Source of the DNA: Squalus acanthias
Taxonomy: Eukaryota
Reading direction: 5' to 3'
Assembly (NCBI GenBank): GCA_030390025.1
Contig: CM059448.1
Location: forward strand, 17,174,001-17,238,000
DNA: 64,000 bases
The translations under genes were made by a program, and so were the position numbers. A model generated the notes under the pieces. The model was not told the DNA's origin and made no database searches. It was given only the letters and a program-made list of their open reading frames with translations. Below, one piece after another: positions 1-64,000 of this stretch. Position 1 is the stretch's first letter. Every line of letters begins with the position of its first letter.

Positions 1-209
1 CACTGGCGTTTAGAGTATGGGGCACAAACCCCACTTGCCAGGCCTCTGTTGATGCTGAATTGTGTGTGGGAACCAAAGCGACACAAAAGGGGGGGCAGTC
101 TGATTCACCCACTGATTTGTGGTTTTCTTCTCTTCCTTCCCTGTAGAGGAACATTTTGTGCTCTGTTTCCCGCGCGCCCCCACCACCCCCATCCTCTTCC
201 CCCTCACAT

Positions 210-385
210 CCTAAGAACATAAGAATTAGGAGCAGGCGTAGGCCATACGGCCCCTTGAGCCTGCTCCGCCATTCAATAAGATCATGGCTGATCTTCTACC
301 TCAAGTACACTTTCCCGCCCGATCCCCATATTCCTTGATTCCCTGAGAGTCCAACAATCTATCGATCTCAGCCTTGAATATACTC
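210..385 (-). mobile_element. CR1/HER1 3' tail fragment
   Basis: Reverse complement of the same 3'UTR as 4700-4836. Confidence 0.75.
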
Positions 386-939
386 CATCTGTAACAATTA
401 TGGTCACAATACTGCGCTACCATGCAGTAGCAGTGTCTCCACAGTGAACCCATATTGTGCATTACAGGGACAGGGATTTTTCTGCCATTTAACCCCGTCG
501 GTGTAGAATGTTATTTTGGCAGCTTTAATCTAGACCTGGCTTTTCACCAAACACAGACACGTGTCTGTCCATTTCTAACACCATCTCTCATCTGTGTAGA
601 GAATGTTGAGAACTGTGGAACTTTGCCTGTGATCATAGCTTGGCCTGAAAGAACTAACTAGAAAATTGCCATTAACAATCGTGCTTTAAATCTTATGAAC
701 TAAATTATCTGCATGGTTCCCAAGACGCACAAAGGTTCTTGGAAAAGGAAAACCAAACATGTCACCCCTTTCCACCCCACCCCCACAACCCGAACACAGA
801 ACTGAGAGTGAGTTCTTATTTATTCAGAGGTCCAGACTATATGTATTTTTTTTTTAAATGCGGAGATGCTGTGACTTTAATTTATGCCTTGAATAATTGC
901 ATGGTTAATTAGCCTGTAAATGGGTTTTGCTCATTACAG

Positions 940-1052
940 AGGTGGCGTACTGGAGCCAGAGGGGACAGTGGAGATCAAATTCCGGAAGAAAGACTTGGTG
1001 AAAACGATGCGCCGGGTGGACCCCGTGTACACGAGCCTGGCCGAGCGTTTGG
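940..1052 (+). CDS. ACACA: ACACA internal coding exon (carboxyltransferase domain), (R)[37 protein letters not shown](G)
   Basis: Translation closely matches vertebrate ACC1. Acceptor cattacag|A and donor G|gtacgt; phase fits the next exon. Confidence 0.95.
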
Positions 1053-2087
1053 GTACGTGCAGTTTAATTTCTATCCGCTGCCCCCCGAAGTTTCATATGG
1101 ATTAATGCTTGAACCTGTGGAGAGCCTGAACACGGATGGCTGGTCTCGTATTTAAATGCATTCCTGCGATTCATTAATACACTGTAGCTTTTATTTATTT
1201 ATTATTTTAAATCAGCTTTCTCACAGTTTAATTTGATTACAGCCTGGAGGTGACAGGCCTCGGGCACAACTTGAGGAGCTCATTTGTGAGATTGTGATCT
1301 GTATGATCTACCGTCATGGTTACCAAATCTAAATTAACAGGCAATTAATTTTTTTTATTTTTTTTTTTTTACTCCCCAATTAATTTACTTTGCTTCACCT
1401 CTTTAGAGCATTCCATGCCTTTATAGCACCATTGGCCGGGCCAAGAGGTTAGAAGGGTGACTCTCCCAGATGTCTGGCAAATGCAGCTGTTGAATTCTAG
1501 TAGATGTGCGAGTGAGTCCCGAAGTCCTGATTCTTCTTCTCCCTTTTCATGTGAAAGTTTCCGGCCTCCACTCGCTGCTTCCTCCGACAACAGGTTCAAG
1601 ATCAGGTGCTCCCCTGAAGTCTCAGCCAGTGAGTCGTTGAGCCATGTCGATCAGGAAGGTCCCAAGTTTGAGCCCCCAAGTTTCTCCTATATTAGCACAT
1701 CTTCACCAGGACGGCACTGAGTGTGCTACAATTAGCCTCAACATCCCTGGGCTATGGAAGGGATAATGGGTCATGGTTCACAGTAAGGATCATTATCCTG
1801 TGCATGTGTGTGGCTATTGCGTGTGGATTGGACGCCACTCCCCCTCGCAGTAGGTTAGCTTGTTGACATGCACTGTCGAGGCTCACGCACGAGTGATGCA
1901 TACTCTGGGAAGGAACTCGAGGGGGCAACCAGTGCCATGGAATTGTATTCCAGGGAGGAATTAGTGAGAAGAAAATGAGGAGCTCTCTGTATAGGACTCA
2001 TTCCTACCATTTTGTGGCTAATACTGTATAACCAAACCTGCAATGGTTGTCATTAGGTGAGGATGCTTCAGCACACAGCCAACTGTT

Positions 2088-2275
2088 AGATACATAGATA
2101 CACAGAAGATAGGAGCAGGAGTAGGCCATCCGGCCCTTCGAGCCTGCTCCGCCATTTAATGAGATCATGGCTGATCCTCCAATTCAGTATCCCGTCCCCG
2201 CCTTCTCTCCGTAACCCTTAACCCCTTTTGCCTGTAGAAATATATCTAATTCCCTCTTAAATATATTTAATGAGC
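2088..2275 (-). mobile_element. CR1/HER1 3' tail fragment
   Basis: ataggagcaggagtaggccat...gatcatggctgatc motif shared with the other CR1 tails. Confidence 0.75.
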
Positions 2276-4035
2276 TGGTTAAACAGGTGGGAGTTTTGTA
2301 AATTTATGGTCTCAATTCTCTACGTGGAATTCGTCGTACTGTCTGGGTGAGCCTATTATTGGAGACTAAAAAATCAAAATGCTTGCGTTTTTATAGCTCC
2401 TTGTCCTATCAAAAGGTCTCCGATCTCTTCATGTAAGGAATTATTTTAACAATGTTGGTGGTATTGGTAGAGGGAGGAATATTACCCAAGGCACTAGAAG
2501 AGCTCCCTGATTTTCGAATAGTGCCATAGGATCTTTAACCTGAACCACCAGATGGGGACCCCATATTAACATCTCATCTGAAAGATAGCACCTCTGACAA
2601 TGCAGCACTCCCTCTGTGCAATGTTGGACTGCCAGCCTAGATTGTACATTCAAGTCCTGGAGTAGGACTTGAACCCACAACCTCCTGACCCCGAGGGGTG
2701 AGCACCATCAACTGAGCCCCTGCTGATGCACAACTTCCTCACATGTTTGGATGTAGGAAAATTGCTAGTGGGCCATTTTTGCGTGTCCCTTAGTGACCTG
2801 TTCGAAAATGGCACTGGGAGCAATTTATTCACATGCAGTTACTTTGGAAACATTGCAAGAGAACCAAATTGAATTGGTATAAAAAAGGGGGTAATCATTT
2901 TAATTTCTACATAAAAGTATGTGGAATGTTAATAGTTTAAGCTCTAAAATCACCCGATAATTGTTTTTAAATGTGGAATCTCCTAGTAAAGTACTTTTAT
3001 GAAATCCTATCCTATAGGAAATCCAACAAGGGGTTACATTTTAAAACATGATTAAAGAAGCTCTTGGCACGACGCGGTGGTGAACTGATGGGGTTGTTGT
3101 TTTTCTGTTTATTTATTTTGAACACATAGCAAAAGGAAAATGCTTCAAAAAATGATAGCTGTCCTTTCAAACCACAGTTTGAGCTTTACGTAAGCAAAAG
3201 AGCTTGTCACTCTGAACAACTTGTATCTGAAGAGCCGTAAAAGCATTAGCTGTTGATAAAGACCTCAGTTGGATGAGTCATAATTGCGCTCAACAAAGAA
3301 TTTGATTGTTAAAAACCCGGCCTAATGGAGGGAGAGCAGCTATTGCAGCCCTGCAGAAGCCCTCTCGCACAAAGAGTTGCATAATTTTGCTTTTATGGCT
3401 AATTTAAGATTTTTTTAAACTCCTGGTTATTCTGGATCACTGGCCTTTGATGTTTACCTCACTCCATTTGGCACAAACAAGCAGTTAGGCCGAGGTTCCT
3501 GCTGACTCCAGCAGAAGCTGTGTCGGCTCCATTTGTCTTTCACCACACATTTCAGGCTTACTGATTATTGAAGAGAATTTCAGAGCCATTTAACCCCTTG
3601 AAAGACTGAGTGAAACGGTGTCTGTTGCAGATCATCTTGCAGAACTTGGTACCAACATAGAGATGATCAGGGATACACACTGCATGGTAGGCAAAAGGAC
3701 AAGAACTTGGTCCCACTCGGGACCAAGGTAAATAATTCACTGGCTCAGGATTTCAAAGCCAGCTGCTCCAGCAAAGCTCAGTTTGGCATGGTTCTCCCAC
3801 ATTTCATTTAAGCAACACCATTAAAAACGGATTAACTGGCCATTTGTCTCATTTGATGCGGTGACCTCTTGTTGTGTCCAAATGTTTGCCTACAATAACA
3901 ATAGTGGCCACGCTTCATTGGATGTGAAACATGAGGAGATCCACGATCTTTCTTCTAGTTTGCATCAGCCTGGGATTTTTAATCTGGTTTTTCGCCTCTC
4001 CCAGGAAATCACGTGGTTTTGGGTGGGGTGGAGAG

Positions 4036-4145
4036 CAATGTTCCCGTTAATTTTTTGGGGGGCGCGGGGCTGTGCGGCCCATTCAAAATGCTATGCACGC
4101 GCGGTTTGGAGAGCTGCATGTCTGCGCAGCTTCAAGGGAACATTG
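4036..4145. mobile_element. hAT-type MITE
   Basis: TIR caatgttccc/gggaacattg; perfect 8-bp TSD gtggagag (4028-4035 and 4146-4153). Confidence 0.85.
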
Positions 4146-4173
4146 GTGGAGAGTATATATGGTGATACACAAG

Positions 4174-4836
4174 CCATTAGGAGGACAAATGGTATGCTGG
4201 CCTTCATTACAAGAGGATTTGAGTAAAGGAGTGAAGAAGTCTTGCTCCAATTATATAGGGCCTTGGCGAGACCACACCTGGAGTACTGTGTACAATTTTG
4301 GTCTCCTTACCTAAGGAAGGATATACTTGCCATAGAGGGAGTGCAACGAAAGTTCACGAGATTGATTCCTGGGATGGCGGGACTGTCGTATGAGAAGAGA
4401 TTGAGTAAACTGGGCCTGTATTCTCTTGAATTCAGAAGAATGAGAGGGGATCTCATTGAAGCATACAAAATTATTACAGGGCTTGATAGGGTGGATGCTG
4501 GGAGAATGTTTCCCTTGGCTGGGGAGTCTAGAACCAGGGGCCACAGCCTCGGGATAAAGGGTAGGCTATTCAGGACTGAGATGAGAAGACATTTCTTCAC
4601 ACAGAGGGTGGTGAATCTTTGGAATTCTCTACCCCAGAGGGCTGTGGAGGCTCAGTCACTGGGTATATTCAAAACAGAAGTCGATAAATTTCTGACTAGT
4701 AAAGGCATCAAGGGATATGGCGATAGGGCCGGTGAATGGAGTTGAGGCAGAAGATCAGCCATGATCTCATTGAATAGCGGAGCAGGCTCGAAGGACCGAA
4801 TGGCCTACTCCTGCTCCTATTATGTTATGTTCTTAT
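4174..4836 (+). mobile_element. CR1/HER1-type LINE 3' fragment
   Basis: ORF 4242-4745 (LYRALARPHLEYCVQFWSP...RRMRGDLIEAYKI...FFTQRVVNLWNSLP) is the CR1 RT C-terminus; (TATGT)n-like tail. Confidence 0.92.
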
Positions 4837-6559
4837 GTATTGCAATTGTGTGGGACAGGCTCGATGGACCTTACCTGTCCGTCATTGTTCGTATGTTGGT
4901 ATTTGGGCCGAGATTTGGAGTTAGCTTTCCCTATTTACAAATGGTATTTCCACTCATTCCCTTGAGCAAAGCCTGCTTTTTTCAGCAACTTCAATAATTC
5001 TTGTTTATATTAGTGGGAATTCCAGTGGCTCCATGCCTATCTTCCTCTGGCAACCCCACCAGCTCAGGCTACTATGGGGGCCTAGAGCCAGAGGTCCTTT
5101 CGTTTACTGCCAATAAGTTTAATAAAGATAGTTAATTAAAATGGAGTGTTCCAATTGGCTGGCCAGCGGGCATCAATTCTCAGGAGTGTCCCACACTCTT
5201 TGAAAGCAATTTGAATATTTGAACAGTACTCCATGCATTCTTCAGGGAGCATTTTAGTCTGAGCCAACTACTAATGACTTTAGTATGGGAATGCTAGAAT
5301 GGAGGACCTCAACCTGGTGATGAAAACACTGAGCTCTTCAGCTTTCTATCCTCTCTGGTGCAAGTCCGGAAGTTCCTATACCATAGCCATGAAAAACCCA
5401 AGCTGCAGGAAGGAAAATATTTTGTGTGAACCTGGTTTGGGGTCAAGCTAGAATAGAAGTCCTTGGTCCACCCTGCTAAGTATTTGTCTCTCTTTGGTTT
5501 GTTGGTCGGGTCGTTGAAAGGAAAAGGTAACTCTTCTGTCACCGAGAGGTGGTTGTTCACTAAGTTGCCGCATGTTAAATTAAAATTGGGGTTTACACCT
5601 GATTGCATGCAGTGCATAGCAGAGTCATATAGGCCAGGGTTCTCAGCCGAGTTAGCTGATGTCAGCTGGAGCGACACTGGAGACACTATGATTGACCGTG
5701 GCGTCCCTTGGCCGGTGAGGGGACAATCGGCCAAGGCTCCCACTCCTGATCACGATATTGTAACGTCCCTGGTTGAACATGCTCCTCGCACATGATGAAT
5801 GTCCACTTGGGTGAGGTACCAAAGAGCAAGTGGCTTAAGGAGGGGAGAGAAACTGACTGAACAAGGAAGAACAAAATATTTTTTTTTTTAGATTTAGTGA
5901 AGTCTTCCTTCTGAGGGTCCCTCAGTGGAGTTTGGAGGCATGGGGAACTGTCTTAAAGGGACACTGTCTCCAAGGAAAAAACATTTTTGTTTGGGGAAGA
6001 GAGAAGAGCAGTATATCATTTTCATTACTGGAACATCAAGTGTGAGTGAGGTAGTGATGCATTTTAACATCATTTACCTCATTGTGTTAAATTTCCAAAC
6101 AGAGAGAGAATTTGTCAAAACACTTCAAGTGACTAGGTCCCTTTAAAATTTGTACCCAGAGAGGTCTAAAGGCCCTTCTATGCTTTTTTTTGTTGTTGTT
6201 TTGTTCTGGTCTTGGCAGAGCAACCTTTGTGCATCGTCCTCTTTCGTTTAAATTTATCGTCGGGTGCCAACCCGTGTAGGCCTGCTGAGCTCCACTGCAA
6301 CACGGAGACCTGACCCTAAGAAGGCTGCAGCCACGTGGGACCGCTACCCACATCTCCCTTGCACGACGAAAGGCATTTGGTAGATTTGTAGACACATCAT
6401 TGTACGGGCCTGCAGGTCAGGCTGTGTAAATTTAGGATTCAGCCAACGGAGAGAAAATTATATGTCTGCAGTCAGCTATCCTATTGTAATGTAAAAGTAC
6501 ATTTCTATCTCAATAAAAGTTGCCCCTTCCTCACTTGGGACGAGGTTGGGGGGGCGGGC

Positions 6560-6664
6560 GGGTTCATTTTGACTTTGAACAGGCGATTTCTGATCGACTG
6601 CCCGTTATACATCTCCCGATTTTTATTGCCATTGACTTCCCTCGTCCAAAGTCAAAATTACCCC
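6560..6664. mobile_element. Short Harbinger-like MITE
   Basis: gggttcattttgactttgaac / gtccaaagtcaaaattacccc inverted arms. Confidence 0.6.
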
Positions 6665-8539
6665 CTAGCTGTTTTAATCCTTTACTCACGTTTTGGACCA
6701 TTTCTGCAGCTCAATTTTTCTCATTTACCCTTGTGTTGCACACCAACGTCTTTTTACAATATATTTGATTGCTCTTTTCATCTCTGTTTCTATTTCTTGA
6801 TTTGTTTTTGTTGTTAATAGTGTTATAACCCATAAGGTCTGGTCAGAATGATACAAGTTAATATTAATTTTATAATCCTGTTTAATTGGATAGCATGAAA
6901 ATGTGCAGTCATATAGTTCAGATATGACATATATGCCATTTTGTTATTAGGATTATTTCCATGTTAATATTTATTTAGACAGATAAAAGTTTTAGCAAAA
7001 CCCTATATATTTGAAAATAAATGTACGAATACATTTTAGCAGAAAAATGGAAAGTCCTGTCGACTTGACCTTTAACCCTTTGGAAAGCATTCACAAGGGA
7101 AATTTAGCAGTCTCCGAAGGAGCTAGGATCAATCAATGGCTGATTATGTTCTCATTCTGTGCTGGATTGATCTTTTACTGAACTGATGATAACAGGCCTT
7201 TGACTGCTTCAAGAGGCAACCCGAGATGAGCTTTGACAGGATTGGTTGTGACAGGGATCAATCTGAAACCTGCTAAGTGGTGTGAAAGGCAGGCACCCCA
7301 AAGATCTGAGAAAGTTACTGAGATTCATTGGGATGCACTTGTGATGGTGAGTTTGCTCTTTCCAAAGAAGCCTTTTTTGTTTTTCTCGAACTGTAACAGA
7401 GAACCAATATCAGAATTCAGCGGGACAACCGAGAAATCAGCAGATGCGGCCCTTGAACATTTGCAGTCAGTTGGAAACAAGAGAATGATTTCTTTATGTG
7501 GTAATGAGGGTGGCAAAAAAGAAAGTGGTAAGGCAGATCAATACAAGAATGACAGATTAGAACAGACACTTCATTTAAGACAAAAAAAATACAGAAAACC
7601 ACTCCCGTTTAATATGGTACCTTATCAGAATTTGCATCAAATTTTCTACTGCTTTTCAAAATTGCATTTGTGAAGTATTTTATGTGTCATAAAAGAAAAA
7701 TATTGATTGAAAAGACATGCCTGTCACATGAGAGACAGCCATGCAGCAGACTATTTCAAAACACAGCCTTCCTAACGGATGTCACGATTACCTAGTCAAG
7801 TGTACCTGCCTCCGTTTGAGACTGGTATAAATGCCACAGTAGCATATTGAGCATTATCCCTATGAAAGCTCACTCCTTTGTCAGATGCTTCATGCTGGTA
7901 TGGAATCAATATGGGCTAAAAAGGGTGGCCTAGTCAGACACCTGAGCTGTCTCCAGGCAACCGGGGATAGCAACATAACACTGGACATTTGCTTGCTTCT
8001 CTACACTGACATGGTCGGAGAGTAAATGTTGTGGTGCCTGAACTTACGGGAGGGGAGGAGGGGTATCTTCGACTTCCATCCGAAGCGGGGGCAAAGTCAG
8101 TACAGCGGCGATGCCACCTGCCCGTTCTTGTAGGCCTGAGTCCTGAGCCATTTTGAGGACCGGCTGCCCCGGTGCAGCTTGCCATTACTGGAAGGGTAGG
8201 GAATTGGCCAGCTCCCACACTGAGCCGGCCTACAGTGCCTGGGAAAGAAGTGTAGGCGGTGGGCCTCAGATGGGCCAACAGCGACCCGAGTGGCTCCTTC
8301 ACACCTCACAAAACAAAAAGTTTCCTAGGCCATTTTGGAGCGGCCTCCTTACGGTCCCCTTAAGGACCGCTGGTTAGGCTGCTCACTGCCTGGTGCAAAT
8401 GTGCATTGACGTACACTCTGCCCATTTGTACCTGAAAATTGCAATTAGTATCTGACAACTGGCGTAGGACTCTGATTTATGTATTTAAGCAGCATTCCCC
8501 CTGTTTAAAGCAGGCAAATTGCATCAGACAGGCCTTGAT

Positions 8540-8965
8540 GGGCAACACGGTGGCATAGTGGTTAGCACTGGTGCCTCACAGCGCCAGGGACCCGGGTTCG
8601 AATCTGGCCTCGGGTGACTGTCTGTGTGGAGTTTGTACATTCTCCCCGTGTCTGCGTGGGTTTCCTCCGGGTGCTCCGGTTTCCTCCCACAGTCCAAAAA
8701 TGTGCGGGTTAGGTTGATTTGGCTATGATAAATTGACCCTTAGTGTTAGGGGGGGATTAAATATGTGGGGTTACAGGGATAGGATGGGATATGTTAGGGG
8801 GAATTAAATACGTGGGGTTACGGGGGTAGGGTGGGATATGTGTACTGTGGGGATTAAAGCAGGGACAGGGTACTGGATTTGGATGATCAGCCATGATCGT
8901 ATTGAATGGTGGAGCAGGCTCGACGGGCCGAATGGCCTACTCCTGCTCCTAGTTTCTATGTTTCT
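8540..8965 (+). mobile_element. HE1-type V-SINE (tRNA head, V domain, CR1/HER1 tail)
   Basis: A/B boxes TGGCATAGTGG and GGTTCGAATC; V domain GTGTCTGCGTGGGTTTCCTCCGGGTGCTCCGGTTTCCTCCCAC; tail shared with CR1. Confidence 0.9.
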
Positions 8966-9544
8966 ATTGACCGTCAATGGGGTGGCTGACATGCCTAGTT
9001 TTCCCTCCTATTCCTCTCTAATTTTCAATTGCCGACCGCCTGTTTTTCCGAGAAACGAGCAGCCAGCAGTTGAAAATCACCCCGCAGAGTTTAGTGGAGA
9101 GTCCAAGATTTACCCCAGTGAGTACGAAGCACCATAAAATGAGCTGCTTCTCAGTATCTAGAAAAGCAGTTGATCCTCTTGAAACCAGGCTGCAGTCTAA
9201 TACATGTACACAGTAGGGAGCCTCCTGATAGCACAGTGCAAACCCCCTCCACCTTGTTACATCTGTACCTGCCCTGGCCCTATGTTCAACCATATCTTCT
9301 CTTCCCCCACCCCTGACAATTTATTCAGTCTGCTTTGCATCCACTATTCTTTGTGCAACTTGTGAAGCGTTTTGTGACCTTTTTCCTGTCCGAGGAGCCG
9401 TATAGAAATGTAAGTAGTTGTTAAACCAAACTCACGGCTTCTATTGCTGACATTTGATGCTATCCACTATGATGGGACTAAACGACAGTGAAGCCTCCTT
9501 TAGCCACCAGAGTTTTTGCAGAATAAAGCCTTGCACAAGACATC

Positions 9545-9725
9545 GGGGCTGAAATTGGTCTTCGGCGATGGTGTGAAACGAGTGATAGTGAATCGGCAGC
9601 CCGTTTTACACCCGTCCCCTTTTTCTTCTCCATTGAAGTCAATCGAAAGTCAGGCTCGATGTAGAACAGGCTGCTGATTCGCTGTTGTTCCTTTCATACT
9701 ATCGCTGAAGGCCAATTTCATCCCC
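9545..9725. mobile_element. Palindromic Harbinger-like MITE
   Basis: ~68-bp imperfect arms (ggggctgaaattggtcttcggcgat / atcgctgaaggccaatttcatcccc) around ccattgaagtcaat. Confidence 0.75.
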
Positions 9726-11609
9726 ATTATGTTTATTGCGCAGATTCTTCAGTTACTTGTGTTTCATTCCTTTTCTTCTTGAATATAACTACATAATATT
9801 TATTTTGTTATTTCTATTGTATTTGTCTTCATTCTCATTATAAGGTATTACTGTACCATTTGTAGGGACATTTCTGGGTTTCTTTTCCCTTTTTACTTTA
9901 GATCATCTTGAGTTTGCGTTTGGCTGCTCTAATTAGTGCGACCTAGCTCCCCATGTCCCAGAAAGTGTTTTCCCTCACCCTAATATCTGTAAAAATTCAT
10001 AACCTGTCTAGGAAAGGAACAGAGAACCCTTTGCAGACTATTTATTTTATCCAGTGCTTTTACCAGATCCTCATCATTTTTGGAAGGCAACAGAATAACA
10101 CTATGCAAGACTTTAACTGCCAAACAAATTTATTAAGAAGTATCAAAGCAAATAAATAGTACCAGTAACATAACATTTTTTATAGTAGTTCTTGAGAATT
10201 GCCATCTCCTCATGCAGTAAAAAAAATACACTAGAACTCCTGTGATAAACTAAGATTTTCCTTGCATCTTTTTCACGCCATCTACAGAAGCTATCTAGCT
10301 TGACTGATCCTTTTAAGAGGTTCCAGACAAACTCACTTTGAAGGCTACATACAGATTCTCTTCGAAGACTCCAGATTACTCACCCAATTTGAAAAATACA
10401 GGCTGGTATATACTTCGATTTTGGGACCAAGCAAAATGTAAATAACTGCCTGTGAAATTTTAAAAGATCTGCCAATTGAACACATTTACACAAATCACAC
10501 ACAATGGCTGCATTTAAATTGAACAGGGTGGACCTTTCCAATCCCCACCCGTCTTCAGACAAACCAACTACTGGTTGCAACAAAGTATCAAGTTCAGTTG
10601 GGGAGGGGGGGCAGATTTGGACGCCATTGCGTCCTTTTTCCAGGTGGAAAACGGGGGCAAAAAGAAGGGATTTTATGGTGCTATGTCATGTGCCTCAAGA
10701 ACGGCTTAAAGATGTCCGAACCCCATATTGGGTCAGGCGGTTATTCTGGCATCCTTGGCGGGCACCTAAAATAGGCATTTGGCCCCTTTCATATGCTAAT
10801 AAGGGGCCTAACGCCAGTTTTAGGGCCCATTTCTGGAAATTCGCCTGCCCTGTGTGGAGCAAGCACTCGTGATTATCCACCAATTTCCATTGTCCACCGG
10901 GGGTGTCCCTACATTATGGCGAGCAGTGGAGGTTCCTCTGTGCCATATGTTGTGATAGTGGGAGATACAAACCAGATTTGTAAAACTTGTCAATATTAGA
11001 TGTGACAAAGTAACCTTGAGCAGATTGTATGTATCACAAAATATAGCTGTTGGCTTGTGCAGTTGAAGCTGTAGGGTAATCTTGAAGTGCCAACGATTTT
11101 TAGACATCTGTTTGTTTAAGAATTTTGGTAGACCTTTCAAAATCTCATCGGGTTTTTCGAAGCAGACACCGACAGCATCAGCATCAAACTCAGAATAGCA
11201 CCTAGCTGGAAACCCGAGGTGTTTTTCCCCATTGAAAACCCTAAATAGCCAGGAGCACTCAACGACACAAACTCAAGCCCCTTGTTATAGATGTTCAAAT
11301 GCTCTGAGCTTTAAATGAAAGAACTTGCATTTAGACAGCACCTTTCACATTCTTGGGATGTCCCAAAGTGCCTCACAGCCAATTAATTACTTTTGAAGTA
11401 TAGTCATTGTTGTAATGTAGGCAAACATGGCAGCCAATCTGTTCACAGCAACCTCTCACAAATAGCAATGAGAGAAATGGTGAGGTAACTATTTTTGGGG
11501 ATTTGGTTGAGAATAACCAACTCAAAAGCTCTTTTTCAAATAGTACCATGGGATTTTGACATCCACCTGAATAGGCAGACAGGGCCTCAGTTTAACATTT
11601 CATCTGAAA

Positions 11610-12050
11610 GCTATGAGGAAAAATTGGATAGGTTTGGGGTTGTTTTCTTTGGAACAGAGGAGGCCGAGAGGAGATTTAATTGAGTTGCATAAAATTATGA
11701 GGGGCCTAGATAGAGTGGATAGGAAGGACTTATTTCCCTTAGCAGAGAGGTCAATAACCAGGTGGCATAGTTTTAAAGTAATGGGTAGAAGGATTAGAGG
11801 GGAGTTGAGAGAAATGTTTTCACCCAGAGGGTGGTGGGGGTCTGGAACTCACTGCCTGAAAGGGTAGTAGAGGCAGAAACCCTCATCACATTTAAGAAGT
11901 ACTTGGATATGCACTTGAAGTGCCGTAACCTACAAGGCTACGGACCAAGAGCTGGAAAGTGGGATTAGGCTAGATAGCTCTTTTTGGGCCAGCATAGACA
12001 CAATGGGCCAAATGGCCGCCTTTTGCGCCGTAAATTTATATGATTCTATG
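11610..12050 (+). mobile_element. CR1 LINE 3' fragment nested in a Deu-SINE
   Basis: LFSLEQRRPRGDLIELHKIMRGLDRVDRKDLFPL. It splits a minus-strand Deu-SINE at about 11320-11609 and 12051-12160. Confidence 0.85.
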
Positions 12051-12184
12051 AAAGACTTCAGTCTAGATTATGTGTTCAAGTCTCTGGGGTTGGGATTGGG
12101 CTTGAACCCACAACCTTCTGACTCAGACGAGGGTGCTACCACTGAGCTAAGGATGACACTGTGAAACAGTGACGTACACACAGG

Positions 12185-12189
<5 letters not shown>

Positions 12190-12239
<50 letters not shown>
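12190..12239. repeat. (CT)n microsatellite, ~25 units
   Basis: Read directly from the sequence. Confidence 0.97.
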
Positions 12240-12242
<3 letters not shown>

Positions 12243-13254
12243 GTTGCATTTATATTGGGTTTACTGGGATGCTAGAGCCACTAACTCTTGATTGCAATCC
12301 TGCTGGGTTTGCTAAAGCCAGATGCAGGGCAGACCTAGTTTTTTAAAAAGTTGCCAGGTCCTCCCAGTGATTGATCTTAGCAATTGCAGCAAGCTTAGTC
12401 TGGGGTTGTTGCCACCTGCACAATACTCATATTGCGACCCTAGCAGCCCACTAACCCCAATAGAAACCGAGCTTTTTCACCTGTCTGATACTAGCTTCCT
12501 TTGCCTTCCTGTATTAAGATACTATTCCTGTTTTTCAAAAAAATAAATTCAATCCAGTTCCCAGTGGGCATAAAAAAAAAACTGCCTCTGAATCATCACT
12601 AATTTTCACTGGTTAGGCAATCTTTCTCAGAAAATGCACAGACTAATTGATGTGGGTAATGGGAGAATTTGCACTGGTGCAGTAGGGGTGCTCTTCTGAG
12701 GTTGGTGCTGAGACACATTTGGGCAGAGTAGAGGGAGCTTTACTCTGCATCTTAACTGTGCTGACACTGGGTGCTTTAAATGGGGATGTGCTCAATCTTC
12801 GATCATCTGCCAACCTGATGAGGACAAAATCTTCACCGGGGAGAGAAAAGCAAGGATTTTTGAAGATGCATGAATAGCGTAGGCTGCAAACGGGCAAATG
12901 TGTCACCTGAAATGCAAATTGATTGAAGCTATTCAAATCCAGATAAATCTCAGTTGATCCGATGAAACCCAGTAAGGATTGGGAACTGACTTTGGAAACT
13001 ATTCCCAAGCAGAACCCTCACTGTTTTCCACATCGCTGAAATAATCGGAGGTTAGGATTTATCAAGAAATCTGAACTTCATTATTATAAATCAGAACAAG
13101 TGTAAACAAATTTGCCTCAGGTACATCTCATGCAGGTGCTGATTGAGACCCATTCAGGCACATTGGCAGTATAATTGACAGTAAACTCTTTTTGGCCTCT
13201 GTCTTTTGTGGGATCAGCGTCACTCTTTGCAATCTAACCTTATTGCCTTAGTCA

Positions 13255-13691
13255 TAGAAAACATAGAAACATAGAATCTAGGAGCAGGAGTAGGCCATTC
13301 GGCCCGTCGAGCCTGCTCCACCATTCAATACGATCATGGCTGATCATCCAAATCCAGTACCCTGTCCCTGCTTTAATCCCCACAGTACACATATCCCACC
13401 CGACCCCCGTAACCCCACGTATTTAATTCCCCCTAACATATCCCATCCTATCCCCATAACCCCACATATTTAATCCCCCCCTAACACTAAGGGTCAATTT
13501 ATCATAGCCAAATCAACCTAACCCACACATTTTTGGACTGTGGGAGGAAACCGGAGCACCCGGAGGAAACCCACGCAGACACGGGGAGAATGTGCAAACT
13601 CCACACAGACAGTCACCCGAGGTCAGATTCGAACCCGGGTCTCTGGCGCTGTGAGACACCAGTGCTAACCACTATGCCACCGTGTTGCCCA
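13255..13691 (-). mobile_element. HE1-type V-SINE
   Basis: Near-identical reverse complement of 8540-8965; flanking tagtca direct repeat. Confidence 0.9.
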
Positions 13692-16058
13692 TAGTCAAGA
13701 TTAGGAAACGCAGTACATGGGAAATCTGAGCACAAGTTTGTGCTTTGGAACTTTGTGGTGTAGCATCTCAATATAGACCCTCAACGGCACAATTTTAAAA
13801 AAAAATCCTACCACTTTGTTATTTTCAAGGCTCATTTAATTTGACTTGCTGAGCTCCACCTGCGTGGAGAAGCTCATTCACACTGTGATCCTTGTATAGA
13901 TATAGCTCCTAGAGCAGTATAAACTAGTGGCTATGTGGATTAATTCCACCTGCCCCACGTAGCATTAAATTGCCAACGCAACACATGCACTGAGATTCTT
14001 GCAGAAAGGAACAGTAGAGAAGCATCAGCCATTCACACCAAACTGACTCAAATCTACCTCAGTGTAGCCCATCTCTGAGGGCAAGGGGTCCGGTGTTTTA
14101 CGCAGATACAGAGCCAAGGCTGACACAAACAGTGACACAGACACGGGTAAGTCACTCTGTGCTGCCCACGCGTGCCCAGGCTGGTTGATTCTGTTGTATT
14201 TTTCCCGAAAAAATTAACCCTTTTTTCTCCCTACTCTTTTTTACTATCCTCTCCTGAAAGTATTGGCGCTTGTCGGGGCATTGTTCCATGTGTGCCAGCT
14301 GTCCTCTTGTACCTCGCTTAGTGGCTATTCATCATGTGTGAATTTATGCAATGAGTGTGGCAGGCTGTTCAGAAATAAGGGGCATAACATCTGATCCTGT
14401 CATCGCCCAACATCCACTGAAGGATTTGCTGCAGCCACCTCCTCTCTGATCTTGCTGGGGTATGATTTACATGGGCATTGGGTACCCTTCAGTACTCTTA
14501 TACGCACACGCAAAATTTCCTCTCCCGTTTCCTAGCCCAGGAGTTTTAAAACCAATTGTAACACCGCCCTGACTGCCTTGACTCAACACAGACCAAGGAT
14601 CAAACCTATTGGGCTGTGTGGCTCAGTTTCTCAGTGCATTCACCCACTTTGCCATCGAAGAGCTGTGAATTCAGTTTTAAATTGTATTGAAGAAAAGCCG
14701 GTGCATTTGAAAGGCTGCCAAGAAAAGCTGGTGGCCAAAGTGTTAATTGGTCAAATGGTGTCAGTGTGTGAAGACTACTAGGGTGTTTTGCTCAGTTGTT
14801 ACTTTGGAGTTGCCAACATGAAGCAGGAAGGATATGAAGCCTCTTTAGTGATTTAATTGTAGACACGTTTCTGTGGTTGATCAAGAGCTTGGTTTTACAA
14901 TAGTGATTGTGAACAACAAATAGTCTCAGAGGGGATCAATCATTGCGTAATCGCTCTCTGCCTTCTCCTTCACTGCTGTTTATTTTCCAAGAGAACAGGG
15001 CTGGAGCAGCAAAAATCTTTAAAGCAACCCAGCTTTAAATTGAGCAGAAAATAGTCATCGACATATTTGTTAATATTACCTAAACCATTAGTCTGGATGG
15101 TTGGGCTGCTTCTTCAACAAGAGAAGTGTCATTAGGAGCATAAAACACATTCAGTCCAGCTTGCCTGCTGTACATTTGCAATTCCTAATAAATGTTCAAG
15201 TACCTGCATCTCAGGCTTTCCTTTTCCCATACATCCGTTCACATTCTCCAGTGCTATACTTGACTTTACAGGCTGTTCTGAGTTAGAGCAGGTTCTGGTC
15301 AATCTTTTTTCACATCCCACATTTCCCATAGTTTCCGGAGACTGAATTTCAGTAAAATTGAAAGACTTGTCACCAGAAACCCTTTATCTCCTTTCACTTT
15401 CCAGTGATAGCACCTTGTTTTCAGCATCAAGTGCTCCTGATCAGGTGTAAATGGGGTGGGGTAGATGCAGGTCAATCTGTCTCTGCTCTTCAACAACCTG
15501 TATTATTTCCAAAGTTAAAAGCGCCCCACTGCACCAGAGTGAATTCCTCTTTAAGAGATTGAGATTGCCAATTAGTGTGAAATTGTTTTCTGTTTTGTAC
15601 TTTGGACCCTGCACCATCCTGGAGCTGGGTTCACTGTTAAAGAACTATATGGGCCCGAATGATTTTTTAATTAGTCTTGTCCACATCTTGGCATCAACGC
15701 AGGCACTCGGTATTCTGCAGGTCCAGTGCTGTCAGGCAAGATCTAACCGGTTTCAAAGTGGATGTTTTCCATTGACTTGGTCGCGGCCATTAACTGGTGA
15801 TCATTAGCAGTCTGTTGTCCCCAGTTGACTGTGACGGCGTTGGGAACTGTTGGCTGAAATCTTGTACACTGGGAAACTAGCAACATCACTGCACGAGAAC
15901 ACTTTGCATTACAAGTTAAAATGAAAATATTTATTTTTGATAACTATCGGACATAAATGGAATTTCCCCCAAGATGTAAGGTCATTTGAAACGGAATAAG
16001 TGGATTTCCCATGTGTTTCAAAACGCTTTTTACAGTGTGGGGATGGAGGAAGACCTAA

Positions 16059-16198
16059 GGGTTAATTTTCAACTTCGCTGCTTGGACGATAACCCTTTTT
16101 AAATGCAATGAAAACCGGTTTGGTTGTATAAGGGGGTGGGGGGGGCTGATCTGCTCAGTCAGGTTACTGTCCAGATGATGGAGTTGGAAATTATCCCC
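16059..16198. mobile_element. Short Harbinger-like MITE
   Basis: gggttaattttcaactt / gagttggaaattatcccc inverted ends. Confidence 0.55.
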
Positions 16199-17919
16199 AG
16201 TCAGCTGTACGTAAATAGTGAGAACAATCCCTGCTCCCTTATCCTAATGGCATCATAGACCCACGGAAATAAGTAAGCTGGCACTTGACATTTGCTCTCT
16301 GTAGCTACTTCCACGCTGGCTTTCATTTAATTTGGATTCCATTTACACTGCTAAATCCAGCTTCCTTACCCCGGCAGTTGGCTCTCAGACCCAGTTTTTG
16401 TGGGCCTGAGCGTCTGGAACAAGACAGCCGGATTTAGCAGTGAAAACAACAGCAGATCTCCCAGAATCTGAAGGTCATGAGAGCAGCTTGTGGGGGTTCT
16501 GTATAAAAGCAGAGGTCCGTGTGTAGATGGAGACCAGCTCCCCATTCTGAATGCAAGAGCGGGAGAGGCTTTGCTATCCTGAAACTGGATGAAGCGACGC
16601 GCGAATACATAAAAAGCAGCTTCAATAAGATGAAAGTGCGCAAAGCCTTCTGGGAGCAGCATTACTACTAAGAAGCTCTCAGCAGATAGTGGGTGCTTCC
16701 CAGTGAGTAGAAAGCATCCACGTGTGAAATGATATAAAAGATTGGAGGAGTGTTGTACTTTTTTTTTGAGAAACCTAGGTGAAGAGTTGAGCCCCATAAT
16801 GCAGAACACGGTCCAGGTTGAGAAGAGTAGGGCAGAGGACGGGGAAGCCTGCACGTGGTGTTGAACAAGCTGCAGTTCCCTTGTTCAGATGTCATCACAG
16901 ACCCATAAAAATAAGGGGAGCTGTGTTTTTAATAATGTGAACACACAGAGCAGGGCCCACACATTTGCTCTCTCAGGCACAATATAAAAGTGAAGCCCAG
17001 TGCTCGTCACTCCGAGTATAAAAGGAGGAGAATGGCCTGGGTGACACCAAGCTAGGGTTTTTAAAACCTGTACATTTGGAGGAGGAAAGGAAGGCTGAGG
17101 GAAATATTCGGAGATCCTGGAAAAGATTAAGTTAGAGTAGGACTCAGTCTGACAAGTCTTGAATTTCAACACGTGTGGTTCTAGGAAGAATTAAAGTGAG
17201 ATCCTAAGGGATGGAGAGCTTGGGGGAGAGAGAAATGATAAAGTTCAAGAGGATGATTATAAAAATGAGACTGTGGGTTAAATATGAGTTCATAGAGCAG
17301 TTTGTTTCTGTCTACTTTGCATATTGCTGTCTTTTTCACTGTTCCTCCATTAAATCCAACAGAATTCTCTTTAAGAGGGGAGTGGAATATTTAAGTGCCG
17401 ATTTTGGTTAATAACCCCTAAGTGCTCGATAGTCCTGGTCCCATATTGTGGTGTCATGCAGCTTTAAATGAGGCTGATCATTCTGTTTGCGAACGTTGCA
17501 CAGCTGCGAGGTGAAAGAAATGACATCTCGTTGCTCTGTTATTAAAGGGAAACACGGCGGAGACACTGAGAATGTCAACTGTATCACACAGAGAAATTAA
17601 TTGCCAAACTTTTCATCGACTGAATAGGACTAAATATAGTGGCAGTATTTGTTTTGACTCTCTTGGCAGCTCAAAATGAAATAAATTATACTGGATGTCA
17701 TCAGTTTAAACCCATTCTAATCTGATGATGCTGCACCTCACTGAATGGTGATCAGAACGGGGTATTGTTGAGTAACAGCTTTGCTGGAGGTGCTCCTGAC
17801 ATATATTTGTATTGTGTATCGAAGTGGCCATATTGCTGTGTTTCAGGATAGTGATTATATTATTGTTCACTATGAAAAATCCCTTTGTGGGTGTCTGCCT
17901 TGCCTGCCCTGTTACCAAG

Positions 17920-18260
17920 CTGTGCAGGCTATAAGGACCCCGGTTTGAAACCTTCGTCTGTGCTCTGTTAGCTGAACCCAGCGGGATGGCGCTACAATTG
18001 GTCTCGCCGCCCATTGGGAAACGGGGAGTGGGGGGGGCAAGAAAATCAGCCCGGGCTTTCGCTCCTGATTGCAGTCCAGCGACCTCTGCACGCCAGGTGA
18101 GAACAGCATTTCAGCTTTGATGGGCCTGCCACACTCGCTGTCTAGGCCCACATGTGAAGAATAGCTACCCGCGTGAGATGCTGGAGGGAACGATGTCCCC
18201 ATGTGGAGCCGTGCCCAGCAAGCATCGAAGCCTTCAGCGGAGGAATAAGGTAACTGTGTG
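17920..18260 (+). mobile_element. Old unnamed SINE-like family (representative copy)
   Basis: B-box-like GGTTTGAAACC followed by ctgtgct..gttagctga and cacatgtgaagaatagc motifs that recur about ten times in the window. Confidence 0.55.
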
Positions 18261-18383
18261 ACGGGAGGAGAAAACCCAAACGCTAAAAGGCTGCAGACTC
18301 CGTGTCTGATCATTGCGTGCGCAGAGTCTGTGCAGACTTTTTTGTTGCCATGTTTTTAAGTAGAAGTATTTCTTTCGCTGCAG

Positions 18384-18538
18384 GCACCCCAGAGCTGAGT
18401 CCGTGTGAGCGGAAGGAGCTGGAAACCAAGTTGAAGGAGAGGGAGGAGTTTCTATTGCCCATATACCACCAGGTTGCTGTGAAGTTTGCTGACCTTCATG
18501 ACACTCCAGGCCGCATGCAAGAAAAGGGGGTCATCACG
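18384..18538 (+). CDS. ACACA: ACACA coding exon, (G)[51 protein letters not shown]
   Basis: ACC motif [11 protein letters not shown]. Acceptor ctgcag|GC and donor ACG|gtgagt; 155 bp keeps the frame. Confidence 0.96.
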
Positions 18539-19842
18539 GTGAGTGATCTAATCCATTCCGCTTGCTCTATTTTTAGCAGTCCCTTTTTTGAATACAGAGT
18601 GGCCCATCCAGTCCCACCACCTGCAGGCCAACATTTACAAGATTGCTGTCAGTCATTTGCAAGACTGGTCACAATAGTGGGAGCCAGAACGTTCTCTTGT
18701 GGTGTGGTCCCCTTCTGGTTGCAACAAATTGAAAGTCGAGTCTAATGCATGTCAGCATGCAGATTGTAAAAAGGGCATCTTACTGAAGGTGCATGGTCTG
18801 CCTCGGATCAATTAGGCAATATAATTAAATAGGTCAGGTTTCAGGCATGACCCGGGGAGCTACTTGGAAGGAGACTGTAAACCATCTTCAACATTCAGCC
18901 ATGTTCATTATAGTTGCTAAGGTTCGACCTGCCAGAGGGTTGAAATTTGGAGATCTACAGTCGAGCTGATGGGAACGGAGGGACAGATCGGCAGGGATTC
19001 TGCTTGGGTGTTGCTCAGCGACCCACCCCCCACCACCATCTCCCTTCCCACAGGCTTGATTGCAGCGTGGCCTTAGCTGAGGCTGTGAATTAATTCTGAA
19101 ATCACGCTTGCAGTTATCTTTTTAAATGTCGTTTGTAGAAATGCTGATTGCTTAGACCTTAGCATGCGTGTCGGAAAATCCAGGACAAGACCAACAAAAA
19201 GTAACTAAAGAAAAAAGACAGCCAGCTGAAATGCCTCTTTAAGAATGTTCAGTGTTAGCATGCTCCTGCCCGAGCTGCTTTCTATTATTTATTGGTTCCA
19301 CTCCAGTCAGACACAAGACAGCTTCAGTTTAATTAATAAATTGTCACTTGGATCTTATCAATAATGTGTGACATGCGGCATTTGAAATGGAGCCAGCACC
19401 AATTTGAGGAATCGGGTTGCTCTGTTCCACTGACACAAACTAGCTTCTCGAAAAAGTTAATAGGAATAATAAAATGCTTTAGTCAGCATTTCTATGTACA
19501 GGTGTGTCTCAACTCATATTTGATTGTTGTAAAAGTGAGCTAAAATCTAAACAACGGTGTTTTTCCAAGTTTTGAAAGACATCTTGAGAAAATTATTGGG
19601 AAGTGTTAATGATCAAATAATTAGACCTCCAACATGTGCTGGGTCATCAGATGACACTGAGGAATGGATTACTTGGGCTGAGCATTGAAAACCTAACTGC
19701 TTGGATCAGGATCATGCTCTTAAGTGTCTGAATGAAGAGTTCGAAGTTTTGAGATTTGATGAAGTACACTGGAATTTTCGAGTCTGATGAGAATTCAGAT
19801 TGTGGAAAGTAGAATATATTATGGTTTCTTGTTTAATGACAG

Positions 19843-20013
19843 GATATCTTGGATTGGCCGACATCACGTACGTTCTTCTACTGGCGTCTGCGCAGGCTGC
19901 TCCTGGAGGATACCGTGAAGAAGAAAATCCTGAACGCGAACTCGGAGCTGACTGACGGACAGATTCAGGCAATGCTGAGACGCTGGTTCGTGGAAGCTGA
20001 AGGAGCCGTGAAG
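19843..20013 (+). CDS. ACACA: ACACA coding exon, [57 protein letters not shown]
   Basis: ACC motif FFYWRLRR. Acceptor gacag|GAT and donor AAG|gtaggt; 171 bp, phase 0/0. Confidence 0.96.
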
Positions 20014-20883
20014 GTAGGTTTTCGGGGCGCTGTGACTTGACGCTTATACTATCTGTTTGTGCAATGCTACTAGAGTAGCATTGCACAATGTGACTGATGG
20101 AGTTTGAGGAGAGCCAGCCAAAAATGCACAGCAGAGGTGCTGAGCATTAATTGATCTCTTCCCTCCCCCACCCCCGTGACTAAGTGCCTGAGGTGAGGGA
20201 ATGTCTCGATAGTGCTGCTACATGGTTGGTGAAATAGCTTGGTCACCTGCCGAATCCACAGCCCTTCATGTTATCCGTGTAGCCCGTACAGTTTAAAACT
20301 TTTGTATTTTACAAGACCCAGTCCAGCAGGTCTGCAAATTGTGTCCTAAATCAGCTGAAAATATCAAATCATCAGCACTCAGAGAGGCAGTAAAGGATCA
20401 CGCGCCTGTGTAACAGGGAGGAAAACAACTCCCATTTCCGTAGTGCTCATTACCCACAGAGACAAACCTTGGACTGCTCTGCAGGGTGGTAGATGGTGGA
20501 GATAAGAATCTGAAGCAGCCAAAAGCAAAGGCAGCAGAAACCCTGTTTGTGCGCGCATGCAGAGTTTCCGCTACACTTGCGACAAAGTTACGGCGGCGAA
20601 GTGGGAACAGCTCCAAGGAGATTCCCGGCAAAGGTCTGCGAGGAGAGACTTGAGGTTTTTGAAGGCAGAGGGGAAAGGTGGCAAGGCACTGGAGGGAGTT
20701 TTGGAGGGTGGGACAAGGCAGATGAAGGAGCGGAGGGAGTGAGGAACAAGAAGTAAACCGACAGACCTTACAGAAAAAGCAATTGACAACTATATGGAGA
20801 ATATTGCCTGCCATATAGCCCCTTATAGGCCAGTAAGAGGGGAGAATACCTTTTCTTTGTGGAAAATAGGCAATAGAAGACCA

Positions 20884-21019
20884 AAAGCAAAATACTGCAG
20901 ATGCTGGAAATCCTGAAATAAAAACAGAAAATGCTGGGAAACATTCAGCAGGTCCGGCATCAACTGTGGTGAGAGAAAGAGAGTTACTGTTTCAGGTCGA
21001 TGACCTTTCATCAGAACTG
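20884..21019 (-). mobile_element. Short PLE hammerhead+tail insertion in an ACACA intron
   Basis: Reverse complement of the 39455-39588 unit. Core CTGATGA...GAAA intact at 20982-21018; degenerate flanking repeat aatagaagacca/aacagaatacaa. Confidence 0.8.
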
Positions 21020-23610
21020 GAACAGAATACAAGTGGGGCAGGAGAAGGGGACTCGCACGACAAACTAAACTAAGAAATCTGCTGGCAGATTAAATCTGGG
21101 GATTCTGAGGAATTGCTTTCTCTGTCGAGGAAGGGCACAATAACAGTTCCCTGGGATCACAGTCTCCCAAGTTACAGCACAAGGAGCTCCCAAAGGGCAA
21201 AAGTATAATTACGATAAAACGCAGAGTTGATTTTTATGAAGTTTTGTACTTCTCAAGGCAAATGATGTTAGTCCTTGGGAATGGAACATTTGTCACATTT
21301 TGCATCATAAGCCCTTCTATAGCACAGGTTTAAAGATCCCTCTACCTCGTGCTTAAGCTTCAGAAGGTCCGTTTCTATTGCACTAGTCTGGACTTTTCCA
21401 CTTTGCACATCAGCCATTCTTGTGGGGAAATGTGTTCAATTTTCCAGCTTTACCATCCTTCCCAAAAATAAATCAATCAAAATTATACAATTTTTTTTTT
21501 ATTTTTTAAATGCCATAACCCAGTGGTGTGCAGGAGTGCTGACACATTCAGGATTGAAGGTGCTGAATTATATGGTGTGATTAGTGGGCATCTTTTCTCA
21601 TTGGGAACTACATAGACAAGTGTATACAATCTGCTCCTCTTAATTCTATGTTGATTAAGTCAAATTATCTGATCGTTCAATTTTTTTAGCACTAAATTCC
21701 CACTGTGCTATGTTATTTATGTTGTTTATTGGATCATTTGAATTTTTAGTGCAAATAACAACTTCAAATCATCAGCATTACACTCTATGGTGTAGTTTAA
21801 TAGACGGTGAAAGTAAAAGTTCAAAAATAGATGAATAAGTAGTTATGCTTTGCATTTTTCTATAATCTAACCAGACTGTCACAACCCGATCCACTACTTA
21901 GTTAGATGTTTGATATCGTTTTATATTACTTGGGTGTTCCTTTTAAAGGCTAACCGAGTTTGCCCTGTGCTCTTTCCAACACAATTGGAAATTCCTCGGA
22001 ATAATGAAACTTTTTACCATTAGCAATTCCGTGTTCCTTTTAGTTGTGTACAGTAGCGCTGTAAGTGTGTCACTGGAGCCCTCGATGTGATGTCTTTGAG
22101 CGTCAGCGTGTGCTGTTGTTTACATGTAAATCTTGTGCTTGCAAGCAAGTAAACACCAGGGTTTTAACTTGACATTGAAGACATGAAAAGCCTTCCCAAA
22201 AAATCAAAAATTGCAAAGTGGGACTATTTCAGTAAAAATAGAACTAGTTCCAATTAAAATGAACAGAAAAGATCAAAGCAGCCGAGTCAAATCCAGAGTG
22301 CTCTCTTATCCTCCCAGTTGAGACCTGCTCCAGTGGCTCCTCACGGAGCTAATAACTGACGAGGTGCGTGACAGAAGCAAAATAAGAAAATAAAGTCCCA
22401 AACTTTGCCAGAACAAAAAAAAAAAGACTGTCCCCAACCTTGGTCATAACATTGCTTCAAACATCCGTCCACGCACAAAGCAAAAATACTCTGGAGCCAT
22501 GCCAACTTCCCCAGGTAGAATACACATTATATGCAGGCGTTTCGCTAACTAATACTTACAACAATCAACTCTGATTATATTAAGCTACAATTAATCTGCA
22601 CCCTGGAATGTGTTGATAGGAACTGGCGTGCTGTTACTTAATTAAAACCAAAAGGATTAAAAATATTAATGGTATTAAATATTCTCCTAAACCACAAGCG
22701 CTGGAATTCTTGGGTAAATCTGCTCTTCTTATGTGAGCTTAAAATGAATAGTCATTTACATCCTTTGAATCTTCAACCTCACATGCCAAGTATTACTTTG
22801 TTTGAGCTTATGACGGGCTTGCACCATGAATATGCATTTTAGTATTAGGAGCTGTCAAAAAAGGCATCGGGAAGCATTTTCATGCAGCACGTTTGGTTTA
22901 TGTGGCCAAAATTAAAGAAGAAGCAACCAAAGAAACTGATCTAATAAGCAGCCTCCAGATTTAGGCTGGCGGCCAGATAGGTAGTCACAACACCAAACTG
23001 TGGCCCACAGGTAAAAGGGGCAGGAGAACAGTGCCACCCCTCGTGATCTGGGTCACAGCAGAGCCCTGGGAACAAAACCTTGCATTTGGAGAATAATTTG
23101 GGTGGGGCGGTTTGGGAGGAACAAATAGGGGTACATGAGGAATGATTTTCTATTTTTTAAATATTTTCTCTCTTTGTTCCCTCAGTCCTGGAGGCACTGA
23201 TTGTCACTGTCACTGTGTTGAGATCCCACAGGTGCCAGCAATCTCGTACGACCTTGTTCAAATGGCCATTTGTCACGTGTGAATCCAGACAATAATTGTT
23301 GAAAGGCTATTGAACAATAGAGGGCATTACAGCCAAGTCTGTTACTGTTCTCGCCTAACGTCCACGGATCATTGGATGGTAATCAGGAATAGGAATCCTA
23401 GCTGATTTTTGTTTCTTTACCCCCCCCCCCCGGCCCCAATCGCAAATCTTGGCCACTTTTGGTGCTCCAACTGTCACCTGACCTGAGGTACGCTAATTAG
23501 CATAGGCCAGGGATTGAAGTTGAGCCGTTCTGTTCTGTGTCGTTTAGTGCCGCACTAAAAGGTCCCGTTGCCCACTAAGCCATTTGAAAGCTGTAAGTTT
23601 ATTTTTAAAT

Positions 23611-24340
23611 GGCCCAGATTTTGCCTTATAAATAACGGTGCTAACTGTTATTAAAGAGTAAATCGGACAGCAACTTCCCGCATCCGCACATGCGCAGTTA
23701 AACGCGTAAATCAGGAAGTTGCTCTGCTCCTCCAGAAGCTGCACTCCAACCAGTATCTTGCTGAGAGACTCTGCATTGAAACACATGGAACCATGTGAAG
23801 TTGCTGTACTTGCGTGATAGATACCCACTAAACTCACCCGAAAAAGTTAGGGCTTATCCATTTCAGTCTAAGTGAATTTTAACGGCGTGATAAGTCTTAA
23901 TTACTTCCGAACAACCTCTCTGGCAATGGAAATTAATTTTTACAAGTGTGATGTCTCATTCCTTCAGATTTTTATTGTTGGAGATTTAAAAAGATAAAAA
24001 AAATAATTACATTTGTTTTCCTTTTTCTTTCCGTCTCTTTTATCTCTCTCTCAATCCAATCTTTTTTTTTTCACTTTCTGTACATGATTTGGCATTGAAT
24101 TAAATATTCTAACTTGCACTTCCTGGTTCAATGCCCAGTAAGAATTCTTCAATCTGATTGGTTAAGGAGACACACCTTTGCTTGCCCTGTTCACAGATAT
24201 CCTGTAGAGGGTGTCGCGCTGAAATGTATTTCTAATCACCACAACTTCCAGTGTAAAAGCCCACAGAAAGTCTGTGGGCCAGTGTAAGTGTAATGAACGG
24301 CTGGCACTGTTCATTTGCCACTGATCGCAAAATCCAGGCC
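23611..24340. mobile_element. Non-autonomous PIF/Harbinger-type DNA element
   Basis: TIR ggcccagattttgc/gcaaaatccaggcc; 3-bp TSD aat/aat; related in reverse orientation to 47017-47765. Confidence 0.7.
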
Positions 24341-24685
24341 AATGTGTTGAAAACACTCCAATCTGCCAAATACATAAAGATACCTCAGATACCACCTCGG
24401 ATACCTGCAGAGTGGGGCCATCAGTGATTACAGTTCTACTGCTTTGTGTGCCTCTGCGAGTGGCACTGGGGCCAATGACAAAGGTGCACGGAGTATGCAT
24501 GCACAGAGCGCTGCTTCGTGGACAGCTAAGTATTAATGTTAGGGGAGCACAGGTGTTGAGCGCCAGCATTCTATTACCATTGAAATCATCCTGAACTTAC
24601 TTTCCCAGTAGACTGCCTGAGCACTTCTGAAATGCAGCGTTGCACCAGGCGGGAGTTCTAGCTCACCTGCTGTGAAATCAAACCA

Positions 24686-24852
24686 AAAATAAAAGGAGAA
24701 CCTGCGAATGCTGGAAATCTGAAATAAAAACCAAAAATGCTGGAAATGCACAGCAAGTCGGTCAGTATCTGAGGAGTTGAGAAAGGTCACGATGTTTCAG
24801 GTGTATGCCCTTCATTAGAACAGATGCTGTATTTCCAGCATTTTCTGTTGAC
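24686..24852 (-). mobile_element. Short degenerate PLE hammerhead+tail insertion with a partial inverted tail
   Basis: Decayed core CTAATGA..GAAACATC. Inverted aaaatgctggaaat/atttccagcatttt. Perfect 14-bp TSD gtgaaatcaaacca (24672-24685 and 24853-24866). Confidence 0.7.
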
Positions 24853-26074
24853 GTGAAATCAAACCAGTTCGCCTACTCCACCGGAAGGGATCTGGCATCT
24901 CTTTCTTTCGTTCACTCAGGAATCAGATTGCTGACAAGTTATATTGCCACCTTTTTGAGTTGACGCGCATCCTGAAACCACCTTGAATTGAAGTGGCAGT
25001 CTCAAAGACATTTTTTTGGCAAACTCTGTGCTGGAGCTGAATCAGAGAGCGTGGCTGCTGCAGCGGCAGCGTCTGCCCCCGATACTCAAATGCTGACTTT
25101 GCATACAGACCGTCCCCTAATGAAATGAACCTACCTGCAGAACTCCCCAAGAAGACGACCTTGCCACTTTCACCAGGTCTCTAAGGAGCTTGTAGCAAAA
25201 TGGGTTCACTCAGGGTATTTAATTTTCTTCCAATTTTGTTTAAAGAGTCACCCATATGACCAACTCAGCACCAAAGAAAGCAGAAAGTCCTGTGAAGTGC
25301 AAGGTTCTGTCCTGAGGTTGTAAAAGGCTCAGCGGTTTTAGTTTGTAGTGTCTCTGTGATAGATGAGGGCCAAATCAAAAAAGTACGCTCTTTACCAAAA
25401 GGCATCCTCTAACGTTTGACTTGAAGCCCTGTATACAAGCTTCTGCAGTTTTCTAGTTGCCATCGGGAAGAACGTCCTCATAAAACCAATAGAAAAAGAG
25501 GTTATTTGGTACACTGACAAACACCTTGTACCTGTTCGACTCCAGGGCTACAGACAGCTCATCTCATGCAGCTGGAGGCTTGTGGTAGTTGAGGACCAAG
25601 GCAAGGAGGCAGGAGAGAACCAATCCATCAATTAACTGTTTACTGCAAGAGCCCTACAACTGTACTTCTGTATCACAACAGAGCTACTGTCTTCAAATGC
25701 CTGTGAAATGTTAAAATATAGGTACAACTATACAATTCATTTCACTGTGTTGTATCACTATCACTGTGATAAGACAGTATATATGGACATAAGAAAGGCA
25801 ACCTATCTGTTAGATGCTGCAGCCTGTGCACCAGCCTCCCCAGTTGCTGTTAATGCCAATTCCCATGGGAAGCAAAAAATCTGGAAAAATGTCAGGAAAA
25901 AATGGGAAATTCCTCTCTAAGGCAAGCTATCTACAAGAGATCATTGCTACCTAAGATACATTGTTAGATGTACTTAAATAACAACCCCTCCCCAATATGC
26001 CTCATTGTTCTTAAGAACATATCTTTCATAAACCTTTTTCAGCACAAAGGGTTATTTTTTAATCCTAATTTCTC

Positions 26075-26497
26075 CGGACGTCTCAAAGCGCTTTACAGCC
26101 AATGCAGTACTTTTGGAGCGTAGTCACTTGTAATGTGGGATACGTGGCAGCCAATTTGCGCACAGCAAGCTTCCACAAACAGCAATGTGATAATGACCAG
26201 ATAATCTGTTTTTGTTATGTTGATTGAGGGATAAATATTGGCCAGGACACCGGGGATAACTCCTGCTCCTCTTCGAAATAGTGGCCATGGGATCTTTTAC
26301 ATTCACCTGAGAGAGCAGACGGGGCCTCGGTTTAACGTTTCGTCCAAAAGACGGCACCTCCGACAGTGCCGCACTCCCTCAGCACTGCACTGGAGTGTCA
26401 GCCTAGATTTATGTGCTCAAGTCCCTGGAGTGGGACTGTGAACCCACAACCTTCTGACTCAGAGGCGAGTGTGCTACCCACTGAGCCACAGCTGACG
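26075..26497 (-). mobile_element. Deu-domain SINE, near full length
   Basis: Reverse complement of 51112-51550. Older copies or fragments lie at ~2380-2730(-), 3790-3940(+), 11320-12160(-), 27140-27200(+), 30135-30330(+), 45575-46130(-), 49820-50110(+) and 63680-63865(-). Confidence 0.85.
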
Positions 26498-27549
26498 CTT
26501 GCTGGGATAGGGTTTTGTGGCTGCAGGCAGCCCTCTGCTACTTGTCTAAGTGGTCATTCTTCATGTGAGGCTAGATGGTGAGTGCCAACAGGCTATTTAA
26601 CCATGGAGGCACCACAGCCATGACCAATGCTGTCATCAACCAATGTCCACATACATGCATTTTCCTAGCAGTTGTCACTGGATACCAATGAGGAATGGGA
26701 ACAGTCCTCCACCAGGGGTGTTGATGCCAATTAAAACGTCTAAATGCTGTTCTGGCTAAGATTAGCTGACTGAGCACAGACCGAGAATGGAGCCTGGGAC
26801 TTTGTGGTTTGTATGGCTTCGTACTCCAGGGTCATTGGGCAACCAGCTGATTAACTGTTGAATAATGTTCACTTTTTTATTTTAAGCCATATAGTTTAAT
26901 ACATTAAAATAGTCCATACAGGAAAGTAACTCAAACTTGTTATTGCACAAAGAAGAAGTTAAACACATTGGCTTTCTTTAGAGAGATGTCTACTATACAG
27001 TAATTGCTAGTGTGTCCGGAGCTACAAACCACATTGAGATAGATTCCTAGATCATGATGCAAAAAACAGTCATTTAACACATTTATAATTCCATTTTAAA
27101 AAAGTCAGGAAAATGTTTTACTTTTCAATTTGTGCGTGTCTGCGCTCTCGGGTGAATGTAAAAGATCCCACGGCACTATTTCGAAGAAGAGCAGGGGAAG
27201 TTACAGCCTCCTTTTATGGGAAGATTTTAAGCTGCCTCACATATATGATCATGTCTTCTTTCAGCCACAGGACGTGGCCTCACAGTTCACGAGCACTAGA
27301 ATAAGCCTTAAGAAGACCTTAATTTTATCTAAGCTTCTTTAAATCTAAATAAATAGGTTAACTTCCAGAATTAAACACCGTCTCCGCCAGATCAACTTTC
27401 TGAACTGGATAAAAGCCAGTGGCAACATTAGCAGGCTCCATTCATTATTACTGTCATGAAGTTCCATTTTAACATCTCCAGATTTGCACCTGAAGATTTC
27501 CTTTCACTTTTGGCAGCACATGAGTGCTAACAATGCTCTTCACTTCCAG

Positions 27550-27686
27550 GCCTATCTGTGGGATGACAATAAGGACGTGGTAGACTGGCTGGAGAAACAA
27601 CTGCTGGAGGAGGAAGGAGCTCGTTCAGTCATTGATGAGAACATCAAGTACATCTGCAGAGATTATATTCTCAAACAGATCCGAAG
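27550..27686 (+). CDS. ACACA: ACACA penultimate coding exon, [45 protein letters not shown](S)
   Basis: Matches the ACC1 C-terminal region. Acceptor ttccag|GCC and donor AG|gtgagg (phase 2). Confidence 0.95.
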
Positions 27687-29314
27687 GTGAGGCTCTTTAC
27701 AAAACTGCCCCCCTTTTTTAAATTACTGGTATTGCAGTTTGTAAATCTCTGATAAATATATTGAAAGTCTTGTGTATAGTGCACATCACACTTTAAATAG
27801 TAATGAGTAGCACAAAAAAAATTAGTAACAGGAAAAAATTCTGTCATGCTTTGATTGGTTCCTAGAAATTTTGAGCCAATCAAAAAGCAATTTGCTGCTA
27901 TCTGCTGTCTCTCTGCACCTTTCGCAAACGTTTACTGTATTCTCCAACTCGGCATGAGCAATGCCACAGGAGATCCACTAGTTTGGGGGGGGACGGGCGA
28001 ATTGGGAAATGAGCAATTCCTCACTTCTCCTTCTTGCGTTCACCAAACTATTTCGCTTCCCTCGGCTGGTTCTCGAGCAGCAATGGCAGAGGTCTGGGAG
28101 TTGGTTGCCAATCCATTCTCTCCGGTGGGGAACAGTGTGGTACAGTAAGGGGAACAAAGAGAAAAGAGGAGGAGGCAAATAAGCCAAATCCTGGCAGCAG
28201 AGCCATGGAATCTGGGACTGTAGGGCTTTGTTTGCTGTTGTATTGTTAATGCATTTCTGAGATGTACTTAGTACCTGAAAGCAGCCAATGGTGCAGCTAC
28301 CGAGCTAAAGGGGTGAGGATGAGAAGGACATGTCTTCCACCCCTCCCCCCTCAGCTCCAAATCCTAGAATTTCTCTCCCCCCCCCCCCCCCCCCCCTGCC
28401 CCCTCCGATGTTCCACCGGTTCTATATACAGGTACGTGGGACCTCTGCATCCTCTTATCTACATAAACAAGTGGAATCCAGCTTGTGTGCTTTTCCTGAC
28501 TTTCCCTTGTACAAGCTGTAAATATGTTCAGCATTTTGTGTGTGCTACAAAATGTGCATTCAGCAGGAGCCCTGTGCAGCCAGTCCAAAGATAAACACAC
28601 TGTCCATCAACTGTTTCCCCAAACTAAGCGATTTATCCAGCACGTCTCCAAGTGATTCTAGGAAGGCCCTGCAATTTGCATATTTTTTCTTTCCCCGGGG
28701 CCTCGCACAGCAAGGTATTAATTTTCAGTTAGGCTATGCATGTGTGTATTAACTATCACACATATATGGCTACATGCACAGCTGAAGGGTTCTGTGCAGG
28801 CAGGTGCAGTAAGCAGACTGACTTGGCTCAGACCGATTTAAATGCTGTACAACAATCTGAAGATATTCTTACACTGATGGAGCTATTTTAAAAATCCATT
28901 TTGTAATCAGAAATTGCACTCTCGAACTCCGAGAAGCACCTTCTGTAATGTAGTCCTTAGCTGGTAGATCTTTCTGGAGTTAGTCCCTCCGTCATCTAAT
29001 GCGCTTTGTATAAGTTCACTGTTTGTCTTTTTTTAAACAAATAAAAAAACATCTGGATCTGTCCAATTTTTTTTTTTCTCTGCCGATTGTTTTCTCTGTG
29101 TCATGGCCTGAAGGCATTGACTCCTCACTGGGGTACAGTTCCATGGGTGCCAGACACCCTCTGCCACCCAAATAGCCACTGTTCATGTGAGTCTGGATGG
29201 TAAATGTCAGCAGGTTACTCAACAGCAGGGTTAGGGGAGAGTGAGTGGAGTGGGGGTGCAACACAGCTGCACCCCATCCCTTTCTCACCCAACATCTACG
29301 CAAGTGCACCCGTA

Positions 29315-29705
29315 GGGGTACGGCAGCATAGTGGTTATGTTACTGGACTAGTAATCCAGAGGCCTGGACTAATGATCCGGAGACGTGAGTTCAAATCCCA
29401 CCACGGCAGCTGGGGAATTTAAATTCAGTTCATTAAATACATCTGGAATTTAAAAAGCTAGCATCAGTAATGGTGACCATGAAACTCCCAGATTGTCATA
29501 AAAACCCAGCTGGTTCAATAATGTCCTTTTTTTAGGGAACAAAACCACTCCGACAAAGTCAACACTGTGGGAGCACCTTCACCACAAGGACTGCAGCAGT
29601 TCAAGAAGGCGGCTCACCACCACCTTCTCCAGGGCACTTAGCGATGGGCATTAAATGCTGGCCTTGCCAGTGACGCCCACATCCCATGAACGAGTAAATA
29701 AAAAA
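29315..29705 (+). mobile_element. tRNA-derived SINE with a LINE-type tail (third family)
   Basis: GGCAGCATAGTGG A box and GAGTTCAAATCC B box; tail aaggcggctcaccaccaccttctc...gcccacatccc ending A-rich. Confidence 0.7.
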
Positions 29706-29874
29706 ACACCCTGCCAGGAGGTTGTTCAGTTATGAGGAGTGGAAATGCTGCCTAATTATTTTTTTCTCTTCCCCTTCCCAACCTGTAGAAATCTCATGGC
29801 TTCAGGTCAATCAAGGCCAAGCAAAGCTCCTGCTGAGATCACCACTTGCGGCCACCCTAGCAGATAATCTAGAT

Positions 29875-30117
29875 CAGAGGTTCCCAAACTTTACTTATTG
29901 CGTACCTCCTTCCAGATCTACCAGCTGCCTGCGTACCCCTCCCAGCAGACAGGGTTAACAGTTTAATCCTTTAATGCCCAAGCATTGTACAAATTATAAT
30001 ACACGGATACAACTTAAAATCCACCATTAGACAGTTTCTCCGCATACCCCCCCCCCCCCCCCCCGAGATGCCTCGCTTACCCCCAGGGGTGCACGCACCG
30101 CAGTTTGGGAACCCCTG
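29875..30117. mobile_element. hAT-Charlie-like MITE
   Basis: TIR cagaggttcccaaact/agtttgggaacccctg; TSD atctagat/atctcgct (NTCTAGAN-type target). Confidence 0.8.
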
Positions 30118-31024
30118 ATCTCGCTTGACACTTCCATGTAGTACTGGGGGAGTGCTGCTTTGTCAGAGGTGCTGTCGTTCAGATGAAACATTAAACCGAG
30201 ACTCCGCCTGCTTGTTTGAGTAGATGTAAGAGATCTCGTGGCACTGTGTGAAGAAGAGCAAAGAGTTCTCCCAGTGGCCTGGTTCGTGTTCCTCCCTCAA
30301 CCAACCGCACCAAAACAGATTATCTGGCTATGGAAATTTCAGACAGATCACGAGAGATTGGGCAATAGAAAATCAGAGAAAAAGCTAGGGACACAGTCTG
30401 GAGGAATCACTGTAGCACAAGTTGGAAAAAGCGCATTGATTCTAGTCCTCGCAGACCCTCGCTGCACCCCCCCCCCCCCATGTACAGACCTCATCCCAAT
30501 CTGGGGAGGGTGGTGCATCACCGCATTTGAGAAGCGCTTTAAAGTTAAACTAAAATCTGACATCAAATTGTGAAAGCAGCCAGCAGTTGTAGAGATGATA
30601 CTGGCTGCATTATGAACTTAGCCCGATGGTCAAATACAGCAGATGTTAAATAGTGGTATTGAAGGAGGCAGTTCCTGGCTTTTCTGGATCCTCAATATGA
30701 TGATAATGGCCCTTTAAGAGCAACCAGCTCTGGTGTAACACACAGTCTGTTTACAGATGCTTCAAACTTAGTAGTCCACAGTTGCTCCATAGGATTTCTG
30801 GGTTCCAAATGTGCTTGGATTTAAATTATATCACCCAGTACTTTTGCTAGTTTTGTCTATTAGATAATCGTACATTTTATGTCCCTATTTTTTAATCTAT
30901 TGTAAGTAAATAAGTCTTTTTTTCCCCCCATAATTATAATGGTCTAATTTGGTAACGCTGCCAGTCGGAAGGTGATGACTAAGATTACAGAACGCAATGG
31001 TTTGATTGTACCTTGTCTTTGCAG

Positions 31025-31151
31025 TCTGGTGCAGGCCAATCCTGAAGTTGCCATGGATTCGATTGTTCACATGACCCAACACATCTCACCCACTCAGAGA
31101 GCTGAAATTGTGCGCATTCTGTCAACAATGGATGCCCCTGCTTCAACATAG
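31025..31151 (+). CDS. ACACA: ACACA terminal coding exon, (S)[41 protein letters not shown]
   Basis: Absent from the ORF track and read by hand. Acceptor tttgcag|T, TAG at 31149-31151. The C-terminus is ACC1-like ([25 protein letters not shown]) rather than ACC2-like. Confidence 0.95.
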
Positions 31152-31691
31152 ACTGGATTCTGCAGTGAGCTGACTGGGGCACTAGCTCTGCTTGTTCTAT
31201 CACAACAGCCATACTGACGAGGATATTAGGAATTATGGAGTGCGGAAACCCAAGCACAGAAATATGGACACTGGCCCACAGTTGGAATTTTAACAATTCA
31301 TAATTTGTATCTGAGACGTAAGATAAGGAGGAATTTAATTTAACCAGATGTAGATCGTGATGTGATATAAATGTATGTATTCCCGGCACTGAATTGCACC
31401 CTGAACTCTCGTGTCCTTGTGAAAGGTACTGAATATGCCTTAAAGATACAGTGCTTGTTTTTTGCTGGTCCATAAAGTCTCTATCAACCTGCCAGCAATC
31501 AAATCTGTACACTACAGTCCTCGGTTCTTTTGCAGGCATAAATTGTCAGTTAGCACACCTCATGAAGGGCATGTAGTACATTGTGGATTGCAGTGCTAGT
31601 TAACTCTGCAATCGATGTAGAATGCTAATGGTTTGTGGAAATATTTAACACTTTGTATAAGCAGCTACCTGAACTGCTGCTGTAGTTTATT

Positions 31692-31697
31692 AATAAA
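31692..31697 (+). terminator. Proximal ACACA polyadenylation signal candidate (AATAAA)
   Basis: AATAAA about 540 nt after the stop codon, with an ATTAAA just downstream. Confidence 0.4.
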
Positions 31698-34576
31698 AAA
31701 ATTAAAACAGGAGCTGACTTAAAAGAACAGTTAAACAGCCACGTGGAAGTTGCACCTAGCCCCCCCCAACTTGCCATTGACAAAGTCTCTGGGCAGAGTT
31801 CTGCAAAAATGCAGGGACAGAAGGGGTGAATTATGACCGTGTGAAAAAGCTGCCTGTTATGTTAAGCCCCATACTCTTCATTAATGAACCCCAAAGGCAT
31901 GTATACCAGCAGGTGAAGATGTGAGTATTTGCGATTCTTCTATTAAAATCAAAGCCAGCCGATAGAGTTCGTTCCCAACTATGTTACAATTTGAATTTTC
32001 ATGGTGCAGTCAGCTGCCTGATTGACAGGTGGATCCTAATGAGGTTGGTGCAGATGGACCAATTTTGGGAGGAGGGAGGAGGAGCTGGTGGCCATTTTCG
32101 GCACCAGCTATTTTAATCTGATTTGCAGTCGGGGAAAATTACAATTTCCATATTTTACCATAAGCCTGGTAATTGCCAAATCCAACAAGCAAACCGAGAA
32201 TAATAGCAGTAATGAAATGTCAGGAGGAATCTGTGAAAGAAAAGTGTCAGCATTTTCTCCTTGGCCCTGGTGCGGAAAGAAGTGTCTGCGGTTTGAATGC
32301 ACAAGGGTGAAGATATGAGGAGCAATGTTTGAATCGACAGAAGAAATGTTATTCACTTCAGCATTAATAAACTGAAGTGATGGCTTGGAGTTTAACCCTT
32401 TCCTCGGTATTATCCTAAAGGACTTAAAGGAACAGTGCACCAAGAATCGGTCCAAAATAATTTGTGGCTTTAAATCAATTTCACCATTAGTCCATGTGTT
32501 AAGATAAGGGACTTGCCACCACAGTAAATTTCTCAGTAGCCTTGCAATGTGTTGCTTCAGGGAAACAATGTACATTTAGTAAGAGTCTAAATATTTAGTT
32601 GCACCGTGTAACATCTCTCAATAATTTGATCATCTGTAATAAGCTATAACCAGGGCCTGTGAGCAGGTTTTAGAGGAATGTTGGGTGGTGTAGTCAGTTG
32701 ATGACTTGCTAAAGGTTGGCCAGCAATTAGTTAAGTTTTCCCCCTTTTTTACTTGGCTGCGTTTAAAATTTGTGTAACTGCACAAACTAGTTCTGTTTCT
32801 GCCGCAAACTATTGAAGGCGAGCCAAAATTTAGTGGCAGCGATGTAGCAGTGGAGGGCATCCAGGTTCAGTGCCCCCAATTTCCTGATCTCACCTGACCT
32901 GCTCCGTCCACATAAGGGAGAGAGAAAAGCAGGAGCGTCATGGCTGACCACCTGCGAGCAGCTCCTTAATCTCTCAGCTCAGAGAGGATGGCGAGAGGGA
33001 AAGTGAAGAGTCATTACTCGTCTTTATGTACAGCTCCTTATCTCTCAGTTCAGAGCAGTACGGGAGGGCAGGTCAACAGTAGGAGCTGTGAGACCAGGGA
33101 GATCAGAGAAGCTGGGGACAAAGCAGAGGGATTCATACCTTCACTAAACAAAGTGAATATTCAGATTTAGGGAGCCTCAAAAGATTTGGAGCCTTAGCAC
33201 AAAATAAGATGGCAGTTCAGACAGAAGGGGATAATTTCTGTCTTTCGCTAATTGTTCTTTTCAGGCTCTTTTTTTCAACCATCCTATTTAGGCAGCTAAA
33301 AGAAGCTGTGCTGTTCTCCTCTGTTTCACGACTGCCTGCTGGCATTTGTTACTTTTGTTACTTTGATGTTTTGCACACTGGGGGAACATCTTCTCTGAGC
33401 AGCAATTGGAGCAAAATCAAAAACACATTTGTAAAGAATGGGTTTACAATTTCGCTGCACCTGGTGTTCAGAGAAAATCTTCCCCAGTATTGTAAACGAG
33501 TCAGATGAGCCCAAACACTGAAAAATGTTCACAGGTGCCATTTCTTTTGACACTTGTTGAATGCGGTCCGATCATTTTAACTGCAAACAGCATCTGTTCA
33601 ATTCTAGGCAGCTTCATAACTAATTACCTATTTTGCAGAGCTCTTTTATTTGCAGTAGTACCCAAGGATTTTTGCTTGGGCTTTGTAAATGATTAATTAT
33701 ATTTTTTTAATGTATTAGAACCCAGATGCATATGCAGAGTACCATGGCCCCCACTGATCAACTTGTAGTTAGGTTTATATATTTTTTTAAATGCCACATG
33801 TATTATTGATGGAGGTGCAGTTTGTAATGTTTGTGTTTGGAACTTTATTTTTATTGCAGTATCAACACTTTCTAAGGCCCATTGCTCCTCCCCTCCAGCA
33901 GGGGTTGCTGCATAGAGATGTCACCTCCACAGGATTCATGTGGTAGAAATAGGATTCCCTGGTCTTAGTGCAGGAGACACTGTGGGAGAAAAAGGCAGAC
34001 ACCGAGCAGTTATTTTAGTGATCGAATTAGTTGGATGTGTAATTTGTGATGCAATTGGCGTTGCTGTCCTTAGAGCAGAAAGCGCAATTAAAATGCCCTC
34101 TCCTTGCCTGTCTTCATATTCCACAGTGGTGCCTCTGGTAAGACGGCGATTGCGCCTAATAAACAGTTTGTTAGGGAGCTGTGGTATGTGGAGTTTCACT
34201 CGTAGCCTCAACTGTGATAAACCATCGTAGACAATAGGTGCCATGGTGTGACTGTGGGAAACAGCCTGTGATTTACAGGGAAACTATACAGTATCCAAAC
34301 AGGTCTAAAACTCTTCAGTCACTGTAGGGGTCGGCCCCAGAGTTTTACAGTGTGATTAGTGCAAGTCTAGAATTCACCTATAAAATGTGGGCGGTAAATC
34401 ATGCTCTGGGTCTCGTGGTATAAATCCTGTTACTCTTCTAATTCATTATTTTTGTAGGGAATAATGTTTATATTTTTAACCTGTGTAGCAAAGCTCTTTC
34501 ATGATGAGCGTTAAGACTGTCCTGGAATTTCTCTTGTATAGTGATAATAGATGAAAGGTTAAGGTGAGCAATTCGG

Positions 34577-34758
34577 GGGTGAAATTCCTGTCAACATAAA
34601 ATGGGACTGCCTGTGGCATTCGGGCCCTGCCAACAAAATGGCATTCTCCGAGATATAACACATTCCAAACTTGTGCGCGGCTGTGATTTTATTAAGGGTT
34701 ATTAAATACAGAGAAAAGCCGTCATTCTCCCATTTTTTCCTTAAAAGGAATTTCACCC
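34577..34758. mobile_element. Harbinger-like MITE inside the putative ACACA 3'UTR
   Basis: Perfect 13-bp TIR gggtgaaattcct/aggaatttcaccc. Confidence 0.6.
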
Positions 34759-34907
34759 ACCCCACAAACGAAGGAGAGAGGAGTCACGTGAGCTGTTGAA
34801 CAAGTGATGAAATGTATTAGCGACAAAGGAAGTGATTTGTTGTATTGAAGCAGTGGGTCAACATTTTTCAGCCAAAGAATCCTGAGATGCAATCCTGTTA
34901 CTGGAAC

Positions 34908-34913
34908 AATAAA
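34908..34913 (+). terminator. Distal ACACA polyadenylation signal candidate (AATAAA)
   Basis: AATAAA followed by a U-rich tract. It ends a ~3.8 kb stretch with no recognisable SINE or LINE. Confidence 0.55.
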
Positions 34914-37900
34914 ATTGACTTTATTTATTCCATACTTTTTTTTAAGTAATTTTTTTTACACATGAAAGCAGTGAGGCTAACTTTGTTGGGCATGAATTAA
35001 AAAAAATAAATAATGTTTTCCAGAAAAACCCCCAAGTCTTTACCCCAACCACTTCCTGTGCTCTTTCAAAGAGCCGACACGATGGGCTGAAGGGCCTCCT
35101 TCTGTGCTGGGCACGATTCAATATCTTCCCTCGCCCTCCGCTCCTGTTCGAGCTGGGAGAGAGGCATGGTTTGTGCTGTGGGCTCATTCACAACTGCTAC
35201 CGTCGACTGAGTTCAGGTGCAGTCCTGTTCGAATTCTGCACACTCATGGGAGGGTATGGAATTCAGTGAATTCAAATGTGGACCTGCATCTAGAATGGCA
35301 GGAGTTTTTCTGTGAGCAACATGAACTTCATCTCACTAAGTAGGCCATGGATTATAGAATAACTGGAAGCCAATGCATAGCTGATGTGCAATCCAACATC
35401 TATTTCATGGAAGGAGAGGCTGTCTGCGCCTCTCTCGGTTTGTGAAGCAGAAAGCAGTGCACAGTCCAGTGCTGTTCTCCTTTATGGCAAAAGCAAAGAA
35501 ACAAAACAAAAAGCCCACACAGCTGTACTGAGGGTCAGTGTGACTTGTATCCCAATGGAAATGCTGGCACATCCTGTCACATCAACATAGAATAACTGAG
35601 ATAATACACCATGTGGTTTAATAGAAACAGTATTGAGATACTGATGGAAGTAGAAATAAGCTATGCAACTCACAGTGGCTAAAATGCACACTGGTCTGGG
35701 CTCTAGTTAGCAGATTTCATGGAGCACTATTCTTGGCCTCTGCTGCAGAAGGAGAAATTAGCCGGGGTTCCCAGTCCCACTTTGGCTTGCTTTCCAATGA
35801 TCCTTGGTGGACATTCAATGTCTCGTGTGAATAGCCACTTGGGCGAGGTGCCAGTTACCATGGACTGTACCCTAATAAAAGTCAGCATCTGCAGGAAAGG
35901 AGGAGAGGATAAAATTGGGTTTCAGAGCAACTCTAAACTTTGACAGTAGATTGATAAACCACAAAGGTACTTGATGGGGATGGGGGAGAAACAGGGAAAT
36001 TAGTTGCATTACAGTGTAAAAAGAATCTTGTGCTCTCGCAAAGCTGAGGATCAAAGTAGTAACGTTTTCTAATTTAAGGCTTTTGTAACTTCTTCGATCT
36101 CAAGAGTATTGAAAAGATCAAAATAAAAAAAAATTAAATTGAGTCTTAGCGGTTTGTGTTGTCTGATTCTTCATCTAGGCCACGAGGATAGGTCGGAGTC
36201 ATTACCAATCAGACTGTCCCACAAATATTTAAAACAAATTGAATTGCACACCAATACCCATCACAATTACACTTGGTGCAATAACTGAATTAGCAATTCA
36301 ACAAAATAATTGGAAATGCGACATTCTCTATCCAGGAGCCTCCCTCGAGGTTTTTTCGATCTATGGGGGTACTCAGCTTCACTAATTCTGCAGCTAATTA
36401 GTGCTGCACTTGGAAATGAAGTTGTTTAAATGTAGAATTTCTCTTTGGTGAAAAATACATCACGACGTACAGCAAATGTGCCCTAAATTGGAAACCCAAC
36501 TGTAACCCTTTAAGTACCAAACTTTAGTGTTCGTAGCATGCTCACTGAATCGTTTGCAAGTTGTGGTGATTTTCTTTTTCTCCTCTGCAGTGTTGCTTTT
36601 TTCATCAACTTTGTTCTGTTCACAAGCCTCCACCTTTGATTGTAGCGATACAGTTCCCACTGCTCCAGCAAGCAGTTAGGGCTGCAAGTGGCAAATTGGA
36701 GTCTTACCTCTGCAGTAAAGTCAAGTTTAAGATGGAGAGGAGCATCCTTGACCCAATCAATCAGCCAGGACTTGCCCCTATTTAGGGACTGGGTGACATA
36801 GACCCTTTCCCTCTGGGACCTAGCTTTGTATCTTGACCAAACAGATTGGTTGAAAGTCTTTTCTTTAATAAAAGTCCCAAGTGAGTTTGTAATCACAAAC
36901 TCATCCCCAGTGGATATGCGGCCAAGGCACAGTGTCCTTGTACTTCACAGTCAGCCCAACTAAGCAGAAATGTAACATTTACATTCATGAGGAAGCTGCA
37001 GATAAAACCAAATTGTCAGAAATATTTGACATTTCTATGGCACTCCTCATGTACAAGGAGGTTTATCAGAGCAGTTTGGAATGAAGAACAATATCAATCT
37101 TTACTCAATCAATCACTGCATTTTTGTAGGTAAAAAATGTAAAATACTCCTGTTGACACAGTGATACTTTTGCTTGAATATTGACATTTTGAAAATAACA
37201 CCTAGCAACATATTTTAAACTTTAATGAAACATTAATAGATGTTGCATTAAACTTTTTGCAGTTACCATATAGAGGAAACATTACAGCTGTGCACAAATG
37301 TGCAAAATCATAAACTTGTTCTTTATAAACAGTTGTTTCCACATTATGCAGAGAGGAAATCCTCTCCCAATCAACTGGTGGTAAAAGATATGGGGAAATA
37401 ATTTCCAGCTGGCAGCATTGATCCTATTGGTTGGGGTTCCCTGCCCAATATGCGATTATCTGCCCCGCCTAAATGTGCAAGAGTTCATTTTAATATTGAA
37501 ATTAAGTTGAATATATGTAAATAAGGGTTATGACAACTTTCTGTAAGCTCTAGACGGGATCCCACTGTGCTGCATCACTTGCCCATGGACTCCATTTACT
37601 GTCTGCACATGTGTTTCGCTATCTATTGTTTTTATGAATTATTTCTTTTGTCGCATACAGTCTGTGGAAAGGCTGCAAACTAGTTTTATCCCCACATCCC
37701 CACTATTTAGTTTTAAGTGGCATGCAGCCTTTTAAGGGCTGATGAAGCACTGTAACCCTCTTTGACGAGCCAGGATGGGAGCTCTCTGTCAATAATGAAT
37801 GAGGACCAACCCTGGAAAGATCCAGCGAGGTCTACCATTCCTGATTTGTGAAAATGGGAAGCTTGCCAAGGCTCTGGTCCCACCAATTCAGAGCCACGAC

Positions 37901-38209
37901 TGGACAATCTGCACTGTGGAGTGGGTATCTTTAATCATCAAAGAATTCAGACTCGAATCTTCATTGAAAGCCCACCTGTTTAGTTCCCAAAGGTGGCTGA
38001 TTTCACTGTATCCCCTGTAGACATACAGTTAATTACAATTACAAACCCAGTCATTGCAAATGAACAGAACCCTGTTCAGGCTGACAAAAAAAATTACATT
38101 AAAAAAAACATTTTTTTCCCCCCCTTGGTGGACTTAGTTTATTTATTGTTTTTCTACACTGCTTGTCAACCACAACACTTACACTTTCTTCCAAACAGAT
38201 TAATCCTCA

Positions 38210-39588
38210 CCTTCACATGGTCCATCTCCGACTCTTCCCTTCCCTTCCTCGACTTCTCCATCTCCATCTCTGGGGATAGGTTATTGACTAACATTCACTA
38301 CAAGCCCACCGACTCCCACAGCTACCTGGACTACACTTCCTCCCACCCCGCCTCCTGTAAGGACTCTATTCCATTCTCCCAGTTTCTCCGTCTCCGCCGC
38401 ATCTGCTCTGATGATGCCACCTTCCATACCAGTGCTTCCGACATGTCTTCCTTTTTCCTCAACCGAGGATTCCCCTCTACCGTGGTCGACACGGCCCTCG
38501 ACCGTGTCCGTTCTATCTCCCGCACATCTGCCCTCACCCCTGCCCCTCCCTCCCGGAACCACGATAGGGTTCCCCTTGTCCTCACCTTTCACCCCACCAG
38601 CCTCCACATTCAACGGATCATCCTCCGCCATTTCCGCCACCTCCAGCGTGATCCCACCACCAAACACATCTTCCCCTCACCTCCCCTTTCAGCATTCCGC
38701 AGGGACCGCTCCCTCCGCGACACCCTAGTCCACTCCTCTACCACCCCCAGCACCCCTTCCCCTTCGCCCGGCACCTTCCCGTGCACGCGCAGGAGATGCA
38801 ACACATGCCCTTATACCTCCCCTCTTCCCACTGTCCAGGGCCCCAAACACCCCTTCCAGGTGAAACAGCGATTTACTTGTACTTCCTGCAATTTAGTATA
38901 CTGTATTCGCTGCTCACGATGTGGACTCCTCTACATTGGGGAGACCAAACGCAGATTGGGTGACCGCTTTGCGGAACACCTCCGTTCAGTCCGTAAGGGG
39001 GACCCCGAGCTCCCGGTGGCCTGTCACTTTAATTCACCGCTTCACTCCCACTCTGACCTCACCGTCCTCGGCCTATTACACTGTTCCACGGAAGCGCAGC
39101 GTAAGCTCGAGGAACAGCACCTCATCTTTCGTTTAGGCACGCTACAGCCCTCTGGACTCAATATCGAGTTCAACAATTTTAGATCATAACCTCAGCTCCA
39201 ATCACATTTATATTTTATTTTATCCACCCTTTTATTTGTCCCCCCCACCTTTTTTTTCCTCCTAGAAGCTGGCAGCTGTCCTTCATTCTGCCAGTGGATT
39301 TCACACTTCATTCAGCCTTAATCTGTCACATTAACACCACCTCTAGCCTTGCATATCTCTTAATGTCTCTTCATCTTCCCCTTTGTTCCTTTATCCCCTC
39401 CCCCTTTTCCCAGCTTTACCCTGGCCTTAAATCTATTTGATTTCCAGCTCTTCCCAGTTCTGATGAAAGGTCATCGACCTGAAACGTCAACTCTCTTTCT
39501 CTCTCTACGGATGCTGCCTGGCCTGCTGAGTTTTTCCAGCGTTTTCTGTTGTTATTTCGGATTTCCAGCATCTGCAGTATTTTGCTAT
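38210..39588 (+). mobile_element. Penelope-like retroelement, 5'-truncated, with RT C-terminus, GIY-YIG endonuclease and pLTR/tail
   Basis: Open ORF to 39189 with LPFLD, HYKPTDSHSYLDY, CxxxRCxTC and NLVYCIRCSRCGLLYIGETKRRLGDRFAEH...GLN. Perfect 14-bp TSD cagattaatcctca at 38196-38209 and 39589-39602. Confidence 0.93.
39456..39492 (+). ncRNA. Minimal type I hammerhead ribozyme in the Penelope pLTR
   Basis: agtt-CTGATGA-a-aggtc-atc-gacct-GAAA-C-GTC-aact. Stem I agtt/aact, 5-bp stem II, palindromic ACGT stem III; predicted cut after 39488. Confidence 0.85.
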
Positions 39589-40930
39589 CAGATTAATCCT
39601 CAAGTCTGGATGTTTTCCAGTCTGGTTTGTTTTCTGTGGATTTAATTAAATTAATTACCGCATTTATGTTGATACTGGGCACAGTCATAAAGCTGCTTTA
39701 TTGTTCCTGTTTGTTGGCCTTCACAGTCAGTTTGATAGCATCAAAAAGCAAATTACAAACCATTTTGTACCGAGGTTGTCACACTGGCTTTATGTTAAAT
39801 AATACTCGGAAATGGCTGGAACTCACAGGAATGAAAGAATACATACCAGAGAAAACCTTGAGGTGCACATGATCCATTAATTAGGCCACTTTATTATCTG
39901 CTTATTTTGATCATTTCTGCCAAAAGACTAATTTGAAGACAAATACATTTTCCATCAGTGGACCTCGGAGTGAATTTACAGAACAAGCTTCGTATCAGAG
40001 TAAAAGACAGTAGGATGCTAGCACCTTGAACGTTGTAAAATGTCCCAACGCGCTTCACAGGAGCACGTTCAGACAAACGTTGACATCGAGCCACAGAAGG
40101 ATATATTAGAACGGGTGGTTAAAAGCTTCGTCAAAGAGGTAGGTTTTAATGCATGCCTTCAAGGAGGAGAGGTTTAGGGAGGGAATTCCAGAACCTAGGG
40201 CCTAGATGGCGGCCGCCAATGGTGGGGCGAAGGAAGTGGGGATGTACAAGAGGCCAGAGTTGGATTAACGCAGAGTTCTCAGAGGGTTGTAGGACTGGAA
40301 GAGGTTACAGAGATAGGGAGGTGCGAGGACACGGAGGGTGTTGAACATGAGGATGAGAAAATCGGGCCTTTGGTGGACCAGGGCCAATAAAGGTCAGTAA
40401 GCACAGGGGTGATGGATGAATAGAACTTGGTATAAATTAGGATACGGGCATCCAAAGGAGGCGATATTGGATGGGTGACTAAAAGCTTGGTCAAAGAGGT
40501 GGGTTTAAGGAGGATCGCAAAGGGGGAGAGCCTGAGTTCAGGGTAGGAATTCCAAAAGCATGGGGCCTAGGCAGCCGAAGGTATGGCTGTCAATGGTGAG
40601 ATGAAGGTTGGGGGGTGGGGGGGAGAGGGATAATGCACCAGAGGCCTGTGATTCACAGGGGGTCCAACGTGTCAACAGGGATCTCGGGTTCGTGTCACGC
40701 TACAGAACGTGACTCGACATCGTTGTCTGTTTTTCCAGTTTAAAAAAAAAGTTAAAAGCTTAACTGCAGACGGCAACATTTGACACGTTGGACCCTCTGT
40801 GACCCACCTCATTGTCTTAGCTGTACTCTGATGTGTCCTTGATGTAATGCCTCCCTAACAGATTATATCTCTGCAGACAAATTGTTCTCTGTGTATATAT
40901 ACTGTGTAATCGATTCCCTCACTGTACCTG

Positions 40931-40965
40931 TACCTGAAGAAGGAGCGGAGCTCCGAAAGCTCGTA
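40931..40965 (+). ncRNA. Minimal hammerhead ribozyme of a second PLE family (pLTR fragment about 40860-41012)
   Basis: tac-CTGAAGA-a-ggagc-gga-gctcc-GAAA-GC-TC-gta, with palindromic AGCT stem III. Followed by AATAAA and a pLTR-like tail. Confidence 0.8.
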
Positions 40966-41758
40966 ATTTTAAATAAAACTGTTGGACTATAACCTGGTGT
41001 TGTGCGACTTCTCATTTTTTTCCCAATGTTAAACTGGAGGAAATTACAACTTATCCAAGCTGGATGTCGGACAAGCAGTCTGACAACACGGGCAGTGGAA
41101 GTGTCAAAGATAATATCACAGGACAATGTATAGATGAAGAGGAGGATGCCAACAAGTATAGATCCTTGGGGGGGCTCCAGAAGTAACGGTGTGAGGGTGA
41201 GAAGAGAACGCTTTGCTGGAGGTGCTCCACGTAAGAACGGATGGCTAAGAGTGGAACCAAGCAAGAGCAGTTGTGAGCTGGAGGCATTGGAGAACGAGGA
41301 GGAAAAATACACCACAGTTGCAGAGGATGTCTTTTGTGATTGTAGGGCCAGTTAGGTGTAGGGGCAGGAGCGGAAACCTGATTCGAGAGATTCAAACATG
41401 GAGTTGCGGGAAAGATGGGCATGGATTTGAGACGCGACAATGTGTGCAAGAGCTGTGTAGATAAAGGGGAGGTTAGAGGTGGGGTGGTAGTTTGCAAGGA
41501 CAGAGGGGTCGAGGGTGGATTTTTTGAGGTGGATTTTGAAAGGGAGGGGGACGATCCCTGAGGAAAGGGAAACATTGTCAGTGTCATCTAGCATAGGGGC
41601 CAGGATGGGAAGTTGGTTTAGTGGGAATGGGGTCAGGGGAGCGGATGAGCTTGGAGAGGGCATAAGGGGAGATAGGAGAGAAACTAGAGAAAGTCACTGG
41701 TTCACAGGGCAGGAAAGAGCCTGGGATGAGGTTTGGCTTGGTGGGCAAGGGGAAGGGT

Positions 41759-41921
41759 CAATGTTCCATGTAAGCTGTGCTTTATTCTGCGCGGCCTGTT
41801 CCTTTTAAAGCGCGGTCCCTTTAAATTTCTGCGCATGCGCGGTATTCACGATGTAAAAGCCGGTGAGCGGCCTGCCCGGGACCTTTGAGATTACTGGCCG
41901 CGCACCTTAGGGGGAGCATTG
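41759..41921. mobile_element. hAT-type MITE related to 4036-4145
   Basis: TIR caatgttcc/ggagcattg; TSD ggaagggt/ggaagggg; inserted in L2. Confidence 0.75.
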
Positions 41922-42059
41922 GGAAGGGGGATGGGTAGGCAGCAGATGCAGTTGAATGGATGGTCTCAATCTTATTGACAAACGAGGTACATGAGCTCCT
42001 CACACTTGTTAATTCTTCTTAACAACATTTGTATTGTATGTAAAAGATATAGCTGTACT

Positions 42060-42891
42060 TCTCTTCTTCTTAGGCAGTCCCTCGGAACCGAGGATGACTT
42101 GCTTCCACATTAAAAATGAGTTCTCAGGTGACTGATGAGTCCAATGCGGGACCTACAGTCTCTGTCACAGGTGGGGCAGACGATGGTTGAAGGGGACGGG
42201 TGGGTGGGGTGCTTGGGTTGACGTGCGCTCCTTGCGCTGCCTGCGATTGGCTTCCGCTTGCTCCCGGCGAAGAGACTCGAGGTGTTCGGCGCCTTCCCGG
42301 ATGCTTCTCCTCCACTTTGTGCGGTCTTGGGCCAGGGATTCCCAGGTGTCGGTGGGGATGTTACACTTTTTCAAGGAGGCTTTGAGGGTGTCCTTGAAGC
42401 GTTTCCTCTGCCCACCTGGGGCTCTCTTGCCGTGCCGGAGCTCCGAGTAGAGCGCTTGTTTTGGGAGTCTCGTATCGGGCATGCGGACGATGTGACCCGT
42501 CCATCGGAGCTGATCGAGCATGGTCGAAGCTTCGATGCTGGGGATGTTGGACTGAGCGAGAACACTGACGTTGGTGCGCCTATCCTGCCAATGGATTTGC
42601 AGGATCTTGCGGAGGCAGCGTTGGTGGTACCTCTCCAGTGCTTTGAGGAGCCTGCTGTACATGGTCCATGTCTCTGAGGCATTCAGCAGGGCGGGTATCA
42701 CTGCTGCTCTGTAGACCATGAGCTTAGTGCCGGTCTTCAAACACTTGAGGTCCTGGTCTTCAAACACTCTCTTCCTCAGGCGACCGAAGGCTGCACTGGC
42801 ACACTGAAGGCGGTGTTGGACTTCGTCGTCGACGTCTGCCCTTGTTGACAGTCGGCTCCCGAGGTATGGAAAGTGGTCCACGTTGTATTAT
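42060..42891 (-). mobile_element. RTE/BovB-clade LINE, 5'-truncated
   Basis: ORF FPYLGS...ASAAFGRL...TKLMVYRAAVIPALL..SETWT..QLRWTGHIVRM..RLPK. (AAG)n tail; 12-bp TSD tatagctgtact (42048-42059 and 42892-42903). Confidence 0.92.
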
Positions 42892-44317
42892 TATAGCTGT
42901 ACTATATACACAATCACCACAGGAAAATCAGAAGATTGATCATTCAGCAGTAAGTTCAGTAGGAAATCTTGAGCTGTAATCACAATGCCAACTGATTTAA
43001 AATTTTTATATGACTGTTCCTTTATAAAAAATATTGTTTTTTTTTTCCATTATCAGGAACGGTAAGGGGATAAATGTTACATGTAACATCCGGGGTTAGC
43101 TTCAAGCACCCTGTGGTCAGATATTGCACAGCACTCCATGGCCTGCTTCCAAAATTATGCCTTAGCTTTAAATTTAGAGGACAATGTTTTTTTTAACACC
43201 AGGCTCATCATAGCTTCACGGAGATTACATTTGTGGTAGATCTATGCTAACTTGTGTCTCCTGGGAACTGTGTTGAGACTATCTCAAATAATTTACATTG
43301 GTCCCTTTAGAGGCAGCAGAAATGCTGTTTAGCCCATTGGTTGGGTTGCATTCTAATCCAAGTCCTGACGGTTTAAGTGTTCATTGCAACATTCAATCTC
43401 ATTATCAGAACACCTCAAACCACCTTTTTGAGGCAGACACTTCTCCCACCTCCTTCCCAGCAGGCCCATTTACCATTCCCCATCCGTTTGACAAGCTTTA
43501 CTATTTCCCGCTAAGAAATCTATTCTATTTTATTTCCAATTGTCTCATCTCAAAGCTGTGACCTGAAATTAAGGGGATCAGAACTTCAGGAGGAGTGATG
43601 AAGAAAACGGGGAGCGATAAATATCAGGTTGGGGAGGACACTGTGGTCGCACTCTGTCAATGGATAGCCGGTTAATATTTTTTTAATGCTTTTTTCTTTC
43701 CCAACTTTCTCCTTTCTACAGTACAGTTCCATGGAAGCCACTCACCCTCCAGAACCTCAGCTCTGTGGCCATTCGCACGTGAGGCTTGAAAAAATGAATG
43801 TTGGCAGGTTAACCAACCACAGGGGGCATCCCAGTTGAGTCTGATCCTGTCCTCCTCCAACATTCACAAATGCAGCAGGGGTTGCCCGACAGCAATCAGG
43901 ACCAAGAACCCTGATTGGTTTTCCCTTCTCTAATCCAGCAGCACTACGGCTAGTTGTAGTATTTCCACCAATTCCACAGCTGAGACCAGCTAACTCATAC
44001 AGACTATGGTTCAAACCTGGAACCATCCTGGTCTGTAGGTTCAGATACTCATTGAGCCATTAGGTGTGTAATTGCATGCAGCAGGCCTATAGATGTAGTG
44101 AAGTCACAGACTTAAAAGTATCTCGAGAATAGTGACCTGGTTGACTAGGCAGCTGTTAACTCCCAACAGATTTCAATACATTCCACTATTGATTTGGATA
44201 ACCAAAACTTTGAGATGGGATTGCTCAAGGTAAACTTACAAACTGCTTTCTGGCCTCCCTCACTTACTGCAATCCAGATAAAAAGTAAACTCTACAACAC
44301 AGAACATCACTACAGAA

Positions 44318-44850
44318 GTGCCTGAGGGCAGCGTCCTTGGCCCAACCATCTTCAACTGATTAATCAATGACTTTCCCTCTATCGTAAAGACAGGAGTGGG
44401 GCTGTTCACTGACAATTCAACAGTGTTCAGTTCCACTCACAACCTATGATAATGAACCAGCCCATGGCAGCCTACAGCAGGCCCTGGATGACATCCAGAT
44501 TTGGACCACATGTAGCAGGTAACATTTGCACCACATAAGTGCCAGGCAATGACGATCTCCAACCAGAAAAGGCCTAACCATCTACTTTTGATCTTCACGG
44601 GCCTCACCATAGCTCAAGTTCCCCCACCATCAACATCCTAGGGGTCACCACTAACCAGAAGCTTAACTGGACCAGCCACAGTGACACCATGACGACAAGA
44701 GCAGGGCAGAGGCTCATCTCCAACCCCTCAATGTCTATCCACCATCTAAAAGGCTCAAGCCAGGAGTGTAAATGGAATCCTCACCAGTCATCTGGATGGT
44801 TGTGGCCGCGACATGAAGCTTGACACCATCCGTAACAAAGCAATCTGCTT
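44318..44850 (+). mobile_element. Degenerate CR1-superfamily RT fragment
   Basis: VPEGSVLGPTIFN..INDFP...GVGLFTD, a decayed GVPQGSVLGP/FADD region. Confidence 0.7.
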
Positions 44851-44854
44851 GAGC

Positions 44855-45280
44855 GTCTTCCCGGTTCCAATTCCTAGTCCCCCAATGCCTCAAATTTAAA
44901 AGCGTATTCTTGTCTTCAAACCCCTCCCTTATTTCTGTAACCTCCTGCAGTGCTACAGCCCCCTCCTTTACAAACTCTAAACTCTTCTCACTCCGGCCTC
45001 TTGTGCATCCCCATTTCCTTCGTCCTGCCATTGATAGCAGCATCTTCAGCCACCTCGGTCCCAGTCTCTGGAATTCCCTCATTAAACACCACTGACTCTT
45101 CACCTCCCTCTCCTGTAATAACTTAACAATACAATTTCTTTAAGACCCTCTTTAAAACCCATCTCTTCTAGTCACCCCTCAATCTCTCCTTGCGTTTGGT
45201 GTATGTTTTCCTCAAGGCTCTGTGACATTGCTAGGACATTTTTCTACATTTAAAGAGATATATAATTGCAAGATTTTGTT
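44855..45280 (+). mobile_element. L2 LINE 3' fragment
   Basis: IFSHLGPSLWNSL remnant and L2-type tail gacattttctacatttaaag..atataattgcaag. Confidence 0.7.
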
Positions 45281-45624
45281 AATAACAATATGGAGTCAGC
45301 CATGAGCACTTGTACTGCTTCATCTATAACAATAAAAGGTTTTCCAAGATAGGGATTTATGTGTTAATGTGTTAATTTACTCACAAGTGGACACCTAGTG
45401 CGCAGAGTGACTCGAACTGCGATTGACGAGGGAACGTAGGGTGCGCCAGGCAGACCCTGAAATTGCTTCGGGCGCCCCGTTGTGTTTAATGGTTGGAAGT
45501 TCTTGCATGCTTTGTAGCTAATGTACAACACAACGTTCGAAACAAAGGAATAACAACCTAGAACAAAGAAAGGATTTGCATTAAGAAGCATCTTTCATGT
45601 CCTCAGGATATCCCAAAGAACTTC

Positions 45625-45716
45625 TGATGAAAGGTCATCGACCTGAAACGTTAACTCTGCTTCTCTCTTCACAGATGCTGCCTGACCTGCTGAGTATCTC
45701 CAGCATTTTCTGTTTT
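45625..45716 (+). mobile_element. 92-bp PLE hammerhead+tail insertion inside a Deu-SINE
   Basis: CTGATGAAAGGTCATCGACCTGAAACGTT core. Flanked by a perfect 16-bp direct repeat tatcccaaagaacttc (45609-45624 and 45717-45732). Confidence 0.85.
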
Positions 45717-47016
45717 TATCCCAAAGAACTTCACAGGTTAGGAATTCTTTCTGAAGGGCATTCACTGTTCCTTTGCAGACAAACACAGCAACCCAATTCC
45801 AATTGCACACAACAAGCAGATCAAATGGCAAATGAATCTGTTTTTGGCGGTGATGATTGGGGGGGATAAATGTTGGCTGGGCCACTGGGAGAATTCACCT
45901 GCTCTTTTTTGAAAAGTGCTACAGGATCTTTTACATCCACCTGAACAGGCCGATGAGACCTTGGTTTTAAAGTCTCATCCAATCGGCAGCACTTTTAACA
46001 ATGCAGTACGCTCTCAGTGCTGACAGTAATGTGTCAGCTTAGATTATGTGCTCCAGTCCTGAAGTGGGGCTTGAACCCATGATCTTATAAACTCAGAGAG
46101 ACGCATGCAACCACTGGGCCACGCTGACACTCAACTTGGCTGAACTGACTGCAGAAACAGGTATTAAAAATATGATCGAAGATGCCCAAGCTTCTAAATC
46201 TTATTTGATTCTTTAGCTCACTGCTGAAAATGCTTGGCAGGCTTTAACGATCCAAAAGTAACCGGCAGCTATATAATCCACTGCTGAGTCTGCAAGCAAA
46301 TGCTTCAGAAGCTCTCAACCAGGACTTCAGGACCTGACTGATTAAATATTCAGAAATACTAATGCTGCAGCTTTCTGTAGCCCTCAGTCACATATTTGGA
46401 ACATATTCAGCCCTTATAACTCAAGGGTGGATGATCAGCACTCTACCCTTGAGACAAGAAATAGCCAAAGGATTAACACCTGTATTGAGTGCTCCACCCA
46501 CCAGCTCCAATACCCTGAGTCAGGACAGCAATGCGTTCCTTGGTGTGTGCAGATTATTTACAGTTACAGATTCTCCCTTCCCCTTGGCAGAGGTTGCCAA
46601 ACATTATTTGCTGAGTCCCCGCCCTTCGGACTGTCACGTCACATGCGCACTCCCCTCTTTCTAAGAAACAGGGTACATTTTACAAATTAATGCTCCCTGT
46701 GTGGAATCTCATCCAGTGGAGATGAGGGGGTGGGCACATATCATGATTTTACACTCACCCCATGATTGTCTATCCATTACGTTAATGGAGCCGCATTCAT
46801 AACATTTATCCTGTGTGTCTTCTCTAAGTAGTGAGAAAAGTATTTAGACGGTGGCCATTTTGTTTTCTCTCTCTCTTTGGGTCACATATCACGTATTGGC
46901 CGCCAGACCAGTTAGAATGGAGATGGGGAAATGACAGAATCAGGGACAGAAGGGAGAGATAACATTGACAATAAATGGCCTCCAGCAGCAGGTACTATCT
47001 ATCAAATAAAAACAAT

Positions 47017-47765
47017 GGCCCTAATTTGCGGTCAGCGGTGAAGGAAAGGCGTTCGTTGCTGGTCCCGAAGAAAGCTGCCCACAAAGATCTCGCGATCTCT
47101 GTGGCGAGAAGTTTGCCTTTTTCGACATTCAATTGGTTGCAGCACTGTGAATAGGGGATTCCTCCGGCGATGCTGCAGTGACTGTCTAAGCAGCCAATCA
47201 CATTGAAGAATTCGCACAGACAGTAAACTAGGAAATGAGAACCTGCTTTTATCCGGACTTTTTAAAAATGTGAGAGAGTGAAATAAAGATTGAGACTTTC
47301 ACATGGGGATAAGGTAGAAGCTGAAGCTGAACAAACTTTAAAGAAAAAACTTTAAGTTTTAAAAGAATTGTAATTTTTATCACAATGGAGAAATTTGACG
47401 CTCCACAAATATAAAAATGAGTTTTTCAGGGCCAGACGTTTGTTTAGCAGTCACTACGCTGTTAGAACCCCAGTTACACCTATTCCAACAAGGCTTAACA
47501 TTTAATGGGGTATTTAACAGCGATATTACTGCGGAAAAGCCCAAGCTTTCATCAGCTTCGCTGATTTCCCTGATTGCCGGCTATGGGGGTGGGGAGGGGG
47601 GCGGTCCACAACGCAGCCAGTGCTGTAGCAGTGAATGACTGACCGCAACTTCAGGATTTCCGTGTTTTTGATGCGCTAAATCCTGAAGTTGCGGTCAGTT
47701 TCAGAGGGGTAATGATGGTGAACGCTGACAGTTCGCTGTCATTACCCACCACAAATTCCGGGGCC
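47017..47765. mobile_element. Non-autonomous PIF/Harbinger-type DNA element
   Basis: GGCC...GGCC termini with imperfect TIR; aat/aat TSD; internal 22-bp perfect hairpin. Confidence 0.7.
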
Positions 47766-48189
47766 AATGCTTTTATTTAAAGGTACAGTCTAGTTATCTC
47801 TCCTGTAATAAGCTAGCAATACAGTTTCTTGCAATGGCAAGCTAATTTCAGTCTTGTTACAGCTGAAATGCCAACATAAGGAACAAACCTTGCGCTAGGA
47901 CATTGAAAGATCAGCCGATGCTATAAAGCTCATTTAACAAACTTACAGTATTATCTGTACTCTATGAAAACTTATGAGAAAAGTAAACATCTGTGTTCTT
48001 TGGTTTACACAGGAGGGGTAATGAATGATGAAATATTGAGTGCAGGGCATGATGTTCGGATCTGTCACTGTGGTGCTTTTACTACCGGTGAGCCTATTCC
48101 TTGGCTTTTGATCTCCAGGATTGAGTTACCTCCAGTGGTCCAGGGTGTGGGCTGCGAGCATTCGTCGAGCAAAGCAAACACAGATACGT

Positions 48190-48965
48190 GTGAGATATTA
48201 CATTTTGGTAAGAAAAATAAGGAGGTCACATATTACTTGGAAAATAAGAATTTAAATGGGATCTGGGAGTACAAATACACAAACCACTAAAAGTATCGAC
48301 GCAGGTTAATAAGGCCATAACAAATGCAAACCAAGCACTAGGGTTTATTTCTAGAGGGATAGAATTGAAAAGTAGTGAAGTTATGCTAAATTTGTATCGA
48401 ACCTTGGTTAGACCATACTTGGAGTACTGTGCACTGTTCTGGTCGCCACACTATAAAAAGTAGAGGCACTGGAGAGGGTGCAAAAAAGATTTACAAGGAT
48501 GATACCAGATCTGCGAGATTATATCTATCAGGAAAAGATGAACAGGCTGGGATTCTTTTCTCTTGAAAAAGAGAAGGCTGAGGGGTGACCCAATAGAGGC
48601 TTTTAAAATTATGAACTGTTTTGATAGAGTAGATACCGAGAGAGTGTTTACACTTGTGGGGAAGAGCAAAACTAGAGGCCATCAATAGAAGATCGTCACC
48701 AAGAAATCAAATAGGGAATTCAGAAGAAACTTCTTGACCCAGAAAGCGTTGAGGATGTGGAACTCGCTACCACGGGGAGTGGTTGAGCTGAATAGTATAG
48801 ATGCATTTAAGGGGAAGCTGGATAAGCATATGAGGGAGAAGGGAATAGAGGGTTATGCTGATGGATGGGAGGAGACTGGAGTGGAGCATAAACACCGGCA
48901 TGTACTGGTTGGGCCGAATGGCCTGTTTCTGTGCTGCATATTCAATGTAATGTAATTCTATGTAA
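48190..48965 (+). mobile_element. Degenerate CR1 LINE 3' fragment
   Basis: LYRTLVRPYLEYCALFWSPH-like and MWNSLPRGVVE-like remnants; (AATGT)n tail. Confidence 0.85.
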
Positions 48966-51111
48966 TTACAAATAACTCTACCCGGGCTCCGACAACATAA
49001 TCAGACATCTCCTATACTCTGCACATTATTGCTGCGTCCAGCCATTATGTTTTTGCTCTTTCCCTGTATTTTCCTCTTCAGTAAGAGATAAGCGCCTACC
49101 GCCTCTTCCAGCAGCACGCCACCGGTGCTGTGAACCAGCCCGTCCTCCTCGCGGCCCCGATAACATCCTCGTGTCTCCTCTCCCTCCCCGAGTTTGGGAA
49201 CCACTGCCCTGGGTCGTCCACATCATGCATCAATCACCAAGCAAGCAGGCACGCAATCTTTGTGAAAGGCCTCTGGTAACTCTGCTTGAGTTGACAGTTG
49301 GAAAGTGTGAGAGAGCAATCACAATTGCATGCCGTCCAATTTTCTCTCCCTGCCCTCCTGTGATAAGTACCTGGACATCATCTCAAGGTCTCTTCCTGCT
49401 GACTGGCCATGTGGGAAATCACTTAGGTCACAATTACATGTTGAGCATCTGCCTGCAGTTGAAAGTGATACAAACGCCAAACTTTAGCTCTTCAGCATAA
49501 CTCCGGGACAAAATGATCTATATTAAAGCTGAACTTCCCTGAAGTTATTTAGGTTGAAAACCAATAGTGCCTGCTGGGGGTTGTTGAAACAAAATTCGCT
49601 AAACTGACTTGAGCATCATCAGTTTTCATTTCTGTGCTGCTGGGAGCCCAGCTGCCAATCACGTCATCCCTTTAAAACAAGGCTACAAATCACACCTAGT
49701 TTTGTTCCATGGTGTTTTTGAGTGGCTATACAAGCACATGACTTCAGACACAGAAACAGAACTCGCAGAAGGTGGTGCTTTCAAGGCCCTCTCCGGGCCA
49801 GCGCGGTACCGAGGTTGCACTACATTGTTGGCGATGCTGTCTTTTGGATGAGATGCTAAGCCAAGGTCCTATCTGCCTGTTCAGGTGGCATAGTTTGAAG
49901 AAGAGCAGGGAGTTTGTCCCTCAACCACCACCACCACCAAAAAAACAGATTTCCTGCTGATTTATTCATTTGCAGTTTGTGGGCTGTTGCTGTGGGCAAA
50001 TTGGCTGCTACATAACAGCAACTGCACATCTAAAAGTAAGTCGTTGCCTGTAAAGTGCTCTGGGACATCCCGAGGATGTGATAGGTGTTCTGTAAATGCA
50101 AGTTTATTCTTTCTTACAGATTAAGTAAAGAAAATACTGAAAGTTATATTTTGTTCACTTTTTAAATTTGTGTCTTTTTGAAGTGACATTTAATTTTAAT
50201 GCTTAAAAGTGATTATGGTTAAAATAAAATTGTGGAGGAAATATAGCTTTAAAAAACTTAAGGGCAAGGAATGAGAATTTTGAATACCCTTAAATTAATT
50301 TTTCCTTAAAATGAGCTGAAGTTCCAAGTGACTGTTAAACACATTGTTTTTTTTAAAAAAAATCCACTGAAATGATGGAAACATGAAATTGTCCAAGAAA
50401 TACATTTCTAGGCATGTACCGTATCTAAATGTTGTAATAACAGCCTTAGATTTTGATAGATTTGATTGTTATTTAGAGAATGGTCAATAGTCATCCACTA
50501 TTTTCTGAGCAATAATCACGGGTTGTCATTTCAAAGCAACTGTTTAGTGGTTCAAACCCCAGTTTCTCTGCAAAGCCCATCACGCGTCATTCCCTTCGGC
50601 TTGACTTCCTCTATCAATTTACTGCTTTTATTGCAAAAATATCAAAAATAAATTGCAGTAATCCAAACAATTTCTGATAAACCAAAATTAAGTCAAAATA
50701 CGGAATGATTTTCCAGACTACAATCAATCATTTAGAGATTATGATGAAACTTGCCATCATTTGGAAAACTGACACCAAAATCCGTTGTTTAGTTAACACC
50801 CTCGGGTTGTTTTTGTTCTTGAAACGTGGAAGTGGGAAGTGTGCTCTGGTACAAATACAATTCTGTTCAGATGGCTAACAGATTATAAAGGTAGAAGTGT
50901 GATTTTTACACTACTTTACGGATACTGGGTGTGGTTGACTTATGTCACGATATAAATTTTGTAAAATTTCCTACATTACAACAGTGACTACACTTCAAAA
51001 GTACTTCAGTAGCTGTAAAGTGCTTTGGGATGTCCTGAGGTCGTGAAAGGTGCTATAGAAATGCAAGTCTTTCTTTTATGATCACGTCAACACCATGTCT
51101 TCTCTCCATAG

Positions 51112-51550
51112 TGTCAGCTGTGGCTCAGTGGGTAGCACACTCGCCTCTCAGTCAGAAGGTTGTGGGTTCAGGTCCCACTCCAGGGACTTGAGCACAAAAA
51201 TCTAGGCTGACACTCCAGTGCAGTGCTGAGGGAGTGCGGTGCTGTCTTTCGGATGAGACGTTAAACCGAGGCCCTGTCTGCTCTCTCAGGTGGATGTAAA
51301 AGACCCCATGGCACTATTTTGAAGAAGAGCAGGGGAGTTATCCCCGGTGTCCTGGCCAATATTTATCCTCAACCAACATAACAAAAACAGATTATCTGGT
51401 CATTATCACATTGCTGTTTGTGGGAGCTTGCTGTGTGCAAATTGGCTGCCACATTTCAACAGTGACTATACTCCAAAAGTACTTCATTGGCTGTAAAGTG
51501 CTTTGAGACGTTTGGTGGTCGTGAAAGGCGCTATAGAAATGCAAGTCGTT
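51112..51550 (+). mobile_element. Deu-domain SINE (SacSINE1-like), full length, preceded by an isolated 3' tail at ~50968-51077
   Basis: tRNA-like head TGGCTCAGTGG..GGGTTCAGGTCC; Deu core (ctttcggatgagacgttaaaccgaggccc...tgctgtttgtgggagcttgctgtg); L2-like tail. Confidence 0.85.
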
Positions 51551-51696
51551 CCTTTTTTTTTAGATCGGTTGGCTCAGCACAAACCAAGGATCTTCCTGGG
51601 TGTGTATGACTCAGTATACCAGGTACTGCATTGGTGAGCAACCGAGGGAAGTGAAGAGCCAAACATAGACTGGATTCAACACCAACAAAATTGGTT

Positions 51697-51925
51697 AAAA
51701 ACAGAAAATGTTGGAAATATGCAGCAGCCCAGCCAGTGTCTGTGAAAAGCAAAGGCTGGCAATCATGTTTTGGGTGTGTACCTTTCATCAGAACGGAAGA
51801 GGGTTTATCATGTTTATCACCTATGAATGGTCTACACCCGAAACATCACCTTTTCTCTTTACAGAAGCTGACCAATATTTTCTGGTTTTACTCCAGATTT
51901 CCAGTTTTTCCTTTTTATTTTAAAA
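51697..51925. mobile_element. Head-to-head inverted pair of degenerate PLE pLTR fragments
   Basis: Minus-strand CTGATGAAAGGTACACACCCAAAAC (~51764-51794) and plus-strand CTATGAATGGTCTACACCCGAAAC (~51821-51848), each followed by the shared tail. Confidence 0.6.
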
Positions 51926-52369
51926 CTTGTTAATATTTGGTTACATTTTAATTTATTGCAATGATGCCATAATATAAATTATGTAAAATTAAAATAAAGT
52001 GATTGGGTTATTAAGTCCATTGTATGATGGGCTAGGCTCAAATAATGTGTTTAGCTTGAGTTTTGAATTCAAGAAGTTATACTGAAACTCAACCATCATC
52101 ACTACGCTACCAATGGATGCCAAGCATCGGAAAATAAATGTTCTCTGGAGAAAAGGAAATATCAGATTTAATTGGTTTGAAATGCAGTTCCTACAGAATG
52201 AATTATTCAGAGTTGAGAAAATCTGTGTATACAAGGTGAGCCCACTTTACTAATCTAGTTGAACACTGCTGTTGCGTAAATGGACCAGATATGAAGTACT
52301 CATCTCGAAATACACAGGATACTGACTAGGAGGAAGTGATGTCACCTTAGTCTCATGGCCCAGTGTCTG

Positions 52370-52820
52370 GATACAAATGACAGGGTTGTCCTATGATGAA
52401 CGATTGAGTAGACTGGGCCTATATTCTCTGTAGTTTAGAAGAACAAGAGGTGATCTCATTGAAATGTATAACATTCTTAGAGGGCTTGACAGGGTAGATG
52501 CTGAGAGGCTATTTCCCCTGGCTGGAGAGTCCAGACCTAGGGGTCATAGCCTCAGGGTCAGCCATTTAAGACTGAGATGAGGAGAAATTTCTTCACTCAG
52601 AGGGTTGTGCATCTTTGGAATTCTCTACCAGAGGGCTGTGGATGCTCAGTCACTGAGTATATTCAAGACTGAAATTGATAGATTTTTGGACACTAAGGGA
52701 ATCAAGGGATAGGGCGGGAAAGTGGAGTTGATGTAGATGATCAGCCATGGTCTTATTGAATGTCGGAGCAGGCTCGAGGAGCCACATGGTCTATTCCTGC
52801 TCCTATTTCTTATGTTCTTA
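52370..52820 (+). mobile_element. CR1/HER1 LINE 3' fragment
   Basis: Colinear with 4370-4836. Confidence 0.85.
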
Positions 52821-53299
52821 AATGAATTATAATCAGAGACTGGAGAAAAGAGAACAGAAAGTTCGAATGCCAGCCTTGACTGATATTCTAACCTCATCTT
52901 GCCCCATAGGACCAGCTTCTCCTTCCCCCATTTTAGAGGCTCAGTCCAGCTCAACAGAAGTGCATAGTCCTTCCAACGCCTACTGGAACAGTACTGAAGT
53001 CATTCTGTATCCCACACTGTCGTCCTACTCGAGAAGCCTCCCAACCAAGAAACATGCATAGCGGCAGGAGGAGGCAACTGGGACCTGCAGAGGAAGAGAA
53101 GTGAAGGAAAAATATACAAGACAAAATTGTGAAGTGATTTTCATCATGTTTACACAGATCAAGAATGGTTTGACTCTAAAATTAATCTAGAATCCTATGT
53201 CATGGCCAAGCAATTTACTCAAGATTATTTTTGTGGAGTGCAAGGTACAAGATCAGTCAATTGGGATCTGGATGTCCACTATCAACAACTTGCAGTGGG

Positions 53300-54200
53300 C
53301 TCCTCATGTAAGAAAACATCTCAAAGCACTTTACAATGCGGAGTTAAAAGGTAGTCACTGAGCAGAGGAGAAAAGGGAAGTATTTGGACATGGTCAGAGA
53401 GCAGGGTTTTCAGCTTTTTGACAGCAGAGAGGTGGTAAAGGCCGATGGAGGGAGGGGGATCCAGAGGACAGGGCATAGGGGTTGAAATAACTGCAGCAGA
53501 GAACAAGGAGCAATCTGGTGTTAGCTTTAGTTTATCATTAAGCTGGAGGAGATTTAGACTCATCTAGAAACTATGGAATATGGAGGCTTGATTTGGAAAG
53601 AGGATGGGAGGCGTCAGAGGAAGCAGAGGTTGTTGTGCTGATGGCATCCATGTTGGGTGCAGAAGAAGTCCATCCGATCCTCGCGTTTAATATCCGAGGT
53701 GAGGATGGAAGATGTGGAGAAAGTCAGAGGAGGATGTTTGAAATGGAATTTGAAGTTGTGGGAAAGAAACAGTAAAGAGAGTCAACAGGGAAGGTAAGTT
53801 TGTGGGAGGCAGTGAAGGCAAAAAAGTTGGCAGAGGCAAGTTCAGATGGAGTTCAAATCACTGAGGATAAAGAGACTCTGCAAAAAGTGAATGAGGACAG
53901 GAGACAGATTTCAGAGAGGAAGGCAGCTTGGGTGGGGAAAGAGAGTGGTTAGTAGCAGCAAATTGTTGTACAAACATGGAGAAGGCATTGCAGGAATAAG
54001 GCAAGATGGATCCTGGAGATGGTTTGTACTGGAGATGTGGTGGAACATGAAGCCAGGTGGGCAGCCTCAGTGACGGGGAAGGGAAAAAGAGTGATCGTCA
54101 GTAGCCAGGTTTCAACCAAGCCCAGAATGCTGATGCACTCCATTAGGATGAGGTTTTGGACGAGAGAGCCCTGTTTCTGAGACAGTATCAACGGAACCAT
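53300..54200 (-). mobile_element. Old L2-like LINE fragment (endonuclease/linker region)
   Basis: Purine-rich plus strand; minus-strand ILGLVETWL resembles the APE endonuclease motif (ILxLxETWL). Confidence 0.5.
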
Positions 54201-55056
54201 TTTACTGCAGAATTGAGAGTCAAACTCAGAAAAAAAAACCATCAGGCAGGTTCTCAAGATACTCCAGCATTATCACTGCCATTAGCAGCTCACAGCTCGT
54301 CCCACGAGTATACTTAGAAACCAGAATTTCTTGTCAAAATAAACTTTCGCTAAAGGCAAAGTTCTTTTTAGTCAACCATTACGTTTTTAATTGTCCAATT
54401 GCCATGTTCATAGAGCTTGTCCCAATCAGACTTTTCTGCCAGTTATTTGGCTAGCTGAACAGCTACCTTGTCGTGCACCACAATCCAGGCAAATCCTGAT
54501 AAATGGAGATTTCAGAGTGAGGTGGCTGCTTGGATTAGGGTTTCTGCAAGGTGCAGATTCAGCACAACCACTATATGCAAGGCCTCACACCACAGCCCAC
54601 TTAACTGTTTATTCAGCAATTCAAACGAAATGAAACAATCAAAAAATACTTCAACTCAATTACATGTGAAAAGTTTGATTCCTAAAATGTGCTGCTGTGC
54701 AGTATGTAAAGGAATAGCCATATTTCAGAAAAATACACCATCCTATGAACAGAATTCTGACATTATTAAAATATGACAAACTGGGTTTAAAGAGCTAAAA
54801 GCCTCAACGACACAAAGCTGTAAATAAAGGCTTCGGAGATAAGATGAGCTTGTTAACACAAAGCTGTAAACACCATACAAGCTTTTGAAATGGGAAATGG
54901 TTATTGACACTGAGACAATGGCCCTATTGAAGAAGCAAAGAGTTGGGTCCAAGAAGTCTGCAGTTTGGAACCAACACAATAGCTATACCCAGTTTAAAGT
55001 GTTAAAAGCTAACACTTCGAACAGAAACACAGGGCATTAAAAAAAACACGTGTCTT

Positions 55057-55924
55057 TGTAAAAGTAACATCAAATGAAAGACAAGAAACATAAGTTTGTA
55101 ATATAACCAACTAAGATGGCTGGGGAAACAATTAAGTACTCAGTTGAAGTGCTTTTGATTTACATATTGTAAAAGGTACAAACAGAAGACTTTGTAAATA
55201 TTACATCAATAGATGTACCAAGCAATCACATTGTTTGTGTGTTGAACTTGGAAAACACGGAGACGCGAAGTCTGGCTTACAAGCAGCTAAACTGATTTAA
55301 GAATTCAATAGAAGACCTCGTAAGAATGGCATCAAATAGATAAATCTGTTATACCATATTTTATGATAAAATTCGAACACCTAAAGGTAGAGACAGAATT
55401 CTGCAAGTTAACAGCTGAACTGACAGTAAGATTAGAAAGAAGTCAACAGAGAGATGACTAGAGATAATTAGCTTACATTAGCAGAAAACTTCAAAGAATA
55501 TGCCACTGCAAAAAGGGTATAAAATATAGAGCTTTCAGATAGATAGTCAGAAGTCGCTGGAACGGGCAGGCTCTGTAAGTTTTTAACTCTGCGTCTCGGG
55601 GATCAAGAGGTACTTCTTTTTGATTTTGGCGGATATTCTGGATTAAGAATAAGTAGAAATGTAAAATTGTAACGAAGTTAAGATTTGGGAATAAGGATCT
55701 CTGAGAATAGAATTTTAAGCTATTTGTATTTTGAACTGTTAACGTTGTGATTGACTCACCAGCTGTTAACTAAATGTCGATTCTTTAATAAATCTATATA
55801 TTTTTAGAATTGTCTCAGAGTATTTCTGTATCAAACTCGCGAACTCAATCTCTGTACACTCTTTTGAGGAGTTGCAGAATTCTGGGGGGGTTTTCCGGAC
55901 CCTCATAATATCCGGAAGGTTACA
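55057..55924 (+). mobile_element. Candidate solo LTR, boundaries uncertain
   Basis: TGTAA...TTACA termini; gtctt/gtcta flanks; GGGTATAAAA (~55516) and AATAAA (~55788). LTR-like sequence may extend to ~56135. Confidence 0.45.
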
Positions 55925-57006
55925 GTCTAGTTAAACTTATTAAAATGCTATCTGGAGGATGGTAACATCTTCAAGTCGTTTCTTTCCTTTAGGGAGAGAT
56001 AGTCTGAACCTTTAGACCCAATTAAGCGTCTTATAGGATTCGGCTATCTCTAACTTTAGTTGAAGGTAAACATCTGGGGAATACGCCTGATCCGGGGTGG
56101 CCTGAAAAGGGCTAGGACTAGTAATTATCCCTTCAAGTAAACATTGAATTGAAGAGCATTTGAATCAGGAGTTTGTACTTTAAAAGAAGCTATACTTGGA
56201 TCAAGAGTGTGGGTGTGTGCACACACGCAAGTATCTGAATTCGATTGGACAGAAATTTACAAGATTGTGAAGAGCATTATAGCTATACAAGTTTTCAGTG
56301 CATGTGAGAACAGAGAGGAGCTTCACACAGGATAAGAGTAACGGTAAGTCTCTCACCACCTTCACTTTCTCTTCAGTTTGTTTGTCTTCTCATTTTTGTC
56401 TCCCTCCTTTCACTTTCATCTCCTTCCTTCCTCCCGGTTGGCTCTCCCTCACTTAAACTTTCCCTCTTCCACAGTTTATTTTCCTATTCTATTTTCTGCA
56501 GCAAGAAGCAGCATGGAGAATAAGAAACTAAATGTTAGTCAGGACTGTCCCTGACCATCCCTCGTAGTGGCTGCACCAGTGGCTTAGAGTATTGGGGAGA
56601 AGAAGAAAATTAATGCTTAGGCCAACTGTCGCTCGGCAGAGGTCAGCTAATGCAGCACAGTTCACGTTTAATAAATATTTCTATAGGTAGTAAAATATTA
56701 CATGTGTACAAGCAAAATGCATTCTTTTGCCTTCAAAGTAAACTTTTCAGCCTGCTAGAAAAATTAATTAGCGCACTTCATCCAGTATGGTAATGTGGAG
56801 CAATAGAGCCTTTATTGCAAGCAGGGCACTTTAACACACAGCCGATTCAAGGTAAATTAGTACACTTCAATGAATTTGTGCAAAGTTTGTTTTATTCCCA
56901 GCATCTTTCCTCAACAGCAATAATCATTCCATCATGAGGTGGCAGTATTTAAAATACAAGGGAGTAATTTAGTACCATAACACTAGATTATTGAAATAGT
57001 CAGTTA

Positions 57007-57443
57007 ATAGAAACATAGAAACTAGGAGCAGGAGTAGGCCATTCGGCCCGTCGAGCCTGCTCCACCATTCAATACGATCATGGCTGATCATCCAAATCCA
57101 GTACCCTGTCCCTGCTCTCTCACACAGAATCCCCATCGAGCCTGCACCGACACATATCCCACCCTATCCCCGTAACCCCACGTATTTAATTCCCCCTAAC
57201 ATATCCCATCCTATCCCCGTAACCCCACATATTTAATCCCTCCCTAACACTAAGGGTCAATTTATCATAGCCAAATCAACCTAACCCGCACATTTTTGGA
57301 CTGTGGGAGGAAACCGGAGCACCCGGAGGAAACCCACGCAGACACGGGGAGAATGTGCAAACTCCACACAGACAGTCACCCGAGGCCAGATTCGAACCCG
57401 GGTCCCTGGCGCTGTGAGGCACCAGTGCTAACCACTATGCCAC
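57007..57443 (-). mobile_element. HE1-type V-SINE downstream of AATF
   Basis: Same family as 13255-13691, with a short extra internal segment. Confidence 0.9.
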
Positions 57444-57888
57444 TAATCACTCCTTTGTACATCTCGTCCTTCTATTGCCATTGTTGGTCATCATTTGTTC
57501 CAATTTTTAAAAAGCACCATTAGCTTTAAAAGTGAATTTGTAGAAAATATTTCATGAGCTTGGTTACTGATATCTTGTATAAAAAAGTCACTCCTGCTGG
57601 TCTCTAAAGAGAACATTTCAATTTTTTTTTAAATAAAAAATGAATAAATAGTTATAATGACAATATGGAAAAAGACAGACCCGGATAATCTGAGTTTGGG
57701 GGAAAATGCTGTTTTCTTTCAGTGTAGAACACAGATGTTTTCAAACTGTTGAAACCTGTGCCCAATTCCCCTCCTCCCCCAAAAATGATAAACGTACAAA
57801 ATAATAAAAGTTGCCAAGTGACAATGCGGGGTGGTGGGGGGGGGGGGAAAGAGGGAGGATACAAGCTTGTGATATTTGTAAAAAACTC

Positions 57889-57894
57889 TTTATA
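57889..57894 (-). terminator. Possible variant poly(A) signal (TATAAA) for AATF
   Basis: Variant hexamer ~130 nt after the stop, with U/GU-rich sequence downstream. I saw no canonical AATAAA before the V-SINE at 57445. Confidence 0.25.
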
Positions 57895-58025
57895 CCCATA
57901 ACAGAATTTGAATCGGAATTAGAGACATTAGGTGTAATCCTGTCTTGCAGACAACGGGCAACAATCGAGTCCACAATTTTTTCTGGCGTAATTATAACCG
58001 ATGGCCAAAGATCCAGTTGAGACAA

Positions 58026-58083
58026 TCACTGCTCTTCCTCAGCTTGCTTGATTTTTCCAAACAGAGATCTGTACAGTTCTGTC
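58026..58083 (-). CDS. AATF: AATF (Che-1/Bfr2) terminal coding exon, (R)TELYRSLFGKIKQAEEEQ*
   Basis: Minus strand reads ttttcctcctatgcag|G ACA GAA CTG TAC AGA TCT CTG TTT GGA...CAG TGA. RTELYRSLFG is the conserved AATF C-terminal motif, and AATF is the convergent neighbour of ACACA in mammals. Upstream exons were not found in this window. Confidence 0.9.
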
Positions 58084-58707
58084 CTGCATAGGAGGAAAAT
58101 AAAACAAACATTCAGAACACTTGCTTTATGTTGATTAAATGCTAGTTTACCTTTCGTTAGCCTACTGCGGCCTGGATAGGGAGTCAAAAATGAAATCATA
58201 CCCAGAAAGTTTTTTTTAAAGTTGGTTTTAGGACAATGAATGCTGACGATGCCATTAAAGGAAAATGGCTAGGAGGTCTTATTGAGCGCACTGAAGGTGA
58301 AGTATAATGGTGTCATTGTCAGTGGACATAGTCCTTAAATATCAATAGATATATTGCTTAACCCAAGGTGTTTCCACAATGCTGTCATTTCAACAATGTC
58401 TTTTAAATCCACTACCATTGCTGAAAATTGGCCTCCCAAACACATGATCAGCACTTCCTCCAACCCTGGAGCTCCCAATGAAGCGATCAGCACTACAAAC
58501 AAAAGTAAAGTAAAGCAGAAGGACATTAAAGTTCAGAATTTTTTGTAACTCTACTGCATCCTCATAAAACATCCAACTGAAGAAAACTTTTGTACATTCC
58601 AGTCCAGGTCCAGCAGAGCCAGTGATTCACTGCATTCAGACACTGGATTCTTTCACTTCTGTAATGCATCTGGCCCCTGTATGAAATCAGATAAGTTAGG
58701 TCCACGT

Positions 58708-59414
58708 TGTAGAACACACTATTTGCTGTAAAAGTTGACCAAGTTTTACCATCATGCTTCGTGAGGACAAAGACTGGTTGCTGTGAGAACTTTGCAAAAT
58801 AAACTGTTTGACTTGTAAGCTGTAAAAGTTGCCAACTGTCTTTCAACAGATATGGAAAACAAGCTGATTGAAGTTCTGTGGGAACAGACTACTGACTGTG
58901 AAATCAGTGCAATAACAGAAACATCTTCAGACTATGGAATGTACCTAGCCTTGAAACCCATGGATGCCTAACGGACTGGTGATAAGAGGGTCTGAGAAAC
59001 AACTGATGACCATTACGCCGTATAGTTAGGGAAACGTACGCAGTGGGAGGGTTGACAAATTTTGGGGGTATAAAAGGTGCTGTTTCAAGACCACTCAGTG
59101 CTGTAGCCGGGCGACTTGGTCAGTTGCCAGAAATCATACGTCTAGTCACTGCCGGATTGACCACTCGCTGGTGTTCGTACGTATGTGGAGTTTTGCTTGA
59201 GCTTAAAGCGAAGGGATAGCTCGGTGTATGCTGAGGTAGAGTAATTGGGAATTATTATACGCTACATAACTATCGGATGCTTGCTTGTAATCTCTTGCTG
59301 ATTTTTAAGTAAAAGAAGTTTCACAGATTCATTGGGTTTTGTGTTGTCTGTTCGACGGGTCTGAACTTTGGAAACTGTTTGACGGGGCGAGGGGCGATTT
59401 CCGCACGTCTTACA
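58708..59414 (+). mobile_element. Solo LTR in the AATF last intron (antisense to AATF)
   Basis: TGTA...TACA termini; 4-bp TSD acgt (58704-58707 and 59415-59418); internal GGGGTATAAAAGG TATA box and AGTAAA-type signal. Confidence 0.65.
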
Positions 59415-59555
59415 ACGTGCAGAGCAAGCCAAGAGGAGCAGCCCGATTCTCCAATGGTAACATGGGCTCCCATGTTTTGTCTCACATGTATGCTAGACAT
59501 ACATGCATTAGTGGAGCTCAAGTCAACCGCTGTAGAGTTCAGTCATAAGATACTT

Positions 59556-59902
59556 GGGGTAGATTTTAAATCTTGGGCGGCTGATCCACTTTGAGGGCCA
59601 GGCCTCATTGCCATGCCACCAAGCAAGCTTCGGTTGCCATTCGGGCACATCGATGCAGCACGCCAGCCCTGGGCCATTGCAATATCAAGCTGCCCATACG
59701 GCCAGAAGGAAGGTAGGTCCTGGGAAGGGGGAAGCCAGCAGCCTGTGTTATTCCTGTGGAGCCTGTGGGAGCACTCCTGCGTCCGGCTGCCCAGCAGAAG
59801 GTCTTTTGGAGATTGGTGGCAGTGGAGTGAGGGTGCAAACAGGGTGTGAAGCCATTTTCAAGCCACTGTTTATGCAGGGCGGCTGAAGTTAAAATCTACC
59901 CC
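59556..59902. mobile_element. Harbinger-like MITE
   Basis: Perfect 14-bp TIR ggggtagattttaa/ttaaaatctacccc. Confidence 0.65.
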
Positions 59903-60361
59903 ATGGAATCGGTGAGGAAAGAAAATTCTAAAATTTAGCCTAGGCTTTCAACGGCACAGGTTTATTATTGTCCATGAATAACAATTTCTTAATAAGTCAC
60001 CAATGACCACCAATTCTTACACATCATCTGACCTTCAGCTAAAATACAACTTTTGATCTTCACCTTTACCACACATTTTGCTTACCCCTCGAGCTACTGA
60101 AGAGAAACCGATTTCCTGAAGAGACTGATGTTCACGCTGTGGCAATTTCTGTTTCCAGTTCTTAATGTTTAATCAAAGTATGATGACATTTGCAACTGCA
60201 CAGATCAGAAACTCAAAACCCACTTAAATATTGTTAAGCTGTGAAGAATTTCCAATTCTAACAATCTTTAAAATTACAATTCCTATTCACTGCACTCGCA
60301 TCTTCAACACCCTGGGGTAGACGTTTGTCGTTCCCACCTGGGCTTAAGCATCGCCTGGATG

Positions 60362-60510
60362 GAGCGCAGAAAGGAAAATCCGGTGGGGAGAATCATACGA
60401 TGGGAACAGAACCCTCCAGATTTTCCTTCCATTGAAATGAATGGAAGGAAATATAAGGCAGGCTCCTTAAGGACCGTCTGATCCTCCCAGCCAGATTTTC
60501 CTTTCTGCAC
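60362..60510. repeat. MITE-derived long palindrome
   Basis: gcagaaaggaaaatc / gattttcctttctgc arms around ttccttccattgaaatgaatggaaggaa. Confidence 0.65.
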
Positions 60511-60794
60511 TCTGGGGGAGGTAAGCAGAGAGACAAACAAAAAAGGGGAAGGCAAACAGAATGAGGGAGATACAGAAAGAGAGGAAAGAAAGAAAGGGGG
60601 GGAGCAAGAGAGAAATGAAGAAAAGGGAGGGAAAACAAAAGACGCCTGACAAAATACTCAACTCCAGGGAATAAAACATTGATCAATTACATAACTGGAG
60701 AGCGAAAGCTAAACCTAATGCTCACTCTTTACATTGGATTTTTAGGGACAATACACTCAATTGGAACCATAAAGAAGCTAGCGATAAAGAGAGG

Positions 60795-60980
60795 CCAAGT
60801 CATTAAATATATTCAAAAATGAGTTAGATATATTTCTTAAAGCTAAAGGTATCAAGGGATGTGGGGAGAAGGCAGGGACAGGGTACTGAGTTTGGATGAT
60901 CAGCCATGATCTCATCGAATGGCGGAACAGGCTCGAGGGGCCAAATGGCCTACTCCTGCTCCTATCTTCTATGTTTCTAT
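60795..60980 (+). mobile_element. CR1/HER1 3' tail fragment
   Basis: gatcagccatgatctcat...aatggcctactcctgctcct...tatgtttcta. Confidence 0.75.
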
Positions 60981-63900
60981 TATTGGGCAGTCATCCTGTA
61001 GTAGGAATTGAAACACAAACTTTCCTCCCGAACGTGGCATTGCTGCTGCACCAGAACGCTGTCCCAGAACAGTACGATACGGAGCAGGTGCATCTGCTCA
61101 AGAGGGGTTGTTCAAAAGAAACGTCAGACAGGGCATATGAACCTGAGCGGCTCGAGTGCCTGCTACCAATCAACTCTAGGGCAGCTTTAGCGGAAGCTTA
61201 GAACGGGTTACCCGCCTGTGCCCCCATTTGGGGGGGGGGACCATGGAGCGGGTCGGGAATGAACACAGGCACTTTTAGAAACAATGGGTAGAAACAACAC
61301 ATTTTCCTGCAAGTACAGTGTTCATTTTTGCAGGCAGATTTCCCTCGCTTGCTTTAAGCTTTATCAAAATATGAGAGACAGCCAGTCAGTCAAAACTGTA
61401 AAGTTGCACTTGCAACACAAAGCACCACCATACTAGAAGCAGTAACACACACACTCTTGCCCAAGTCCTGCATGCAATTTCTGGCATCACCGGCGTAGCA
61501 CAGCTGGACATAAACAAAAAACCAACACCATCACTAAGTGGGCTTCCAGCAGACGCAGAGTTTTAATTAGGGTCAACTTTCCTTCGCAATATTCAACAGA
61601 ACAAACCAGATTACTCCTCATGGGGATGGTAATAAGGGAAAAATAATATCCTGTCAGTTACTGACATTAATTGCCTTTGTTCTGGAATAGACCAAAGTAA
61701 TGCCAAATTCTTTACAAAAAACAGAGGCTTTAACATTGTAGTTGCATTGTCAGAATAAAGACCACGCGCGAACCTGCATTCTGTGCACAAGTATCCTCCC
61801 CTCCCCACAAACCAGCAAGATAGTTTCAGATTAACTGCAGTTTGAAAGGAACTGAAGGTACTATTTGGAATTTAATCAAACCTCTAATTATTTTACAAAC
61901 ATTTTTCTAGCTCAACATAAAATGGTAAAGACGGCAGCTGTCTTTAGCAACTGTTCACTATTCTATGCTCGAAAACCGTAGCAACTGCAGCAGGTCAACA
62001 GCACGGAGACTGAACACCATAAACATGAACAACTTTAAAAAAAAATGAAATCTCATTTTACGAAGCTATTCATTATTGATGCTACTTTTTTTTTCTCCAA
62101 TTCTTTTCAAAGGCAAAGCTCGAGACACTGCGGCAACTGCCCCAAGAATCTTGTCAAATCAAGTAACAAATATTCAAAAGGTGCACCCTGACTGGTTATC
62201 ATGTTCCGAGGCAATCATGTATTTTCTAGAGGCATGTCCTTTTCAGCCAGGCCCTTCAAGTGGGGAAACTAGATGGAATATTTTAATAGGATGTACAAAA
62301 CCACACAGGCACTGAAAAGATTTGAGGAATTCAATCAAACGAGCAATAAGAGGTATCATTTAAGTTCTGTATATTTTAGACTCGAGTGACAATACTTGAA
62401 AGACAATGAAAGTGACCCTGCCACAAGATTCCAATTACTCTCGTCCATTCAACAGCTTAGATTAGTCCACTGAGCTCTTTTATTGTGGTTTACTCTTGAT
62501 TGCTTGTTCTGTTTCTGACAAGAAATAGAAGATCCATGGTATCAGCCAGAAGCAGGATTTAATGAAAACTGCTAATAATTCAAAATCACTGCTGATTCAC
62601 CTACTGCCTTTAATACAGTGGATAAAGTTTTGCTTTATAACTGGATCAGGTGAGTCTATAGTTGAACCAAACTTTCATGCCCATGTCACAGCTTCCAAAG
62701 TGTTTTACAGTCGTAAATGGCAGTTCGTTAGAATAAGGGGTGGGATGTCCGGTTAAGCAGTGATTCAGTATCAGCTGCCAATTTGCAAATTTATTAACCT
62801 CCCTTTTTATAGAACTGATGAGCACCCCTCCCCACAATTATCTCAATGCTCTTTTATAGACATTGATTCCTTTCCGGGGTACGGTGCCAAGAGCGCTGGT
62901 TTGTCTTTTGGCACTTTGCACAAATAGTCATTGTTCATGTGTACGGCTTGACCGAGTGTCAGCAGGATATTGGACTTTGAGTGCGGAGCTTGCTCCTGCT
63001 TGTCTGTCACACACACACACACCCCTGAGGTTACTGGATAGCACTATGCAGCAGGAACCCTGGCAAGATGCTTTCCTTCCCCTAATCCAGAGGTGCCCAG
63101 ACCCAATTGCCGCTGCCCTACCGGAGATTAGCGAGCTCGAAATCAAATCTGTAGAGCTGAATGGCTGAGCCACCTGTGGAGTGATCACAGTCCTCAATAT
63201 CAGGTGCACTCAACCTTTTGCAGCAAGGGCCAGATACACGTGCCACAACCAGTATGTGGGCAGCATGTGGTCGCACAAAAAAATGACAAGCCCCATAAAC
63301 AAAAATGGGAGGCTCCCCAAATATGGCTGGCTGCCTGCGTGTATCTTACTTCTCTTTTTCCACTTTACAGCCCGGCCTGCTCGACTCCCATCCACTGTAC
63401 TCTTCTGCCTCGGCTGTTCCGCGTGCATGTTGGGTTTGATGGCGTCCTAACAAAACCGCTGGCAACCTCAAACTAAAGACACCGGTTTTGCAAAGGTTGG
63501 TTGCCGGGTACGCCATTCTCTTTTCAACCAGTGTGTTTCAATCCACAATCATTTGGAATCAACTATCCTTTTCGTACAATAACGCCACCTCAAGCCTGCA
63601 GTTGGCCACCCCCATAATAAGCGTGTGAGGAAAATGGGACTCATTGGCCATTACTGTTTATATATAAACAAAATGATTCTCAGTGAGGTGGTGGTCATTT
63701 AAATGTAGGTTTATTTTCTCTCGCTGTTGTGTCCAAACCTCTGGAAGATGCGATGTCCATTTTCAGGACCGTACACTGGCACCGTACATGCTCAAGGCCT
63801 GGAGGGGGGCTTGCACCCGTAACCTCCTGACTCAGTCAAGAGTGCACATAACTGAGCTAAGCTGATAGTAAAGGCTAACAAAAGCCCACTGCACAAACTT

Positions 63901-64000
63901 TTGAATTGAGCTTATAAAGGTCAGTTGAATGTTATCAGTAACCTGCTACATAAAAATTGATTAAAATTATTTTATTTTTATGTTTGGATGAGCAGAGGAA

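Follow-up and report, generated by a model that had tools for sequence, protein, structure and literature searches.

The window, that is, the whole 64,000-nucleotide stretch of Squalus acanthias DNA analysed here, contains a longer copy of a Penelope-like element (PLE) and four short inserts related to its 3' end. Numbering within the element takes the C of CTGATGA, the hammerhead core, as position 0 (window 39460 in the longer copy). The features were as follows:

20884..21022, minus strand: insert 1, a short PLE insertion with one arm, hammerhead and full tail, about -6/-8 to +128
24672..24685: left TSD of insert 2, 14 bp, exact match to 24853-24866
24686..24821, minus strand: main arm of insert 2, -3 to about +130, old, 75% identity
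24822..24852, plus strand: second arm of insert 2, head-to-head, about +49 to +94, internally deleted (start judged by eye)
24853..24866: right TSD of insert 2, 14 bp
38196..39602, plus strand: longer 5'-truncated copy of a young PLE family, with the 3' part of the ORF including GIY-YIG, the 3' pseudo-LTR, hammerhead and tail
39453..39458, plus strand: CCCAGT (A = -4), which resembles an initiator and lies at the breakpoint edge, also readable as a 3' splice acceptor (from sequence)
39456..39492, plus strand: minimal type I hammerhead motif (from sequence; motif definition from the available portion of PMC4209133)
39553..39589, plus strand: two 3'-end zones, +93..+98 and +127..+137, putative internal RT starts bounding the tail (from the histogram of ends and by analogy with the available portion of PMC11167929)
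45609..45624: left TSD of insert 3, 16 bp, whose final TTC overlaps the element 5' end
45622..45719, plus strand: insert 3, one arm, -2 to +95, without tail
45717..45732: right TSD of insert 3, 16 bp
51696..51794, minus strand: first arm of insert 4, -3 to +94, old, 70% identity
51823..51925, plus strand: second arm of insert 4, head-to-head, about +3 to +130

The four inserts aligned to the hammerhead and tail of the longer copy (39456-39589) with identities of 88, 75, 89, and 70% for inserts 1, 2, 3, and 4, respectively, which confirmed the preliminary description of them as insertions made of these two parts. The two perfect TSDs it had reported were also found (14 bp in insert 2 and 16 bp in insert 3, both exact), and there was no convincing TSD around insert 1 (best candidate of 8 bp with one mismatch) or insert 4 (best of 7 bp, exact). 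Every insert had one arm with its 5' end between -8 and 0: -6/-8 in insert 1 (21020-21022), -3 in the main arm of insert 2 (24821), -2 to 0 in insert 3 (45622-45624, inside the TSD overlap), and -3 in the first arm of insert 4 (51794, ambiguous to -12). Inserts 1 and 3 are single arms and inserts 2 and 4 head-to-head double arms, those of insert 4 lying about 28 bp apart with a short direct repeat in the spacer. Hammerhead cores were decayed in inserts 2 and 4 (CTAATGA in insert 2; broken helix II). The four inserts are 5'-truncated insertions of an endonuclease-bearing PLE, in support of the earlier proposal that the PLE enzyme mobilised them, and by themselves they are ordinary transposon debris from a known kind of element.

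The longer copy is flanked by a TSD of 14 bp (38196-38209 and 39589-39602). Its hammerhead motif comprises helix I (AGTT at 39456-59 and AACT at 39489-92), the core CTGATGA at 39460, and helix II (AGGTC/GACCT), followed by GAAAC-GTC, with the predicted cut after 39488. This minimal hammerhead was not detected by the Rfam search. Of 373 motifs sampled, 303 had the helix I pair AGTT/AACT, the search patterns having enriched this sample. The ATG at 39463, inside the core, corresponds to the ORF start codon of an intact copy found elsewhere in the genome (locus L054), in which 1078-bp repeats, 99.8% identical, surround a 3199-bp unit as partial-tandem pseudo-LTRs. The intact ORF (971 aa) starts at the ATG within the hammerhead core and encodes RT and, at the C terminus, a GIY-YIG domain, with Pfam matches just under the Pfam cut-offs for both (RVT_1, E 2.5e-5; GIY-YIG, E 4e-4) and the motifs YIDD and VYCIRCSRCGLLYIG. 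Upstream of the GIY-YIG motif, CTRRRCNTC forms a C-x4-C-x2-C linker between RT and EN; a CX2-5CxxC linker is present in Neptune and Nematis and absent from Penelope/Poseidon, according to the available text of PMC8557442. A Poseidon label for the element was dropped on account of this linker, which makes Neptune or Nematis preferable to Poseidon, and the parent element likely belongs to the Neptune clade. It displays the features of EN+ PLEs: an ORF with RT and GIY-YIG, pseudo-LTRs, a tail with inverted arm, and a minimal hammerhead in the pseudo-LTR. In the 3.7-Gb genome, an exact 26-mer of the core gave 10,375 matches and an exact 24-mer of the tail 28,332, about 40% of the latter in short copies (controls, 0 in both cases).

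The distribution of 5' ends was obtained from 93 tail-anchored copies on one chromosome arm (98 of the first 100 listed matches were fetched and 5 segmental duplicates dropped). Ends were called against several natural copies and those near the core were partly curated by eye; the ends at +25 and +31, along with two or more at -102, reflected interruption by a second element rather than truncation, and were kept in the counts. Apparent peaks at -29, -80, -104, and -240, given by single-reference X-drop extension, were false and came from subfamily differences. Among these first-listed copies, 1 ended at +67..+41, 6 at +40..+22, 17 at +21..+1, 16 at 0..-7, 5 at -8..-100, and 48 further upstream. 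Breakage per base was 0.0034 (+40..+22), 0.0094 (+21..+1), 0.029 (0..-7), and 0.0010 (-8..-100), thus falling about 29-fold beyond -7; of the copies at risk, 16/69 ended in 0..-7 vs. 5/53 in -8..-100 (binomial P = 1.4e-12). Exact genome matches dropped from the 10,375 at the core to 8,099 at -4 and 6,741 at -9, a drop that includes loss by mutation, and in an unselected 264-kb stretch older families shared the edge, with ends at -2..-6. There is a sharp 5' edge at the front of the ribozyme. The breakpoint peak foreseen in the preliminary description was therefore present, and its statement that all copies break 5' of the ribozyme held for the four inserts and not genome-wide, where 24/93 ended downstream of the core C and 53/93 beyond -7.

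We consider it probable that these stubs arose by reverse transcription from internal sites (+93..98 or +127..137) and run-off at the 5' end of a linear RNA, likely located at -4 to -7. The edge was asymmetric, with a sharp wall upstream and a trail of shorter ends downstream, a shape consistent with run-off and subsequent trimming. The first base of helix I (AGTT, -4..-1) lies at the edge, as does CCCAGT at 39453-39458, a sequence that we take to resemble the initiator consensus and to be a candidate promoter element. The ends spread over -7..0; many reached -5..-7, in keeping with an excess of C before AGTT. Where purines occupied -9/-8, AGTT was preceded by G in 137, A in 63, T in 58, and C in 235 matches, compared to a G-rich local background in that context of 2475, 2262, 1382, and 2170, respectively. 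This spread, together with the 235 matches that keep C at -5, indicated that there is no single start base. About 26 of 100 listed G matches, counted by eye, were inverted-arm junctions with the arm ending at +29, and the arrangement TSD, single G, AGTT was found at 0/70 G loci, 40 of which had been picked to exclude helix-I junctions. The excess of G over A and T was accordingly not taken as the mark of an RNA cap.

Copies spanned the predicted cut site (+28/+29) and no dominant breakpoint peak occurred there, which upholds the earlier claim of a template intact across this site. Matches were more abundant at +29 than at +21 (79 vs. 32); inspection of 30 of those at +29 showed plain ends in 13, helix-I junctions in 7, deletions or mutations in 8, and members of another family in 2. 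The corrected count was about 34 (52 with helix-I junctions) vs. about 30 at +21, so that these genome matches gave no clear peak at the cut site.

A processing end instead of a transcription start, produced for example by cleavage or by splicing at the polypyrimidine-CAG acceptor at -3/-2, is an unlikely origin of the edge. In every subfamily the sequence can be read as a 3' acceptor, several 5' ends lie at -2, and the intron of Drosophila Penelope ends at helix I (PMC4209133, available portion). Many copies, however, retain -4 to -7, no upstream exon common to the copies was present among 120 junctions, nor was a spliced host exon found upstream, TSDs abut the junction, and distant TSDs were mostly accounted for by inverted arms. 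Transcription of Drosophila Penelope starts about 120 nt upstream of the point where an intron ends, which corresponds to helix I (PMC2377424; PMC4209133, available portion); the start at helix I proposed here differs from this one mapped case.

Copies in which the tail runs into the ORF start behaved differently from the stubs. From 605 genome matches, 88 independent junction loci of this kind were obtained; 38 stayed in the ORF to the edge of the fetched DNA and 5 of these ended before +21, leaving 33 at risk. None of the 33 ended at +21..-7, in contrast with 33/86 tail-anchored copies (P = 4.6e-6), nor at 0..-7 (16/69 in tail-anchored copies; P = 0.0012), and all continued 31 to >1400 bases past the ribozyme region. 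The enzyme therefore passes the ribozyme freely where the template continues, and ORF-spanning copies do not derive from RNA ending there, barring a near-perfect strand transfer restricted to long cDNAs. This largely refuted the stall or template switch of the RT at the ribozyme on long continuous RNA that had been suggested earlier, an explanation we regard as quite improbable and which survives only if stalling requires a distance of ≤ about 130 nt from the start of synthesis. Breakage was high across the whole motif (+21..-7) and helix I complementarity gave recurrent inverted junctions (7/30 loci at +29), as stalling would predict; yet the peak lies on the far (5') side, where the enzyme would already have unwound the structure, and the motif of the longer copy folded no better than shuffles (z -0.74).

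Diagnostic variants of the short copies were sought in a tree of 87 copies, 25 of them short and 62 long (+2..+67, 66 columns only). Short and long copies were intermixed, with 15 changes of the label vs. 15.1 in shuffles; three identical haplotypes, in three subfamilies, included both kinds, and the short copies formed no lineage of their own among the 87. The separate non-autonomous mini-family put forward in the preliminary description was thus not recovered, and it is very unlikely that the stubs propagate themselves as a SINE- or retrozyme-like family from master copies of their own: the very high copy number, fixed ends, and three short copies on one shared variant branch (84/84) would suit such a family, against which stand this intermixing, the single hammerhead per stub with tandem units absent, and stub tails that extend through ORF sequence as far as +137.

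The best fit is a reading that the preliminary description had not considered, in which the edge is the 5' end of the RNA itself: the edge is present in stubs and absent from ORF-spanning copies, and the short copies form no clade. The 3' ends of tail-anchored copies fell in two zones, +92..+98 and +127..+137, as expected from the two internal RT starts of the Anolis element; for this PLE, extension of both target strands and uncleaved RNA as the main template in vitro have also been described (PMC11167929, available portion). All 14 head-to-head pairs combined an arm ending at +93..98 with one ending at +129..137 (a single 3' end was adjusted by eye). The arms differed like subfamilies in 2/14 pairs, which indicated two RNA templates. 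These pairs are better explained by separate priming of two cDNAs, one at each end of the cut target, than by a single cDNA copied by fold-back, which agrees with the extension of both strands in vitro; such inverted structures were ascribed to self-priming on an antisense template in the available portion of PMC3846280.

In the run-off mechanism, the edge would mark the 5' end of the RNA, with the initiator-like CCCAGT as the probable site of transcription initiation. On a linear RNA beginning at helix I, priming would be possible only at about 100-135 nt from the 5' end, and the products would be stubs, single or paired. Ends at +1..+21 would be run-off products trimmed during joining, as suggested by TSDs, which often overlap the first 2-3 element bases, and a head-to-head insert may consist of two cDNAs, each primed at a different end of the cut target, that were joined by their 3' ends. 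Long copies would come from a template lacking a 5' end at this point, either a circular monomer or a long multimer, and such a template could yield both long copies and new pseudo-LTRs. The circular monomer would form once the ribozyme had cut the RNA and the ends were ligated, according to the proposal in PMC4209133 (available portion). Circle and multimer cannot be distinguished at the DNA level.

A more specific scheme is put forward only tentatively. The primary transcript would start exactly at helix I and give only run-off stubs, like retroviral strong-stop DNA, while the ribozyme pair would excise a unit-length monomer that is circularised; copying of more than one lap would make all long copies and regenerate the pseudo-LTR, and deleted mini-circles would give multi-lap units of 230-570 bp. 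If true, the circle reading would amount to evidence from the genome for the circular-RNA model, and would explain how the pseudo-LTR is regenerated. The edge bears on both this regeneration, described as lacking an obvious mechanism (PMC2377424), and the role of PLE hammerheads, whose cleavage was dispensable in vitro (PMC11167929, available portion). Tens of thousands of dead stubs constitute a base-level map of template ends, and the contrast between stubs and ORF-spanning copies predicts a linear RNA starting at helix I alongside a seamless circular or multimeric template. The edge is a real, testable clue to PLE replication.

The general anatomy found here is already described for PLEs, as the literature search confirmed. 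In the available text of PMC8557442, EN+ PLE insertions share 5' truncation, an adjacent inverted copy, a tail of 30-40 bp at one end only, variable TSDs, pseudo-LTRs, and RT with C-terminal GIY-YIG; that text describes neither a fixed 5' edge at the hammerhead nor the lack of one in ORF-spanning copies. Poseidon of Anolis carolinensis (PAc) resembles the element in that its start codon lies at the hammerhead, two internal RT starts delimit the tail, uncleaved RNA serves as template and both target strands are extended; the C-x4-C-x2-C linker of the element studied here is lacking in Poseidon (PMC8557442), and the available main text of PMC11167929 reports no 5' edge in genomic copies. Metazoan PLE hammerheads are likewise of minimal type I, with a bulged base before helix II and palindromic 15.2/16.2; dispersed ones, mostly single, were ascribed to truncated PLEs when the circular-RNA model was proposed, and insertion ends are not mapped in the available portion of that work (PMC4209133). 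A search of article texts alone (figures and supplements excluded, few subscription titles) retrieved no paper that describes the fixed edge or notes that ORF-spanning copies lack it.

Forty-seven of the 88 junction loci were units with an internal deletion that brings the ORF start (+184..+300) next to the pseudo-LTR (about -1..-400). These units, of 230-570 bp, are retrozyme-like and most have their own junction; at 12 short-unit loci the same junction was repeated in successive units. Among short-unit copies reaching the hammerhead, 7/17 ended at +21..-9 by eye, as compared to 0/33 in ORF-spanning copies (P = 2e-4). All 47 loci kept ORF sequence past +172, the search pattern having demanded only +155, and +172 marks the minimum RNA for the Anolis PLE enzyme (PMC11167929, available portion). 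Non-LTR retrozymes are PLE-derived, hammerhead-bearing and non-coding, like the short elements studied here (PMC7229834; bioRxiv 10.64898/2026.07.22.740005; available portions), and the 2026 preprint, in its available portion, derives them from PLE ends. They consist of tandem units of 170-400 nt, each with a hammerhead, in contrast with the four inserts, which are 90-140-nt arms, single or head-to-head (available portions of the same sources). On this comparison, the short-unit loci fit retrozymes better than the four inserts do. A joint of +270 to -70, which matches the short-unit forms, was found in 4/4 runs of assembled contigs whose RNA origin is a guess, and is no sign of transcription. 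Tandem units exist in the genome, for example on contig C4 at 15716325-15722753.

Short units of the Penelope-like element (PLE), in which an internal deletion joins the ORF start to the pseudo-LTR, measured ~230-570 bp (loci L261-L290 and L351-L410 of the same genome; examples are L265/266, L368, L380, and L388), and within some of these loci an identical junction recurred two to three times. Counting from the C of the hammerhead core CTGATGA as 0, 5' ends lay at +98 to +127 in ~14 short-unit loci, a count biased by the search pattern used to collect them; these ends fall slightly under one complete lap, a hint of circular templates. A joint from ORF +270 to -70 (3257 to 2917 in L054, which holds an intact copy) was found in contigs of all four public runs compared, these belonging to two studies and other organisms, with their RNA status guessed.

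Among 93 PLE copies collected through the tail sequence on one chromosome arm, a weaker second increase of 5' ends occurred at -102 to -129, close to an AT-rich TCTCTTAATG repeat. Secondary insertions and short-unit junctions partly account for this rise.

In 10 of 120 short copies a foreign element, presumably Harbinger-like, split the hammerhead at its cleavage triplet, which is possibly an insertion hot spot for it:
L159, L197, L203, L216, L223, L229, L234, L238, L244, L258: break at +26 to +28
At the four loci with the far end located, the element was ~650-800 bp long, its termini began with GGG, and a 3-bp duplication (GTT/ATT) accompanied it.

Window positions 18287-18745 matched the carboxyl transferase domain PF01039, with the size expected for an exon; the four PLE inserts probably lie within or close to a host carboxylase gene. 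The window also contained:
8538-8971, 13263-13692, 57003-57443: three copies of another repeat (~430 bp each, 93-98% identity)
9545-9725, 60362-60512: fold-back (self-complementary) segments (~150-180 bp, ~71% identity), unrelated to the hammerhead query
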